64,000 nucleotides of DNA. Origin: Acidimicrobiia bacterium (lineage in GTDB: Bacteria > Actinomycetota > Acidimicrobiia > Acidimicrobiales > JANYDT01). The translations under genes were made by a program, and so were the position numbers. The stretch covers positions 22,726 through 86,725 of the forward strand of contig JANLRD010000224.1 in assembly GCA_031368215.1 (NCBI GenBank), read 5' to 3'. Positions 1-64,000 of this stretch are shown here, piece after piece. The notes beneath the pieces are model-generated. The model was not told the origin of the DNA. It worked only from the letters and a program-made list of their open reading frames with translations, and did not search any database. Each line of letters opens with the position of its first letter. The first letter of the stretch is position 1.

Positions 1-8
1 ATCCTCTC

Positions 9-1331
9 GTGACGATCTCGTCGCTTCTCTCGCCCGACATGCTCTCGGAGATCCGACGCGCCGCTGGTCCTCGCCGGGTCGGCCGGGTCAGTCGTCTGCT
101 CGGCATCCAAGTTGACGTTGTCGGCCTCGATGTCGCCATCGGTGACGCGGTGTCCGTGGAAGGCCCGCTCGGTTCGGTCGGCTGCGAGGTTGTCGCCGTG
201 CACGATCGATCGGCGACGTGCATGCCCTTCGGCAGCCTTCGCGGCGTGCGAATCGGTGCGCCGGCGGTGGCAACCGGAGGAGCCCCGACCATCTTCGCCG
301 GTCGACAGTTGCTCGGCCGGGTGCTCGATGGGCTGGGCCGACCGATCGATGGCCGCCCACTTCCGTCGGGACTCGAACGCGTCAGCGTTGCCGGATCGGC
401 CCCGCATCCGCTGCGTCGCCGACCCGTGAGCGAACAACTCTCCCTCGGCGTTCGGGTGATGGACACGCTTGTACCGTGCGGACGAGGCCAGCGCATCGGC
501 ATCTTCGCCGGATCGGGCGTGGGCAAGTCCAGCCTCCTGTCGATGATGATCCGCGGGACGGAAGCAGACGTGTCTGTGCTCGCGCTCGTCGGTGAACGTG
601 GACGCGAAGTGCAGGAGTTCATCGCCCGTGATCTGGGTCCGGAAGGTCTCGCCCGCTCTGTGGTCGTCGTCGCAACATCCGACGAACCACCGCTCGTTCG
701 CCTTCGGGCCGCGCTGACCGCGACGCGAATCGCCGAGTCGTTCCGTGATGACGGTGATGACGTGCTCCTGTTGATGGACAGCCTCACCCGTTTCGCCATG
801 GCTCAGCGTGAGGTCGGACTCTCCGCCGGTGAGCCGCCGGCGACACGAGGGTACCCACCCTCGACCTTCTCGCTGCTGGCCCAGCTGCTCGAGCGGGCCG
901 GGTCGGGCGAACGTGGCAGCATCACCGGCCTCTACACCGTGCTGGTCGACGGTGACGACATGAACGAGCCGATCGCCGACGCCGCGAGGTCCATCCTCGA
1001 CGGGCACGTCGTGCTGTCGCGCAAGCTCGCCACCGCCGGGCAGTTCCCCACCGTCGATGCCCTCGAGTCGATCTCCCGCGTGGCGCCGGCGATCACGTCG
1101 ACGGAGCAGCGCATGGCGGCCACAGAACTCCGGAGGATCATGGCGGCGCATCGCGACGCGAAGGATCTCATTGAGATCGGTGCATACGTGCCGGGATCGA
1201 ATCCGCTCGTCGACCGGGCCGTTCTGCTCGAATCGGCGACGAAGGCGTTCCTCGCCCAGGATCTGCACGAGAGTGTCTCTGCCGAGCACAGCTGGGGCGA
1301 GCTCGCGCGACTTGTCGGGGTCGGCTCGTGA
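9..1331 (+). CDS. fliI: Flagellum-specific export ATPase FliI
   Basis: 440 aa. Walker A motif GSGVGKSSLL, Walker B LLLMDSLTR, and F1/T3SS-ATPase-like sequence throughout. GTG start at 9, and the 3' end overlaps the next ORF (GTGA). Confidence 0.93.
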   Translation: MTISSLLSPDMLSEIRRAAGPRRVGRVSRLLGIQVDVVGLDVAIGDAVSVEGPLGSVGCEVVAVHDRSATCMPFGSLRGVRIGAPAVATGGAPTIFAGRQLLGRVLDGLGRPIDGRPLPSGLERVSVAGSAPHPLRRRPVSEQLSLGVRVMDTLVPCGRGQRIGIFAGSGVGKSSLLSMMIRGTEADVSVLALVGERGREVQEFIARDLGPEGLARSVVVVATSDEPPLVRLRAALTATRIAESFRDDGDDVLLLMDSLTRFAMAQREVGLSAGEPPATRGYPPSTFSLLAQLLERAGSGERGSITGLYTVLVDGDDMNEPIADAARSILDGHVVLSRKLATAGQFPTVDALESISRVAPAITSTEQRMAATELRRIMAAHRDAKDLIEIGAYVPGSNPLVDRAVLLESATKAFLAQDLHESVSAEHSWGELARLVGVGS

Positions 1332-1786
1332 AGCGCAACCCGTTCAGACTCGCCACCGTCCTGCGCGTTCGCCATGTGCAAGAGGACATCGAGCTCGGTC
1401 GTCTCTCCCTGGCACGGGCCGACGCTCGCCGTGCTGCCGATTGCGCGGACGTGTCGCTTGCCCGCTACCGCCGCCAGACGACCGATGGTCCATCCGTCGC
1501 GAGCACCGGGGCGTTCCTTGCCGATCGACTTCACGGTGAACGCCTCGCAGAGTCCGTCACCCAGGCGCGCGCCGACGTGGTGACCACGCAGCAGGTCGTT
1601 GCGGACCGCCGGGTCGACTGGTCCGTCGCCGCCCAACGCGTTTCGGCGCTCGTCCGTCTCCGCGATCGGCACAACGAAGCGTTCGCCGCCGAGGTGCTCC
1701 ACGAAGACGTCCTCGACGCCGACGAGCGCACCACCGCACGTCGCCATCTCCTCTCCTCTCCCAACGCCTCCGCGGAGTCCCGATGA
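1328..1786 (+). CDS. fliJ: FliJ-like flagellar export chaperone/stalk protein
   Basis: 152 aa, Arg/Ala/Glu-rich and helical in character. It sits immediately after fliI and is translationally coupled on both sides (GTGA, ATGA). The call rests mainly on position and composition. Confidence 0.55.
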   Translation: MKRNPFRLATVLRVRHVQEDIELGRLSLARADARRAADCADVSLARYRRQTTDGPSVASTGAFLADRLHGERLAESVTQARADVVTTQQVVADRRVDWSVAAQRVSALVRLRDRHNEAFAAEVLHEDVLDADERTTARRHLLSSPNASAESR

Positions 1787-3759
1787 ATGCAGCAAGCAAC
1801 CCCATCTCGACCATCACCGATCGGATGGCTTCGATCGAGGCGCGCTTCGGAACGCGACCACCGATGTCGGGCGCTACCGCGACGGCATCGGCGGCGGCGT
1901 CACGCGGACGGACGGGGACCGATGGCTCCGACTCGTCCTTCGGACAACTGGTCGACCGTCTGGTGTCGTCCTCGACGACCGGTGGGTCGGGTAACGCGTC
2001 GATGGCGCTTGCCGATGTTCTCGGACAGCTGCTGCAGTCTCGCGAAACGGCGCCGGTGGCAACCCGCGGCGCCGTGACGAGGGTCGAGAACCAGCCTGAT
2101 GGGACCGACCCGACCCTTCGATCGAGCGCCGGTGAACGTATCGTCGACCTCGCCTCGGAACACCTCGGCGTGCCCTACGTGTGGGGCGGCGAAGACCCGT
2201 CGGGGTTCGACTGCTCGGGGCTGGTGCAGTTCGTCTACGCCAAGCTCGGCGTCGATCTGCCACGTGTGTCACGAGATCAGGCCCAGGCGGGTCAACCGGT
2301 GGCGAGCCTCAGCGAAGCCGTCCCAGGCGATCTGGTGGCGTTCGGGACACCGGTCGATCACATCGGAATTTATGCGGGCAATGGCCAGATGGTCGTCGCT
2401 CCGCGAACCGGCGACGTCGTGAAGCTCCAGCAGATCCGCCGTGAGCCGGTGACCATTCGACGAATCCTGGCCACCGATGCCGGTGTCCCCTCGCCGTTCT
2501 CCGCAATCGGAGCGGGGGACGCAGCAACCGGATCCAACATGAAGTACCTCTCGCTGTTCTCTGCCGCCGAGGCGCGCTACGGAGTTTCGGCCGAACTCCT
2601 GGAAGCGGTCGCCAAGCAAGAGTCGCGGTTTGACGCGAACGCCGTCAGCCCGGCAGGTGCACAGGGACTGATGCAGCTGATGCCGGGCACTGCGCAAGCG
2701 CTCGGGGTGAACCCTTTCGATCCGGCCGAAGCCGTCGACGGGAGTGCCCGCCTTCTCAGTCAGCACCTCCGTCGCTTCGGGTCGGTACCGCTGGCGCTTG
2801 CCGCGTACAACGCGGGGCCGGGAGCGGTCGAGAAGTTCGGAGGGATTCCGCCCTACCGCGAGACGCAGGGCTATGTCCGCAAGATCATGGCCGACCTGGC
2901 CGACAGCGCCTACGGCGATGCGTCACCGGCATCGGCGTCGGGAATCGAGCGTTTGTCCGATCAGCCGACGCAGGTGCGCCGGTCGACTCCACTCTTCAGC
3001 GATGGCGCCGTCCCGAACGCCGGCATCTCGCGAGCAACCGGCATACTCCCGACGACGAACCGCCTCGCCGGCCCGGCAGCCGCGATCGCTGCGCTTGCTT
3101 CGCTGCCAGGACCGGGAACAGCCGCAGCGACCCGGTTCCTGGCGACCCCCACGGGACCTGTTGCCGCACCCGCGGCTGCCTCGACGGTGACGGCGACATC
3201 CACGGTGACGGCCGTCCCCCTTTCCAGCGTTCCTTCCCCGTCGATGGTCCCGGCGACGGCGAGTGGGGTTCCCGGGTTCACGCTTCCCGAAGGCAAGCTG
3301 GTTTCGCCGGCCAAGGGTGCCTGGGGTCCGAACACCCAGATGCAGATCACCAGCGTTGGTGGATCCAACACGACGAGCTGGTTGGAGTCGGGCCTCCTGG
3401 ACCCAGCATCTCCGGCCGACGTGGCGGCGATCGTGGCATCGGCCACGGGTCCGGTCGCCAAGGGTGTGCTGAAGATCCTGCAGAACGCAACCGCGGCGCA
3501 GCTGATCTCACCCGAGTTCCGCCAAACCCTCAACGACGTGAACCGCGACGCACTCGGACTTCCGGGCGCCCCCGATGTGATCCCCGTCCAGCCACCGGCT
3601 CCCTCCGCGGCGCCGGCGACCGCATCGGGTGCGGCCCCGGCCCCGGCGCCCGCGCCCGCTCCGTCGACATCGACACCGGCGGCGACAGCGGCACCGGCGG
3701 CGACAGCGGCACCGAGTCCGATCGCCCGAACACTCCTGCCTCTCACCCCCGCAAAGTGA
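1783..3759 (+). CDS. Flagellar-operon peptidoglycan hydrolase: NlpC/P60 endopeptidase fused to SLT lytic transglycosylase, with a Pro/Ala-rich tail
   Basis: 658 aa. The NlpC/P60 core reads GVPYVWGGEDPSGFDCSGLVQFVYAKLGV...GDLVAF...DHIGIYAGNGQMV. The SLT core reads AVAKQESRFDANAVSPAGAQGLMQLMPGTA...AAYNAGPGAV. The C-terminal ~250 aa are low-complexity P/A/T-rich. Confidence 0.85.
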   Translation: MNAASNPISTITDRMASIEARFGTRPPMSGATATASAAASRGRTGTDGSDSSFGQLVDRLVSSSTTGGSGNASMALADVLGQLLQSRETAPVATRGAVTRVENQPDGTDPTLRSSAGERIVDLASEHLGVPYVWGGEDPSGFDCSGLVQFVYAKLGVDLPRVSRDQAQAGQPVASLSEAVPGDLVAFGTPVDHIGIYAGNGQMVVAPRTGDVVKLQQIRREPVTIRRILATDAGVPSPFSAIGAGDAATGSNMKYLSLFSAAEARYGVSAELLEAVAKQESRFDANAVSPAGAQGLMQLMPGTAQALGVNPFDPAEAVDGSARLLSQHLRRFGSVPLALAAYNAGPGAVEKFGGIPPYRETQGYVRKIMADLADSAYGDASPASASGIERLSDQPTQVRRSTPLFSDGAVPNAGISRATGILPTTNRLAGPAAAIAALASLPGPGTAAATRFLATPTGPVAAPAAASTVTATSTVTAVPLSSVPSPSMVPATASGVPGFTLPEGKLVSPAKGAWGPNTQMQITSVGGSNTTSWLESGLLDPASPADVAAIVASATGPVAKGVLKILQNATAAQLISPEFRQTLNDVNRDALGLPGAPDVIPVQPPAPSAAPATASGAAPAPAPAPAPSTSTPAATAAPAATAAPSPIARTLLPLTPAK

Positions 3760-3766
3760 GGTCTTC

Positions 3767-5611
3767 ATGACACCAACCCTTCTCTCCGCCACCAGTCCGG
3801 CCTATCTCACCTCTACTGCGACCGCTTCAGACACGTCAGCTACGTCGGTTGACGGATCTGCTCTGTCCGCAACGGCGTCGGAGGAGTCGTCCGACGATCA
3901 CCGTGACGATGCTGTCCCGAGCGATTTCGCCGTGCTGCTCGCGGCGATGATGGCCCCGACGGTACCGTCGCCGTTGCGTCCCCGAGTGGAGCCTGCCGAC
4001 GCATCGAACGCGTCGGCTCCCGCGTCAGCGGTCGGAGGTGCTGTCGCGGCGGCGTCCCCCGGTTTGGTCAACCTCATCCCGATGTCGTCCTCGGGTGTCG
4101 GCACGTCAGGCGTGACCTCGATTGCGTTGGAGGTCGACCCCCTGTCACCGGCCAACGCCTCGACATCTGCACAGCTTGGCGCATCGGCGTCGACGCCGAG
4201 CACTTCGACGGACACGCTTGAAACTCAAGCACCGGGGGGTGCTGACCCGACGGTTTCCGCGAACGCGACGACTCAGCTGGAGGGAGCCGCTCCGAGCCGC
4301 GTCGACGAACTTACGGAGTCGGTGCTCGTGTCAGCGTCGATGACCGAGCGCGAGTCGCCCGCACCGTCTTTCGGTCTCGTTGCTCTCGACCGCCCCGTGT
4401 CACTGGGTCGAGGCGTGACCGTGCCGTTGGTTCGCGGTAGCGCGTCGCCGGTCGCCGGTGTGTCACTGCAGGCCGACGGCTCTTCCGCGCTCGTCGGTCC
4501 GGAGGTGGGGATTGCGTCGACGGAAGCACCATCGGCGCAGTCGGTTGCGCCCTCCTCCAATGACGCGGTCTCGGTGCTCGCCACCTTGGCGGCCGATGCG
4601 CTGACGGTTTCGGCCTCAGGGAATGATGCGGTCTCGGCGCTCGCTACCTTGCCGGCCGATGCGCTGACGGCTTCGCCCTCAGCGTCGCTGACCACGGCGC
4701 TCACGGCAAGGGTCATTCCTCGATCTCTCCACGATGAAGCGCTCGACGCGACTTCTGCCGCGAAGGGTGGAGACCCGATGCCCGTCGGGGCGGACGCGTC
4801 TGCCCCGACCGCTCCGGCCGCGGAGTCCCCGAACAGTGCGCCAGCCCAGAACGGCGTCGCCCTCGTGGCGACGACGGGACCGGGGCAATCGGGACGCGGC
4901 GCCGAACCGACCCGTGTCTCTCGGGACGAGCCGTCGGCAGGGAAGGCCAAGGACGAGACCCCCTCCGCCGTCGGGGTGTCTGCCGGAGCGAGCCCTGCGT
5001 CGCCGGCTGACCGCCCCGGCAGCGTGGAAGTGACGACTCCCCCGGTCGTCGAAGGCGTCCGACCGGGTGACACCTCGCAGCACATCGTTCGGGCGGCGTT
5101 GCGGGCCCAGGCCGCCGACGGAACGCAGCACATGCGCCTGGAGATGCATCCCGGTGATCTCGGGGCCGTCGCCGTTGAAGTGACGATCGAGGGCGGAGCC
5201 GTGCACGTGGCCATGGTCGCCGAGCGAGGGGAAACCAAGGACCTGCTCCGCTCGTCGATCGGGGAGCTGCGGTCCTCCCTCGTCGCCGCTGGATTCTCGG
5301 CCGGTCGGGTCGACATCCAGAGCGGCCTCTCCGACAGCCGCTTCGGCCACGCCGCTGATCGCCACGATGCGTGGAGCCAGTCGTTCGATCGACCCGACTC
5401 GCGTCGCGACCACTCCGGGGCGTTCTCGAACATGTTCGACCAGTCGAGCGCCCCCGGGGATCAGTCCCGGAGCTCGCGCCCCTTCGGCGAGGCCGGCGCA
5501 CTCCGCGATGCACTACCGCTCCGCGGAGCGCGCAGCAGCGACCGGCGGGAGCCCGACGCGGCGATCTCAACGAAGGGACCGCGTCGTGACCGACTCGATG
5601 TCCATCTCTAA
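3767..5611 (+). CDS. fliK: Flagellar hook-length control protein FliK
   Basis: ATG at 3767 follows a GTGAGG Shine-Dalgarno-like sequence. The first ~480 aa are S/A/T/P-rich and look disordered. The C-terminal FliK-type domain reads MRLEMHPGDLGAVAVEVTIEGGAVHVAMVAERGETKDLLRSSIGELRSSLVAAGF. The gene lies between the hydrolase and flgD. The upstream extension to 3629 is an Arg-rich overlap artefact. Confidence 0.75.
   Translation: MTPTLLSATSPAYLTSTATASDTSATSVDGSALSATASEESSDDHRDDAVPSDFAVLLAAMMAPTVPSPLRPRVEPADASNASAPASAVGGAVAAASPGLVNLIPMSSSGVGTSGVTSIALEVDPLSPANASTSAQLGASASTPSTSTDTLETQAPGGADPTVSANATTQLEGAAPSRVDELTESVLVSASMTERESPAPSFGLVALDRPVSLGRGVTVPLVRGSASPVAGVSLQADGSSALVGPEVGIASTEAPSAQSVAPSSNDAVSVLATLAADALTVSASGNDAVSALATLPADALTASPSASLTTALTARVIPRSLHDEALDATSAAKGGDPMPVGADASAPTAPAAESPNSAPAQNGVALVATTGPGQSGRGAEPTRVSRDEPSAGKAKDETPSAVGVSAGASPASPADRPGSVEVTTPPVVEGVRPGDTSQHIVRAALRAQAADGTQHMRLEMHPGDLGAVAVEVTIEGGAVHVAMVAERGETKDLLRSSIGELRSSLVAAGFSAGRVDIQSGLSDSRFGHAADRHDAWSQSFDRPDSRRDHSGAFSNMFDQSSAPGDQSRSSRPFGEAGALRDALPLRGARSSDRREPDAAISTKGPRRDRLDVHL
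4559..4684 (+). repeat. Tandem 2 x 63-bp (21-codon) in-frame repeat inside fliK
   Basis: Units at 4559-4621 and 4622-4684 (NDAVSVLATLAADALTVSASG / NDAVSALATLPADALTASPSA) differ at only a few positions. Confidence 0.8.
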
Positions 5612-5719
5612 CGCTGTTTGCTCGCGTTCGGCCCGGGTCCATCGAACCGCGGCCCACTGTCCCTCGACCGCACCCAACTCCTCACGACGGCTTCGCCGTG
5701 AAACGAAAGGTCCTCGTTC

Positions 5720-6244
5720 ATGATCACGAACACCGCTGCTCCATCTCCCGCACCCGCGGCCGCCGCCGGTTCGGCGAAACGTCCCTCCGCGGCCAAGCCG
5801 ACGACCGTGCCGAATGATCACATGGGCAAGGACGCGTTCTTGAAGCTGCTCGTCGCGCAGCTCAAGTATCAGAATCCGCTCAGCCCGATGGACGGCACCC
5901 AGTTCATCTCGCAGACGGCGCAGCTCACGATGACCGAGAAGCTCGAAGAGCTCTCCAAGCTCTCGGAGACCACCGTCCTCGATGCCAATCGCCGAACGGC
6001 ATCCGAACTCGTCGGCAAGACGATCTCCTACGACAACGGCACCAACGTCGTCGACGGCGTCGTCACCTCCGCCCGCATGAACGGCGGCAACCCGATCCTG
6101 ATGATCGGGCGTACGGAGGTCCCGCTCGGGTCGGTGCTCGAAGTCCGTGCCGCCCTCGCGGCGTCGGCTCCGGCACCCGCTGGGGCTCCCGCTCCCGCAC
6201 TCTCTCCGGCCCCCGCTGGGGCTCCCGTCGTCAGTGCCGCCTAG
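5720..6244 (+). CDS. flgD: Flagellar hook capping/assembly protein FlgD
   Basis: 174 aa with the conserved FlgD N-terminal motif KDAFLKLLVAQLKYQNPLSPMDGTQFISQTAQL. Confidence 0.9.
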   Translation: MITNTAAPSPAPAAAAGSAKRPSAAKPTTVPNDHMGKDAFLKLLVAQLKYQNPLSPMDGTQFISQTAQLTMTEKLEELSKLSETTVLDANRRTASELVGKTISYDNGTNVVDGVVTSARMNGGNPILMIGRTEVPLGSVLEVRAALAASAPAPAGAPAPALSPAPAGAPVVSAA

Positions 6245-6350
6245 ACGCACTCGCTGATCGCCCCACTCTTCGTCGGTCGCATCCTCGGGTGCGTCGGCAC
6301 ACACGTCTCCCCACCAAATCTTCCAGCAGCACCCCTATGAAAGGATCCAC

Positions 6351-7628
6351 ATGCTTCGTTCCATGTTCTCCGGCGTTTCCGGACTCCGGAGCCATCAGAC
6401 AATGATGGACGTCATCGGCAACAACATCGCCAACGTCAACACCGTTGGCTACAAATCGAGCTCCGTCGTATTCCAGGACATGCTCAGCCAGAAGCTCTCC
6501 AGCGCCGGTGTCCCCACGGCGGGCGCGGGTGGTCTCGGCGGCACCAACCCGTCGCAGGTCGGTCTCGGCGTCAAGATCGGGGGGGTTGTCACCTCGTTCC
6601 GCCAGGGTGCTTCGCAACTGACCGGCAACTCGACCGATATCTCCATCCAGGGCGATGGCTTCCTGCTCGCGAGAAACGACGGGCAGACGCTCTTCACCCG
6701 AGCCGGCGCGCTCTCCTTCGATGCCTTCGGACGCATGGTCTCGCCCGATGGCGGCATCATCCAGGGCTGGACGGCCGACACCAACGGTGCGGTGAACACC
6801 AATGCCGGCGTGGCCGACCTGGTGATGCCGCTCGGTCAGGCCATCAGCCCGCAGGTGACCTCGAAGATCAGCTTCGGCGGCAACCTCGACGCCACCATTC
6901 CGACGACGCTTCCCGGTCCGGAGGTCCTCACGACCATCACCGTGTACGACCAACTCGGCAAATCGCTCGACCTCACCTTCGGGATGAAGATGACCGCCGC
7001 GAACACCTGGGCGGTGCAGCCCTACACCCCCGACGGCGCCGACGCCGACACCACCCCCGACGTCCTCGGCGCGGCCTTCACGGTCACCTTCGACCCGGCG
7101 ACCGGGAAGATCACGGCGCCGGCAACGCCGCCGACCATCACCATTCCGCCGACGTTCGGCACGTATTCGGGGCCGGTCACGATCGATCTCGGCTCGGCAT
7201 CGGCCGATGGGTTGCGCCAGTTCGCCGGGAAGTCGACGGCGGCCGCGCTGTCGCAGGACGGTGCAACGACCGGTGCGCTGCAGACCTTCGGCATCGGAGC
7301 CGACGGCACCGTGACGGGCATCTTCTCGAACGGCCGCAACCGCGTCATCGGGCAGATCGCCATGGCCTCGTTCTCGAACCCCTCGGGTCTCGAGAAGGTC
7401 GGCGGCTCGTTCTATCGGCCGACGCCGAACTCCGGTCTTGCCCAGATCGGCGTCTCCGGTACCGGTGGACGCGGATCGATTGCCGGCGGCACGCTCGAGA
7501 TGTCGAACGTCGACCTGGCCCAGGAGTTCACCTCGTTGATCTCGGCCCAGCGCGGCTTCCAGGCGAACTCCCGAGTCATCACGACCGCCGACGAATTGCT
7601 GCAGGAACTCGTCAACCTGAAGCGGTAA
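6351..7628 (+). CDS. flgE: Flagellar hook protein FlgE
   Basis: 425 aa. The N-terminus MLRSMFSGVSGLRSHQTMMDVIGNNIANVNTVGYK and C-terminus LEMSNVDLAQEFTSLISAQRGFQANSRVITTADELLQELVNLKR are typical of flagellar rod/hook family proteins. Confidence 0.93.
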   Translation: MLRSMFSGVSGLRSHQTMMDVIGNNIANVNTVGYKSSSVVFQDMLSQKLSSAGVPTAGAGGLGGTNPSQVGLGVKIGGVVTSFRQGASQLTGNSTDISIQGDGFLLARNDGQTLFTRAGALSFDAFGRMVSPDGGIIQGWTADTNGAVNTNAGVADLVMPLGQAISPQVTSKISFGGNLDATIPTTLPGPEVLTTITVYDQLGKSLDLTFGMKMTAANTWAVQPYTPDGADADTTPDVLGAAFTVTFDPATGKITAPATPPTITIPPTFGTYSGPVTIDLGSASADGLRQFAGKSTAAALSQDGATTGALQTFGIGADGTVTGIFSNGRNRVIGQIAMASFSNPSGLEKVGGSFYRPTPNSGLAQIGVSGTGGRGSIAGGTLEMSNVDLAQEFTSLISAQRGFQANSRVITTADELLQELVNLKR

Positions 7629-7661
7629 CTGCTCTATCGGTGGAGAGGTAGTGCGAGCTCA

Positions 7662-7684
7662 CCGGTCGATCGCGTTTCGACCGG
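7662..7684 (+). terminator. Candidate stem-loop downstream of flgE (no U-tract)
   Basis: Perfect 8-bp stem CCGGTCGA / TCGACCGG with a 7-nt loop, 34 nt after the flgE stop and inside a 206-nt gap. No T-run follows, so its function (attenuator, stabiliser or nothing) is uncertain. Confidence 0.3.
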
Positions 7685-7834
7685 GGGCTCGCTCACCTCG
7701 CGCGCCGTGCTCAGGATGCCCATGGGCCGGGCTCGGTGGAGTGCGCAGGTATCGGCCCCTCCGACCGATGGGACTAGGTGAGACCCTCGGGTTCTCCTAC
7801 ACGGATTGTTCATTGGACCAAGGAAGGCCCATTC

Positions 7835-8089
7835 ATGATTATCGTCTCGCGACTGAACGGTCACGAGTTTGCACTCAACTGCAACCTCATCGAAAAAGTC
7901 GAGGCCAACCCCGACACCGTCATCACGCTGATCGACGGTACGAAGTTCGTCATCGCCGAGAGCGTTGACCGCGTGATCGAGCTCGTACGCACGTACCAGG
8001 CGTCGATCATCGCGGCGACCGACGAATTCACTGGACGGACGACGGGCCGCGGCCATCTCCAGCTGGTCAGCCCCGCTGAGGAGAACTAG
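7835..8089 (+). CDS. flbD: Flagellar protein FlbD
   Basis: 84 aa. MIIVSRLNGHEFALNCNLIEKVEANPDTVITLIDGTKFVIAESVDRVIELV matches the FlbD family pattern. AAGGAAGG lies upstream of the ATG at 7835. The gene sits between flgE and motA, as in Bacillus- and spirochaete-type operons. Confidence 0.85.
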   Translation: MIIVSRLNGHEFALNCNLIEKVEANPDTVITLIDGTKFVIAESVDRVIELVRTYQASIIAATDEFTGRTTGRGHLQLVSPAEEN

Positions 8090-8091
8090 TC

Positions 8092-8868
8092 ATGGATCCG
8101 TTCACCCTCGCTGGCATCCTGCTGGCATTCGCCGCCGTGATCCTCTCGATGATCATGGAAGGCGGCGACCCGGCAGCGATGTTCCTCATCCCCCCGATGA
8201 TCCTCGTTTTCTTCGGCACGTTCGGCGTGGCGATGGCCTGTGGTCTCAAGCGAGACACCATCAGCGGTCTCAAGTCCATCAAGACTGCACTTCTCACGAA
8301 GGCGCACTCGCCGGAAGAGACGGTCAAGGCCATCGTGGGTTTCGCCGAGCTCGCCCGACGTGACGGGCTGCTCGCGCTCGAAGAAGCGGCCAAGACCATT
8401 GACGACCCCTTCCTCAAGAAGGGCATCGAATTGGCCGTCGACGGCACCGACCCGGAGGAGCTTCGCGAGATCCTCGAAGCACAGATCAAGTCCCGCAAGA
8501 CCCAGGACAAGGCGGGCGCGAAGTTCTTCGCGGACATGGGCGGCTTCGCTCCGACGTTGGGCATCATCGGAACCGTTCTCGGTCTCGTCCACGTGCTCGA
8601 GAACCTCTCCGATCCGAGCAAGCTCGGCCACCTCATCGCCGGTGCATTCGTGGCGACGCTATGGGGCGTCATGTCCGCCAACCTCATGTGGCTGCCGATT
8701 GGCAACAAGCTCACGCGTGTCGGGGCGGTCACTGCCCACCACATGGAGCTCGTCCTCGAGGGCGTGCTCTCGGTACAGGCCGGTGCCAACCCCCGCATCG
8801 TCGAGCAGAAGCTCCTCTCCTTCCTGAACGACGACGAGCGTCCCGAGGAATCCGCCAAGGCGGCCTAG
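8092..8868 (+). CDS. motA: Flagellar stator protein MotA
   Basis: 258 aa, a MotA/TolQ/ExbB-type channel with four hydrophobic segments and a conserved C-terminal half (GTVLGLV...AFVATLWGV..ANL.WLPI). Confidence 0.92.
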   Translation: MDPFTLAGILLAFAAVILSMIMEGGDPAAMFLIPPMILVFFGTFGVAMACGLKRDTISGLKSIKTALLTKAHSPEETVKAIVGFAELARRDGLLALEEAAKTIDDPFLKKGIELAVDGTDPEELREILEAQIKSRKTQDKAGAKFFADMGGFAPTLGIIGTVLGLVHVLENLSDPSKLGHLIAGAFVATLWGVMSANLMWLPIGNKLTRVGAVTAHHMELVLEGVLSVQAGANPRIVEQKLLSFLNDDERPEESAKAA

Positions 8869-8870
8869 TC

Positions 8871-9803
8871 ATGTCGAAGCGTCGTCACAAGCACGAAGAG
8901 CACGAGGAGCACGTCAACCACGAGCGCTGGCTGATCACGTATGCCGACATGATCACCCTGCTCATGGTGTTGTTCATCGTGTTGTTCGCCATGGGGCAGA
9001 CGGACCTCGACAAGTACAAGAAGCTCCGGCAAAGCCTTGCGGTCGGTTTCGGTGGACCTGACAAGCTCGCGCTGCTCGACGGTGGGACGGGTGTGATGGA
9101 CGGTGGTGCGTCGCCGGTCGGCCTCACCCCGGCGGAGATTGCGGCGAAGACTGCGATCTCAACGCTCAACGGGCGCGCCGCTGCGTGGAAACAGGAGCAG
9201 AAGCTTCTCGAGAGCACCAAAGCCGCCCTCGACCGGGCGCTCAAGGAGATCAACGGTTCCCCGCTGATCAAGGATGCACAGGTGCGTGTCGCGCTGACGA
9301 CGCGCGGCCTCGTGATCACGATCGACAGCGACATCGTGCTCTTCGAACCGGGTTCGGCGACGATCCGACCAGAAGGCCAGAAGGTCCTCGACCGGATCGC
9401 CCAACAGCTCGTGACCCTTCCCAACCCCATCACCGTGGAAGGTCACACCGATAACGTGCCGATCTCTGGGACGTTCCCCTCCAACTGGGAGCTGTCGACG
9501 GCACGAGCGTCCTCGGTTCTTCGATCCCTCATCGCTCTGCACGGCCTCGATCCAGCACACGGAACCGCCTCCGGATTTGCCGACCAGAAGCCCGTCGCGC
9601 CCAACGACACGACGAAGGGTCGGGCGAAGAACCGGCGGGTCGAGATCGTCATCGAAGCAGCGGTCAGCAACCCGAGCGTTGACTCACCGGATGCATTGGC
9701 TGCGGTTGAGGCTGCCGCGGTTGCGGCAGCAAACGACGCACAGCCAGGCGCCGACGGATCCGGCGAGATCGTCATCTCGACCCCCATCAAGCCCATCTCG
9801 TAG
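8871..9803 (+). CDS. motB: Flagellar stator protein MotB (OmpA-like peptidoglycan-binding C-terminus)
   Basis: 310 aa. The N-terminus HEEHVNHERWLITYADMITLLMVLF carries the conserved plug/TM Asp. The OmpA-like domain reads VEGHTDNVP...NWELSTARASSV...RAKNRRVEIVI. The ATG at 8871 lies 3 nt after the motA stop. Confidence 0.92.
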   Translation: MSKRRHKHEEHEEHVNHERWLITYADMITLLMVLFIVLFAMGQTDLDKYKKLRQSLAVGFGGPDKLALLDGGTGVMDGGASPVGLTPAEIAAKTAISTLNGRAAAWKQEQKLLESTKAALDRALKEINGSPLIKDAQVRVALTTRGLVITIDSDIVLFEPGSATIRPEGQKVLDRIAQQLVTLPNPITVEGHTDNVPISGTFPSNWELSTARASSVLRSLIALHGLDPAHGTASGFADQKPVAPNDTTKGRAKNRRVEIVIEAAVSNPSVDSPDALAAVEAAAVAAANDAQPGADGSGEIVISTPIKPIS

Positions 9804-9858
9804 ACCTCACCCGAACATCCAACCCTGACTCTCCAGCACCAGCAAGGACACGATCAAC

Positions 9859-10368
9859 ATGGCGAAGAAAGCAAAGGCAGCGCCCGCCGCAGAAGGCGAG
9901 GAGCAGGCGCCGAAGAGCAAGAAGAACTTGGTCATCGGTGGAGTCGGCGCGCTCGTGCTGTTCTTCGCCGGTGGGAAGGTCATGGGGGGAGGCGGCGAGA
10001 CCAAGACGATCATCAAGATCGTCAACACCACGACGACGATCCCCATGGGTGAGGTCGTCACCCTCGACGCCATCACGATGAACCTGGCCGATGGGCACGT
10101 CCTCAAGGTCGGCATCGGATTCCAACTCGAGTACGAAGCCCATGCCGGCGCCGCTGGCCACGAAGCTCCGAAGGCCCACGATGGTGACCCGACGAAGGGC
10201 TACGCCCAGGCCCTCGACATTGCCATTGACGAACTCGGTCAGCACACCATGGAGCAGCTCACCGGTGAAGGTCGTAACGTGGCCAAGGAAGCCCTGGTGA
10301 AGCGGTTGCGCAAGGTCTTCCACGGCAAGATCGAAGATGTCTACTTCTACCAGTTCGTGATGCAGTGA
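9859..10368 (+). CDS. fliL: Flagellar basal-body-associated protein FliL
   Basis: 169 aa with a Lys-rich N-terminus, a single TM segment and a FliL-like C-terminal region. The position after motAB is conserved. Confidence 0.75.
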   Translation: MAKKAKAAPAAEGEEQAPKSKKNLVIGGVGALVLFFAGGKVMGGGGETKTIIKIVNTTTTIPMGEVVTLDAITMNLADGHVLKVGIGFQLEYEAHAGAAGHEAPKAHDGDPTKGYAQALDIAIDELGQHTMEQLTGEGRNVAKEALVKRLRKVFHGKIEDVYFYQFVMQ

Positions 10369-10468
10369 CCGATCGGTGACCCGCGTATCGCACGCACCGG
10401 GTCTTGCGGTTTGAGAGAAATCCGGCCGAGTAGGTCATATCGCCTATTGGTCGGCCGATCAGATCTTC

Positions 10469-11383
10469 GTGACGTCGAACACGAAGGTCCAAAAGGTCGT
10501 CCCGTACGACTTCAAACGGCCGAGCAAGTTCAACCGCGACCACGCCCGAGCGCTGCAGCTCATCGGCGAGACTTTCGCGCGGCAGTTCTCCACGGTGCTG
10601 TCGACGACCGTGCGCACGTCGTCGCACGTCTCATTCTCCGGGGTCGGACAGCTGACCTACGACGAGCACGTGCGAGAGATCCCCAATCCGACGTATCTGG
10701 GGATGGTCTCGCTCGAGCCCTTGCCCGGACTGGCCCTTCTTCACGTCCCCCTGCCGGTCATGATGACCGTGATCGACCGGTTGCTCGGCGGTACGGGGAA
10801 CGGTCAGCTCCCCAATCGGCCCCTCACCGACATCGAACTGGGTCTCGCTCAGGGTCTGATCGCGCGCATGCTCCGTGAGCTCTCGAGCGCCTTCGAGTCG
10901 CTGGTCGTTGTGGAGCCGCGACTCACCCACCAGGAGTCGAACCCGCAGTTCACCCAGATCGCCGCCCTCAACGACACCGTCGTGGTGCTCTCGTTCGATA
11001 TCCACGTAGCAGGCAATGCGGGGAACCTCTCGCTGTGCATCCCGTTCGCGCAGATTCAGACGGTTCTCGAAGACGCGGCCGGGACCTTCACCAGAACCGG
11101 ACGAAACGACATCGACCACGAGGCCGTTGAACGAGCGCTTCGAATCGGCATCGATCACACCAGCGTCCCGGTCTCTGTCCGATTCAACGAGATCGACCTG
11201 ATCGCATCCGACATCGTCGACCTCCGTCCCGGTGACATCGTGCCGTTGTCGCATCCGGTCGACTCGCCCCTGTTCATCACCATCGGCGACGTGGCCCGAT
11301 TCCACGTGAAGCCGGGCCGCCGCGGCCGCCGACTCGCCTGTGTTGTCGTCGACGACCGAATCACTACGAAAGACAAGCCATGA
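10469..11383 (+). CDS. fliM: Flagellar motor switch protein FliM
   Basis: 304 aa. Contains VVPYDFKRPSKFNRDHARAL and a SpoA-like C-terminus (IVDLRPGDIVPL). The 3' end is coupled to the next gene by ATGA. Confidence 0.9.
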   Translation: MTSNTKVQKVVPYDFKRPSKFNRDHARALQLIGETFARQFSTVLSTTVRTSSHVSFSGVGQLTYDEHVREIPNPTYLGMVSLEPLPGLALLHVPLPVMMTVIDRLLGGTGNGQLPNRPLTDIELGLAQGLIARMLRELSSAFESLVVVEPRLTHQESNPQFTQIAALNDTVVVLSFDIHVAGNAGNLSLCIPFAQIQTVLEDAAGTFTRTGRNDIDHEAVERALRIGIDHTSVPVSVRFNEIDLIASDIVDLRPGDIVPLSHPVDSPLFITIGDVARFHVKPGRRGRRLACVVVDDRITTKDKP

Positions 11384-12147
11384 GCTCCTCGACAATGACG
11401 TCCGTTGCCCTCGACATTGCCCGTCGCGTCGGCGAGGAGATGGCAGCATCGCTTCCCGGCTCGGCAACGTGGACGGCGGTCGCCGAAGAGACCCCGACCC
11501 TGCTCGACAACGCGCGTGTCGTCGTCGCCTGGCTCGGCAGCGAAGGTCGACTCGCTCTCGTCGTGGCGTCACCGTTGGCGCGGAACCTCATCGTCGGACC
11601 TCCGCCAGCGGACTCGCTCGAGGAGGCACTCGAGCAGGGCTTCACCGGGGCAGCGTCCATGATCGCCGCGTTCATCGATACCAATGCCTCGCTCGGACCG
11701 CTCACCGAAGGGGCCATCGATGACGCGACGGTAGCGCTCGGCGGCTCGCTCCTCGGCGTTCGTCTGATGGATGGCGATGCCCACGTCGCCACGCTCGTGA
11801 TCGCAACGGCGAAGGACCTCGAGGCAGCGCCCGGCGCCTCGACTCCTGTGTTCGAACAACTCGCCGAAGGCGCCCTGGCGGACGCACATCGACCCGTCTC
11901 GATGCTCGCCGACGTCGAGATGGGTGTCACCGTCGAACTCGGCCGTGCACGCCTCACCGTTGCCGAGATCCTGAGCCTGACGATCGGATCAGTTGTCGAA
12001 CTCGACCGCATCGCGGGGAGCCCCGTCGACGTCCTCGTCAACGGAACCCTGATCGCTCGGGGCGAGGTCGTCGTGGTCGACGAGGAGTTCGGGGTGCGGG
12101 TCAGCGAAGTCATTGGCTATCAGCCGACGGAACGACTTCGGCGGTGA
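11380..12147 (+). CDS. fliN: Flagellar motor switch protein FliN/FliY (extended N-terminal domain)
   Basis: 255 aa. The C-terminal SpoA/FliN domain reads VEMGVTVELGRARLTVAEILSLTIGSVVELDRIAGSPVDVLVNGTLIARGEVVVVDEEFGVRV. The N-terminal ~170 aa are CheC/FliY-like in size, but I could not see the phosphatase motif. Confidence 0.88.
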   Translation: MSSSTMTSVALDIARRVGEEMAASLPGSATWTAVAEETPTLLDNARVVVAWLGSEGRLALVVASPLARNLIVGPPPADSLEEALEQGFTGAASMIAAFIDTNASLGPLTEGAIDDATVALGGSLLGVRLMDGDAHVATLVIATAKDLEAAPGASTPVFEQLAEGALADAHRPVSMLADVEMGVTVELGRARLTVAEILSLTIGSVVELDRIAGSPVDVLVNGTLIARGEVVVVDEEFGVRVSEVIGYQPTERLRR

Positions 12148-12517
12148 TGGCGTGAGCGATGCATCGCTGGCCGTCGTCCTCCTACGACTGGTCCTCGCGG
12201 TTGCAGTCGTTGTCGGTTTGCTGCTGTTGACCGCGCGCCTCACGAGACGCGTCGGCAGCGGTGGTGCCGGATCTGCCCGTGGAGCCATCCGAGTCGTCGC
12301 TCGTCAACCACTCGGTCGAAACGCTTCGGTCGCAGTGATCGAGACCGGTGGGCGGACGCTTGTTCTCGGCGTCACCGACCATCAGGTCTCCCTGCTGGGC
12401 GAACAACCGCTCGCAGCCACGACGGTCGACGACCCGGGATCGTCGATGCTCCCGCCAACCGGTGGCCGGCGTTCCCTGGTCGACGCACTACGAGATCTGA
12501 CGCTGCGCAAACCATGA
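12113..12517 (+). CDS. fliO: FliO/FliZ-like small membrane protein
   Basis: One TM helix (LAVVLLRLVLAVAVVVGLLLLTA), located directly upstream of fliP and coupled to it by ATGA. The start is ambiguous. An in-frame GTG at 12152, just after the fliN stop, is more plausible than 12113. Confidence 0.5.
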   Translation: MAISRRNDFGGDGVSDASLAVVLLRLVLAVAVVVGLLLLTARLTRRVGSGGAGSARGAIRVVARQPLGRNASVAVIETGGRTLVLGVTDHQVSLLGEQPLAATTVDDPGSSMLPPTGGRRSLVDALRDLTLRKP

Positions 12518-13557
12518 ACCGACCCATCGCTTCTGCGCGTTTCGCTGTTCTCGCGCTGTCACTGTTCACCATGGTGTTCGCCGCCGGGGGAGTGGCCTCT
12601 GCCCAGACCCCAGCTCCGACAACGGTCGCGCCCGCCGCCGTCGCTCCGACGACGGTCGCGCCGGGCGGTGCTGCTGCCGCTCCGACCACAGTGGCACCGG
12701 GCGCCGCCGCGCCAACGGCGGCCACGCCGGTGACCACGGTTGCACCGACCGGTCTGGACACGGGCAACGTCACCGGTCGGACGGCGCAGCGCACCGCCGC
12801 CACCCCGACCGATGCCGGAAGCTACGGTCAACCGCCGACGACGGTCGATCCGGGCATCCTCGTGTTCGAGCAGCCCTTCCAGCCGGTGAACGACTCCAAC
12901 AAGGTGTCGATCACGGTGGGCGACGGTGCCAATCCCAGCCAGAGCGTCCTCATCATCATCCTGCTCACGCTGCTCTCGCTCGCGCCGTCGGTCCTCATCC
13001 TGCTGACGAGCTTCACCCGCATCGCGATCGTCCTTTCACTCGTGCGCAATGCGCTCGGCCTCCAATCCATCCCACCCAACCAGGTGATCGTTGGGCTTGC
13101 CCTCTTCCTCAGCCTGTTCGTCATGCGACCGACCATCGAGAAGATCAACACCGACGCGTTGCAGCCGCTCCTGAAGAACGAGATCAGCCAGACCGATGCC
13201 TATCGGGCCGCGTTGGCACCGCTACGCGTGTTCATGCTCAAGCAGACGGGGACGCGTGAACTCAAGATGATGATGGCCATCTCGAAGGAGGAGAAGCCGG
13301 CCACACCGAACGATGTCAGCAACGCGACCTTGATCCCCGCGTTCATCCTCTCGGAGTTGCGCATCGCCTTCATCATCGGGTTCGTGATCTTCATCCCCTT
13401 CCTGGTGATCGACCTGGTGGTCAGCTCGAGCCTGATGTCGATGGGGATGATGATGCTGCCACCTGTGGTGATCTCACTTCCGTTCAAGCTGCTGCTCTTT
13501 GTCCTCCTCGACGGCTGGTCCGTCGTCGTCCGTTCCCTGATTGAGAGTTTCAATTGA
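12514..13557 (+). CDS. fliP: Flagellar export apparatus protein FliP with a long Pro/Thr/Ala-rich N-terminal extension
   Basis: 347 aa. The conserved FliP core starts around residue 130 (SQSVLIIILLTLLSLAPSVLILLTSFTRIAIVLSLVRNALG...MMMLPPVVISLPFKLLLFVL). A signal-like N-terminus is followed by a TTVAP-type repeat region. Confidence 0.93.
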   Translation: MNRPIASARFAVLALSLFTMVFAAGGVASAQTPAPTTVAPAAVAPTTVAPGGAAAAPTTVAPGAAAPTAATPVTTVAPTGLDTGNVTGRTAQRTAATPTDAGSYGQPPTTVDPGILVFEQPFQPVNDSNKVSITVGDGANPSQSVLIIILLTLLSLAPSVLILLTSFTRIAIVLSLVRNALGLQSIPPNQVIVGLALFLSLFVMRPTIEKINTDALQPLLKNEISQTDAYRAALAPLRVFMLKQTGTRELKMMMAISKEEKPATPNDVSNATLIPAFILSELRIAFIIGFVIFIPFLVIDLVVSSSLMSMGMMMLPPVVISLPFKLLLFVLLDGWSVVVRSLIESFN

Positions 13558-13841
13558 CTGGAATCCTCGCCCTCTCCGATTCGCAGGTCGTCACCATCGT
13601 TGTGCAGATGCTGATGGTGACCGCTAAAGTAAGCGCGCCTATCTTAATCACCGCGATGGCGATCGGATTCGCCACGTCGCTGATCCAGTCGGTCACCCAG
13701 CTGCAGGACGCGACCCTCGCCTTCGTACCGAAGCTGATCGGTGTGGCGCTGGTCATCGTGATGGCGGGAACCTGGATGCTCCACGAACTCGTGACCTACT
13801 CCGAAGCGCTCTTCGCCATGATCCCGTCGCTGCTCCACTAG
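13554..13841 (+). CDS. fliQ: Flagellar export apparatus protein FliQ
   Basis: 95 aa with two TM segments and the motif LIQSVTQLQDATLAFVPKL. The start overlaps the fliP stop (TTGA). Confidence 0.9.
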   Translation: MTGILALSDSQVVTIVVQMLMVTAKVSAPILITAMAIGFATSLIQSVTQLQDATLAFVPKLIGVALVIVMAGTWMLHELVTYSEALFAMIPSLLH

Positions 13842-13888
13842 CGCTCGTTCGCGTTCCGCTCCCACCTCACGAACACCATCTCGGGTCC

Positions 13889-14647
13889 ATGCGCGTCGAA
13901 GTAGCCCTGCCGACCCTCGTGGCATACCTCCTCGCGATGTCGCGTTGCGTGGCCTGGCTCGTCGTCGCGCCACCGTTCGGAACCCGACTCATCCCGATCA
14001 CGGTAAAGGTGGGATTGGCCGGCGCGCTGACCATGGCCGCCGGGCCGCGCCTGAACGTCGCGGAGGTCCGCCTTGACACCTTCGGACTCGTCGCCGCGGT
14101 CGTCACGCAGGTCCTCGTCGGCCTTTCTCTGGGCTTCTTTGCCCTGTTGCTGCTGAGCGCCATTCAGGCTGCCGGCAACCTGATCGACCTCTTTGCAGGC
14201 TTCACGATGGCCCAGGTCTACGACCCGATGTCCGGTGCCGGAGCCAGCGTCTTCGGGCGTACGTACCAGATCGTCGGGACAACGATCCTGTTCGTGTCGG
14301 GAGGCCACCTCATCCTCGTTCGCGGCTTTCTCCGGTCGTTCGAGGCCGTGCCGCTCGACCGGCTCACGTCAGCGAACGCGGAGATGATCACTGCCCATCT
14401 CGGTCTGTTCATCGTTGCTGCATGCGAGATCGCCGCCCCGGTTCTCGCCGCCATGTTCCTTGCCGAGGTGGCGCTCGGACTGCTGACCCGTGCCGCTCCA
14501 CAGCTCAACGCGCTTCAACTCGGTATGCCCCTCAAAGCGCTTCTGGCCCTTCTCCTCACGGGCCTCGCTCTCCCGCTGCTGCCGCCGGCGATGGACAACC
14601 TCGTCCGAGATGTTGTCCGCGCCGGCCGGATGATCAGCGGGAACTGA
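13889..14647 (+). CDS. fliR: Flagellar export apparatus protein FliR
   Basis: 252 aa polytopic membrane protein in the conserved position, with FliR-like motifs (GLSLGF...AGNLID...M). Confidence 0.88.
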   Translation: MRVEVALPTLVAYLLAMSRCVAWLVVAPPFGTRLIPITVKVGLAGALTMAAGPRLNVAEVRLDTFGLVAAVVTQVLVGLSLGFFALLLLSAIQAAGNLIDLFAGFTMAQVYDPMSGAGASVFGRTYQIVGTTILFVSGGHLILVRGFLRSFEAVPLDRLTSANAEMITAHLGLFIVAACEIAAPVLAAMFLAEVALGLLTRAAPQLNALQLGMPLKALLALLLTGLALPLLPPAMDNLVRDVVRAGRMISGN

Positions 14648-14662
14648 CACCCGATCTCGACC

Positions 14663-15910
14663 ATGGCGAACGATCGCACCGAAGCCCCTACAGCGAAGAA
14701 GAAGCGCGACGCCCGCAAGAAGGGAACGATCGCACGCTCGACCGACCTCGTGACCTGGCTGCAGGTGTTCGTGGCCACCTACGCGATATCCACCACGTTT
14801 GCACTGAGCGCGAAGACGCTCCGCGAAACCATGGTCGGTGTCGATCATCTGACGCTGCGCCCTGATGTCAGCTCCGCGGTGAAGCTCCTCGGTGATTCTC
14901 TGCAGGGCGGGTTACTCGCCGTGCTCCCTCTCACCGGCCTCCTTCTGCTCACGGCACTGGTCTCGAACTTTGCCCAGACCGGACTGGCCGTGACGCTCCG
15001 CAAGCTCAAGCCGACGACAGAGCGGATCAATCCGGGAAAGGGGATCAAGCGGATCCTCTCGAAGCAGGGCTTGTGGGAGGCGACCAAGGAGATGGCCCGG
15101 GTCGGTGTGCTCGCCGGTGTTGCGTGGGGCCCGATGAGCACCGTGACCTCGCGACTCGTCGCCCGGCACAGCGGACTTCGCGAAACGATCTCCATCATCG
15201 GCGGGTCGTGTCTGCACCTTGCCCGAAACGTCGCCACTGCCGGCTTGCTCATCTCGTTTCTCGACTTCGCGGTGCAGAAGCGGCGGATCCTGAAGTCGCT
15301 CAAGATGACGAAGCAAGAAGTGAAAGACGAGTACCGCCAGAGCGAAGGCGACCCCCAGATGAAGGCTCAGCGGCGCGCGCGTGCCGCCGAGATGAGCAAG
15401 AACCGCATGCTCGCCGACGTGAAAAAGGCCAGCGCCGTCGTGGTCAACCCGACCCATGTCGCAGTGGCCATCTCCTACGAGCGAAACAGTGGTGCGCCTC
15501 GGGTGATCGCCAAGGGGACGGGCGATCTGGCCACGAAGATCCGCGCCGAGGCCGAACGTGCCGGCGTACCGCTGGTGCGCAACGTCGCGCTTGCCCGCGC
15601 GCTGCACGCCGTGTGCGAGGTTGGCGAGCAGATCCCCGCTGACCTCTACGAGGCCGTCGCCCGTCTCCTTGCGTTCGTCATGTCGGTCGGACGGCGGAGC
15701 GCGTTCGGCGGGCCGCTCACGATGTCGGGTCCCTCATATCTCCCTCCCGAACTCGCGCAGCTTGGCGAACCTTCGGCCGATCGGAGATCTGGAGCCAGGA
15801 AGGCGCCGAAGCGACGAGGCCAGGGACGGTCATCATCCCTACGACCCGACCCTGCCGCCTCCCGTCAACCGGGAGCGACTTCGGCCGACAGACCTAGCGA
15901 GGTCCTGTGA
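14663..15910 (+). CDS. flhB: Flagellar export switch protein FlhB
   Basis: 415 aa. N-terminus TEAPTAKKKRDARKKG, the NPTH autocleavage site (AVVVNPTHVAVAI), and a ~60-aa basic/Pro-rich C-terminal extension. Confidence 0.93.
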   Translation: MANDRTEAPTAKKKRDARKKGTIARSTDLVTWLQVFVATYAISTTFALSAKTLRETMVGVDHLTLRPDVSSAVKLLGDSLQGGLLAVLPLTGLLLLTALVSNFAQTGLAVTLRKLKPTTERINPGKGIKRILSKQGLWEATKEMARVGVLAGVAWGPMSTVTSRLVARHSGLRETISIIGGSCLHLARNVATAGLLISFLDFAVQKRRILKSLKMTKQEVKDEYRQSEGDPQMKAQRRARAAEMSKNRMLADVKKASAVVVNPTHVAVAISYERNSGAPRVIAKGTGDLATKIRAEAERAGVPLVRNVALARALHAVCEVGEQIPADLYEAVARLLAFVMSVGRRSAFGGPLTMSGPSYLPPELAQLGEPSADRRSGARKAPKRRGQGRSSSLRPDPAASRQPGATSADRPSEVL

Positions 15911-16001
15911 AATCCAACCGAAGCGCGCAAGTCGGCGTTCCCGCGGCAGGTGAAGGCCTGTGAAATCCAACCGAAGCGCGCAGGTCGGAGTTCCCGCGGC
16001 A
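15904..16001 (+). repeat. Tandem duplication (53-bp period) of the flhA start region at the flhB/flhA junction
   Basis: 15904-15948 (cctgtgaaatccaaccgaagcgcgcaAgtcggCgttcccgcggca) and 15957-16001 match at 43 of 45 positions. Copy 1 opens an 18-codon mini-ORF (GTG 15907, MKSNRSAQVGVPAAGEGL) whose TGA at 15961-15963 overlaps the flhA GTG at 15960. Confidence 0.9.
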
Positions 16002-18005
16002 ATCGTCTCGATCGTCGCCATCATGGTCGTGCCGCTCCCGACCATGGTCCTCGACTTCCTGCTCGTGATCAACCTCGCGGCAGCGGTGATGATCCTGCTG
16101 GCGACGATGTTCGTCCAACGGGCACTCGACTTCTCGGTCTTCCCTTCGGTCTTGTTGGTCGCCACGCTCTTCCGCCTTGCGCTCAACGTCGCGACCGTGC
16201 GACTGGTGCTGCTCCACGGCGATGCCGGGCGGGTGATCGAAGCCTTTGGTCATGTGGTGATCGGCGGGTCGGTCGTCGTCGGTCTCGTGGTGTTCATGAT
16301 CCTCGTTGTGATCCAGTTCGTCGTGATCACGAACGGTGCCGGCCGGGTTGCCGAGGTCGGCGCCCGATTCACGTTGGACGCCATGCCCGGCAAGCAGATG
16401 GCGATCGACGCCGACCTGAACGCCGGCGCGATCACGGAGGACCAAGCCCGCATTCGACGTCGCGAGGTCGGCGCCGAAGCCGACTTCTACGGAGCGATGG
16501 ACGGCGCGTCGAAGTTCGTCAAGGGCGATGCGATCGCGGCCATCATCATCACCGTCATCAACCTGATCGGTGGGTTCGTGGTCGGCGTCCTGCAGCGGGG
16601 GATGACGATCAACGATGCCATCAACCACTATTCGCTGCTGACCGTCGGCGACGGTCTCGTCTCGCAGATCCCGGCGCTGCTCATCTCGATTGCCTCCGGT
16701 CTGATCGTCACTCGTGCGGCAACCGAGAACGACCTCGGTACCGACCTGTTGCAGCAGTTCGGCCGTCATGCAAAGACGGCAAAGATCGCCGCCGGCGCTC
16801 TCGTGGCGATCTCGCTCATGCCCGGTCTGCCGAAGCTGCCGTTCTGGGTGGTCGCCGCAGGTCTGTGGATCGGGGCCACCCGTGCAGCCGCGACCCGTTC
16901 GGCAGAAAAGGCAGCAGCCACCGAAGCGGATGCACCTCCGGTGCGCACGGACTCCCCGACTGATCTCGTCGGCGACATGCGAATCGAGCCGCTCGAACTC
17001 AACATCGGCTACGGGCTGATGGACCTCGTTGATGCGAACCGGGGAGGGGACCTTCTCGATCGGGTCCGGGCACTGCGACGGAAGACGGCGATGGAGCTCG
17101 GCATCGTTCTGCCACCGGTACGCACGCGTGACTCGATGGCGCTCAGCGGGAACACCTATGAGATTAAGGTCCACGGTGTCGCGGCCGGCCGGGGCGAGGC
17201 CCCTCCCGGCGTTTCGCTTCTTCTCGGTCCCTGCCCTCCCCACATTCCCGGGCAGGCGACGACGGACCCCGTGTTCGGTATGGAGGCATTCTGGATTCCC
17301 GTCGAGTTCGCCTCGCAGGCGGAGCTCTCCGGGTCAACGGTTATCGATCGCGGGTCGGTGATCACCACGCACCTCGCAGAGGTCATCCGGACGAATGCAT
17401 CGCGACTGCTGAGCCGCCAGGATGTGAAGCTCCTCGTCGATGGTGTCCGTGCGTCCGATCCTGCCGTCACCGAGGAACTCGCTGCCGTCTCGATCTCTCT
17501 CGCGGAAGTTCAACGAGTGCTACAGAGCCTGCTCGAAGAAGGCGTCGCCATTCGCGATCTGATCCGCATCCTCGAGGTCCTTTCCGAGCGCGGACGGGTT
17601 ACGAAGGACCCGGAGGCTCTGGTCGAGGCGGTGCGAGCGTCGCTCGGTCCGGCAATCTCGGTCCCTCTTGCCGATGATGCCCGGTTGAGCGTGATCACCC
17701 TCGACCCGCTGGTGGAGCGCACGCTTCTCGAAGGGCTCCGGTCCGGGGAGAACGGGACCTTTCTCACCGGCGACGCGTCGACGTTGGAACGTATCGTGGC
17801 CTCGATCGCCGCGCTGGTTGAAGAAGTCGAGAACCGCGGTGTACGGCCCGTGATCGTATGCAGTGGTCCTCTGCGCCCGGCGATGCGCAAACTTGTCCGC
17901 ACTGCCGCACCGGACACCCCCGTGCTCGCGTATGCCGAGCTCGGCACGCGGCTCACGATCGAAACCGTCGGCGTCATCCAAGCCGATCAGCTGGTGCTCA
18001 CGTGA
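15960..18005 (+). CDS. flhA: Flagellar export gate protein FlhA
   Basis: 681 aa with an FHIPEP signature region (GAGRVAEVGARFTLDAMPGKQMAIDADL...GAMDGASKFVKGDAIA) and a conserved cytoplasmic C-terminal domain. Confidence 0.95.
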   Translation: MKSNRSAQVGVPAAIVSIVAIMVVPLPTMVLDFLLVINLAAAVMILLATMFVQRALDFSVFPSVLLVATLFRLALNVATVRLVLLHGDAGRVIEAFGHVVIGGSVVVGLVVFMILVVIQFVVITNGAGRVAEVGARFTLDAMPGKQMAIDADLNAGAITEDQARIRRREVGAEADFYGAMDGASKFVKGDAIAAIIITVINLIGGFVVGVLQRGMTINDAINHYSLLTVGDGLVSQIPALLISIASGLIVTRAATENDLGTDLLQQFGRHAKTAKIAAGALVAISLMPGLPKLPFWVVAAGLWIGATRAAATRSAEKAAATEADAPPVRTDSPTDLVGDMRIEPLELNIGYGLMDLVDANRGGDLLDRVRALRRKTAMELGIVLPPVRTRDSMALSGNTYEIKVHGVAAGRGEAPPGVSLLLGPCPPHIPGQATTDPVFGMEAFWIPVEFASQAELSGSTVIDRGSVITTHLAEVIRTNASRLLSRQDVKLLVDGVRASDPAVTEELAAVSISLAEVQRVLQSLLEEGVAIRDLIRILEVLSERGRVTKDPEALVEAVRASLGPAISVPLADDARLSVITLDPLVERTLLEGLRSGENGTFLTGDASTLERIVASIAALVEEVENRGVRPVIVCSGPLRPAMRKLVRTAAPDTPVLAYAELGTRLTIETVGVIQADQLVLT

Positions 18006-18087
18006 TTCCGTCTCGTGTGATGCCCACGGAATCGGTGAAGGTGGACGGAATCACCGCAAAAACTCGAACAACGATTGGAGATCGGTC

Positions 18088-19509
18088 ATGACCAAGACCC
18101 GGAAGTACGAAGGACGAGACCTCGGCGAGCTGCTCGAGCGCGTCCACGTCGAACATGGTGAGGACGCCAGGATCGTCGGTGCGAACCGATGCCGTTCGGG
18201 CGGCATCGCGGGGTTCTTCGCCGTCGAAAGTTTTGAAGTGGTTGTGGAGATCCCTGATGCCGCGTCGGAGCGGACTGCGAAGCGTCGGGCCCGACGGGTC
18301 GATCGGGCGCACACGGACGGAGAAGGCGTCGTTGCGTCGACGAATGACGCAACGATTGCGAACAGTGGGTCTCGCCGCGCTCGGGTGCGCCCGTCGGCGG
18401 CAGGCGCCCCGACGGCAGTCCCCGTCGGCTCTGATCCCTCACCGGCGCTGAGCGCGCTCGTTGCCGCTGCAGACGCCGCCGAACGTAACGCGTCGCACGT
18501 AGGCCGAGATCGAACGGGTACGTCGAAGGATGACTTCTCCTCGGTCCTCGACCGAGCCGTCGCGCCAGTGTCTCGGGATGGTCGTTTCGGTCGCTGGCTC
18601 GGCGACGCTGAACCCGAGGCGGCCGCGCCGGCCGAGGAGTCGAGCGGGTGGGCTCCCCGGCGCCTCCTCGGCCGACGCAATCGCATCGACCGGAAGCGAA
18701 GCTCGACGCGGTCTACCCGGTCGGATGGCTCCGACGATCGGGTGGTCGACATCGCCGCACTCGAACGAGCCGGGCTCGTCCCCTCGCTGGCGATGCCGCT
18801 GTCAGAAACCGGGGTGAGGCGCCCGGGCGCAATGCGCCGCGTCGACGAAGTGTCCACCGCCGAACTCATCGAGCTGGGCGTCCCTGCACGCTGGTTGCTC
18901 CACCACATCGACGGACAGCTATCCCTCGGCACGGTCCTCGGGAACCTCACGCCACCGCCGACGATGATCACCACGGCGGGGACGACGATTGCCGTTGTCG
19001 GTGAGCTCGGACTCGTCGTCGATGTTGCCCGCGCAATCTCGCTTGCGTTGCGCCAGGATCCTGTGACATGCGTGTTGCTCACCACCGGTCCGCGGCCGGA
19101 GGGCTTCCGCGGCGAGCTCGTCAACGTTATCGACGAGCTCCCTGATCGACGCGAGCAGTGGGCGCGTCGTGCAACCGCAACCGTGGTTGCCGTCGACATC
19201 GGATTCGCCCGCCACGACATCTCGTGGGGTCGGCTTGCCGTCTCCTCCCTTCGCCCGACGATGCGCTGGGGAGCCGTGTCGGCGACCCGCAAGGCCGAGG
19301 ACGTCCGAGCTTGGGCCCGCGGCGTCGGTGGCCTTCACGCGCTTGCGGTCACCGGAATGTCGGAGACGACCACACCGGCAGCGATTCTCGAGGCAGGAGT
19401 TCCCGTCGCCCGCATCGACGGTCAGGTGGCGTCTCGCGAACTATGGCTTCGACTGCTCAATGATCGGCTCGGTGATGCCTCCCGGCTTCCCGATCTCGTG
19501 GCGAACTGA
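18088..19509 (+). CDS. flhF: FlhF-like protein with degenerate SRP-type GTPase motifs
   Basis: 473 aa. ATG at 18088 follows GGAG. The N-terminus (YEGRDLGELLERVHVEHGEDARIVGANR...GFFAVESFEVVVE) resembles the FlhF B-domain. The C-terminal ~200 aa keep the SIMIBI strand order, but G1, G3 and G4 are replaced (IAVVGELGLVVDV, VVAVDIGFA, LAVTGMSET). The gene is in the flhF position. Confidence 0.6.
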   Translation: MTKTRKYEGRDLGELLERVHVEHGEDARIVGANRCRSGGIAGFFAVESFEVVVEIPDAASERTAKRRARRVDRAHTDGEGVVASTNDATIANSGSRRARVRPSAAGAPTAVPVGSDPSPALSALVAAADAAERNASHVGRDRTGTSKDDFSSVLDRAVAPVSRDGRFGRWLGDAEPEAAAPAEESSGWAPRRLLGRRNRIDRKRSSTRSTRSDGSDDRVVDIAALERAGLVPSLAMPLSETGVRRPGAMRRVDEVSTAELIELGVPARWLLHHIDGQLSLGTVLGNLTPPPTMITTAGTTIAVVGELGLVVDVARAISLALRQDPVTCVLLTTGPRPEGFRGELVNVIDELPDRREQWARRATATVVAVDIGFARHDISWGRLAVSSLRPTMRWGAVSATRKAEDVRAWARGVGGLHALAVTGMSETTTPAAILEAGVPVARIDGQVASRELWLRLLNDRLGDASRLPDLVAN

Positions 19510-19566
19510 CAAGCGGCCCTTGCTCGCCTGTCCCGTCTACCGCCATCCCTCTTCCGACGTCGGCCC

Positions 19567-19902
19567 ATGACACCCTTCCTCCGCCTCTCCGTGAGTCTGT
19601 CTCTGACGCTGCTGGTGTGGGCCCCGAACGCCATCGACGAGCTCGGAAGTGGACCCGTCAATCTCGCGGATCTTGCTCTTCGCTTCGTCGTGACGTTCGC
19701 GTTCTTCCGAGCCTCGGTCCGGGGCGTCGCGTACCTTCTCGACTCCTACCGATCATCGGTCCCGGCGTCGAAGGATGTGGTTCCTGCCGCGTCCCCCTCT
19801 CGAGCGCAGATGGTCGAACGACGGACAAGCCGACGACGAACAGATGGTGCGGCCAGCGCCGGGGCCGAACGCGAACTGCCGGCTCTCTCCGACGTCCGAT
19901 AG
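19567..19902 (+). CDS. Hypothetical small protein (hydrophobic N-terminal half, basic tail)
   Basis: 111-aa ORF 57 nt after flhF with no recognisable motif. It is the only sizeable ORF on the + strand here, continuing the strand of the preceding flagellar operon. Confidence 0.3.
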   Translation: MTPFLRLSVSLSLTLLVWAPNAIDELGSGPVNLADLALRFVVTFAFFRASVRGVAYLLDSYRSSVPASKDVVPAASPSRAQMVERRTSRRRTDGAASAGAERELPALSDVR

Positions 19903-20249
19903 GGGTGCCGGACTCCACTCATCCGGTCTGCGGAAGCCCTCGGAGTCGGCCGAAATGTGCGGTAGTTGAAAGCTGAATCAGGCCGATGAACTTTCCGTAA
20001 TGGCCAACGGGTCTTCGCGGCAACCGCTTCCCGGCGATTCCGGAGACCATCTCGGCATTCCGCAGCGGAGCGGCCGTTGAATCTTGAGGAATTCGTGAGC
20101 CGAATGGCACGTTCCTTCCTCGGCAAAAGGACAAGCTCGGTGCTACGTTTCCAACCGTTACTCTCCATCAAGGGCGCGACGTTGCTCACCACTCACTGTC
20201 GGACGGCGAAGGCATTGATGCTCACTGGATTCTCCGACCGATTCGGACG

Positions 20250-21839
20250 ATGAGCGCGGCAGCGAGGTTGCGCAGTCTCCTGTCGAACCACGCGGGGTCA
20301 ACTCGCGTGAAACGTGAGGGTCAAGATGACGAGTTGACGGCGATGTCGCGTCTGCACGACCAGAAGACGGCGTTGCTCTACACCGCTTCGCATGAGGTTC
20401 GCGGGTCGCTCCACGGGATTTCCGGGCTCGTTGAACGCCTTCGCGATGAGCCCTCATCGGTGGAGAAGAGTCCGCTCCTCGATGCCCTCGCCGACGCGTG
20501 CAGTGGGCTGCGGTCGACCGTGCAGCAGGTGCTTGACGTCGCCCAGTTGGAAAGTGGAGGACTCCAGCCGAGAGTCGCCGTCTTCGACATCCGCGTGTTG
20601 CTGCGCGAGGTCGGCGCTGTGGTGTCGGGCATTTCCGGTCCTGATGTCGCCGTTCGGACGTCCATTGACGAAGCATGTTCCGTCTTCCGATTCGGTGACG
20701 CCGGTCGGATCAATCAGATCCTCACGAACATCGCCATCAACGGCGCAAAGGCGATGCAGCGCGGGGTCCTCTCTATTCATGTCGGCGAGCTCGCCGACGG
20801 TGTGGTGCGATTCATTGTGCGGGACGAAGGTGATGGCATGCCGCCGTTTGCCCGCTCACGACTCATCGCTCAGTCCGTCGACGGGAACGTTCTGCGTCCC
20901 GATCGGCGTGAGCGCTCCGGGGACCGTCGATCGAACGGCGGTCTCGGATTGCTGATTGCCCGAGAGTTGATCGAATCACTCGACGGTCGGGTCGACGTGA
21001 GCGTCGAGCGCGGAGCTGGGACCACGGTGCACATCGATCTCCCCCTGCCCGAGCGTGCCAGTCAACAACGGCCGATCGCCGAGCCCGACCTCGAGTTGTC
21101 CATCAAGCGCGCCCTCATCGTGGATGATGCGCCGGAGGGGCTTCAGTTCCTCGCCCACTCCCTCGACACCATCTGCCAGAACTGTGACGCGACCATCGAC
21201 TCGGAAGAGGCTCTGGCGCTGGCCCAGAGCGAACCGTACGACCTCGTGATCCTTGATGGGATGATGTCACCGCACGACGGTGCTGATCTCTCGCGGGCGC
21301 TGCGGCGGTTCGAGACCACCCGCAACAGCGTGATCATCGTCGCCACGGGGAACGTCGAGAGCGTGAGTTCGGCCCGTTACCTTGCGGCTGGTGCCGACCT
21401 CGTCATGGTCAAACCGTTTTCACGACTCGAACTGGTGCGGGCGGTGCGTCGAACGATGGCGCTTCGGTCGGCCGAGGCGGCGGGACTCGTCATCGACCTT
21501 CGGCCGATCGATGCCGACGAGGGGTCGACGCCGATCGTTCAGCCATCCGACGTCTTCTCGGCGCCCCTGACGGTGTTCGACTCGCTTCTCGAGGGCAGGT
21601 TGCAGGCGATCCGAGACGCCTTCGAACGCCGTGACGCAAGCGCCTTCATGCGCGCTGCGCACACGCTCGGCTCGCCGGCCGTCGTGCTCGGCGTCGAAGG
21701 CCTCGGCCGTTACTGCCTGGCGCTGGAGACGATTGTCAGATCGGTCGGTCTGGAGGGCATTGGCGTCGGTGCCTTTGACCAGCTCGCCTTCCTGGCGGCG
21801 GCGCAGCGCCCGGGCGTCTTCACCACGCCTGCGTCCTGA
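20250..21839 (+). CDS. Cytoplasmic hybrid histidine kinase (HisKA-HATPase_c-REC-HPt) with no recognisable sensor domain
   Basis: 529 aa. The H-box YTASHEVRGSLHGI lies ~45 aa from the N-terminus. The G-box reads GGLGLLIARELIESLDGRV. The receiver domain reads ALIVDDAPEG...YDLVILDGMMSPHDG...LVMVKPF. The C-terminal HPt-like helix reads FMRAAHTLGSPAVVLGVEGL. No TM segment was seen. Confidence 0.85.
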   Translation: MSAAARLRSLLSNHAGSTRVKREGQDDELTAMSRLHDQKTALLYTASHEVRGSLHGISGLVERLRDEPSSVEKSPLLDALADACSGLRSTVQQVLDVAQLESGGLQPRVAVFDIRVLLREVGAVVSGISGPDVAVRTSIDEACSVFRFGDAGRINQILTNIAINGAKAMQRGVLSIHVGELADGVVRFIVRDEGDGMPPFARSRLIAQSVDGNVLRPDRRERSGDRRSNGGLGLLIARELIESLDGRVDVSVERGAGTTVHIDLPLPERASQQRPIAEPDLELSIKRALIVDDAPEGLQFLAHSLDTICQNCDATIDSEEALALAQSEPYDLVILDGMMSPHDGADLSRALRRFETTRNSVIIVATGNVESVSSARYLAAGADLVMVKPFSRLELVRAVRRTMALRSAEAAGLVIDLRPIDADEGSTPIVQPSDVFSAPLTVFDSLLEGRLQAIRDAFERRDASAFMRAAHTLGSPAVVLGVEGLGRYCLALETIVRSVGLEGIGVGAFDQLAFLAAAQRPGVFTTPAS

Positions 21840-21944
21840 CGTTCGCATCTCCGAAAGCCGAACTCAGGACTGCGCGGATCCATTTGGCGGCGACTTCCGC
21901 GGAGCCCTGGCAACGGCGGCGTGCGCGCCGGCCGGCGACGGAGC

Positions 21945-22763
21945 TCAGGAGATGGTGATGTCGGCCCGGATCCGGTAGCCGACTTCACGAATGGTCTGAA
22001 TCAGCCAGCTGGCGCCGATGTCGGTCAGCTTGCGCCGGATGTTCGACATGTGGACCTCGACCAGGTGACTTCCGCCGTGCCACTCGGGGCCCCAGACAAT
22101 CGCCTGGAGATCGGTGCGTGAAACCACGGAGTTCGAGCGCTTGGCGAGCTCGCGGAAGAGTGCAAATTCCGTCCGCGTGAGCTGGGCCGAGAGTCCGCCG
22201 ATGGTGACGATGCGGGCTTGGGCGTCGATACTCAGCGCAGTATCCGCGGGCAGTTCGACGGTCGATGTTCGTGTTCTTGTCGATGGTGGTGCCGACACCA
22301 TCAGCGGAGCCGTGAGCGACAGGCCGGAGCGGTCTGCGGGAGCGCCTGCCGCCAGCTTCGCGGTCGCTTCGCTGCTCTGCTTGCGTCGGGCCACCGAACG
22401 AATGCGCGCCGCGAGTTCGCGCATGGACGCCGGTTTGGTCAGGTAGTCATCCGCTCCGATCGTGAAGCCGACGAGCTTGTCCACTTCGTCGCCTCGGGCC
22501 GAGAGGATGATGATGTGCACGTCGCTGATCTCACGCAGGCGACGGCAGGTTTCGAAGCCATCGATCCCCGGGAGTCCGAGATCCAAGATCACGGCAATCG
22601 GCTGGACGTCGTTGAAGATCTCGAGTGCTCGTTCACCGTCGAGCGCCGTGTCGACGGCAAAGCCTTCGGATTCAAGCGACGTCTGCATGAGCAGAGTCAC
22701 CTCGGGTGCATCGTCGACCAACAGCAGCCGTGGCCGGTCGATTGTCGGGGCGCTTACGCTCAT
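21945..22763 (-). CDS. OmpR/PhoB-family response regulator with an unusually long interdomain linker
   Basis: 272 aa. Receiver domain: LLLVDDAPEV...AVILDLGLPGIDG...DDYLTKP. Winged-helix domain: LTRTEFALFRELAKRSNSVVSRTDLQ...LVEVHMSNIRRKL...IQTIREVGYRI. A ~45-aa S/T/A/P-rich linker joins them. Confidence 0.9.
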   Translation of the reverse strand: MSVSAPTIDRPRLLLVDDAPEVTLLMQTSLESEGFAVDTALDGERALEIFNDVQPIAVILDLGLPGIDGFETCRRLREISDVHIIILSARGDEVDKLVGFTIGADDYLTKPASMRELAARIRSVARRKQSSEATAKLAAGAPADRSGLSLTAPLMVSAPPSTRTRTSTVELPADTALSIDAQARIVTIGGLSAQLTRTEFALFRELAKRSNSVVSRTDLQAIVWGPEWHGGSHLVEVHMSNIRRKLTDIGASWLIQTIREVGYRIRADITIS

Positions 22764-22985
22764 CTGTTTCTACTGTCGCTGGAAGCGCCTTCGTGAAGAC
22801 AGACGCAGGTGGACGTTGCTTGCTCGTCCGTGCGGCCCCGGAGATGTTGGTCCATGAGGACTACGAACAACGTAACGCGAGAACGGCGTCCGGGGTTGGA
22901 TATCGATCACACAAATACGATCAGAGCCTCGCCGAGCCCAGCAAAATCGCTTCGCGATGGAACCTTGGAGGACCAGGGGCACCAG

Positions 22986-25900
22986 CTAGCGCGCCCGGCG
23001 TCGCCTCGACGTGTGCAGAAGAAGGGCTCCACTGGCGCCAAGCGCCAGTCCGAGCATGACGAGCGCTCCGAATTCGGCTCCGGTGAAGGCCAAACGAGAA
23101 CGTACCTCGGTGTCGGGTTTCGGTGTGGTGGTGGTCGAACCGCTTCGGGGCTTGCGCGGCCCGCGACCGGGCTTCGTGGACGGGGACGCAGCGGTCGTGT
23201 CCGCGCTACCCTCGGCGACGGTCGTCGTCGCCCCCGTGTTCGGGGTGAGGCTCGTGGTTGACGCACCACGCGAGAGTTCAGTGGTTGTCGTTGCCGCCCT
23301 GGCTCCGGTCGTCGTCGTGGCGGCCGTCGAGGGCGGAACGATGAACGGGGGACCGAGCAGGTTGAGCAGTCCTGCATCGACGTGGCGGACGTCGCCGAGG
23401 GGAAGGACGACGAGCACGCCGGTGCGGAAGGTCTTCGGATCCACATCAGAGTCCGTCGAGGCGTCACCGATCCCACGCAACGTCACCTTCAGATCAGAGG
23501 GCACATCGAAGGCGACGATGTAGGAGCGGGCCACGATGTCGTCGAAGAGGTAGGAGCCGTCCGCGCCGCTGACGACGGTGAGAGGCGAACCGTCGACTGC
23601 CAGCACTGGAGTGCCATCGGGGTAGAGGAGACGTGCAACCACGCCGGAGATTCCCGGCTCCCCCGTTCCCTGTCGACCGTCGCCTGTCGTGGTCCCGTCG
23701 TTCCAGACGCGTCCTCCGAGACTGCCCTTCGGTTCGAGCCCGGCGTCGACGTCGGAGCGGTCGAGCCCCGAGACGAGGACAACGTCAGCCGCGTGAGTCA
23801 CCGGATCGATGTTGGAGTCGATGAGCGCGTTGGTTCCGCCGCCGGTCGGATCACCAGCGGCAACCCCTTGAGGTGAGTGTCCGTAGCGAGGCGGCGGGTT
23901 GATCACGATGCGGGCATTGCCGGGCGCGACCCCCACGAACAGGTAGGCGCCCGCACCATCCGTCGTTGTCGTCGTAATGCGGTCGTCTGCCGTGCCGAAG
24001 AGACCGTCGGGACCGGCATGGCGGAGCGTCACCGTGACGTTCCCGACGGGCGGCTCTCCGGCGTCCTGCATGCCATCGAGGTCGTCGTCACGCCAGACGT
24101 AGTTGCCGATGCTGATGGGCGTGTAGAGACCACCGTCGACGTCGCGGTCATCCGAGGTCGTGGATACCAGATCGATGTTCGCCCGGAGCTCGAACGACGC
24201 CGTGGAACCGTTGGCCGTGGCATCGGAGTCGGTCGCCCTGGTGCCGGCGGCCACAGTGGTCGCGGTGGCAACCATTCCTGGCTTCGCGAAGGTCACGGTG
24301 TAGTTGCCGGGCCGCAGGGTGTCGATGAGCCACCCGCCTGCGGATCCGGCTGTCGAGGACGTAATGGTGCTGCGACTGACCACCGCGCCACGGTCGTCGA
24401 TCCCGGCGAGGGTCACCGAGACGCCGTCGATGCCGGGCTCGCTGGGGTCCTGGATGCCATTGCCGTTGAGGTCGTCCCATACCCGGTCGCCCACGGCGAC
24501 GGGTGCGAGTTCACCGAACCGTCCGACCGGTGTCTGTTCTCCTGGAGCGAGGACGACGCCGCTCACGACGTCGTCGCCGATCGTTCCGTGCACCGATGAC
24601 GTGTCGAGTCCGTCCATCCAACCTGCGGGCTGGCCCTCGGTCACGGTGTAGCCGGTGGCATCGGACGCGAGGAGGTCGAGGAACGAGTACGTACCGTCGC
24701 TGAGTGTCGTCGCCGTGCGGGTGACGGCGTTGTTCGCCCGGTCGTTGCCCGTGAGCGTGATTGTCACGCCGGCGATACCGGGTTCACTGCTGTCCTGTAC
24801 TCCGTTGTTGTTGGCATCGGAGTACACCGTGCCGATGATGGCACCGAGCGTCTCGCCGAAGTTGACGCCCGTCAGGCCGGTTGCCGGAACCGTGAGCGAG
24901 GTCAGCGTGTTCGGGGTCGACGATCCGTAGTTGAGAGGTTGGATCTCCTCGACGGTGTAGGTCCCCGGGGCGACGTTCGGGAAGCTGTACGAGCCGTCCC
25001 CGAGTGTCGTGGTCCGAGCGACTTCCGCTCCGTTCGAGTCCCGCAACACGAGTGTCACGCCGAGCACCCCAGGCTCACCGCTGTCCCGGACACCGTTTGC
25101 GGTGAGACCATCGGCGCCGCGGTCCACGAAGACCACGCCGGAGAGCGTCGTGGTGACGGCTGCGGACGGTACCCGTTCACCGAAGGTGTACCCGGTTGCC
25201 TGGACGTCGAGCGGCAGGCTTATGTCGACAATCACATCGTTGCCGACTCCACCCCCGGCGGTGCCCGCGGCGTCCTGTCCATCGGACCATCCGGATGGCT
25301 GGGTTTCGGTGAGGGTGTAGACACCGGCGGGGAGATCGGTGAAGGCGTAAGACCCGTCAGGCGAGGTGGTCATCGTGCGGGTGACGGCATTTCCGGCAGC
25401 GGTCGTGCCGTTCAACGTCACCGTGACACCGCTGATGCCCGGCTCCGCCGGACCGACGACCGACGTCCGTCCACCGCTACCGTCGACGTCGTTGTACACC
25501 GATCCGGCGATCGACGACAGCGTGTCGCCGAAGTCGATGTCCGAGACTCCGCCGCTTGCCGGTGCGGTGATCGCTTCGGTGTTTGTCGAGCGCAGCGATG
25601 AACCGAAGCCGACCGGCTGCACCTCGGTCACGGTGTACGACGCGCCCGGCGTGAGGCCCGTGAACAGGTAGGTGCCGTCGGCGCCCGTCATCGCCGTGCC
25701 GATGAGGGCTCCGGTGCCGTCGCGCAACTGCACGGCCACCCCGACGATGACGCCGTCGCCGGGTCCTGCGCTGGAGTTCCGATCCCGATCGAGGAAGACG
25801 GTGCCGCGGACGAAGACCGTCGTCGGCAGGGTTTCCTGCTCGCCGAAGAGATGACCGGACGAGAGGCCACCGGGGGTGACCACGATCGCCGTGATGGTGT

Positions 25901-28900
25901 CGGCTCCGGCGGCGCCGGTCGAACCTGCGGTGTCGATGCCGTCGCCGTACCCGGTGGGTTGGGTCTCGATGACGCTGTACGTTCCGGCCGGAAGACCCGT
26001 GAACACGAAGGAGCCGTCGGGTCCTGTCGAGGTCGACGCAGACACCGGCACGCCGTTCACGTCGACGCCGCTCAGATTCACGCTCACGCCGCCGATGCCG
26101 CGTTCGGCCGATGTTGGCGCCTTCGCCCCGTCGTTGTTCGCATCGACGTAGACGAAGCCGGTCACCGACGCGGTGGTCTCGCCGAAATTCACCCCGGCGA
26201 GGCCCGCAGGCGGAACACTAAGTGTGCTGAGGATGTCCGGTGTCGAGGATCCGTACGCCGTTGGCTGCGCTTCGCTCACGGAGTACGTGCCGGGCGCGAG
26301 ATTGGTGAACGCGTAGGAGCCGTCGGGGTTGGTCACGGTGGTCGAGACCGACGCACCCGTGGAGTCGAGCAATGTGAGTACGACACCGCCGAGGCCGGCT
26401 TCGCCGGCATCGATCGACCCGTTTGCGTTGCGGTCGATCCAGACCGATCCCCGAAGTGACGTCGTCGTGCCGGTTGTGCCGACACCGAGCCGCTCGCCGA
26501 AGTTCTGGTTCGACAACCCGCTGCCGGGCACGATGGCCGAGGGAATCGAGTCCGGTGTCGTCGAGATGTATCCCGAAGGCTGTGTCTCCGCCACGGAGTA
26601 CGTTCCCGGCGCGAGGTTGGTGAAGCGGTACCTGCCATCCGGGCCGGTGAGCGTCGTGTCGATCACCACGTTCGAAGAGTTTCGAAGGGTGAGGAGCACG
26701 CCCGCCAGGCCGGCCTCGCCGCTGTCGATCGTTGCCGACGAGTTGGCATCGACCCACACCACGCCCTCGAGGAATGCCGTGCCCGCCGGCGTGGGGCGGA
26801 CCTTCTCGCCGAAGTCGTACCCCGCCCCGATCGCTTCAACGGGAAGCGCGATGGCGGCGATCACATCGTTGCCGAGCGTTCCCGCGTTGGCCGACGGGTT
26901 CGGTCCGGTGATCGCGCCGACCGCGTCGAGCCCGTCGAGGTACGCCGATGGTTGGGTTTCCGAGATGCTGTACGTCCCCGCCAACAGGTCGTCGAATCGG
27001 TACGCTCCGTCCAACGCCGTGCTCGTCGTACGGTTCACAGCGGCGCCGTTGGCGTCGGTGCCGCTGAGCGTTACGGTAACGCCGGCGATGGCCGCTTCGC
27101 CGGGTGCCTGTCTGACGCCGTCATTGCTCGTGTCGACGTAGACCTGGCCGGCGAGTGACGCGCCGATCTCGCCGAAGTTGACGTTGGCCAGGCCGCCGGT
27201 CGATACCGTAAGTGGACTTAGGGTATTTGGTGTTGTCGACCCGAGCCCATTGGGTTGGGTCTCGACGATCCGGTATGTCCCCGGCCGGAGTCCGGCGAAC
27301 GCGTACGTCCCGTCGGGAGCTGTGGTCGTCGTACCCACGAGGTTGTTCAATGCGTCGAACAGCGTCAGCGTCACACCACCGAGACCGGGCTCGCCGCTGT
27401 CCGGCGATGAGCCTGATCGGTTCCGGTCGAGGAAAACCGTGCCGTTGAGGGTCGCGCCCGTGACGGTGGGGCGGACGAGCTCGCCGAAGTCATACCCGAC
27501 GCCGAGCGACGCGACACCCGGCGGGAGAACGATCGACCCGATCGCATCCGTGGGCACGAGCACACCCGTGCTCGATCCGTTGACCGTACCGACATGCTCA
27601 CGTCCGTCGTCGTACGCGCCGGGCTGGGTCTCGGTGACGGTGTAGGAACCTGCGGGAACACCGGTGAACACGTACGAGCCGTCCACACCCGTGGTCGTCG
27701 TACGGCTGAGTGCGGCGCCGAGCGCGTCGGTTCCGTTCAGGGTCAAGACCACGCCGGACACTCCTGTCTCGGTCGGGTCCGCGATGCCGTCGTCGTTGGT
27801 GTCGATGACGACGCGTCCACTGAGGGACGAGAGCGTCTCACCGAAGTTCTGGTCGCTTCGACCGGTCGGTGGCACGTTGAGATTGGCGATCAGGTTCGGC
27901 GTCGACGAGCCGTGCGTCGTCTTCTGGGTCTCACGAACCGAGTACACGCCAGCCGGCAGTACCGCACCGGCGTTGTTGGTTCCGAGGTTGGTGATTCGGA
28001 AGGTGCCGTCGGCTGCGCTGGTGACCGAGGCGACCACGCTGCCGGCGTTGTTCAGCAACTCGATCGTCCAACCGCCGAGCCCGGTGTCCCCGGTGTCGAG
28101 GGAGCCGTTCGCCGCGTTGTCGAGAAACACGAGTCCGGCAACGAACGCGCCGGTTGGTGGCACCCGGCTCTCGGCGAAGTCATATCCGACGCCGGCCCCT
28201 GCGGCCGGAATCGTGATCGCCGTGACGGTGTCGTTGCCGAGCGTTCCTGCGTTGACGGCGTTGACCGTGCCGACGCTGTCGATCGCGTCGGTGTACCCGC
28301 CCGGCTGGGTTTCGCTCACGGCGTAGGTACCGGCGAGCAGGTTGTCGAATTGGTATGCACCCGTGGCATCGGTCGATGTGGTGCGGGAAACGGGACCGTT
28401 GACGTCGGTACCCGTGAGGGTGATGGAAACGCCGCTGATGCCCGTGCTCTCGCCCGCTTGACGCACACCGTCGTTGGTCGTGGCCACGTAGACGTGACCG
28501 GCAAGTGATCCGGCGGTCTCACCGAAGTTGATGTTCGCGACACCCTCCAGAGGTACGGTCACCGTCGGGATCACGTTCGGCGTGGAGGAGCCGTAGCCGT
28601 TCGGTTGTGTTTCGGTCACGGAGTACGAGCCGGGCACGAGGTTGGTGAAGACGTAGGTGCCGTCGGGGTTCGTCACGGCGGTGGCGATCACGTTGTTCCC
28701 GGCGTCGCGGAGGGTGATGGTGACCCCGCCGAGCCCGGTGTCGCCGGAGTCGATCGTCCCGTTGCCCGCGGCGTCGATGAACACGCTGCCCGAAAGCGAC
28801 GTGGTGTTCTGACGTTCCCCGAACAGGTAGGTGGAAGCGTCGATTCCCGCACCGATCGAGATCGCCGCGATCCGGTCGTTGGTGACTGTTCCCCCAGCGG

Positions 28901-31900
28901 TTCCGGCGGTGTCGCGCCCGTCGGCGTAGGACGGCGGTTGCGTCTCGACGACGGCGTACGTCCCGCTCAGCAGGTCGGTGAACGTCCACGCCCCGGACGC
29001 ATTGCTCACCGTCGTGCGGCTGACGGTGCTTCCACTCGCATTGACGCCTGACAGCGTGATGGTCACGCCGGAGATCGGCGTCTCGCCGGCATTGCGCGCT
29101 CCGTTGTCGTTGGCATCGACGTAGACGAATCCCGAGATGGTCGAAACCGTGTCGCCGAAGTTCTGTCCCGTCACACCGGTGGCCGGTAGGCCGTTGACGG
29201 CGATCGCTGTTGGGTTCTGGCTGCGTCCGAATCCGGTCGGGGTCACCTGGTCGATGCGATAGTCCGCGCCGGAAACGAGGTTGTCGAATCGGTACGAACC
29301 ATCGCTTCCGCTCGTCGTTCTGGCGATCTCGTCGCCCGATGTGTTTCGGAGGACGACGACAACGCCGGCCAAAGGGTCGTCGACTCCGGCGTCGCGAACT
29401 GCATCGCGATTGCGGTCGAGGTAGACGCTTCCGCTGATCGACACAGTCGAGCTGATCTCACCGAAGTCGTATCCGGTTCCGTTGACACCGACGCCGACGG
29501 TGATCCCGGTCACGGAGTCCGTGCCGATGCCGTTCCCGGGGCGCGTTCCGCCGAGCGTGCCGATGGCATCGCGCCCGTCTCCGTACCCGATGGGCTGGGT
29601 CGGCTCCGTGACCGTGTAGACGCCCGCAATGAGTCCGTCGATGCTCCAGGAACCGTCGACCGACGTGGTTGTCGCGAGGTTCACCGAACGACCGTTGACG
29701 TCGATGCCGGTCACGCGGATCGTGATGCTGCCGATCGGCTGCTCGCCCGAGTCGAAGATTCCGTTGTTGTCGGCATCGATGAAGACCCGACCGGCCAACG
29801 TGGAAGTGGTGTCGAAGAAGTCCTGTCCCGAGAGTCCACCAACGGGTGCCGTGACGCTCCGCGTGTTCGGTGAAGAACTGCCATAGCCAATCGGTTGTGT
29901 CTCGGTGACCGAGTAGTCGCCGACCGGAATACCGGAGAACGAGTAGTTGCCGTTCACGTCGGTGGCGGTCGTGGCAACCACTGCTCCGCTGGCATCGCGC
30001 AGCGTGATGGTCACCCCGGCGATCGTCCCGTTCTCTCCGGTGTCCCTCGCGCCGTTGGTGTTCGGGTCGACGCGAACCGCACCGCTGATGGAGGTGTAGG
30101 CGACCGGGGCGAGCGGCTTCTCACCGAAGAGATTGCCCGTCGACGTCGTGCCCGATGCGATGGTGACACCGCCGATCTGGTCATTCGTCGTTGTCGTACC
30201 GCCGGCGGTCCCGGCCCGTTCGGCGCCATCGAGGTACGACGCCGGCTGGGTCACTTCGGTCACCGCGTAGGTACCGGGACGCAGGCCGGTGAATGCGAAG
30301 CTGCCATCGGACGCGGTCGTCGTCGCGCGGTTGACGGTGTTGCCGAGATCATCGGATCCGTTCAGCGCGATCGAAACCGTGGCGATGCCGGGCTCGCCGA
30401 CCTGCCGGTTCCCGTCACCCGTGATGTCCACGTACACGGAGCCGGCGATAGAGCCGGGAACGAGCTCGCCGAAGTTGTTGCGCGCCGAGTTCGTCGACGA
30501 TCCGACGACGATGCCGGTGAGCACGTCGCGTGTGGGGATCGGGCCGCCGAGCGAACCACCGGCGGACCCGACGGTGTCGCGACCGTCGATGTAGCCCGCA
30601 GGCTGTGTCTCGGTGAGCGTGTAGCCGGCCAGGTTCGATGCTTCGAGACCGGTGAACTGGTAGTAGCCGTCGGCACCGGAGGTCACCGCGCTCGTTCTCG
30701 ACGTTCCGAACACGTCGACTCCGGTCAAGGTGATCACCGCACCCACGATCGGGGCTTCGCCCGTGTCACGGACTGCGTCGTTGTCGGCATCGACGTAGAC
30801 GTAGCCGGAGACGATCGGAAGATTCACGATGCCGGCGTCGATGGTGAGATTCACCTCTCCGGAGCCGAGCGTGGTGGAGCCGGAGATGCCACTCGTCTTG
30901 TTGAGATCCGAATCAGCGGTGTTGGATCCGACGTTCGCCACAGTCAGCGTGAACCCGGAAGGGGCGTCGATGCGGATCCGGTAGATGCCGGGAACGAGGC
31001 CGTCGAAGCGATAGTTGCCCGTTGCGTTGGTGAGCTGGGTGACGGGGTCGCCGGATCCGTCGAGTATGGGCGTCCCGGCGGTGTCGAGGAGACGGACGCG
31101 CACGTTCGCCACGCCCGGTTCGCCGATGTCCTGCACGCCGTTGCCGTTCAGGTCTTCCCACACGCGATCGCCGAGGATGACAGTGCGGAAGAAGCCGGTG
31201 TCGACATCGGTCGGCGACTGTCCGCTCTGCAGCGTGAACGGCGGGGTCATCCCGGTCATGACCGCAGCGTCGGAATTCGTCGCCGCGGAACCTCTCCCAA
31301 CCGGCGACGGCGTCCAACCCGATGGGGCGGCGAAGTGGACGCGGTACGTTCCGGGGACAAGGTTGTCGAACACATAGGCACCGCCGCCCGACGTGACCGT
31401 CGTGCGGACCACCGAGGCGCCCGCGAGGAGCTCCACGGTGATGCCGTCAAGACCGGGTTCGCCGCTGTCCTGGATACCGTCGGCGTTGGTGTCATCCCAG
31501 ACTCGGTCCCCGACGGAGGCGGCGGCGAAGAACCCGGCGTCGATGTGTGTCGTGGTGACACCGTCAGGCACCGAGAAGACCGCAGTGCGGCCTGTTGCGA
31601 GGTCCGCGTCGGAGTCGATCCCGCTGGCGCGCGGACCGGTCGACGACGCCGGTGATGGAAGGTACCCGGAGGGACGGACGAACTCGACGCGATAGTCGCC
31701 TTCACGGAGGAGCGCACCGCTGTTGTCGAGCCCTGCCCGGGTGAAGGAATAGGTCCCATCGGACGCCGTCGTCACCGTCGCGATGACCGCGGCCGAGCTG
31801 TTCAGGAGTCGAACGGTGACGCCCCCGATCCCGGTGGTCTCGGTCAGCTGGCGGGTCCCGTCGGCGTTCGTGTCGTCCCACACCTGGTCGCCGATCACGA

Positions 31901-34900
31901 CGCCGCGGAAGAGGCCGGCGTCGACGGTCGAGTTGGTCTCGCCGGAGACAACCGAGACCAATGCCGTGGCACCGGTGGCATCCGCGTTCGAGTCCGTCGA
32001 CGTTGTGGCTCCGCCGGTCGTGGCGGTCTGATCGGTGAACACGTAGCCGTTGGGTGCCGTGACCAGAACGCGGTACGTCCCGGGTCGAAGGTTCGTGAAC
32101 GAGTAGTTGCCGTTCGCATCGGTGGTCGTGGCGTTCACCAACACACCCGATGCGTCGAGCACCGGATTGCTCGAAACGTCGACAAGGCGAACCGTCACTC
32201 CGGCGATGCCGTCCTCGCCCGCCGTTTGGATGCCGTCGCCGTTCGTGTCGTGCCACACGCGGTCGCCGATGGTGGCCGGGCGGATGAGCCCGGTATCGAC
32301 CGTGGTGTTGGCCTCGTTCGACCTGAGTGTGGTCGACGGCGATGCCCCCGACGGATTCGCGTCGGAGTCGGTGGTGTCTGTCGCAGTGGAGACGTCGCGG
32401 AGGGTCACGACCATGCCGCTCGGCGGGGTCACCGTGACCACGTAGACACCCGGCACCACATTGGCGAACTGGTAAAGACCGGTGCCGGCCGCAGTCGTCG
32501 TCGTGGGCGGGGTGATGACGACACCCGCACCGGTCGTTCCGGTCAGCGTGACCGTCGCTGCGCCAACGCCAGGCTCGCCGACATCCTGCGCTCCGTTCCC
32601 ATCGGTGTCCTCCCAGACGTAGTTCCCGATGGACGCGAACCGGTAGTAGCCGGCGTCGAATCCGGTGTCATTCACCCCGGAATCCACGGTGATCACGGGG
32701 GTGATTCCCGTGACGACATCGGCATCGGAGTTCGTCGCAGGAGCTCCGAAACCGGTCGGTGTGGGCTGCCATCCGGCTCCCGTCGGGGCGGTGAACGCAA
32801 TGCGGTAACTCGCTGGGCGGAGGTTGGCGATCGACCAGAGTCCGGAGCCGTCGGTGGTCGTGGTGACCGGGACGGTGAAGGACGCGCCGGTGGCGTCGAG
32901 CAACTCCACGGTCGCCCCGGAGATGCCCGGTTCGCCGGAGTCCTGGATGCCATTGGCGTTCAGGTCTTCCCACACGCGGTCGCCGACCGTGGCGCGCTGG
33001 AACATGCCGGCGTCGAGGTTTGTCGTCGTCTGCCCTTCGGTGAGCGTGATGGTTCCGGTGCGCCCGAAGGTGGGTCCGACGGTCGTCGACGCGTCCGAGT
33101 CGGTGTCGCTCGACAGGGGGGCGGCGGCGCTTGCCGTCGTGAACTCCCAGCCGATCGGCAGGCCGAACGTGACCTGGTAGGCACCGGGGGCGAGGAGTGC
33201 ACCCGAGTTGTTGATGCCGGCCCGCGTGAACGTGTAGATCCCCGATGCATTCGTCGCGGCCGAACCCGTGACGTCGTCGGCCGTGCCGAACGTGGCGTCC
33301 AGACCGGCACCGAGCAGAGCTGCAGTCGCACCGTTCACGCCCGCGGTCTCGGTCCCGCTTCGCGTCCCGTCGGCATTGGTGTCGACCCACACCTGATTGC
33401 CGATGCTGACCGGTCGGGCCATGCCGACGTCGATCGTCTGCTCCACTGTTCCCGACGTCAGGGTGATCAACGCCGTCCGGTTGGTGGTGGTGTCGACGTC
33501 GGAATCCGTTGCCGGCGTCGCACCGTTGATGGTGACGAGCGCCGGTGTGAGCTGGTACCCCGACGGTCGCGTCACCACAACGACGCGGTAAATGCCGGGC
33601 GACAGATTGGTGAACGCGTATGCGCCGGAGCCCGTCGTCGTCTGGTCAGAAATGGAGGTTCCCGAAGCATCGATGGCCCGGACGCCGAGGGCATCGACGA
33701 GGCGGAGCACCGCGCCGGCCACACCATTCTCGCCGGTGTCGCGGACACCCGAGCCGTTGGCGTCGACCCACACCAGATCACCGACCGACGAAGTCCGGTA
33801 CATGCCGCCGTCCACGGAGTTGTCGGTCTGATCCGAGATGAGCGTCACCGGATCGGAGACACCGGTCGCCCGGGTGATGTCGGAGTCCGTGAGATCGGTA
33901 GCGGATGCCGAATTGAGGATGGTGAAGGCCCAGCCCGAGGGCTTCACGATGCCGATCCGGTAGGTACCGGGAACGACGCTGCCGAAGGTGTAGATGCCGC
34001 CGCCGGCGGTCGTCGTCTGAATCGGGAGTCCGGCGTTGAGGACCGGGTTGCCGCTGTTGTCGAGCAGTCGAACCGTGACACCGTCGTTGCCGTCGTCGCC
34101 GCCGTCTCGCACGCCGTTGCCGTTCGCGTCTTCCCATACGAGGTCGCCGAGCGTTGCGTACTTGTAGAGACCGGCGTCGATGGTGAAGTCGTCCGTGCCC
34201 GAGACGACCGCGAACGTCGCGGTCATGCCGGTCGCCGGGTTGGGGTTGCTGTCGGTCGCCGCGGATCCCGCGCCGGTCGGGCTGAAGTTCCAGCCGGCAC
34301 CCACCGGAGGCGTGAACTTGACCCGGTAGTCGCCGGGTCGGATGTTGGGGATCGTCCAGGCGCCGAACGCATCGGTCGTTGTGGTGATCGGCACCCCGAA
34401 CGATGCGCCTGTCGCATCGAGCAATTCCACGCCGACGGCGCTGACCGGAGGTTCGCCGACGTCTTGGACTCCGTTGGCGTTGAGGTCCTCCCACACGAAG
34501 TTGCCGAGCGTGACGCGCTTCCACACGCCGGCGTCGACGCTGATCGTTGCCTCGTTCTCGTTCATCGTGAACGTGGCCGTCATACCGGTCGTCTCGTTCG
34601 CATCGCTATCGGTGTTCGACGACTTCGGTGCTCCGACGGAAGCGGGAGAGAACTCGTAGGTCGCCGGGAGGGAGAATGTCAGCCGGTAGTCACCGGGGGG
34701 CAGTGCGGCGCCCGTGTTGTTCACACCGGATTTCGTGAACGAGTACGCGCCGCCGGCAACGGTGGTCATCGATCCTGCGATGTCGTCCACGGTTCCGAAG
34801 ATCCCGTCGAGACCGGCGCCCTCGAGGGTCACGGTCGCCCCGCTCACGCCCGCCGTGTCGGCAGCGTCGCGCGTGCCGTTGGAGTTGCGGTCGATCCACA

Positions 34901-37900
34901 GTCGGTCGCCGATCGTCACTGCACGAAAGAAGCCGGCGTCCACGGTGTTGTTGGTCTCGCCGGGGATCACGCTGACGCTGGAGGAGCGACCGGTTCCTGC
35001 GAGCACGTCGGAGTCGACGGTGTCGTCGCCGAGACGATCATTCGGACTGAGCGTGTAGCCGACGGGAGGTACGACTCGAACCTGATAGGTCCCGGGTGGG
35101 AGTGCACCGAAGGAATACGCGCCCGTGGATGACGTGAGCTGGGTGACAACGGTGTTCCCCAGGCCATCGGCGACGGGGAGGCCGTTCACGTCGGTGAGGA
35201 GGACGTTCGCTCCGGCCAGACCTGTTTCGCCGACGTCCTGGATGCCATCGGCGTCGGCATCGACGAACACGAAGTTGCCGATGACCGCAGGCTCGTAGAG
35301 GCCGGCATCGACCGTGATGATGTTCTCGTTGGACAGCACCACGAAGCGCGCCGTCTGGCCGCTTGCGATCAGGGCATCGGAGTCCGTGTCGGAGGTGAGG
35401 GGTGTCGCGACTGCCCGCGGCGAGAAGTACAGCCCGGGAGGTCGGGTGAACACGATCTGATAGCCGGTCGCGTTCGACGGCATCAGGTCGTCGATGACGT
35501 AGGCACCGGTGAGCGGGTCGGACGTGGTCCCCCGGTTGACAGCGTTGCCGAGGATGTCGGTGCCGGACAGCGTGACCGTGACCCCGCCGGGGAGGACCAG
35601 CCCGTTGTCGCCGGCGTCGCGGACACCGTTGCCGTTCACGTCCTTCCACACCAGATCACCCACCTTCGAGAGCGGGTAGACGGTCCGTGACGCGGTGGTG
35701 TTCGGGGTGATGACGCGGATGTTGGGATTCGAAGGGTTCGTCGGCAGCGTGCGGTACTCGGTGAGGGTGACGGTGTTGGTGAGGCCGGGGGTGAGCAGCG
35801 GCGACGGAGTGACCGGGGTGTCGACGGTCGCGGTGTAGCGGATCTTCTTCGAGCTTCCCGGAGCGATCTCATCGATCTGTGCACTTAGCGTCTGGCCGGT
35901 GAACGATGCGCTGTCGGGGCCGGTGACGGCCGCGCCGTCGATCAGGATGCTGGCCGGGTTGGGGGTGAGGTTGACGGGGACGACGTCGTTCGCCTTGACC
36001 TCGAAGGCTTTGCCGGTCCCGGTGTCGGCGAGCGTGATCTCATAGGTGACCACATCACCGGGGAGCACACCCTGTTGCGGCACGCGCGCCGGTGATGTCA
36101 ACGCGATCGCCTTCGCGATGGTGACATTCGGGACGGTGACGTTGACGACGGCGTTCGCCGACGTCCGCTCGACCGGAATGCCACCGATGGTGGGACGCGA
36201 AGAGAACGAGGCCGTGTTGATGATGTCGGAGCCGTCGACGTTGCCGACGACATCGGCGACGACAGCGTCGACGTCGAGCGTCAGCACTGCCGTCTCGCCG
36301 ACGGTGCTCGTGTTGTCGAACGGGTCGACGACAGCAACGTCGATCGCGTTGCCGCTGCCGCTCGTCGCGACAAGGTTCCCGGCGGTGATGTCGGTCGCAC
36401 CCCGCTCGAGCTTCGCGGTCCACGTGACGTTCGTGAGGTTGGTCGGCACGGTGTCGAGGACGTGCGCATCGATCAGTTTCGTGCGCGGGAGGTCCACCGT
36501 GATGCGGTACTTCACCGGATCGCCAATGCGGACATCGGGGAGGCATCCGGATCCGACACACGTCGGAAGGGTGACCGTCTTCGTCGGGGTCGGGGTGACG
36601 ACGGTGACCGATACCGTGTCGTTCAGGATGGCGCTGACGTTCGACGTCCGGGTCGTGTCGAGGTTCGAGCTCGGGACATAGGTGAAGGTGCCCGCAGCGG
36701 TGTTGATCGGGTTCTGGTAGCTGGTGATGCCCGCCGTGTTGGTCTCGACGGCTCCGGAGTTCACCGTGTCCGGGATGGCCACGCGGTAGCGCAGCGTGAC
36801 CGCCGGGCTGACGGCGGGACTCACGGCAACGGTGGGTACCGTCCACTCGATGTGCGGGAACGGAGCGGCAACGCAACTCCCGCCGGCGGTGATGGAAGCG
36901 GAGACCACGTCGGCACACGTGATGGCCAGGGGCGTGCTCGGGAGGCGGTCCCAGACCGTCACGGTTTTCGCCGCGATGTCACCGGTGTTGTGGAGATCGA
37001 TCCGGTACGTGACGTGGTCGAAGGCCTGCACCGCGATGCCGTCGCCCTGATCCGGCCCGGTCGAACTGAACACGGCGGAGTAGTCACCGGGATAGACCGG
37101 GCTGGCGTTGGCGGGACGCTCGACGGTGTCCACGCCTTTGCGGACCTTGGGGAGCGGCATTGACCACACGATGCCGGTGTTCACCCGTTGCGCGAACACC
37201 TGTCCGGCGGTGTTGACGGAGGTGAGCTTGAGCAGGTTGTCGGTGAGGTCGCCGGCCGTGGCGGTCTCGGGGTTCACGAGTTCGACGGCGACGGTCACCT
37301 CGAACGTCTCGCCGATGTTGTCGATGCTGCCTATCGACCACTCGAGCGTTCCCCCGCCGTCGGTCAGCGAAACACCGGACACGTCGGGCTCGGGAGAAGC
37401 GGCGACCGGCGCGGTGGCGGCCGGAATGGTCACGGTGTTGGCCGCCGTCGTGCGAGCCGAACCGGGGATGTATCGCATCCCGTTCGGCAGGAAGTCGGTC
37501 ACCTTCACGCTCGACGCGGAGATGTTCACGGGCACGAACGCCCGCAGCTTGAAGCACGCGATGTCGCCGGTGGCGTAGCCGCCCGTGCTCGTTGATGTGT
37601 AGGCGACTGTTCCCGCAGCGCAGTTGACACCGACGGCACTCGACACCGCCATACCGTTCGGGAGCGAAGACCGGATCGCTACCTTCTTGTCCAGTTGGAC
37701 GCTGATCCCCGCAACGCCGGCGCTCGCATCGTCCTGAATGGACTGGCCGTCAGCCTGGCCACCGAGTTCGTTTCCGGGAGCGGGGTCGCCGGGGGCCTCC
37801 TTTTCGATCTGCCCGTTCACGTAGGAGTAGTTGGTGAAGTCGTCGTTGGTGAGGACGGCTTGGCCGTTCTGGTACGTCGGACGGACTCTCGACGTGAACG

Positions 37901-39479
37901 TCACGACCACCGTTGCGTTCGGCGGCACCGACGCGAGCGCCGGCACGACGGTCGAGTCCCACGTGACGGCATAGGTTCCGTCGCCGCCGAGCGTCACGCT
38001 CGCGTAGAACGGTGAGTTCACGACGACAGGAGTCCCGTTCACGGTGATCACGGGAACGTTTCCGGAGGTGCAGTTGGGGTCCGCCGGGATGGGCATGCCT
38101 TCCGGGCAGGTGCCGTTCGGGAGGCGATCGGTGATCGTCATGGCGTTGATGCGCCGGTATTCGCTTGTTCGTGTCGTCAACGTGCTCGTGATCAGTGCGG
38201 CGTGCACGACACTGCCGGATGCCGACTTGTCCATCGCGAGGTCCTCGGCCTGGAAGGAGGTCGACGCGGTGTCGCCGTAGAACGTTCCCGCTCCGAGGAC
38301 CCGGGGTCCGCTGTAGCTGGCACCCGAGCTCGCCGAGTTCGTGCCGACCTGTTCGGCCCCGTCAGCGAGGGTCGACGGGGCGACCTGCGCCTCCTCGGTC
38401 CATGGACCGGTGTTGTTGTTGAGGTTGGCGCCCTGCAGCCCGCTCGCCGGTGTCGGAACGATCCCCACGAACGGTCGGTTCTCATGCAGCGGGATGCCGG
38501 CGCGATAGGTGATCGTCTGGGTGCCACCGGCGGCGAGCTGGGAGCCCGGACCGGTCGCCGGGAACGTCCAGCGAACCCACGTGGTGCCGATCGGCGGCGT
38601 GAACAGGGCGCCGGCCGCGCTCGTTACCGGTGTCGAACCGTTCATCGTCATGATGCTCACCGTGGGGCTGCCGAGCGCGCCGACGTATTGGCAGGCGCTC
38701 GGGCTGAGACGAGGTGAACCGGTGTATTCGAGGGCGCCGGGCGCGGTGTTGTCGGTCGTGGTGCAGCCGAGCAGTTCGAGACTGGGGGGAAGGAAGTCGT
38801 CCACCGTGAAGGCACCGGTGGGGGCGATCGAGTTGTTCTCGATGGTCAGGGTGAACGACGTCGAGTTGCTGTGCACGCCCCGGAGCAGTTCACCGCCTCC
38901 GGACTTGCGCAGCTGGTACGGGATGACCGTCGTGTTCACCGATCCGCTGGTCCCCGAACCCGGGGCCGTCGACGAGTTCACCGTGCCGTTGGCGAGGAAC
39001 TTGACCAGTACCCGGGGATCGGTGTTCGAGTACGCCTGAGCCGTCGTGGCGAAGACACTGCCGACGGGATGGGTGACCGGATCCACGGCGACGCTGACGC
39101 TGATCGACTGGCACACGTTGGTCTGGAGGTCGCTCACGTTGTTCCACACCAGCGTCGTCTCTCCCGGCGCGGGACTGTTCGCGTAGATCACCGGTGCGGT
39201 CGCGGTCCCGCTGGTGCTCACGTGGGAGAGGCCGGCCGGCAGGACCTGGCGGAAGGTCAGGTTGTAGGTGTCCGGGCCGAACGGATTGCACGCACGCAGC
39301 GTGTAGGAGACGTTTCCCCCCTGCAGGACCCGGCCTGTTCCTCCGAGGACCACCGACAGCGTCGGCGCCGCTTCAACACGCATCGCCGGGCCGACGACGA
39401 GGCCGGTGAGCAGCACGAGGGCAGCCGCAAGCAACCGGCGGACGCGTTTGCCGGGCGACAGAGTGCTGAGCAGTGACAT
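22986..39479 (-). CDS. Giant (5,497 aa) cell-wall-anchored surface protein/adhesin: signal peptide, DUF11-like repeats, 35 SdrD-B/Cna-B-like modules, LAFTG sorting signal
   Basis: One uninterrupted ORF. The N-terminus [29 protein letters not shown] looks like a signal peptide. The first ~1,270 aa are DUF11-type segments (e.g. [48 protein letters not shown]). The tandem ~97-139-aa modules begin (V/I/L)G(D/N)xVWxDxNxNGxxDxGE or (S/A)GxV(Y/F)xDxxxxG. The C-terminus is RLAFTG plus a hydrophobic helix plus RRRRAR. Confidence 0.9.
   Translation of the reverse strand: [5497 protein letters not shown]
23079..23093 (-). other. LAFTG (LAxTG-type) sortase recognition motif of the giant protein
   Basis: The codons ttg gcc ttc acc gga were read directly. 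They are followed by [21 protein letters not shown] and HTSRRRRAR, the classic tripartite cell-wall sorting signal. LAxTG is the motif used by class E (actinobacterial housekeeping) sortases. Confidence 0.8.
23352..24494 (-). repeat. Module block A14-A16 of the giant protein (aa 4996-5376): return to A-type modules
   Basis: Three modules of 128, 130 and 123 aa, beginning [41 protein letters not shown] and [23 protein letters not shown]. Confidence 0.75.
24495..30812 (-). repeat. Module block B1-B19 of the giant protein (aa 2890-4995): 19 related modules of two length classes
   Basis: Long modules (114-128 aa) contain TETQPxGYxDGxDxxGTxGG...I.....(Y/L/F)xFGE. Short modules (97-106 aa) contain [13 protein letters not shown]....L.VP..G....NFGET. 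The order is L L S L S L S L S L S L S S L S L S L. Confidence 0.8.
30813..35663 (-). repeat. Module block A1-A13 of the giant protein (aa 1273-2889): 13 SdrD-B-like modules of 113-139 aa
   Basis: Module boundaries were counted by hand from the translation. Each module has GDxVWxDxNxNGxQDxGExG...G.Y.F..L.PG.Y.V...P.G......DSD...T......D.G. From module 3 onward the sequence relationships recur every four modules. Confidence 0.8.
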
Positions 39480-39639
39480 GACGGCACGTTCATCGTCAAC
39501 CCGAGATCCCCGCTGAAGGCCCTTCCTGGGTCGAACGGACGAGTCCGCTGGTTCGATCGGCCCATGGTGCGGCCCTCAACGGCACACGATGGCTCGGCGA
39601 ACGTTTCCAACGGGGGAAGTCCCCCATTCGCCTCAAATT

Positions 39640-39656
39640 GACCACGCATCGTGGTC
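39640..39656 (-). terminator. Candidate hairpin after the methyltransferase gene, upstream of the giant gene
   Basis: GACCACG-CAT-CGTGGTC, a 7-bp stem, followed on the - strand by AATTTGAGG (a short, weak U-tract), 31 nt after the stop at 39687. Confidence 0.3.
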
Positions 39657-39686
39657 TCATGCGTCCCGTCAGCGCGGTGAGTGTTG

Positions 39687-40676
39687 TTACCGAGAGATCG
39701 GTCGGGGTTTGGCGAGGGTCATGCAGAACAACGGTCGAACCAGACCGAATCTGGTCAGGACGCGCTCAACCCGGAGCGCGAACCGCACCCGGTGACCGAC
39801 CGACCACTTGGCCATGTCGATGTTCGGCGCATTGCCGTCGAGGAGCGGATACAGGAGGGACCCGAAGCGGACCTCATGGATGATCTCGAAGTGGTGCTCG
39901 AGCTCGGGAACCAGGCGATCGGAGTTGCACGCTTCCGACGGGTCGAATCGTCCCGGTGGGTACTGGAGGAACGATCCCTTCTTCTCGCCCAGGTGCGTCG
40001 TGCGCTGTCGGGTGTTGAAGAGCCGAAGCAGCAAACGGGTCACGAAGGCGTTGCGCCGGGGGATCTGCAGAAAGGGTGGCCCGATCCACTCGAAGAGGAA
40101 CAACAGCCCGTCGGGCGCCAACGCCTGGTTCAGCTGGAAGAACGCGTTCCCCAGGTTGTGGATGTGATGGATGCCATGGAGTCCGACGGCGAAGTCCAGT
40201 GATCCGGGATCCAGGTCGAGCCGGTTCGCGTCGGCCAGCACCCCGTGGAAGGGCAGTCCGGCCATGAGCTCCGTCGCGCGCTTGAGGGACTCTCCCGATA
40301 GGTCGATGCCGGTGACGGATGCGTACTCCACGCCATCGCGGGTTTCGAAGTATCCCTTCTCGGCCGCCATGTCGCCACACACCAGGGCCAGGCCGCGAAG
40401 GTGCTTCGACCTCTCGCCGTAGTTTGCGATGAGATGTCGGTTGATCAGACCGACCGTGTCTCTGTTCGGTTCGAACCGCCACGCATAGTGCTGACCCACC
40501 CACGGAAGAGAAAGCCAGGAAACGTCACGCACCACGTCGACGTCGATGCGGTCCCAGTGCGCCTCGGGTAGGTCAGCCGTCACCGACGTAAACGTACCAA
40601 AGCACCGCTCGGGGATCCCCTCGACCATCGGTGCTGCAGCGGTAGGCGATGCGCCTGACAGGAACTGGACAGTCAA
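39687..40676 (-). CDS. Putative class I SAM-dependent methyltransferase
   Basis: 329 aa. The central region (GLALVCGDMAAEKG...VTGIDLSGESLKRA...FAVGLHGIHHIHNLGNAFFQLNQALAPDGLLFLFEW) has a methyltransferase-fold layout, but the motif I glycine pattern is atypical. Confidence 0.55.
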   Translation of the reverse strand: MTVQFLSGASPTAAAPMVEGIPERCFGTFTSVTADLPEAHWDRIDVDVVRDVSWLSLPWVGQHYAWRFEPNRDTVGLINRHLIANYGERSKHLRGLALVCGDMAAEKGYFETRDGVEYASVTGIDLSGESLKRATELMAGLPFHGVLADANRLDLDPGSLDFAVGLHGIHHIHNLGNAFFQLNQALAPDGLLFLFEWIGPPFLQIPRRNAFVTRLLLRLFNTRQRTTHLGEKKGSFLQYPPGRFDPSEACNSDRLVPELEHHFEIIHEVRFGSLLYPLLDGNAPNIDMAKWSVGHRVRFALRVERVLTRFGLVRPLFCMTLAKPRPISR

Positions 40677-40773
40677 CCTGGCCCGTTTGACCTCGGGGAC
40701 CGACCCCGAGCGCGCGATGAACTTCGGCGGACGACGCGCCTGGCGCCCGGCGCGCCGCTAGGGTCTCGACACC

Positions 40774-41322
40774 GTGACACTCGCTGACGACGGTCGATTC
40801 CCTGAACTTGGTCCGGTGATGGTGAGCGCCGCGGAGCTCGCCGACATCGTGGCCCGACTGGGCGAACGCATCTCCGTCGACTACGCCGGGCTGAATCCGC
40901 TCATGGTCGGGGTGCTGCGAGGGGCCTTCGTGTTCATGGCGGACCTGGCCCGGGCCATTCCGATGAACGTCGAGGTCGACTTCATGGCGGTCTCCTCCTA
41001 TGGCCACGCGACCGAGTCGAGCGGCGTCGTCCGCATCATCAAGGACCTCGACACCGACATCACCGGCCGTCACGTCGTCCTCGTCGACGAGATCGTCGAT
41101 TCAGGTCTCACCATGAACTATGTGCGCCGACTTCTCGCCGATCGAGGAGCATCGAGTGTCGAAGTATGCGCGCTGTTGATCCGTGAATCTCTTTCCCATG
41201 TCGACATCTCGACGCTTCGGTACTTCGGGCGGACCATCCCGGCTGATTGGGTCGTCGGGTATGGCCTCGATGCCGGTCAGCGCTGGCGCAACCTTCCCGA
41301 CGTCCACTACTGGCGGGGCTGA
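40774..41322 (+). CDS. hpt: Hypoxanthine(-guanine) phosphoribosyltransferase
   Basis: 182 aa with the PRPP-binding motif VVLVDEIVDSGLTMNYV and overall Hpt-like sequence (LMVGVLRGAFVFMADLARAI...VDFMAVSSYG). GTG start. Confidence 0.92.
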   Translation: MTLADDGRFPELGPVMVSAAELADIVARLGERISVDYAGLNPLMVGVLRGAFVFMADLARAIPMNVEVDFMAVSSYGHATESSGVVRIIKDLDTDITGRHVVLVDEIVDSGLTMNYVRRLLADRGASSVEVCALLIRESLSHVDISTLRYFGRTIPADWVVGYGLDAGQRWRNLPDVHYWRG

Positions 41323-41379
41323 ACCGCAGTCGGACCGGGGAAATCCTGCGACACGGGACCTGCCGTCCGCGAGGGGCGG

Positions 41380-43029
41380 TCAACTCGGATTGGAAAGGCT
41401 CGGCGAGCAGACTGTTCCCGGTGGTGGAGCAATGGTGTCGACGAGGAAACGGGCAGCTGCCTCTCGCACACACGCACTCTTCGTCACGGCGACGTGTCCG
41501 CCCCCGTTGCGAGTGAGCAGCGGCACGCCGAGGGTTGCCGACAGGCTCTGGGACCAGCGGTAGGGCGTCGTCAGATCCTGGGTGTTACCGATGACGAGCG
41601 CCGGGGCCGACGGCTGGGGACCGAGCAGAACCTGGGGTGTCACCGGGGCGGGCCAGTTGATGCAGGTGTAGGTGAGACGCGCGTCGCCGCGAAGACCGCT
41701 GAAATGAGGTGCCACAACTGGCGTCTGGTCGTACACGATCTGGTAGGCGCCGACGTCGCGGGGGAGCAGGCCGTCTCGGCAGTTGACGGCGAAGTTCGTG
41801 GCGGTCGAAAAGCGGTCGAGCGGAACGAGGCGTTCGGTCGGGTCGTTCGATCGGCTGTCGGCTGCGGTCGGGTTGAAGTTCACCGGCTGTCCGGTCGCGA
41901 GCTCCTGGAGGGCACGTCCGAGGATCGGCCAACCATTTCTCGGATAGCCGACGAGATCAGCCACCGTGGAGTCGAACACTTCCTCGCCGGTTTCGCGGCC
42001 GCGTCGCGATGCGCTCACGTATTGGTTACGCACGGTGTCGTACTTGGCCCGAAGCTCGGTGCCGTCGTTGAAGTTGCAGGGGAGGAGTCGACCCGAGGCG
42101 CATTCGTCGAGGAACGCGGTGAGCGCGGCCTCTGTCGCTTCCACCGGATCGAGCAGCTGGTTCACGCCGAAGCGGGCGGGATCGACCGCGCTGTCGAGGA
42201 TCATCGATCGCACGCGGGTCGGAAAGAGGGAGCGGTAGACGGCGCCGAGATAGGTGCCGTACGACATCCCGAGGTAGGAGATCTTCTCCTCGCCCAGTGC
42301 GACCCGCACCGCGTCGAGGTCACGGGCCGCGGTCTCGGTGTCGAGGAACTGCAGCCGGTCACCGTCGGTTCGATTGCAGATGCGACCGAATTCGTCGTAG
42401 TACGCGGCCAGGCTCCCCGAGCTATCCGGGGCGAGCAGCCCGACCCCGCATTGCAGTGGGGCACTGCGGGTCGTCCCGCGGGGATCGACCCCGATGACGT
42501 CGAACCGGGCGAGGACCTCCGGCGTGAGAAACGTCTGCGCGCTTCGTACGAGGTCGTACGTCGGGCCGCCGGGTCCGCCGGGATTGACGAACAGCGTTCC
42601 GATCCGCTCGCCGGGCCGCGTGGCCCGACGGCGGCTCACGAACATCGACACCCGCTCACCGGCCGGGTTCTTCGGGTCCAGCGGAATCGCGACGTTTGCG
42701 CACTCGAGGCCGGTGTCGATGCAGGGGGCGAACACGGCCGGAGCGGCGACCGGCGTTACCGTGGCGGTGGGGGCGATCGCCGGGGCGGCCGTCGTCGGTT
42801 TCGCAGTCGGTTTCGCAGTCGGTTTCGCCCGGGTCTTCGTGGTTCGCTTCTTCGCGGTGGCCGCTTCGGCGGCGTCGACCGATGCCAGACCACCCACCAA
42901 CAGCACGACGGCGACAAGAGCAACGGTGGCGCGCCGCCGACGCTGGTTCGGTCGGACGATCACGAGGTCGGCCACCGCACTCACGTTAGGTCTGGCGCAA
43001 TGAAACAACGATGAGTCACGTCCGAACAA
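41380..43029 (-). CDS. Secreted alpha/beta hydrolase (tripeptidyl-aminopeptidase-like)
   Basis: 549 aa. N-terminal TM/signal segment, KPTAKPTAKPT linker, nucleophile elbow ISYLGMSYGTYLG, and a C-terminal TAP-like region. The exact start is uncertain. Confidence 0.8.
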   Translation of the reverse strand: MFGRDSSLFHCARPNVSAVADLVIVRPNQRRRRATVALVAVVLLVGGLASVDAAEAATAKKRTTKTRAKPTAKPTAKPTTAAPAIAPTATVTPVAAPAVFAPCIDTGLECANVAIPLDPKNPAGERVSMFVSRRRATRPGERIGTLFVNPGGPGGPTYDLVRSAQTFLTPEVLARFDVIGVDPRGTTRSAPLQCGVGLLAPDSSGSLAAYYDEFGRICNRTDGDRLQFLDTETAARDLDAVRVALGEEKISYLGMSYGTYLGAVYRSLFPTRVRSMILDSAVDPARFGVNQLLDPVEATEAALTAFLDECASGRLLPCNFNDGTELRAKYDTVRNQYVSASRRGRETGEEVFDSTVADLVGYPRNGWPILGRALQELATGQPVNFNPTAADSRSNDPTERLVPLDRFSTATNFAVNCRDGLLPRDVGAYQIVYDQTPVVAPHFSGLRGDARLTYTCINWPAPVTPQVLLGPQPSAPALVIGNTQDLTTPYRWSQSLSATLGVPLLTRNGGGHVAVTKSACVREAAARFLVDTIAPPPGTVCSPSLSNPS

Positions 43030-43086
43030 CGGTGAACGGGTTCTGACGCCGGGACTTCCTCGGAGAGGAGACGCATCGTGCGCGGG

Positions 43087-43887
43087 CTACCTGCCGCGAA
43101 AGATCGGTGTGCGCTTCTCGACGAAGGCGAGCATTGCCTCGGTGGTGTCCTTCGAAGAGCCGATTGTCACGGTCTGGGTCCAGCCTTCGGCCTCGAGTGC
43201 CTGGTCCATCGTGAGCATGGAGCCTTCGTTGAGCAACTTCTTCGACAGGCGCAGCGCCAGCGGCGGTCCGCCCGCGATTCGTCGCGACCACTCACCCACG
43301 AACGCGTCGAGTTCCGCCTGGGGCACGACCCGGTTCACGAGCCCGATGCGCTCAGCCTCGGCGGCGGAGATCACATCGGCGAAGAACGCCAGTTCCTTCG
43401 CCCGGTGCAGGCCGACGAGGCGGGGCAGGAGCCAGGTGCCTCCGAAATCGAGCGCAAGCCCGCGTTTCGCGAAGATCTCGGAGAATCGAGCCCGGTCGCT
43501 CGCCACGATCAGATCGCATCCGAGGGCCATGTTGCATCCTGCGCCGACGGCGACGCCGTCGACCTTCGCGATGGTCGGCATGGGAAGGCGGTGGAGTGCC
43601 ATCGCCACCTCCGAAACCTCGCGCATGGCGAGGAGTTGATGGCGCACCGGACCGTCCCCACGAGCGGACAGGTCCGCGCCGGAACAGAACTCTCCTCCCG
43701 CGCCGGTGAGCACGACGCATCGTGCCGCATCGTCGTCGACGATCCCCCGGAGCACTGACTTCAGGTCCTGCCACATCTGGCCGTTGATGGCGTTCTTCTT
43801 CTCCGGGCGGTTGAGGGTGATCGTCACGATGCCCGCATCTGCGGAGTCGGCTGCACCGTGGATGAGCGTCAGTGTCTCGAAGTCCAT
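43087..43887 (-). CDS. Enoyl-CoA hydratase/isomerase family protein
   Basis: 266 aa from the ATG at 43887. Contains ITLNRPEKKNAI, VVLTGAGGEFCSGADL and KVDGVAVGAGCNMALGCDLIVAS. The longer ORF running to 44421 is an upstream read-through artefact. Confidence 0.9.
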   Translation of the reverse strand: MDFETLTLIHGAADSADAGIVTITLNRPEKKNAINGQMWQDLKSVLRGIVDDDAARCVVLTGAGGEFCSGADLSARGDGPVRHQLLAMREVSEVAMALHRLPMPTIAKVDGVAVGAGCNMALGCDLIVASDRARFSEIFAKRGLALDFGGTWLLPRLVGLHRAKELAFFADVISAAEAERIGLVNRVVPQAELDAFVGEWSRRIAGGPPLALRLSKKLLNEGSMLTMDQALEAEGWTQTVTIGSSKDTTEAMLAFVEKRTPIFRGR

Positions 43888-43946
43888 CCCGATGAAGCTA
43901 CGGAACCGCGCTCGATTCGGCCAACTGGAGCGTCGGCGGATGCCGG

Positions 43947-44636
43947 TCACGCGATGGGCCGGTACCAGATCGCTTTGCCGGAGAGGCCTCGGACCCGGAC
44001 AAGCAGCGTCGAGTTGATCGAGCTGACCGGGACGGCGGCACAGAGCACGCCGGTTGACGGCACGTTCAGATCGGCTTTGCGTAGCGGAAGCGAGGAAACG
44101 ATCGAACCGTACTGATCGCACTCGGCGCCACCGTAGAAGCCGTACGCGGTGTCCTTTGCGTCGACGAATTCCCAATTCCCGACCGTTATGGGGTCGCCCG
44201 AAGCACCGTCGCCGAGGAAGGTGAGCTCGGCCGAGACGCTGACGAAGCGCACACCGGCGGGCACCGGCTTCTTGTTCGGGTCGAGGGTGACGTCGGCGGT
44301 GGCATCCGGCTTGGCCGAGAGCACCGTGAACCGATAGCGACTCGGCGGCGTGTCGTAGATCTGGATCTCCCCGGCCTCGCCGATGGCCAGCGGGTTGGCC
44401 CGGCTGCCCTTCGGCTGCCACTGCAGCACCTTGCCCACAGCGATGCAGTCGAGGTTGGTGCCGGGGGCTCGTGCGCCCTTCGGCGTGCAGGCCTTTCCGG
44501 CGACAACGGTGGCCGGCTCCTTCTTCGTCGGCTTCTTGGCAGCGGCCCCGACCGGTGTGGCGAGTCCGCCGATCAGGGCGAGGAGCGCGAGTGCCGCACC
44601 GAGCGGCTTCAGCCAGCGATTCGAGGTGGTCTCCAT
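43947..44636 (-). CDS. Secreted hypothetical protein (signal peptide, Lys-rich linker, beta-rich domain; possibly DUF4352-like)
   Basis: 229 aa from the ATG at 44636. The N-terminus is WLKPLGAALALLALIGGLATPVGAAAKKPTKKEP. The family assignment is tentative. Confidence 0.5.
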   Translation of the reverse strand: METTSNRWLKPLGAALALLALIGGLATPVGAAAKKPTKKEPATVVAGKACTPKGARAPGTNLDCIAVGKVLQWQPKGSRANPLAIGEAGEIQIYDTPPSRYRFTVLSAKPDATADVTLDPNKKPVPAGVRFVSVSAELTFLGDGASGDPITVGNWEFVDAKDTAYGFYGGAECDQYGSIVSSLPLRKADLNVPSTGVLCAAVPVSSINSTLLVRVRGLSGKAIWYRPIA

Positions 44637-44798
44637 GGATTGACGATACGGCAAGCGAAAGGGGGAGGGGAAGTGACAGCCACGAGGCGCTTCGGTGAAC
44701 AATCTCGTCTGCGTGATGTGGATCACAGACCGGCCCACGGAAATCCCGGAGGCTGCTTCGTAGGCGTCGCGGTGACGCCCTGGACGAAGGGAAACGAC

Positions 44799-45116
44799 AT
44801 GTACATCCTCACCACTTGGAAGAACCGGCCGATCACGCCGGAGCAGACGAATCGGATGATGGCCACCTGGGGACGTCAGGAAGCGAACCTGGCCGCCGAC
44901 GCGTCGAGCGAGCGGGTCTGCTGGTTCATGAACGCCAACGGCACCGGTGGCATCACCATCGTCAAGGTGAAGGACACCGACGCGGCGATCGCTCAGGGCC
45001 TCGTGCAGTCTCTCGCCCTGGGGGAATTCCTCGAACTGCACTCGGAGATCGTCCTCGACCTCGACAGCGCGATGCCCTCGATCATCAAAGGCGTCGAGGA
45101 AGTGAACGCCAAGTAG
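44799..45116 (+). CDS. Small conserved hypothetical protein (DUF3303-like)
   Basis: 105 aa. ATG at 44799 follows GAAGGGA. The pattern MYILTTWKNRPITPEQTNRMMATWGRQE...GGITIVKVKDTDAA resembles the DUF3303 family as I recall it. This has not been verified. Confidence 0.45.
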   Translation: MYILTTWKNRPITPEQTNRMMATWGRQEANLAADASSERVCWFMNANGTGGITIVKVKDTDAAIAQGLVQSLALGEFLELHSEIVLDLDSAMPSIIKGVEEVNAK

Positions 45117-45238
45117 GCGATTCGCCTGTCACCGCCGCGGGTGGTTGGCGCCGTGTTGTCGGTTTGGCAACGGGCGGGTTCGGCGTCATCTTGGCGCCAA
45201 CCACCTACGCGTGGGCCGTGGCGGATCTTGGGGGTCTG

Positions 45239-46237
45239 TCAGAGCTGGTCGGTGTTGAAGGTGTCGCACTGGGTGGGCTCGCCCGACTGGAAGCCCTTGA
45301 GGAACCAGCGTTGGCGCTGCTCCGATGATCCGTGGGTCCAGGACTCGGGTGTGACGCGTCCCTGCATCTTACGCTGGATACGATCGTCGCCCACGGCGGA
45401 CGCGGCATCAAGGCCGAGCCGGATGTCCTCGTCGGTCAGCTCGACGATGAGTGGCTTCGGACCCCGGGTGGCGTTGTGGGCCCACACGCCGGCGTAGCAG
45501 TCGGCCTGCAGCTCGAGACGGACGGAGCTGCTCGTCGGACCTTGGCGGTCTCCGGACTTCTGCACCTGCTCGGATGTTCCGAGCAGGTTCTGCACGTGAT
45601 GCCCGTACTCGTGGGCGATCACGTAGGCCTCGGCGAACGGTCCGCCCTTGGCGCCGAATTTTGACTGGAGTTCCTCGTAGAACGACAGGTCGACGTAGAC
45701 CTGCGAGTCGACCGGGCAGTAGAACGGTCCCACGTCGCCGGTCGCATTGCCGCATCCGGTCTGCGTCTCGCCGGTGAAGAAGTTGGTGACGGCCTTCTTG
45801 TACTCCAGGTTTGATCGGGCGAACTCGTCGGCCCAGTAGGCCTGCACGCTGTTCACGACGGCGACATTGCGGCAGTCCTGCCGGGCGTTCGCGTCGGCTC
45901 CGGTCTTGCACTCGCTTGCCAGATTGGTGTTACCGCCCGAGGTACCAGCAGGAGACGGCGAACCGGTGTCGATCCGCGACTGCGTCTGTGACGGAAAGGC
46001 GCCGTTGACCCCGCCGCCGTTGCCGCTGCCGCTGCACATCTGGAGGGCGACGATCACGATGATGACGATGAGGCCGAGGCCACCACCTCCGGCCTTGCCA
46101 ACAGGGAAGCCGCCACCGCCGCTGCCCATGCCCCGACCGAGTCCGCCGAGGCCACCGAGCCCGCCGCCACCTCGAGCGCGTCCGCGCTCGTCATCGACCT
46201 GAGTCGTGTCGAGTTTGGCGTCGTCATCAAAGCGCAT
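45239..46237 (-). CDS. Putative neutral zinc metallopeptidase (YpfJ/PF04228-like)
   Basis: 332 aa with a Gly-rich N-terminus, one TM segment, [15 protein letters not shown], and the zinc motif [17 protein letters not shown]. Confidence 0.8.
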
Positions 46238-46279
46238 TGGAGGATGTTCCTTCCGGCCCGCGGGGTCGCAGAGGGGAGA

Positions 46280-47275
46280 CTATCGGTCTGGTATCCCGTA
46301 GACGGCAGGGCGAAACGGCTGCCCGCTTTCGTCGTCCACCGCGGCAACGTCACCGACTCGAATGAGCTCGTTGAGGTGGGCGAGGACGCTTCGTCCGGCG
46401 GCCTTCACCAGCCTCGGATCGATACCGCTGTACATCGCCGTCACGAGCGACTCGATCGTGGCGTCGCCGGTTCGGAGGATGTCGATGATCTGCTGCGTCC
46501 TCCGCTCGCGGTGCCCGATCAACCCGGCGACGAAGTCCTCGGGACCCGTGATGACCGTGCCGTGCGTCGGCCAGTAGCGGGCGTCGCCGGCACCCTGGAG
46601 AAGGCGAAGCGACTCGAGGTAGTTCCGCAGATCTCCGTGAGGCGGCGAGATCACACTCGTCGACCAACCCATCACGTGGTCGCCGGTGAACAGGACCTGC
46701 TCGTTCGGCGCGGCGGCGAATCGCACGCGGAAGCACAGGTGGTTGCTGATGTGGCCCGGCGTGTGTACGGCCTCGGCGCGCCAACCGGTGCCCGTGACGA
46801 AATCGCCGTGACGCAACACGCCGTCGGGAATGAATGTCCGGTCGCCGGACTCCTCGGCGTTCGGCACTGCTCCGGACGACGCGGTGCCTCCACCGTCATC
46901 CTGCGGCGCCGCCCGGTCGCCAGCGTCATCGACCGGAGGGTCTTCGGGGTGAGGCCCGAACCCGAAGGTCGACGCGTCCGTATGTGCGCGTAGTGGCGCG
47001 CAGCCCGGCGAGTGATCTGGATGCGTGTGGGTCACCAGCACGTGGGTGATCGTCTCGCCGCCGAGTTGTCGCATGAGCATCGCTATGTGGCGTTCATCGT
47101 TCGGGCCTGGATCGATCACGGCGACCTCGCCCCGCCCGATCACGTAGGTTCCCGTACCGCGGAACGTGAAGGGTCCCGGGTTCGGAGCGACGATACGGCG
47201 GATACCCGGAGCGACGTCTTCGAGAACGCCGAGCGCGGGATCGAAACCGGTGATGAATCGAGGGCTTGCGCTCAT
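46280..47275 (-). CDS. MBL-fold metallo-hydrolase
   Basis: 331 aa. HxHxDH motif VLVTHTHPDHSPG, a downstream HTPGH, and a C-terminal helical domain. The start overlaps the mftF stop (ATGA). Confidence 0.88.
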   Translation of the reverse strand: MSASPRFITGFDPALGVLEDVAPGIRRIVAPNPGPFTFRGTGTYVIGRGEVAVIDPGPNDERHIAMLMRQLGGETITHVLVTHTHPDHSPGCAPLRAHTDASTFGFGPHPEDPPVDDAGDRAAPQDDGGGTASSGAVPNAEESGDRTFIPDGVLRHGDFVTGTGWRAEAVHTPGHISNHLCFRVRFAAAPNEQVLFTGDHVMGWSTSVISPPHGDLRNYLESLRLLQGAGDARYWPTHGTVITGPEDFVAGLIGHRERRTQQIIDILRTGDATIESLVTAMYSGIDPRLVKAAGRSVLAHLNELIRVGDVAAVDDESGQPFRPAVYGIPDR

Positions 47276-48750
47276 GGCATCGCATCCTCGTCTGTCTTGG
47301 ATCGTCCCGGCCAGTTCGTGATCTTCGGGAGAAGAGCTCCGGTAGTACGCGTACGTATTGAACCGACCCAGACCCCGATGCCGTACGCAGCATCGTCACC
47401 TGCCCGGAGCGCGAGGAACGCTGGAAGTGGAAGCGCGGGTCGCTTCCGGCGGTGCTCGCGCCACCCCTGACCGACGATGCCGGCGGCGAGGATCAGTCGG
47501 CAACGACGGCTGAAGATCGCGCCGATGACGGTGGCCGGGAACCATGTCCGCGTTGCGGCGTTTGCGATCTGCTCTCCTGCGGCGAGGTGGCCCCGAAGAG
47601 CCAACGCTCGTGCGTCGCTGCGGGTGAGTTGGGGAAGCCGTCGGGTCAGTCGTTCGGCGGTCACGAACGCAACGCCGGTGCCGACGACTGCTCCGATCGG
47701 ATGAAGGAACGCCAGACCCCAGGCGAGGACGCTCCAAGGGGAAAGCACCGCCGGCGGGACCAGGCCCGGGTGTCGCCGATCGAGGGCGCCGGCCGACGTG
47801 CCGTACTGCATGCGCCGTCGTAGCAGCGCCTCGAGGCCGGCGCGATGGTCGTGGGCGACCTCGGCCAACGGTTCGTATCGCATCACCGCGCCGGCAGCGT
47901 GGAGTCGCCACAGCAGGTCCACGTCCTCACCGACGTGGAGATCGGCGTCGAACCCCGCGACGGAACGGAATGCTTCGGTGCGCATCACGAGTGCAGCCGC
48001 CGGGACGTAGGCCACCTTGGTCAACGGCGCGATCAGCGAGGGCTGGGCGCCGAGGTCGAGGGGGCTTCGTACGTGCTCATACCTTTCGATCGCAGACCCG
48101 CCCGGCTCGGCAAGACCGATGATGCGCGGAGCCACGAGGTCGACCCGGAACGCGCCGGTAGAGTCGAGGTGGGCGAGACAGGAGTCGAGCCAACCGTCTC
48201 TCGGCACAACGTCGCTGTCGAGCAAGACCAGGAGCGGCGTCGTCACAAGCGCGGCTCCGGCGTTGCGGGCAGCCGCTGGACCGACAGCACGTTCGTGCCT
48301 GAGCACCTTCGTCGCGACCGCTCGCGCAACGTCGCCGCTCCCGTCGCCCGACCCGTCGTCGACCACGATCAGGCTCAGACCCCGTTCGCACAGGGTTGCG
48401 AGCGAGAGGAGCAGCCGCCGCAGGGATGCCGCCCGGTCGTGGACGGGAATCACGATGGTGACATCACCGAGGGAGCGGGTGCCGTCGCTCGCCATGACCG
48501 GGTGGACGAGCCCGCGCTGGATGAGTGTGTCGACCAGCCGCGACGCCGCTCGTCGTCGATCCGGAGGGACCGTGGCCAGCACCTCGGTGATCGTCCCCCC
48601 GACGGCAAGCGCGTCGACCACGGCATCAGCCGGTGGGCGGAGCCGGAGCAGCCGAAGGGGTGAGCCTCCCAAGGCAATTGGCGTTCCGTCCGATCCCCGA
48701 AGGCGCCGCACGGATGCGTCCAGACGCAGATGCGGTTCGACGCCAGACAC
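47272..48750 (-). CDS. mftF: Mycofactocin-system glycosyltransferase MftF (GT2 family)
   Basis: 492 aa. The N-terminal segment LRLDASVRRLRGSDGTPIALGGSPLRLLRLRP is characteristic of MftF-type proteins. The GT2 core reads VTIVIPVHDR...LIVVDDGSGDGS...VLLDSDV, followed by a C-terminal multi-TM region. The gene is divergent from mftA. Confidence 0.75.
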   Translation of the reverse strand: MSGVEPHLRLDASVRRLRGSDGTPIALGGSPLRLLRLRPPADAVVDALAVGGTITEVLATVPPDRRRAASRLVDTLIQRGLVHPVMASDGTRSLGDVTIVIPVHDRAASLRRLLLSLATLCERGLSLIVVDDGSGDGSGDVARAVATKVLRHERAVGPAAARNAGAALVTTPLLVLLDSDVVPRDGWLDSCLAHLDSTGAFRVDLVAPRIIGLAEPGGSAIERYEHVRSPLDLGAQPSLIAPLTKVAYVPAAALVMRTEAFRSVAGFDADLHVGEDVDLLWRLHAAGAVMRYEPLAEVAHDHRAGLEALLRRRMQYGTSAGALDRRHPGLVPPAVLSPWSVLAWGLAFLHPIGAVVGTGVAFVTAERLTRRLPQLTRSDARALALRGHLAAGEQIANAATRTWFPATVIGAIFSRRCRLILAAGIVGQGWREHRRKRPALPLPAFLALRAGDDAAYGIGVWVGSIRTRTTGALLPKITNWPGRSKTDEDAMP

Positions 48751-48850
48751 CCACAGATTCCATCACGGTACGGACGCTCGGTATGCTCATCGCGTCGCTG
48801 CGGTCGCCGGCCCAGCATCGTTCCTCGTCGTGCAACTCGGAGAATCCGCC

Positions 48851-48982
48851 ATGAGCCCAGCAGCAGCCACCGACATCTTTCCTGCTTCACCCGATGTCGT
48901 GTCCGACGCTGATCTCCTCGACGACTCCGATGAGCTCCTCGTCGAAGAAATCTCCATCGACGGGATGTGCGGCGTCTACTAG
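48851..48982 (+). CDS. mftA: Mycofactocin precursor peptide MftA
   Basis: 43 codons: MSPAAATDIFPASPDVVSDADLLDDSDELLVEEISIDGMCGVY-stop. The C-terminal (V/I)EE(V/I)SIDGMCGVY is the MftA family hallmark. In the ORF track it is hidden as the tail of a 321-aa ORF that runs antisense to mftF. Confidence 0.85.
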   Translation: MSPAAATDIFPASPDVVSDADLLDDSDELLVEEISIDGMCGVY

Positions 48983-49019
48983 GGCACGGCCGCGGCGGTT
49001 CCGGTACGGTCGCAGATCG

Positions 49020-50645
49020 ATGTCTGAACGGACCCCACCCTCACCCACCGGGCGACTCGGCGCGAGCCAGGGAACGCTTGCCTGGCCGATTCGCCGGGCC
49101 ATGCAGGTCCACCAGGACCGCGAGGCCATCGTCGATGGCCCGACGCGGCTGACGTACGCCGAGTGGGGACGCCGGGTGCTCGGCCTGGGCGCGGGCCTGC
49201 GATCGCTCGGTGTCGGCGACGGTGACATCGTGGCGGTGGCGGCCCTGAACGGATGGCGTCACCTGAGCTGTTGGGTCGGAATTCCCGCGGCCGGTCTCGT
49301 CCTCAACGACTTGAACTACCGACTCGCCCCCGCGGAGCTGGTGTTCATCGTGAACGATTCCGAAGCGAAGGCGATCATCGTCGACTCGGCACATCTCGAG
49401 CTGGCCCGTACGCTCCGATCTCAGTGCCCGTCGCTCCAGCATCTTGTATTCGCCGACTCCGGCGACGTGCCCGAAGGATTCGTCGCCTTCGATGATCTGT
49501 GCACCTACGAGCCGCTCGCAGCCCCTGTGACGGACTGGATCGTCGACGACACGCTCGCGGCAATCTCCTACACGGGCGGCACGACCGGGCTCCCCAAAGG
49601 CGTCATGCAGAGCCATGCGAACCTGCTGGCCAACGCCAAGCATATGCAGTACGCCTACGCTTACACCCCGAACGATGCCTACCTGCATGCGGCGCCGATG
49701 TTCCACGCCGCCGATGCGTCGTGCACGTTCGCCGTCACGTGGGTCGGGGCGCGGCACCTGATTATTCCGGGTTGGGACCCGCAGCGCTTCGTCGATCTCG
49801 CAGCAGCCGAGTCGATGACAATCACCCTTCTTGTCCCCACGATGATCAACTCGTTGGTCAATCATCCCGGTGTCGCCGCGGCCGACCTGTCGTCATGGCG
49901 CCTCCTCGGCTACGGCGCGTCGCCGATGCCGGCGGAACTCCAGCGCAAGGCAATGTCGACGCTCGGGTGCGGCTTCGTGCAGCTCTACGGGATGACCGAG
50001 GCTTCTCCTCTGCTCACCGTGTGCTCGGCCGACGACCACGCCCGGGCCAGCGCCGGCGAGGCCGGCTACGTCGCCCGTCTGAAGTCGGCAGGCGCGGCCG
50101 TGCCCGGTGTGGAGTGCGAGGTGAGGCGGGAGGACGGCACGCTCGCCGACATCGGCGAGCCGGGCGAGATCTATGCGCGCGGACCGAATATCATGCTCGG
50201 CTATTGGAACCGTCCTGAAGAAACGGCGAGAGCACTCGTGAATGGCTGGTACCGATCCGGCGATGTTGCCTACGCCGATGACCACGGGTACCTCTACATC
50301 GTCGACCGGGCGAAGGACATGATCATCTCGGGTGGCGAGAACATCTACACCACCGAAGTGGAGAACGCTCTGTATGCCCATCCGGGTGTTCTCGAAGCCG
50401 CGGCCTTCGGTATCCCTGACGACAGGTGGGGTGAGGTGGTCCACGCCGAGGTCGTCCCGAAGCCCGGTGTGATCGTGGTGGCCGACGAACTGATCGCGCA
50501 CTGCCGTTCGCTCATCGCCGGCTACAAGGTGCCGAAGTCCATCACCGTGCGCGTCGATGCACTACCGAAGTCCGGAGCCGGGAAGATCTTGAAACGCGAT
50601 CTTCGTGCTCCGTTCTGGGAAGGCCGCGACCGCTCGGTCAACTGA
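49020..50645 (+). CDS. AMP-dependent acyl-CoA synthetase/ligase (FadD-like)
   Basis: 541 aa from the ATG at 49020. AMP-binding motifs ISYTGGTTGLPKGV, LYGMTE, YRSGDVAYADDHGYLYIVDRAKDMIISGGENIY and the terminal GKILKRDLR. Confidence 0.9.
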   Translation: MSERTPPSPTGRLGASQGTLAWPIRRAMQVHQDREAIVDGPTRLTYAEWGRRVLGLGAGLRSLGVGDGDIVAVAALNGWRHLSCWVGIPAAGLVLNDLNYRLAPAELVFIVNDSEAKAIIVDSAHLELARTLRSQCPSLQHLVFADSGDVPEGFVAFDDLCTYEPLAAPVTDWIVDDTLAAISYTGGTTGLPKGVMQSHANLLANAKHMQYAYAYTPNDAYLHAAPMFHAADASCTFAVTWVGARHLIIPGWDPQRFVDLAAAESMTITLLVPTMINSLVNHPGVAAADLSSWRLLGYGASPMPAELQRKAMSTLGCGFVQLYGMTEASPLLTVCSADDHARASAGEAGYVARLKSAGAAVPGVECEVRREDGTLADIGEPGEIYARGPNIMLGYWNRPEETARALVNGWYRSGDVAYADDHGYLYIVDRAKDMIISGGENIYTTEVENALYAHPGVLEAAAFGIPDDRWGEVVHAEVVPKPGVIVVADELIAHCRSLIAGYKVPKSITVRVDALPKSGAGKILKRDLRAPFWEGRDRSVN

Positions 50646-50672
50646 CCGTACGGACTGACGAGCCGGCGACGT

Positions 50673-51848
50673 TCAGCCGAGCTTGAGGGCGCTGTTGTAG
50701 CGGCGCTTCGAGCCGAGGTCTTCGTGAATGCTGCGGGCGATCTTGGCGTAGGCCACCGACGCCTCCGATGTGGGGTCGGCAACGGCGATCGGTTCTCCGA
50801 TGTCCATGCCGGCACGGAGTTCCGGCACGAGCGGTACCTGGCCGATCAGCGGGACGCCGAGCGTGTCGGCGAGGTCGGCGCCGCCGCCAGACCCGAAGAT
50901 CTCGTAGCGCTTCCCGTCGTCACCCGTGAACCAGCTCATGTTCTCGATGACCCCGTGGACCTTCATGTTGATCTGGGGGGTGCGGGCCATCGACGCCGAC
51001 CGTTGGGCGACGCGCTGGGCGGCCGGTTGCGGCGTGGTGACCACGTAGACCTCGGAGCGGGGGAGATACTGCGCCATCGAGAGCGCCACATCACCCGTGC
51101 CCGGCGGCATGTCGATGAGCAGGAAGTCGGGCTCGCCCCAGTACACGTCGACGAGGAACTGCTCCAAGGCCTTGTGAAGCATCGGTCCACGCCAGATGAT
51201 GGCGCGGTCCTCTTCGACCATGAAGCCGATCGACATCGCCGCGACGCCGTGGCGGACCGGCGGGATGATGAGGCCGTCGACGATCGTCGGAACCTGCTCG
51301 ATGCCGAGCATCTTGGGAATCGAGAAGCCGTAGACGTCGGCGTCGAGGACACCCACTCGCAGGCCACGCTGGGCAAGAGAAATGGCGACGTTGACGGTGG
51401 TCGACGACTTCCCGACGCCCCCTTTGCCCGACGTCATGGCGATGACTCGCGTCTTCGAGCCCGTCTGCATGAACTTCGGCGCCCGGGTCGGTCCGGCGGC
51501 ATGCCCGTGGCCGCCTTGGCCGGCGTTCTCGTGTGACACGTCGTCAGCCGTGAGCCGGGCCCGTAGGAGCGCCCGCTCGTCATCGGACATCCACGTGACG
51601 TGGACGTCACCGCGTGCGGCGCCGGCGTTGGCCGTTGCGGCGCGGACCAGTTCGGCGAGCTCCGCGGCGATTGGATCGTCCTCGGCTTTGCAGGCGATGA
51701 CGACCTTGGCATGGCTGCCGTCCACGTCGACGGACCGCACCATGTCGAGTTCGACGATGCTTCGGCCGATTTCCGGCTCCTGGACGTGACGCAGAGCGTC
51801 GATGATGGCTGCTTCGAGAGCCGTTCCACTGAGGGGCATGTCCTCCAA
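50673..51848 (-). CDS. Mrp/ApbC/NBP35-family Fe-S cluster carrier ATPase with N-terminal DUF59/MIP18 domain
   Basis: 391 aa. DUF59-like segment LRHVQEPEIGRSIVELDMV, deviant Walker A SGKGGVGKSSTTVNVA, and LLIDMPPGTGD. Confidence 0.92.
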   Translation of the reverse strand: MEDMPLSGTALEAAIIDALRHVQEPEIGRSIVELDMVRSVDVDGSHAKVVIACKAEDDPIAAELAELVRAATANAGAARGDVHVTWMSDDERALLRARLTADDVSHENAGQGGHGHAAGPTRAPKFMQTGSKTRVIAMTSGKGGVGKSSTTVNVAISLAQRGLRVGVLDADVYGFSIPKMLGIEQVPTIVDGLIIPPVRHGVAAMSIGFMVEEDRAIIWRGPMLHKALEQFLVDVYWGEPDFLLIDMPPGTGDVALSMAQYLPRSEVYVVTTPQPAAQRVAQRSASMARTPQINMKVHGVIENMSWFTGDDGKRYEIFGSGGGADLADTLGVPLIGQVPLVPELRAGMDIGEPIAVADPTSEASVAYAKIARSIHEDLGSKRRYNSALKLG

Positions 51849-51917
51849 GCTACGGGCCCTGCAGCGCTTGGCCGTCCCCGGGGCGCTGAACGACGGCCGG
51901 TCTTCTACGCTGGGGGC

Positions 51918-52733
51918 ATGCCTGAGCTGCGTGGTTCGCCTCGCCCGATCCGACTGGGTGTCCGCCCGTCGAAGCGCGCGGCAGCGATCCCGGCGGCCGT
52001 GAGATCAGCGAACCCGGTACCCGGTCCGAGTGTCGACGAGTTCAATTCGGTCGTCACCGCGGCGACCTCGATGTTCGGAGACCCGACCCGTCGCCGGATC
52101 TATCTGATTGCCCGCGATGCAGCCGGTGGCATCACCTCGGCCGAGGCGGCGGCGGCCGTCGACCTCCATCCGAACGTGGCCCGGCATCATCTCGACAAGC
52201 TGGCGGCGGGTGGCTATCTCGACGTCGTCTCGGTTTCCCCGGTCCCTGGAGGCGGCGAGCGCAAGAGCGGACGCCCGTCGAAGCGATACCGCGCGTCGGG
52301 GAAACCGATCGATCTCGAGTTCGGAGCGCGGAAGCACGATCTCGTCGTCAGCCTGCTCTCCAAGGCGCTCGACCTCTTGCCCTTCGACGTGGCCTCGAAG
52401 ATGGCCGAGGACGTGGGTGAGCACTACGGCCGCGAGCTGGCCGCGCAGATGAACCCGGGCGATTCGCACCGTTCCATGCGTTCCGCGCTGCACGCTGTGG
52501 CCGATGCGCTCACCGCCCACGGGTTCTCCGCCCATACCGAGGCACGCGAGGAAGGGTTGGCGATCGTCGCCGGACACTGCCCCTTTGGTGAGCTGTCCGA
52601 GACCCATCCGGTCATCTGTGCCGTCGACCGGGGCATGGTGCGGGGCATGCTGTCGACGCTCTACGGCGACGCGGCGCCGTCCACCACGGCGTCGCGCCCG
52701 CAGGGCGACGACGTCTGCGTCACCACTGTCTGA
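51918..52733 (+). CDS. ArsR/SufR-like helix-turn-helix transcriptional regulator with a C-terminal Cys cluster
   Basis: wHTH segment: PTRRRIYLIARDAAGGITSAEAAAAVDLHPNVARHHLDKLAAGGYLD. C-terminal cysteines: GHCPFGE...HPVICAVD...DDVCV. The start is ambiguous (ATG at 51918 or 52071). It is divergent from the Mrp gene. Confidence 0.65.
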   Translation: MPELRGSPRPIRLGVRPSKRAAAIPAAVRSANPVPGPSVDEFNSVVTAATSMFGDPTRRRIYLIARDAAGGITSAEAAAAVDLHPNVARHHLDKLAAGGYLDVVSVSPVPGGGERKSGRPSKRYRASGKPIDLEFGARKHDLVVSLLSKALDLLPFDVASKMAEDVGEHYGRELAAQMNPGDSHRSMRSALHAVADALTAHGFSAHTEAREEGLAIVAGHCPFGELSETHPVICAVDRGMVRGMLSTLYGDAAPSTTASRPQGDDVCVTTV

Positions 52734-52838
52734 GGGAGCGAGCCGTTCGGCTCGACCCTGAGTGACGTCTGGCACCCAGGGCTCGTTCGGGGTTCTCCCT
52801 GACGGGGATGAAGCACGGCCTGGGGGAGAATAAACGAC

Positions 52839-53585
<747 letters not shown>

Positions 53586-53595
53586 GGCCAGCGGA

Positions 53596-56529
53596 ATGCT
53601 CCGTCTCACACTCAAGAACCTCTGGGCCTATAAGAAGCGTCTGCTCACCAGCGGTCTCAGCATCGTCATCGGTATCTCGTTCCTCGCCGGCTCATTCGTC
53701 TTCACCGACACTCTGAAGGGGCTCTTCACCGACTTGTTCAAATCATCGGTGGCAGGCGTCGATGCGCAGGTTCGCCAACAGCGGGCCTTCGGCAGCCAGA
53801 CCGATGGCGGACCGTACGAAAAGGGACGTGCCGGCCTGCCGGCCGCGCTGGTCACCGACATCGTTGCCGTCCCGGGAGTCGCGGCTGTCGCTCCGTACAT
53901 CGAGGGGTACGCCCAGCCGATCAACGCCAAGGGAAAGCTGGTCAAGACCGGGGGAGCCCCGACCTTCGGCTACATCTGGGTCGCCGACCCTGAGCTCAGC
54001 GCATATCGGCTGCTCAACGGTCGGGCCCCGAAGGCGAACGGCGAGGTCGTATTCGACCGCGGCCTCATGAAGGAGATGAAGGCCAAGGTCGGCGACACCG
54101 TAACGGTGAACACCCTGGCGGGCGCCGAGAAGTTCCGCCTTGTCGGCGACGCCACCTTCGGCTCGTCCGACGCCGCGCTCGGCACCACCGCGGTGTTCTT
54201 CGCGCAGGACGACGCGCAGAAGTACCTGACACGGCCCGGCTTCGTCCAGTCGTTTCTCGTCCGCGCCGACCCCGGGGTGAGCGAAGCGGCGCTCGCGAAA
54301 AACCTCGAGTCGGCCCTCGCCGGAAAGGACTTCGAGAACAAGACCACGGTCGAGGTCGTGACCGGCACGGAGCTCGAGAAGGAGCAGCTGTCCTTCGTGA
54401 ACACGATCTTCGGCTTCATCAACACCTTCTTCACGGCATTCGCGGTGGTGGCACTGTTCGTATCGATCTTCGTGATCTCCAACTCCTTCTCGATCCTCGT
54501 CACCCAGCGGACCCGCGAGATGGCGTCGATGCGCATTCTGGGGGCCTCACGAGCCCAGGTGATCACGACCACCTTCCTCGAAGCTCTTGCCGTCGGTCTC
54601 CTCGCGTCGGCCGTCGGCGTGGCCGCCGGCCTCGGCGTCGCCCAGCTGATTCGGCTGTTGCTGCAGACGTTCGGGGGCAGCGGACTGCCGAGCTCAGGCC
54701 TCGTCCTGAAGCCGCGCACCGTCGCCGTCGGCCTCGGAGTCGGCACCGTCGTCACCGTGCTGTCGGCGATCCTCCCGGCGCTGAAGTCGGCGCGCATCAA
54801 GCCACTCGCGGCCCTGCGAGAGACCGCCATCGACAGCGCCGGCACCTCGAAGGTGCGTCTCATCTTCGGCGGGGCACTCGCCGCGATCGCTGGAGCGGTC
54901 ACGGCGGCCGGTCTCGCCGACTCCGGCTCTGACGGTGCATTGAAGCTCGGTATTGCCGCCGGCATTGCACTCATCGCCATCGCCCTGCTCGGGCCGGTGT
55001 TGGCCAAACCGGTAGCGGGCGCGCTCGGACGTCCGTGGTTCGGCGTCATCGTCGCCATCTTCGGAGGCCTGGTCTCACTCTTCGGGACGGTGGCGCTGGT
55101 CATCCTCGGCAGTCGTCAGATCGCCGATGGGAACGTCGTCGTCGGACGTCAACTCAGTGTTGGGCTGGTGTCGGCTGTCGTGGCGTTCGGGATCGCGTGG
55201 TTGGTGGCGCGGCGACGCGACCGTGACCGTTCGGCGCTCGACGATCCCACCTTCGGCGGCACACGGAAGATCGCGTTGCTTGCCGGTTTGTTCGGGCTCT
55301 ACAACTTCAGCCCGTTCTTCGGTGGTGCGGCCGCAGCAGCGGTGTGCGGTTGGTACCTGATCCGCACTGGCCGTTCGTCGTTCGAGACGTCGGGACAGAT
55401 CGCGCGCGAGAACGCCATCCGCAATCCGACCCGAACCTCCGCGACCGCGCTTGCGCTCACCATCGGTACTGCATTGGTAAGTGCGCTGAGTGTTCTGTCG
55501 TTCTCGTTGACCGACACGTTCCGGGGAGTGTTCGACGAGACGATCGTGGCCGATCACGTTGTCGCCAGCGCGGCGCAAGACGTCGGGTTCCCGATCTCGG
55601 TGCAGGAGGAGATCAACAAGGTCCCGGGTGTTGTGGCGAGTTCCACTCTCCAGTTCGAGCGCTTCCGGTTCGGTTTCCCGCCTCGGGAGCGCGGCATCGG
55701 CGGCATCGAGTCCTCCGACTTCACCAAGGTTGTGCGTCTCGGGAAAGTCGAAGGATCGATCGCTGCGCTCGCAAAGCCCGACACCATCGCCGTTGCCAAG
55801 ACCACGGCCGATGACCAGGGTCTCAAGATGGGCGACACGATCCGGGCGAAATTCGGCAACGGTCGCAACGCCACGTTCTCGATCGTCGCGTTCTACGGAA
55901 ATGCCGAGGGCCTGGGCAACACGTACTACCTGGTCGATAACTCCGTGACGCTGAGCAAGTACATCGAGAACACGAGTGCCGACCTCCTCTACGTGAAGTC
56001 ATCGGCGAAGACCAAGACAGAAAAGGTCGCTCTCGAGGCTGCCGCCGACAAGGCGTTGGCCAAGTACCCCGGCGCCGAGTTCCAGACGAAGAAGAAGTTC
56101 GTCGATGGTCAGGTCGGTCAGTTCCAGCAGTTCCTGGCGGTGGTCAACGCGCTCTTGTTCCTTGCGATCATCATTGCGGTGCTCGGCATCGCCAACACGC
56201 TGCGTCTTTCGATCTTCGAGCGAACGCGCGAGATCGGCCTGTTGCGTGCGGTCGGTATGAGTCGTGATCAGCTGCGCTCTTCGATCCGCTGGGAAGCGAT
56301 CGTCGTGGCGACGTTCGGTGCGGTGGTCGGTGTTGTCTTCGGAACGGTGTTCGGTTCCGCGCTCGTCCACGTGCTCGGCAAGGACGGTGGCCTCCTCAGG
56401 CTCAGCGTGCCGGTGCAGATCCTCCTGCCGTTGGCGTTGCTGGCATCGATCGTCGGTCTCTACGCCGCTCGCAAGCCGGCGAGCGATGCCGCCAAGCTCA
56501 ATATCCTGCAGGCGATCTCGACGGAGTGA
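53596..56529 (+). CDS. ABC transporter permease with two FtsX-like domains
   Basis: 977 aa. An N-terminal TM segment and large extracytoplasmic domain precede a 3-4 TM FtsX block. A second extracytoplasmic domain and a terminal FtsX block (RTREIGLLRAVGMSRDQL) follow. Confidence 0.88.
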   Translation: MLRLTLKNLWAYKKRLLTSGLSIVIGISFLAGSFVFTDTLKGLFTDLFKSSVAGVDAQVRQQRAFGSQTDGGPYEKGRAGLPAALVTDIVAVPGVAAVAPYIEGYAQPINAKGKLVKTGGAPTFGYIWVADPELSAYRLLNGRAPKANGEVVFDRGLMKEMKAKVGDTVTVNTLAGAEKFRLVGDATFGSSDAALGTTAVFFAQDDAQKYLTRPGFVQSFLVRADPGVSEAALAKNLESALAGKDFENKTTVEVVTGTELEKEQLSFVNTIFGFINTFFTAFAVVALFVSIFVISNSFSILVTQRTREMASMRILGASRAQVITTTFLEALAVGLLASAVGVAAGLGVAQLIRLLLQTFGGSGLPSSGLVLKPRTVAVGLGVGTVVTVLSAILPALKSARIKPLAALRETAIDSAGTSKVRLIFGGALAAIAGAVTAAGLADSGSDGALKLGIAAGIALIAIALLGPVLAKPVAGALGRPWFGVIVAIFGGLVSLFGTVALVILGSRQIADGNVVVGRQLSVGLVSAVVAFGIAWLVARRRDRDRSALDDPTFGGTRKIALLAGLFGLYNFSPFFGGAAAAAVCGWYLIRTGRSSFETSGQIARENAIRNPTRTSATALALTIGTALVSALSVLSFSLTDTFRGVFDETIVADHVVASAAQDVGFPISVQEEINKVPGVVASSTLQFERFRFGFPPRERGIGGIESSDFTKVVRLGKVEGSIAALAKPDTIAVAKTTADDQGLKMGDTIRAKFGNGRNATFSIVAFYGNAEGLGNTYYLVDNSVTLSKYIENTSADLLYVKSSAKTKTEKVALEAAADKALAKYPGAEFQTKKKFVDGQVGQFQQFLAVVNALLFLAIIIAVLGIANTLRLSIFERTREIGLLRAVGMSRDQLRSSIRWEAIVVATFGAVVGVVFGTVFGSALVHVLGKDGGLLRLSVPVQILLPLALLASIVGLYAARKPASDAAKLNILQAISTE

Positions 56530-56557
56530 AACCGGATCTCGCCAGGCCGGCGGGGCG

Positions 56558-57169
56558 TCAGGCTCCGGCGCCGACGATCAGCGGTTCGTCGCCGGGTGGG
56601 ATCAGCGATGACAGGCCGACGCTGTCGCGCACGCGGGAGCGGGTGGCGTCGAACGCTCGGGCCAGGAGTGGGCCGGGCGTGGAGTCTTTCGCGTACAGAC
56701 GGGAATCGATCCCTTCCTGTTCCCGGGCCCTCGCCCGGGCGAGCGCCTGCTCGGTGACCGAGAGGTGCTCCACGCCGTCGACGGCCGGTGCCTCCGAACC
56801 AGCAGCCTTGGCGCGGCCCTGTTCGCGGGCGGTCTCGTACGCCTTCGGCATGTCGTAGGGAGTGGCGTTCTCGAGCGGAAGCTGGGACACGGCGGCGGCG
56901 ATCGTTTCGGGAAGCCGACGAAGACGTTCGCGAGGCGTCTTCGGTTCGCTGAAGCGCCCCACCCCGAAGAGTCGGGGAGCGTCCTCGCGGCGGTCGTCGA
57001 GGGTCCAGCCCTTCGGAACCGTCACCCGGTCGGCATGTTCCTTGCACAGGATCGCCGCCCCCGGCTGATCGACATGTCGGTCGATTGCGATCAGACGCGC
57101 GCTCGGATCGATCAGCGCGCGAGCAACACCGCGCTCGGCACAATCAGGCCGCGAACAGGTGACACGCAC
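56558..57169 (-). CDS. DUF3499-like protein
   Basis: 204 aa from the GTG at 57169: VRVTCSRPDCAERGVARALIDPSARLIAIDRHVDQPGAAILCKEHADRVTVPKGWTLDD, the actinobacterial DUF3499 pattern. The longer ORF to 57475 overlaps ctaA antisense and was rejected. Confidence 0.7.
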   Translation of the reverse strand: MRVTCSRPDCAERGVARALIDPSARLIAIDRHVDQPGAAILCKEHADRVTVPKGWTLDDRREDAPRLFGVGRFSEPKTPRERLRRLPETIAAAVSQLPLENATPYDMPKAYETAREQGRAKAAGSEAPAVDGVEHLSVTEQALARARAREQEGIDSRLYAKDSTPGPLLARAFDATRSRVRDSVGLSSLIPPGDEPLIVGAGA

Positions 57170-57216
57170 CTGGCCAGCGTACAGGGGGAGTTCTCGCGAT
57201 GAAGGACAGCGTGCGC

Positions 57217-58479
57217 TCAGCGGGTAGCGACGATCGGAACCGCTCGGCGAACGACAACGGCCTCCTCGCCGCGTCGGGGAACCGTGATGGCGGCGCGGAC
57301 CCACAGCACGCCACACCACACGGAGATCGCTCCGAGGATATGCACCTGCACGAGAAGCGCCGGCACCTGGGTGAACCACTGCCAGTACCCGATACCCCCC
57401 TGGAAGACGATGACCATGGCGAGTACACCAATGCGTCGGCGAAGCTCGATTGCGGCCGCAGTCGTCGCCCGCCACACCCGCACCGCCATCACGATGACGA
57501 GGAACAGCGTGAGCCAGACGAGTGCGCTGTGCACCCGTACGACGTCGAGCATGGAGAAGCCGAAGCGGCGCACCTCGGGATCGCCGCCGTGGGGCCCCGA
57601 TCCCGTGAGTATGCAGCCGACGAACACAACACCGAGGGTTCCGATCATCAGCGCGTTGCCGAGCCGGCGCATCGTCGCGTCGACGGCGGATACGCGATCA
57701 CGTCCGAGGATGGTGCCACTTGGACCGCTTTCCCCGGATCGGTGGAAGAGCACGGCGCCTGCGGCGAGGCAGGCGATGGCCAGGATGAAGTGCGACATCA
57801 CGAACTGCGGCTGGAGGTCGAAGATGACGGTGAGTCCGCCGAGGATCGCGTTGCTGAACAGACCGAAGCTCACCAGGAGCCCGAAGCGGACGAGGTCGCG
57901 ACGGTAGGGGCGGCGCACGAGCGCCGTGAGAACACCGACTGCCGCAGCAAGAAGGCAGAGGCCGGTGACGACACGGTTGCCGAACTCGATGGCTGCGTGC
58001 TTGCCGCTCTCGGGAACGATGTTGCCTTCTTTGCACGTCGGCCAATCGGGGCACCCCAGACCGGAACCGGTGAGTCGCACGGCAGCGCCCGTCAAGATGA
58101 TGAATCCGAGGAGGAGCGCCGACACGAACGCGATGATCCGGAATGTGCGCACTGATATGCGCACGTATCGTCCGAGCAACGCGAGCGAGAGGGCGACGAT
58201 CAGCAGCAGGACGACGAGCCCGGTGAAACCCGAGACAACGGCGCGCACGTTGCGGCTTTGACCGGCAAGGGCGCCAACGATCGCCTGACTGACGACGATG
58301 CTGGCGACGAGCAGGACCACGAGGCGTCGAAACTGCGGCGCCGGCATTGTGGCGAGGGCCCGTACGCGCTCCACGATCGGGCCGGGCGCGTCACCGGACA
58401 CGGCTGCGTCGTGTCCCGTGCTGTCTTCGTGATCGGCCGCGATCGCGGCTGCGTTCCAGTTCAGCAATCGGCCCATCAC
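57217..58479 (-). CDS. ctaA: Heme A synthase (COX15/CtaA family)
   Basis: Polytopic membrane protein with GAAVRLTGSGLGCPDWPTC and conserved His residues in paired helices. The N-terminal ~45 aa may not be translated (alternative ATG near 58347). Confidence 0.85.
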   Translation of the reverse strand: MMGRLLNWNAAAIAADHEDSTGHDAAVSGDAPGPIVERVRALATMPAPQFRRLVVLLVASIVVSQAIVGALAGQSRNVRAVVSGFTGLVVLLLIVALSLALLGRYVRISVRTFRIIAFVSALLLGFIILTGAAVRLTGSGLGCPDWPTCKEGNIVPESGKHAAIEFGNRVVTGLCLLAAAVGVLTALVRRPYRRDLVRFGLLVSFGLFSNAILGGLTVIFDLQPQFVMSHFILAIACLAAGAVLFHRSGESGPSGTILGRDRVSAVDATMRRLGNALMIGTLGVVFVGCILTGSGPHGGDPEVRRFGFSMLDVVRVHSALVWLTLFLVIVMAVRVWRATTAAAIELRRRIGVLAMVIVFQGGIGYWQWFTQVPALLVQVHILGAISVWCGVLWVRAAITVPRRGEEAVVVRRAVPIVATR

Positions 58480-59097
58480 TCAGTCACCGCGGTGGCGTTG
58501 TTCCCGGAACGGGTCGCCGTACATGTGATAGCCGTTGCGCTCCCAGAAGCCGGGCTTGTCAGCGGTCAGTAGTTCGATCCCTCGGATCCACTTGGCCGAC
58601 TTCCACAGGTAGAGGTGGGGGACGAGCGTTCGGAGCGGATACCCGTGGTGCGGTTCGAGCGGCTGGCCCTCGTAGGTGTGCGCGAGGAGCGCAACGTTCG
58701 GTTCGAGCACATCGGCGAGCGGGAGGTTCGTCGTGTACCCGAACTCGCAGTGGAACATCACGTGGGTCGCGTCGCTTCGGATGCCCGCCTCTCGGAGGAT
58801 CTCGGCGATCGACACTCCAGTCCATGCGGTGTCGAACTTCGACCACTTCGTGACGCAATGGATGTCGGTGGTGATCGTGATCTGCGGACGGGCCATCAGC
58901 TCCGCCCACGACAGCGACATGTCCCGCTCGACCGCGCCGCCAATCGTGACGGTGTAGTCGGCCAGGTTCGGGTACTTCGGTACGTCGCCGACGTGGAGAA
59001 CTGGAAAGCGATCGGTCGCATATTGCCCGGGAGGGAGGCGCTTCGGATCGATGCCCTTGGCCTGAAGGTCGGCCCGATTCCGCTGGAAGAAGCTCAC
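58480..59097 (-). CDS. Small molybdopterin-dependent (sulfite-oxidase-like) oxidoreductase
   Basis: 205 aa: DIHCVTKWSKFDTAWTGVSIAEIL...GQPLEPHHGYPLRTLVPHLYLWKSAKWIRGIELL. This is the Mo-cofactor-binding core without a dimerisation domain. Confidence 0.75.
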   Translation of the reverse strand: MSFFQRNRADLQAKGIDPKRLPPGQYATDRFPVLHVGDVPKYPNLADYTVTIGGAVERDMSLSWAELMARPQITITTDIHCVTKWSKFDTAWTGVSIAEILREAGIRSDATHVMFHCEFGYTTNLPLADVLEPNVALLAHTYEGQPLEPHHGYPLRTLVPHLYLWKSAKWIRGIELLTADKPGFWERNGYHMYGDPFREQRHRGD

Positions 59098-59203
59098 GGA
59101 GCCAATTCTTTCAGGCCCCGGTCACAACCACAGTCGGCAAACCTGAGGGCCGCTCAACCCGCCGCCGACGTGTGGGTACGGTCAACGAGTATCCTGGCCA
59201 GAC

Positions 59204-60250
59204 GTGCAACTCGATAACGTCCGGCTCGGTCTCACGTTCGACGACGTCCTCCTCGTCCCTCAGCGTTCCACCGTCCGCAGCCGCCAGAAGGTCTCGGTCG
59301 CGACGAAGCTGAGTCGCAACGTCGAGATTTCGATTCCGATCCTCGCCGCCAACATGGACACCGTCTGCGAATGGGAAATGGCACTCGCCATGGGCCGTCT
59401 CGGCGGCATCGGGATCATCCATCGCTTCCTGTCCAGCGAGGAGCAGGCCGAGCAGATCGCCAAGGTGAAGTCCGATGGTGTCCTCGTGGGAGCGGCGGTA
59501 GGTACCGACCGCGACGCCATCGATCGGGCCCGGGCGATGGTCGAAGCCGGTGCGGACGTCCTCGTACTCGACATTGCGCACGGCCACAGTGACCACGCCA
59601 TCGACACCGTACGCGCGCTGAAGAAAGCGTTTCCATCCGTCGACGTGATCGCCGGCAACGTCGCCACCCGGCTCGGAGCCGAGGACCTCGTTGCCGCGGG
59701 CGCCGACGCCATCAAGGTCGGCGTCGGTCCGGGCGGGGTGTGCACGACGCGCATCGTCGCCGGAGTGGGTGTGCCGCAACTCACGGCGGTCAACGATTGT
59801 GCCGGCCTCGACGTTCCGGTGATCGCCGACGGCGGCATCCGCACCAGCGGTGATATCGCGAAGGCGTTGGCCGCCGGTGCGCAGAGCGTGATGATCGGGT
59901 CGATGTTCGCGGGAACGACCGAGAGCCCCGGCGAGGTCGAGCAGTCACCGCACGGACTCGTGAAGCGTGTGCGCGGCATGGCATCGTTCGAGGCGCTCGA
60001 ACGTCGCGCCCATCGAGAGGGAACGGAGATCGACGAGGAGTACCTCGAGCAGCGCGCACCGGAGGGTGTCGAGGGCACCGTGCCGTATCGAGGTGCCGTT
60101 GGTCCGCTGGTCTCGAAGCTCCTCGCCGGCGTGCGCAGTTCGATGAGCTACTCCGACGCACTGACGATCTCCGAGTTCCAGGCGAAGGCCCAGTTCGTGC
60201 GCATCACCAACGCCGGCCTGACGGAGTCGCACCCCCACGCCACGAGGTGA
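59204..60250 (+). CDS. IMP dehydrogenase/GMP reductase family protein lacking CBS domains (GuaB3-like)
   Basis: 348 aa. LTFDDVLLVPQRS, IPILAANMDTV, the catalytic loop KVGVGPGGVCTTRIVAGVGVPQ, and ADGGIRTSGDIAKALAAGA. GTG start. Confidence 0.88.
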   Translation: MQLDNVRLGLTFDDVLLVPQRSTVRSRQKVSVATKLSRNVEISIPILAANMDTVCEWEMALAMGRLGGIGIIHRFLSSEEQAEQIAKVKSDGVLVGAAVGTDRDAIDRARAMVEAGADVLVLDIAHGHSDHAIDTVRALKKAFPSVDVIAGNVATRLGAEDLVAAGADAIKVGVGPGGVCTTRIVAGVGVPQLTAVNDCAGLDVPVIADGGIRTSGDIAKALAAGAQSVMIGSMFAGTTESPGEVEQSPHGLVKRVRGMASFEALERRAHREGTEIDEEYLEQRAPEGVEGTVPYRGAVGPLVSKLLAGVRSSMSYSDALTISEFQAKAQFVRITNAGLTESHPHATR

Positions 60251-60358
60251 CCCGCTCGCTGCCTGGCGTTCCTGGGCCAGCGTTGCGTCATCGGTCAGGT
60301 CGCGTGCGAGGGGCGGGGCTCCCGACCCGGGTCCGGTGAGGTGCGTCGAGCAGGCGGC

Positions 60359-61222
60359 TCAGCTGTTCGGTACTGCGGGTGCGGTCCCGTTCGTGGCTGC
60401 CGTGGTCGCAGCGGTCGAAGGAGTCGCAGCGTTCGCACCGGCGGCAGCCTCCTGCCGGGCTGATGCAACGAGCTGTTTCACGAACGGGGGCGGGTCGAGG
60501 GCGTCGAGAGCCGCGAAGTCCTTGTTCGCCGCCGCCGGGTCCCCGAGATCGCGGAGAAGCAGCACCCCTCGGAAGGCTCGGGCGTCGGGATAGGCCGGAG
60601 CCGCGGCAATCGCGTTGTCGAGACGAGACTTTGCTCGCTTGATCAGTTCGTCACGGGTCGGTCCATCGGCTGATTGCGCCACGATGCGCAGTAGCCAACC
60701 TCCGTAGGCGATCGCCTCGGGGTTCTGTGGATCGATGGCGAGGACTGCGTCGTAGCTCTTGAGCGAGGCGAGCGGATCGGCCGCGAGCTTGTCCTGAGCT
60801 TCCTTCAGGAGTTTGCTCACCTCGGCGCTGCGGTTCGCGCCGGCCGCGTTGACCGTCCCCGTGAGGCCCTGACGGCCGACACGCTCGCCGGCGGATCGGG
60901 CAACGACCAACCCCGCGCCGATCGCCGCGACAACGGTGACAGCAACCGCGACCGGAGTGCGCCAACGGGGCACTGCCGACGTTGCCGTCGTGACCCGTTC
61001 GGCAATCCCGGCCTCGACATCGGCGCGCCGTCGGATGACCGATGCGGTCCTTCCGACATAGTCGTCCTTGAGCGCGTGATAATCGGCGACGTCGAGATCG
61101 CCGGCGGCGAATTCCGCTTCGAGGTCGCTGAGCGAACGGAGGAGCATGGCACGCTCGTCGTCGAGGGATGCCAGGTCGTCGAGAGCGCGGCCCGTCACCC
61201 CGGACGGAGTCGCGTTGCTCAC
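60359..61222 (-). CDS. CcmI/CycH-like TPR protein of the cytochrome c maturation cluster
   Basis: 287 aa with one TM segment (VAVAVTVVAAIGAGLVVA) and a TPR-like C-terminal region. The start overlaps the ccmH stop. The call rests on context and architecture. Confidence 0.55.
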   Translation of the reverse strand: MSNATPSGVTGRALDDLASLDDERAMLLRSLSDLEAEFAAGDLDVADYHALKDDYVGRTASVIRRRADVEAGIAERVTTATSAVPRWRTPVAVAVTVVAAIGAGLVVARSAGERVGRQGLTGTVNAAGANRSAEVSKLLKEAQDKLAADPLASLKSYDAVLAIDPQNPEAIAYGGWLLRIVAQSADGPTRDELIKRAKSRLDNAIAAAPAYPDARAFRGVLLLRDLGDPAAANKDFAALDALDPPPFVKQLVASARQEAAAGANAATPSTAATTAATNGTAPAVPNS

Positions 61223-61707
61223 GGTTTCTCCGGCGTGTCGCTCAGCACGGATTCTTCCGCGAGCGCGGCCTCGACGAGCTCACGGTCTTCCTCGGTCGCC
61301 TGGAGCGTTGGTCGTCGGGTCCTCGCGAAGATGTTCACCAGCACGGCAGCGCCCACGACGACAACCGCCACGGGTGCGATCCACACGATCGCCCCAATGC
61401 CGGTAGCCCTCGGGCGGAGGAGTTCGCTGGTGCCGAATCGGTCAACGAGAAAGGCCCGAATGTCCGCGTCCTTCTCGCCGGACTCGACCTGGCGGGTGAT
61501 CTCGGCATAGATCGCCCGGGCGCCGGCCGCTTTCGATGCCCGTACGGACAACCCCTGGCAGGTGGGGCATCGGATCTCCGACGCGATCCGGTCGGCCCTA
61601 CTCGTGACCGTCTCGGGCGTCGATACGCCGCGTCCGACGAACAGCACCAGGGCCACCAGAGCGAGCGCTCCGATGATGAACGCGTAGCTGCGGCGAGCGC
61701 GGCTCAC
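61219..61707 (-). CDS. ccmH: Cytochrome c-type biogenesis protein CcmH (CXXC)
   Basis: 162 aa from the GTG at 61707. Signal/TM segment, then RADRIASEIRCPTCQGLSVRASKAAGARAIYAEITRQVESGEKDADIRAFLVDRFG, then a C-terminal TM segment. Confidence 0.85.
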   Translation of the reverse strand: MSRARRSYAFIIGALALVALVLFVGRGVSTPETVTSRADRIASEIRCPTCQGLSVRASKAAGARAIYAEITRQVESGEKDADIRAFLVDRFGTSELLRPRATGIGAIVWIAPVAVVVVGAAVLVNIFARTRRPTLQATEEDRELVEAALAEESVLSDTPEKP

Positions 61708-61909
61708 GACACCCCCGCTCGCTCGGCGGCCCCGACACCATGGTGCGGCAGGACACCTCCCAGCGAGGTTGGGAGGTGTTCTGCCCCCATATATGGGGGC
61801 AACCTCGCTCCTGACGGTGGCGGGCACCGGTGTTGCGAGCAGTCGAGCGAAGCGAGCGGCGCAGCGCCGGACGAACGCTGGGACAACCTCTCTCCTGACG
61901 GTTCGGAGG
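61708..61909 (-). other. Structured 202-nt ccmG-ccmH spacer (hairpin, 18-bp palindrome, 19-bp direct repeat); alternatively a 69-codon coupled ORF
   Basis: Hairpin: ACACCTCCCA (61753-61762) / TGGGAGGTGT (61770-61779). Perfect palindrome GCCCCCATATATGGGGGC at 61783-61800. Direct repeat CAACCTC(G/T)CTCCTGACGGT at 61800-61818 and 61884-61902. AACCTCGCT (61801-61809) is also complementary to AGCGAGGTT (61762-61770). Confidence 0.6.
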
Positions 61910-62497
61910 TCATGGCTTCTGGAGGGAGGTGAGGATTCGGTTGAGGCCGGCCTGGGTGGCGGCGCCGTTGACTTTGGCGACGACGATGCCGTCGGGGCTG
62001 ACCACGTAGGTCTCGGGCGCCTTGAGCACGCCCCAGTCGACGGACGTGCGGTCGGAGTCGACCACCGGCCAGTCGCCGCCACGTTTGGCAAAGAACTTCT
62101 TGATGTCCGCCGGCGTGTCCTGGTAGGCCACGGCCAACAGGACGGCATCACCGGTTTTTGTGTGCTCCTCGGAGAACGCCTTGAGCTCGGGGTGCTCGAT
62201 CGCACACGGGGGGCACCAGGTACCGAAGAAGTTCACAACGGCGTACGGGCGCTTCCCAGACGCGCCGGCGATGCCGATCGTCTGCATGCCCGACAACGAC
62301 ACGGGTTTGCCGGTCAGCACATTTGTGCCGCGGATCTCCGGTGCTGCTTTGCCGAGCAATGGGCTGCGGCCGAAGCCGTCGCCGCTCCCCGAGCGGGTCG
62401 CAAGCACGACCACGAGACCGGCGACGATCAGCCCAACGATCGCGGCGATCAACCGTGCCGATCCGAGCCGCGGCTGGCTGGTCGAAGGTCCGCTCAT
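61910..62497 (-). CDS. ccmG: Thiol:disulfide oxidoreductase CcmG/DsbE/ResA-type
   Basis: 195 aa from the ATG at 62497, which overlaps the ccmF stop (ATGA). N-terminal TM segment and the thioredoxin motif VVNFFGTWCPPCAIEHPEL. Confidence 0.88.
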   Translation of the reverse strand: MSGPSTSQPRLGSARLIAAIVGLIVAGLVVVLATRSGSGDGFGRSPLLGKAAPEIRGTNVLTGKPVSLSGMQTIGIAGASGKRPYAVVNFFGTWCPPCAIEHPELKAFSEEHTKTGDAVLLAVAYQDTPADIKKFFAKRGGDWPVVDSDRTSVDWGVLKAPETYVVSPDGIVVAKVNGAATQAGLNRILTSLQKP

Positions 62498-64000
62498 TGC
62501 CGTGCTCCGACCATCGATGGGTCGTCGCCTGCCGGGGCGATCGGAACGGGTTTGGCGGAGATGGATTCGTGTGATCCATCCGGAATGCTGGTCGGTGACG
62601 TGGGTCGGCGGCGACGACCGGGAAAGAGCGCCAGCAGCGTGCCGATACCCATGAGCGCGAGCCCGATCCACAGCCAGAGGATCATCGGCTGCACGTAGAA
62701 ACCGATCACCGCGCTGGCACCGGCCTCGGCGGGGGGCTGGACGAGTGTCACGTAAAGATCGCGGACGAACCCGGTCCGCACCGAAGGTGTCGGGACGGCC
62801 TGCCCGCGTTCAGCGAAACGGGTGATCGCCGGAGAGTCGATGCGCCCACCGTCGATGCGGACATCGGCCGCGATCTTGCGAACGACCGTCTGGGGATCGC
62901 TGTCGGCCGAGGTTCCACCTGTCGGCTTCACCTTCGCGAACTCCGTACGTACGCGTACGAGTTTGACGGTGTGACCTTTGAACGTCTTCGTCTCCCCTGC
63001 CTTCAGGACCAACTCGGTGTTCGACGAGTAGGACTGCGAGCAGGCAATGGCAACAGCGATGAGGATGACGCCGATGTGCACGACCATGCCACCATTGGCT
63101 CGCCCGAGCACACCGCGAACACGCGAGTCGCCTCGAGAACGCGCCGCTCTCGTGGCGAGGACGAGTTGGCGGATCGCCGAGCCACCGGCGAACGCGCCGA
63201 GGAACAGGGCAAGGAGCGTGTCGACCCCGCGCAGTCCGAACACCACGCACAGCACCAACACCACGAGCCCGAACGCCAATGGCCATCGGAGCCGGTCGGC
63301 CAGCACCTCGCCGGTCGTCTTGCGCCATGGCAGGACCGGCGCGACGGCCATGAGGAACAGCAGTGCGATGCCGATCGGCATGGTCAGCGCGTCGAAGTAC
63401 GGAGCACCAACGGAAAGACGGTCGTTGTTCCAGGCTTCGACGAGCAGCGGGAAGATCGTGCCGAGCAGGATCACGAACGCGAACGCCGCAAAGACCACGT
63501 TGTTGGCGAGAAACGCGCCTTCACGCGAGAGCGGCGAATCGATGGTGCCCGTGGAACGAAGGCGATCACCGCGCCAGAAGATGAGCCCGAGCGTGATGGC
63601 GACGCAGATCCCGAAGAACGACAGGATCCACGGGCCGATCTGTGAGTTCGAGAACGCGTGGACCGACGAGATCACTCCCGAGCGGGTCAGGAACGTTCCG
63701 AGGATCGTCAGGCAGAACGTGGCGCACAGAAGCGACAGGTTCCACACCCGGAGCAGTCCGCGCCGCTCCTGGACCATGACGGAATGAAGGTAGGCCGTAC
63801 CGGTGATCCAGGGCAGGAGCGACGCGTTCTCGACGGCATCCCACCCCCAATACCCGCCCCAGCCGAGCACTTCGTAACTCCACCATGCGCCCAGCCCGAT
63901 GCCGATGGTGAGGGCTCCCCACGCAACGAGCGTCCACCGCCGTGTTTCGACGAGCCAGCCCTCGCCGAGCCGTCCGGTGGCCATGGCGGCCACGGCGAAG
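62494..64000 (-). CDS. ccmF: Cytochrome c heme lyase subunit CcmF (C-terminal ~500 aa; the 5' end lies beyond the window)
   Basis: WWD-type motif GWGGYWGWDAVENASLLPWITGTAYLHS, plus LTRSGVISSVHAF. The reading frame stays open to position 64000. Confidence 0.92.
   Translation of the reverse strand, partial: FAVAAMATGRLGEGWLVETRRWTLVAWGALTIGIGLGAWWSYEVLGWGGYWGWDAVENASLLPWITGTAYLHSVMVQERRGLLRVWNLSLLCATFCLTILGTFLTRSGVISSVHAFSNSQIGPWILSFFGICVAITLGLIFWRGDRLRSTGTIDSPLSREGAFLANNVVFAAFAFVILLGTIFPLLVEAWNNDRLSVGAPYFDALTMPIGIALLFLMAVAPVLPWRKTTGEVLADRLRWPLAFGLVVLVLCVVFGLRGVDTLLALFLGAFAGGSAIRQLVLATRAARSRGDSRVRGVLGRANGGMVVHIGVILIAVAIACSQSYSSNTELVLKAGETKTFKGHTVKLVRVRTEFAKVKPTGGTSADSDPQTVVRKIAADVRIDGGRIDSPAITRFAERGQAVPTPSVRTGFVRDLYVTLVQPPAEAGASAVIGFYVQPMILWLWIGLALMGIGTLLALFPGRRRRPTSPTSIPDGSHESISAKPVPIAPAGDDPSMVGARQ

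Follow-up and report, generated by a model that had tools for sequence, protein, structure and literature searches.

Does a phosphorelay encoded between the end of a flagellar operon and the gene for a giant wall-anchored protein connect the two, or does it only lie between them? The question is raised by a stretch of 64,000 nucleotides, here called the window (the whole stretch of DNA that was analysed), from an Acidimicrobiia bacterium (GCA_031368215.1, contig JANLRD010000224.1, positions 22,726 to 86,725, forward strand). Its GTDB lineage is Bacteria; Actinomycetota; Acidimicrobiia; Acidimicrobiales; JANYDT01. To our knowledge, almost nothing is known about flagellar regulation in Actinomycetota outside Actinoplanes. 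A published survey sets unknown regulatory genes aside when arguing that the catalogue of flagellar components is complete (PMC10746217).

A first-pass annotation had laid out five elements in this region: the operon, a small ORF with its gap, a kinase, a response regulator and an adhesin gene. All five are present where it had placed them. Our tentative answer is a four-step phosphorelay that is associated with the flagellum and specific to a lineage of uncultured Acidimicrobiia; in the branch to which the window belongs, it stands beside, and probably controls, a giant sortase-anchored fibre gene.

The operon end and the FlhF-like gene

The 3′ two-thirds of the flagellar operon occupy positions 9 to 18005 on the forward strand, and every gene has a Pfam match. 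The window start falls within fliI (9-1331), which is followed by fliJ, a gene for an SLT plus NlpC/P60 hydrolase, fliK, flgD, flgE, flbD, motA, motB, fliL, fliM, fliN, fliO, fliP, fliQ, fliR, flhB and flhA (15960-18005). Counted as far as 19509, the operon measures about 19.5 kb and ends, as had been claimed, in an atypical FlhF-like gene. Among the window ORFs scanned with Pfam or NCBIfam there is no match to FlhG or FliA, in agreement with the earlier reading that neither gene follows the operon. From flhA onwards the order is FlhF-like gene, small ORF, kinase, convergent regulator and giant fibre gene, which places kinase and regulator between the operon end and the fibre gene.

The FlhF-like gene (18088..19509, forward strand, 473 aa) encodes a divergent FlhF, recognized by its TIGR03499 N-terminus and by an AlphaFold (AF2) model searched with Foldseek. 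The protein comprises an FlhF-type N-terminal motif, a disordered linker and a C-terminal domain resembling the NG domain of SRP GTPases. No Pfam family matches it, SRP54 included, and the FlhF model TIGR03499 aligns with the N-terminus only, at 29.1 bits against a cutoff of 174; the profile also matches the FlhF N-terminal fragment in PDB 9en1. The C-terminal domain is modelled with pLDDT >90. Its best PDB match is S. putrefaciens FlhF (8r9r, E 3.5e-7), with SRP54/FtsY and B. subtilis FlhF (2px0) ranking next. The P-loop GxxGxGK[ST] is absent: the aligned position reads VVGELGLVVD (GELGLVVD), and across 12-32 homologs G305 is the sole invariant P-loop position. Given this degenerate P-loop, the protein is probably a pseudo-GTPase. 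The sub-cutoff N-terminal match, the FlhF-like fold and the lost P-loop together make the label ‘atypical FlhF-like’ correct. In all 15 related loci which show that side, the gene follows flhA. In the published survey, FlhF counts as absent from Acidimicrobiia (PMC10746217).

The next gene is a small conserved ORF (19567..19902, forward strand, 111 aa) whose N-terminal half is hydrophobic. It has no Pfam or NCBIfam family match and, by tblastn across L001-L019, always stands behind the FlhF-like gene, kinase-less lineages included. Behind it lies a gap of 347 nt with a GC content of 59.1% against 66.1% for the whole window; the unfamiliar ORF and the lower-GC gap had both been noticed in the first reading.

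The phosphorelay and the giant surface protein

The unorthodox hybrid histidine kinase (20250..21839, forward strand, 529 aa) was assigned from Pfam and from an alignment of 17 orthologs (93-37% identity). Its four domains are HisKA (residues 39-103; PF00512, 35 bits), HATPase_c (149-267; PF02518, 58 bits), REC (289-400; PF00072, 60 bits) and HPt (447-498; PF01627, 29.7 bits, above the cutoff of 24.6). Across the 17 orthologs, H48 in the SHEVRG motif and H471 in AHxLGS are invariant, and the ATPase residues N160/N164, D192-G194-G196 and G231-L-G-L (GLGL) are invariant or nearly so. The receiver domain conserves D292/D293, T366 and K388, and D336 is kept in 16 of the 17. As all needed residues are present, the kinase is, to judge from its sequence, equipped for autophosphorylation at H48 and for subsequent transfer to D336 (REC) and then to H471 (HPt). 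Only 38 residues precede HisKA, Pfam detects no sensor domain, and there is no transmembrane or hydrophobic segment (maximum KD19 1.39); the cytoplasmic, sensor-less HisKA-HATPase-REC-HPt architecture described at first is thereby confirmed. Deep orthologs (51% identity or less) carry an extra N-terminal PAS domain. The gap before the window kinase contains no remnant of a PAS domain or of an mcp gene.

Upstream of the kinase, a non-coding region (19960..20249, forward strand) is conserved in alignments of 6-10 loci. It includes the blocks GGTAGTTGAAAGCTGAATCA (19960-19979) and TCTTGAGGAATTCGTGAG (20082-20099) and a −10-like GTGCTACGTTTCC at about 20141-20153, followed by a leader of ~95 nt. 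A 2-nt indel and the lack of a start codon indicate that the region is not protein-coding; it probably serves the kinase as a promoter and 5′ UTR of its own. Rfam returns chance-level matches only for this leader, with no family, and RNAalifold structures are weak, with almost no covariation, in both this leader and that of the regulator. A riboswitch or other RNA element is not claimed for either. Over the whole window, Rfam finds no family at gathering thresholds, and the gaps contain no promoters by a sigma-70 consensus scan and no convincing terminators. A sigma-28/WhiG-like box spotted by eye at 19949-19989 was dropped because it is not conserved in relatives.

The OmpR/PhoB-type response regulator (21945..22763, reverse strand, 272 aa) was characterized with Pfam, NCBIfam and a 10-ortholog alignment. 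A REC domain (PF00072, 89 bits) is joined to a winged-helix DNA-binding domain (Trans_reg_C, PF00486, 66.6 bits) by a variable, low-complexity linker of about 60 aa. D17/D18, D61 and K110 are kept, with D61 and K110 invariant in the 10 orthologs. The protein reaches no single NCBIfam equivalog cutoff, the best scores being those of CreB, RpaB, MtrA and CseB, and neither Pfam nor NCBIfam detects an AAA+ or Sigma54_activat domain. As the first-pass annotation had stated, the gene is convergent with that of the kinase (the gap between them measures 105 nt), and its distance downstream of the giant gene is 222 nt. The regulator is presumed to be the cognate partner of the kinase. Its own upstream region (22764..22900, reverse strand) is conserved in an alignment of 9 loci and holds a −10-like GCGTTACGTTG and the 15-mer CCGGGGCCGCACGGA (22827-22841), which is invariant in 8 of the 9 and unique in the window. 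This region is also kept in L002, where the giant gene is absent, which argues that the regulator is not merely a passenger of the adhesin transcript.

The giant gene (22986..39479, reverse strand) encodes a fibrillar, cell-wall-anchored surface protein of 5,497 aa, recognized by its Pfam repeats and its sorting signal. A signal peptide (MSLLSTLSPGKRVRRLLAAALVLLTGLVVGPAMRVEAAP) is followed by a β-sandwich head (residues 39-570), one SdrD_B-like repeat, a DUF7619/DUF11 region, 35 contiguous SdrD_B repeats (1271-5371; 36 in total) and a Thr/Pro-rich tail. The C-terminus RLAFTGAEFGALVMLGLALGASGALLLHTSRRRRAR ends in RLAFTG, a transmembrane segment and RRRRAR. The wall-anchored giant that had been announced is thus indeed encoded here, and the signal of LA(F/L)TG, transmembrane segment and poly-Arg is conserved in 7 related loci. 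At the DNA level the gene shows no tandem repeats, and no sortase gene occurs among the window ORFs scanned. The head has no Pfam match and no recognized adhesive domain. Its AF2 model (mean pLDDT 61), too poor for the assignment of a binding domain, gives generic β-sandwich/Ig-like matches only, with TM-scores of about 0.2 or less. Among 5.8 billion proteins it has 4 homologs; as a query against metagenome contigs it found nothing.

The region upstream of the giant gene (39480..39686, reverse strand), read from the sequence, should contain its promoter. L024, the only usable contig with a head homolog (61% identity), offers no footprint of this promoter, since its context differs: the gene adjoins a membrane-transporter-like gene there and the upstream DNA is unalignable. 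An 11-mer, ACGTTTCCAAC, of the kinase leader recurs in inverted orientation upstream of the giant gene, and some 9-mers are common to the regulator leader and the giant upstream region. With chance expectations of about 0.03-0.35 per match and no replication, these shared words are a lead only. No operator common to the giant promoter and the two leaders is validated. Otherwise, the motifs conserved in the two leaders have no second copy in the window.

Conservation in relatives and competing explanations

Co-conservation was compared across 12 related lineages, all of them Acidimicrobiia MAGs or metagenome contigs. In every lineage the kinase and regulator genes are adjacent and convergent, and in every lineage flagellar genes flank the pair; for the flagellar side, the expectation that the neighbourhood recurs in relatives holds throughout. 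Ten lineages keep flhA, the FlhF-like gene and the small ORF beside the pair. This order is found in the window, L001/L015, L013, L014, L004, L005/L016, L012, L006, L008/L009, L105, L011 and L106, over kinase identities from 88 to 45%. The arrangement is more than chance: related contigs show it again at kinase identities as low as 45%. In L002/L003, an IS-associated rearrangement has placed flgN/flgL/csrA and IS elements beside the pair, and in L010, the most distant ortholog (kinase 40% identity), the pair lies beside a FliA/WhiG sigma gene (TIGR02479, 190 bits). Three sibling operons (L017, L019 and L018) have flhA, the FlhF-like gene and the small ORF with no kinase or regulator within 8-10 kb downstream; at this position the pair is thus dispensable for flagella. 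L011, which has the kinase, clusters in an FlhA NJ tree with L017/L019, which lack it; the association of the pair with the flagellar genes is therefore ancestral, and a loss came later. Metagenome contigs scanned with the kinase alignment yielded 80 hybrid kinases of generic type (22-36% identity) and not a single ortholog. L006 and L017 share an orthologous MCP gene at the same spot.

Could this conservation be shared ancestry in a narrow clade and nothing more? The pair would then be a generic, orphan-like phosphorelay for an unknown cytoplasmic cue, and the giant gene one of those long repeat genes which accumulate in poorly constrained gaps. Those kinase-bearing lineages whose FlhA is 90-97% identical are close relatives, so part of the conserved order is plain synteny. 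Presence is patchy as well, for the pair (absent from the three sibling operons) and for the giant gene (below), and no shared cis-motif is validated. Against this, the flagellar neighbourhood is kept while kinase identity drops to 40-45%, and the adjacency, restored or maintained, is seen after the IS rearrangement as well as beside fliA, which is a different flagellar context. Furthermore, the strong conservation of both non-coding leaders indicates that kinase and regulator are regulated, selected genes. A juxtaposition devoid of functional meaning appears improbable to us.

Beyond the regulator, a giant gene follows in 7 of the 10 lineages in which that side is visible. It is an SdrD_B gene in L001/L015, L004, L006, L012, L013 and L014, and in L008 it encodes a non-orthologous, LALTG-anchored Calx-beta protein. 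The giant gene is absent from a close relative (L002/L003) and from the deep branches with PAS-bearing kinases (L011, L106 and L010); the expected recurrence on this side is therefore partial, and the regulator, which persists in these lineages, must have other targets. A SAM-methyltransferase gene (39687..40676, reverse strand), identified with Pfam, tblastn and the gene order of L002/L003, serves as a synteny anchor: it flanks the giant gene in the window and abuts the regulator in L002/L003. A scar of giant-gene deletion was looked for in L002, where only the ~150 regulator-proximal nt align. Every lineage with a giant gene falls in the subclade whose kinases have no PAS domain, and within it a giant LA(F/L)TG gene adjoins the regulator in 7 of the 8 lineages with that side visible. 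A single branch carries both PAS loss and giant-gene presence, effectively one event.

OmpR-type regulators commonly control envelope genes. This, the best scores to CreB, RpaB, MtrA and CseB, and the adjacency to a giant gene through one non-orthologous replacement would suit a cell-envelope or adhesin two-component system without flagellar tie. Such a system would have the giant surface protein or further envelope genes as its targets, and its place beside the operon would be due only to inherited gene order. However, the flagellar neighbourhood outlasts rearrangement in L002/L003 and L010 and reaches orthologs of 40-45% identity that lack the giant gene, and the kinase is on the flagellar strand, directly behind the block of FlhF-like gene and small ORF (and, in places, mcp). 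We consider a purely envelope-directed system quite unlikely.

Alternatively, the pair may serve flagellar gene expression only, as a Gram-positive counterpart of FlgSR, FlrBC and FleSR, with the giant gene an unrelated neighbour at a permissive site. The kinase would detect a completed export gate or basal body next to FlhF, and the regulator would turn on rod, hook and filament genes. This account fits the flagellar flanks in all 12 lineages (among them L010 with fliA/whiG and L002 with flgN/flgL/csrA), the persistence of the pair where the giant gene is absent, and a conserved regulator promoter region that is independent of the giant gene. Moreover, the flagellum-associated kinases described so far lie in the cytoplasm, may or may not have a PAS domain, and are found together with FlhF (PMC7064773, PMC3760246). 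It fits less well with the same operon end lacking the pair in L017, L019 and L018, or with an OmpR-type regulator in place of a sigma-54 activator. The non-orthologous LALTG giant at the same position in L008 is hard to square with a pure bystander. A checkpoint confined to flagellar genes is, in our view, somewhat unlikely.

We return to the flagellum-associated phosphorelay with a fibre gene beside it. A functional tie between the relay and the flagellar system is likely. Kinase and regulator have stayed with flagellar genes across the whole family, and each has a conserved upstream region of its own. The flagellar association, which may be analogous to FlgSR/FlrBC or DegSU, is the better-supported part of the interpretation. 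Control of the adhesin by the pair is plausible; that the giant gene is a direct target of the regulator is possible but on the doubtful side. The missing sensor domain suggests a kinase that responds to the condition of the flagellar machine. Its input could be the assembly of the export gate and basal body, as for FlgS, FlrB and FleS, or, as in the case of DegS, stalled rotation; another possibility is that input arrives by way of regulated expression from the conserved leader. The phosphorylated regulator would then alter the transcription of the adjoining giant adhesin gene, perhaps along with that of late flagellar genes, so that production of the wall-anchored fibre would be coupled to flagellar status. 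Findings against this explanation include the head of the giant protein, which has no recognized adhesive domain, and the regulator, which is of the OmpR type and not of the NtrC/sigma-54 type found in known flagellar checkpoint systems. The first-pass annotation had gone further and proposed a decision module between swimming and attachment. That proposal is supported in part: its flagellar half stands on the 12 of 12 lineages, and it is weakened by the looser tie to the giant gene, the regulator's own conserved upstream region, the lack of a validated shared operator and the three sibling operons without the pair.

The most far-reaching version, a ‘swim or stick’ circuit in one locus of a monoderm Acidimicrobiia bacterium, we hold to be a long shot. 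A PAS domain that formerly served a small-molecule or redox cue would have been lost, and the kinase would instead read the flagellar machine, with the FlhF-like pseudo-GTPase, the small membrane ORF and the basal body as possible routes. The regulator would turn a wall-anchored fibre with a length of probably more than 100 nm on or off, and the loss of PAS and the gain of the adhesin would belong to a single evolutionary step.

The locus provides two candidates missed by homology searches: a probable FlhF-like pseudo-GTPase fixed in the operon and an unorthodox phosphorelay with a putative link to the flagellum. Should the relay read flagellar status, the principle of the flagellum-associated two-component system would extend from Gram-negative polar flagellates to a monoderm phylum, with different parts, namely an HPt relay and an OmpR-type output. 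If it also controls the giant LAxTG protein, the locus would offer a compact, testable coupling of motility and attachment. If neither holds, it represents ordinary synteny in a narrow clade.

Relation to known systems

Like FlhF (8r9r, 2px0), the FlhF-like protein is encoded after flhA and has the N-terminal FlhF motif and an NG fold. It differs in its missing P-loop, its score below the TIGR03499 cutoff and its long disordered linker; in place of a FlhG partner, the 111-aa ORF comes next. The giant protein resembles the sortase-anchored fibrillar adhesins with SdrD_B/Cna_B-type stalks (S. aureus SdrD; surveyed in PMC8286594 and PMC9210967) in its signal peptide, long SdrD_B stalk and C-terminal sorting signal. 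It is set apart by its extreme length (36 repeats, 5,497 aa) and by a head without recognized adhesive domain. LAxTG proteins are substrates of class E sortases in Actinobacteria (PMC8225981, PMC13251363), and the giant protein shares their LAxTG motif, hydrophobic segment and positive tail.

The domain order HisKA-HATPase-REC-HPt is that of ArcB, TorS, BarA and EvgS. These are membrane proteins with periplasmic or PAS input, mostly from Proteobacteria, whereas the window kinase is soluble. Its best NCBIfam matches are partial (TorS, 149.7 bits against a cutoff of 676.5; ArcB, 116 bits against 838), and its scores lie far under the equivalog cutoffs of tripartite kinases (676-1995 bits). In Alphaproteobacteria, CckA–ChpT–CtrA is a His-Asp-His-Asp relay which ends in an OmpR-family regulator of flagellar genes; CckA is membrane-bound with PAS domains, and its HPt is a separate protein, ChpT. 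The relay described here is of the same type and likewise has an OmpR-family output. The regulator scores 104 bits with the CtrA model, no better than with many other OmpR-family models in NCBIfam.

Closer in setting are FlgS/FlgR (Campylobacter, Helicobacter), FlrB/FlrC (Vibrio) and FleS/FleR (Pseudomonas), whose kinases are cytoplasmic and without transmembrane segments. FlrB and FleS have a PAS domain, as do the deep orthologs of the window kinase; FlgS has no recognizable sensor, like the clade of the window. They are associated with FlhF and the flagellar export apparatus, an association seen here in the genome context. These Gram-negative systems pair a simple histidine kinase with an NtrC-type sigma-54 activator, in contrast to the HisKA-HATPase-REC-HPt kinase and OmpR-type regulator of the monoderm Acidimicrobiia host, where no FlhG occurs among the window ORFs scanned and the FlhF GTPase site is degenerate. 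Lastly, DegS–DegU of Bacillus subtilis also relies on a cytoplasmic, sensor-less kinase in a Gram-positive cell, and DegS is activated when flagellar rotation is arrested (PMC3963450). DegS is a HisKA_3 kinase acting on a NarL-type regulator by two-step transfer. Its genes lie away from the flagellar operon, no sortase-anchored giant protein is under its control, and it has no sequence-level relationship to the pair in the window. DegS–DegU governs the motile-to-sessile transition, and the logic proposed for the present locus would be of the same kind.

Gene order and the FlhF-like protein

The window has a GC content of 66%, and its best matches in the databases are MAGs with the label Acidimicrobiia or Acidimicrobiales. 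The gene order and domain content described in the first-pass annotation were borne out as written. A flagellar operon (9-18005, +) comprises fliI, fliJ, an SLT+NlpC/P60 hydrolase gene, fliK, flgD, flgE, flbD, motA, motB, fliL, fliM, fliN, fliO, fliP, fliQ, fliR, flhB and flhA. It is followed on the same strand by an FlhF-like gene, flhF' (18088-19509, 473 aa), and by a small ORF without family match (19567-19902, 111 aa). Beyond a gap of 347 nt with 59% GC (19903-20249) lies the kinase gene (20250-21839, +), whose 529-aa product contains HisKA (39-103), HATPase (149-267), REC (289-400) and HPt (447-498) domains. A convergent gap of 105 nt (21840-21944) separates it from the gene of the 272-aa regulator (21945-22763, -; REC and Trans_reg_C), and a further 222 nt (22764-22985) lead to the giant gene (22986-39479, -; 5,497 aa).

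Two other loci of the window deserve mention. The hydrolase between fliJ and fliK (1783-3759, +) unites NlpC/P60 and SLT lytic transglycosylase domains in one protein of 658 aa, presumably with a peptidoglycan-remodelling, FlgJ-like function in this monoderm flagellum. A 43-aa ORF (48851-48982, +) ends in IDGMCGVY and a stop codon, the signature of the mycofactocin precursor MftA, and sits between a GT2 glycosyltransferase gene (47272-48750, -) and an AMP-binding enzyme gene. Since the listed ORF of the latter (48894-50645) overlaps the MftA-like ORF, its start probably lies later. The trio recurs in the related loci L002/L003, where the precursor is annotated as PF23709 MftA; neither mftB nor mftC was seen among the window ORFs scanned.

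FlhF was scored as missing from Acidimicrobiia in a published survey (PMC10746217). The FlhF-like protein reaches 29 bits against TIGR03499 (cutoff 174), and sequence methods detect the N-terminal FlhF motif only; a profile of 12 orthologs weakly matches an N-terminal fragment of FlhF (PDB 9en1). An AlphaFold model based on 32 homologs is confident for residues 250-470 (pLDDT >90). Among PDB structures, this C-terminal domain matches Shewanella FlhF best (8r9r, E 3.5e-7), then the NG domains of SRP54/FtsY and B. subtilis FlhF (2px0). The model thus identifies the product as a predicted divergent FlhF with the SRP-GTPase NG fold. At the P-loop position GELGLVVD stands in place of the expected GxxGxGK[ST]; with its P-loop destroyed, the protein is probably a pseudo-GTPase. 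An identical protein is encoded on a 115-kb NCBI/Logan contig, and Cellulomonas homologs (P0111, P0114) match the N-terminal part only. Both flhF' and the small ORF follow flhA, in this order, in every related locus showing that side, including kinase-less ones, and belong to the flagellar operon.

Conservation of the kinase-regulator pair

Neighbourhoods were gathered from contigs encoding kinase orthologs and, independently of the kinase, around flhA with one genome per species; both sets were mapped by tblastn and Pfam. The sample consists of MAGs and metagenome contigs, mostly short, many of them broken within the giant gene.

The first-pass annotation had proposed the phosphorelay as a decision module between swimming and attachment. 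Its co-conservation with flagellar genes was confirmed: in 12 of 12 lineages, down to 40% kinase identity, the two genes are adjacent, convergent and flanked by flagellar genes. The order flhA–flhF'–small ORF lies upstream in the window, in L001/L015 (kinase 86-88% identical), L013, L014 and L004 (82%), L005/L016 (80%), L012 (67%), L006 (66%, with an additional mcp gene), L008/L009 and L105 (both 55%), and in L011 and L106 (both 45%, with PAS). In L010 (40%, with PAS) the upstream gene encodes a FliA/WhiG sigma factor (TIGR02479, 190 bits), and in L002/L003 (80%) IS genes (rve, IS110) are found, with flgN, an flgL fragment and csrA beyond them. In the latter loci the methyltransferase–PRTase–hydrolase block, which the window has on the far side of the giant gene, directly adjoins the regulator with no giant gene in between, and the whole resembles a naturally occurring rearrangement mutant. 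The tie of the phosphorelay to flagellar genes is the robust finding of these comparisons: it survives kinase divergence to 40% identity as well as one rearrangement or more.

The pair is not found within 8-10 kb downstream of flhA in L017 and L019 (FlhA 83-84% identical) or L018 (70%). These flagellar operons also end in flhF'–small ORF, followed by mcp, CoA-transferase genes or flgN-flgK. In a neighbour-joining tree of FlhA, computed without support values, the kinase-bearing L011 groups with the kinase-less L017/L019, which suggests that the association is ancestral and was then lost in L017/L019. The mcp genes after the small ORF in L006 (6992-8458, with kinase) and L017 (14032-15480, without) are orthologous (67% identity); therefore the ancestral order was probably flhA–flhF'–small ORF–mcp–kinase–regulator. 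From the window clade the mcp gene has disappeared, with no remnant detectable in the window.

Among 17 kinase orthologs (93-37% identity), H48 of the H-box, the N, G1 and G2 boxes, D292/D293, T366, K388 and the HPt H471 are invariant, and the receiver D336 is present in 16. No hydrophobic segment was found in the kinase, and only 38 residues precede HisKA. Orthologs of ≤51% identity carry about 230 additional N-terminal residues scoring as PAS (PAS_8: 24.5 bits in L106, above the cutoff, and 20.3 in L011; PAS: 19.2 in L010), so that the sensor-less kinase represents a derived state. Regulator orthologs keep D17/D18, D61, K110 and the winged helix; the variable linker of about 60 residues is missing in L010 and L011. 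In the PAS-bearing branch, a divergently oriented gene for a 267-296-aa protein follows the regulator (L011 7849-8652; L106 4555-5445). Its only Pfam domain is the Trans_reg_C winged helix, its N-terminal region aligns weakly and partially to response-regulator models, and the protein may serve this relay as a further output factor.

The giant gene and conserved non-coding DNA

The giant protein comprises a signal peptide, a β-rich head (39-570), one SdrD_B-like repeat, a DUF7619/DUF11 region, 35 contiguous SdrD_B repeats (1271-5371), a Thr/Pro-rich tail and a LAFTG, transmembrane and RRRRAR end. In Actinobacteria, LAxTG marks the substrates of class E sortases (PMC8225981, PMC13251363). The head (window 37770-39365) has no Pfam match, its structure model is poor with generic Ig-like matches only, and four homologs are detectable among 5.8 billion clustered proteins. 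The nearest (L024, 61% identity) lies in another genomic context, adjoining a membrane-transporter-like gene. Compared with stalk and anchor, the head appears to evolve or be shuffled at a much higher rate. A description as fibrillar adhesin-like surface protein is justified; we infer that it is an adhesin.

An SdrD_B giant gene follows the regulator in L001/L015, L004, L006, L012, L013 and L014, with C-terminal parts 63-82% identical; all these contigs end within the repeats. In L008/L009 a 195-aa ORF and then a giant gene with Calx-beta repeats follow, and the L008 protein shows no similarity to the C-terminal 499 residues of the window protein at E<1e-8. All seven giant-gene relatives share a LA(F/L)TG, transmembrane and poly-Arg C-terminus. 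The contigs of L005/L016 and L105 end inside the regulator.

The regions upstream of both pair genes are conserved well beyond their surroundings. The non-coding kinase leader, more conserved in alignments of relatives than flanking coding sequence, contains a 20-nt block (19960-19979) and a longer stretch of about 170 nt (20081-20249, +) with TCTTGAGGAATTCGTGAG and the -10-like GTGCTACGTTTCC; it is a candidate promoter/operator or 5′ UTR element. Transposase genes (rve, IS110) directly upstream of the kinase replace the first half of this leader in L002 (4291-5430) and L003 (1-1050). Upstream of the regulator (22764-22900, -), conservation covers about 120 nt and takes in GCGTTACGTTG. The 15-mer CCGGGGCCGCACGGA (22827-22841), which occurs once in the window, is invariant in 8 of 9 loci, even where regulator identity is only 71-78%, and in one locus without giant gene. 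L002, which has no giant gene on that side, retains this upstream region, so that the regulator has a promoter of its own. An Rfam search of both leaders matched no family, and covariation is weak, insufficient for a claim of RNA structure. The 11-mer ACGTTTCCAAC overlaps the -10-like block (20141-20153, +) and recurs inverted as GTTGGAAACGT upstream of the giant gene (about 39555-39566), a candidate match within the window with a chance expectation of roughly 0.03-0.1.

From gene order, the regulator could plausibly control the giant gene. Of the 8 PAS-less lineages in which this side is visible, 7 have a giant gene next to the regulator, and in one of these a non-orthologous gene has taken its place. 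Against such control, the regulator persists without giant gene in four lineages, followed by a methyltransferase gene (L002/L003), a Trans_reg_C-only gene (L011), the same and then argS (L106), or a glycosyltransferase gene (L010); its promoter is independent, and no operator common to the giant gene promoter and the two leaders was validated. Since giant-gene lineages are all confined to the PAS-less subclade, one branch, the match between the two traits counts as a single evolutionary observation. The proposed module is supported in part: its flagellar link strongly, its adhesin link weakly.

Comparison with described systems

The flagellum-associated two-component systems of FlhF-bearing polar flagellates offer the nearest described logic. 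Their kinases are cytoplasmic; FlrB and FleS have a PAS domain, and FlgS shows no recognisable sensor. They respond when export gate, MS ring and rotor are assembled (PMC7064773, PMC3760246). DegS–DegU of B. subtilis, in which a cytoplasmic kinase activated by blocked flagellar rotation drives sessile behaviour (PMC3963450), is a second parallel. The pair belongs to neither: its kinase is of the unorthodox, HPt-bearing kind, and its regulator is OmpR-type in contrast to the NtrC- or NarL-type regulators of those systems. The kinase also differs from ArcB, TorS, BarA and EvgS, with NCBIfam scores far under their cutoffs. We read the pair as a flagellum-associated two-component system that is assembled from other modules and belongs to a so far unstudied class of monoderms.
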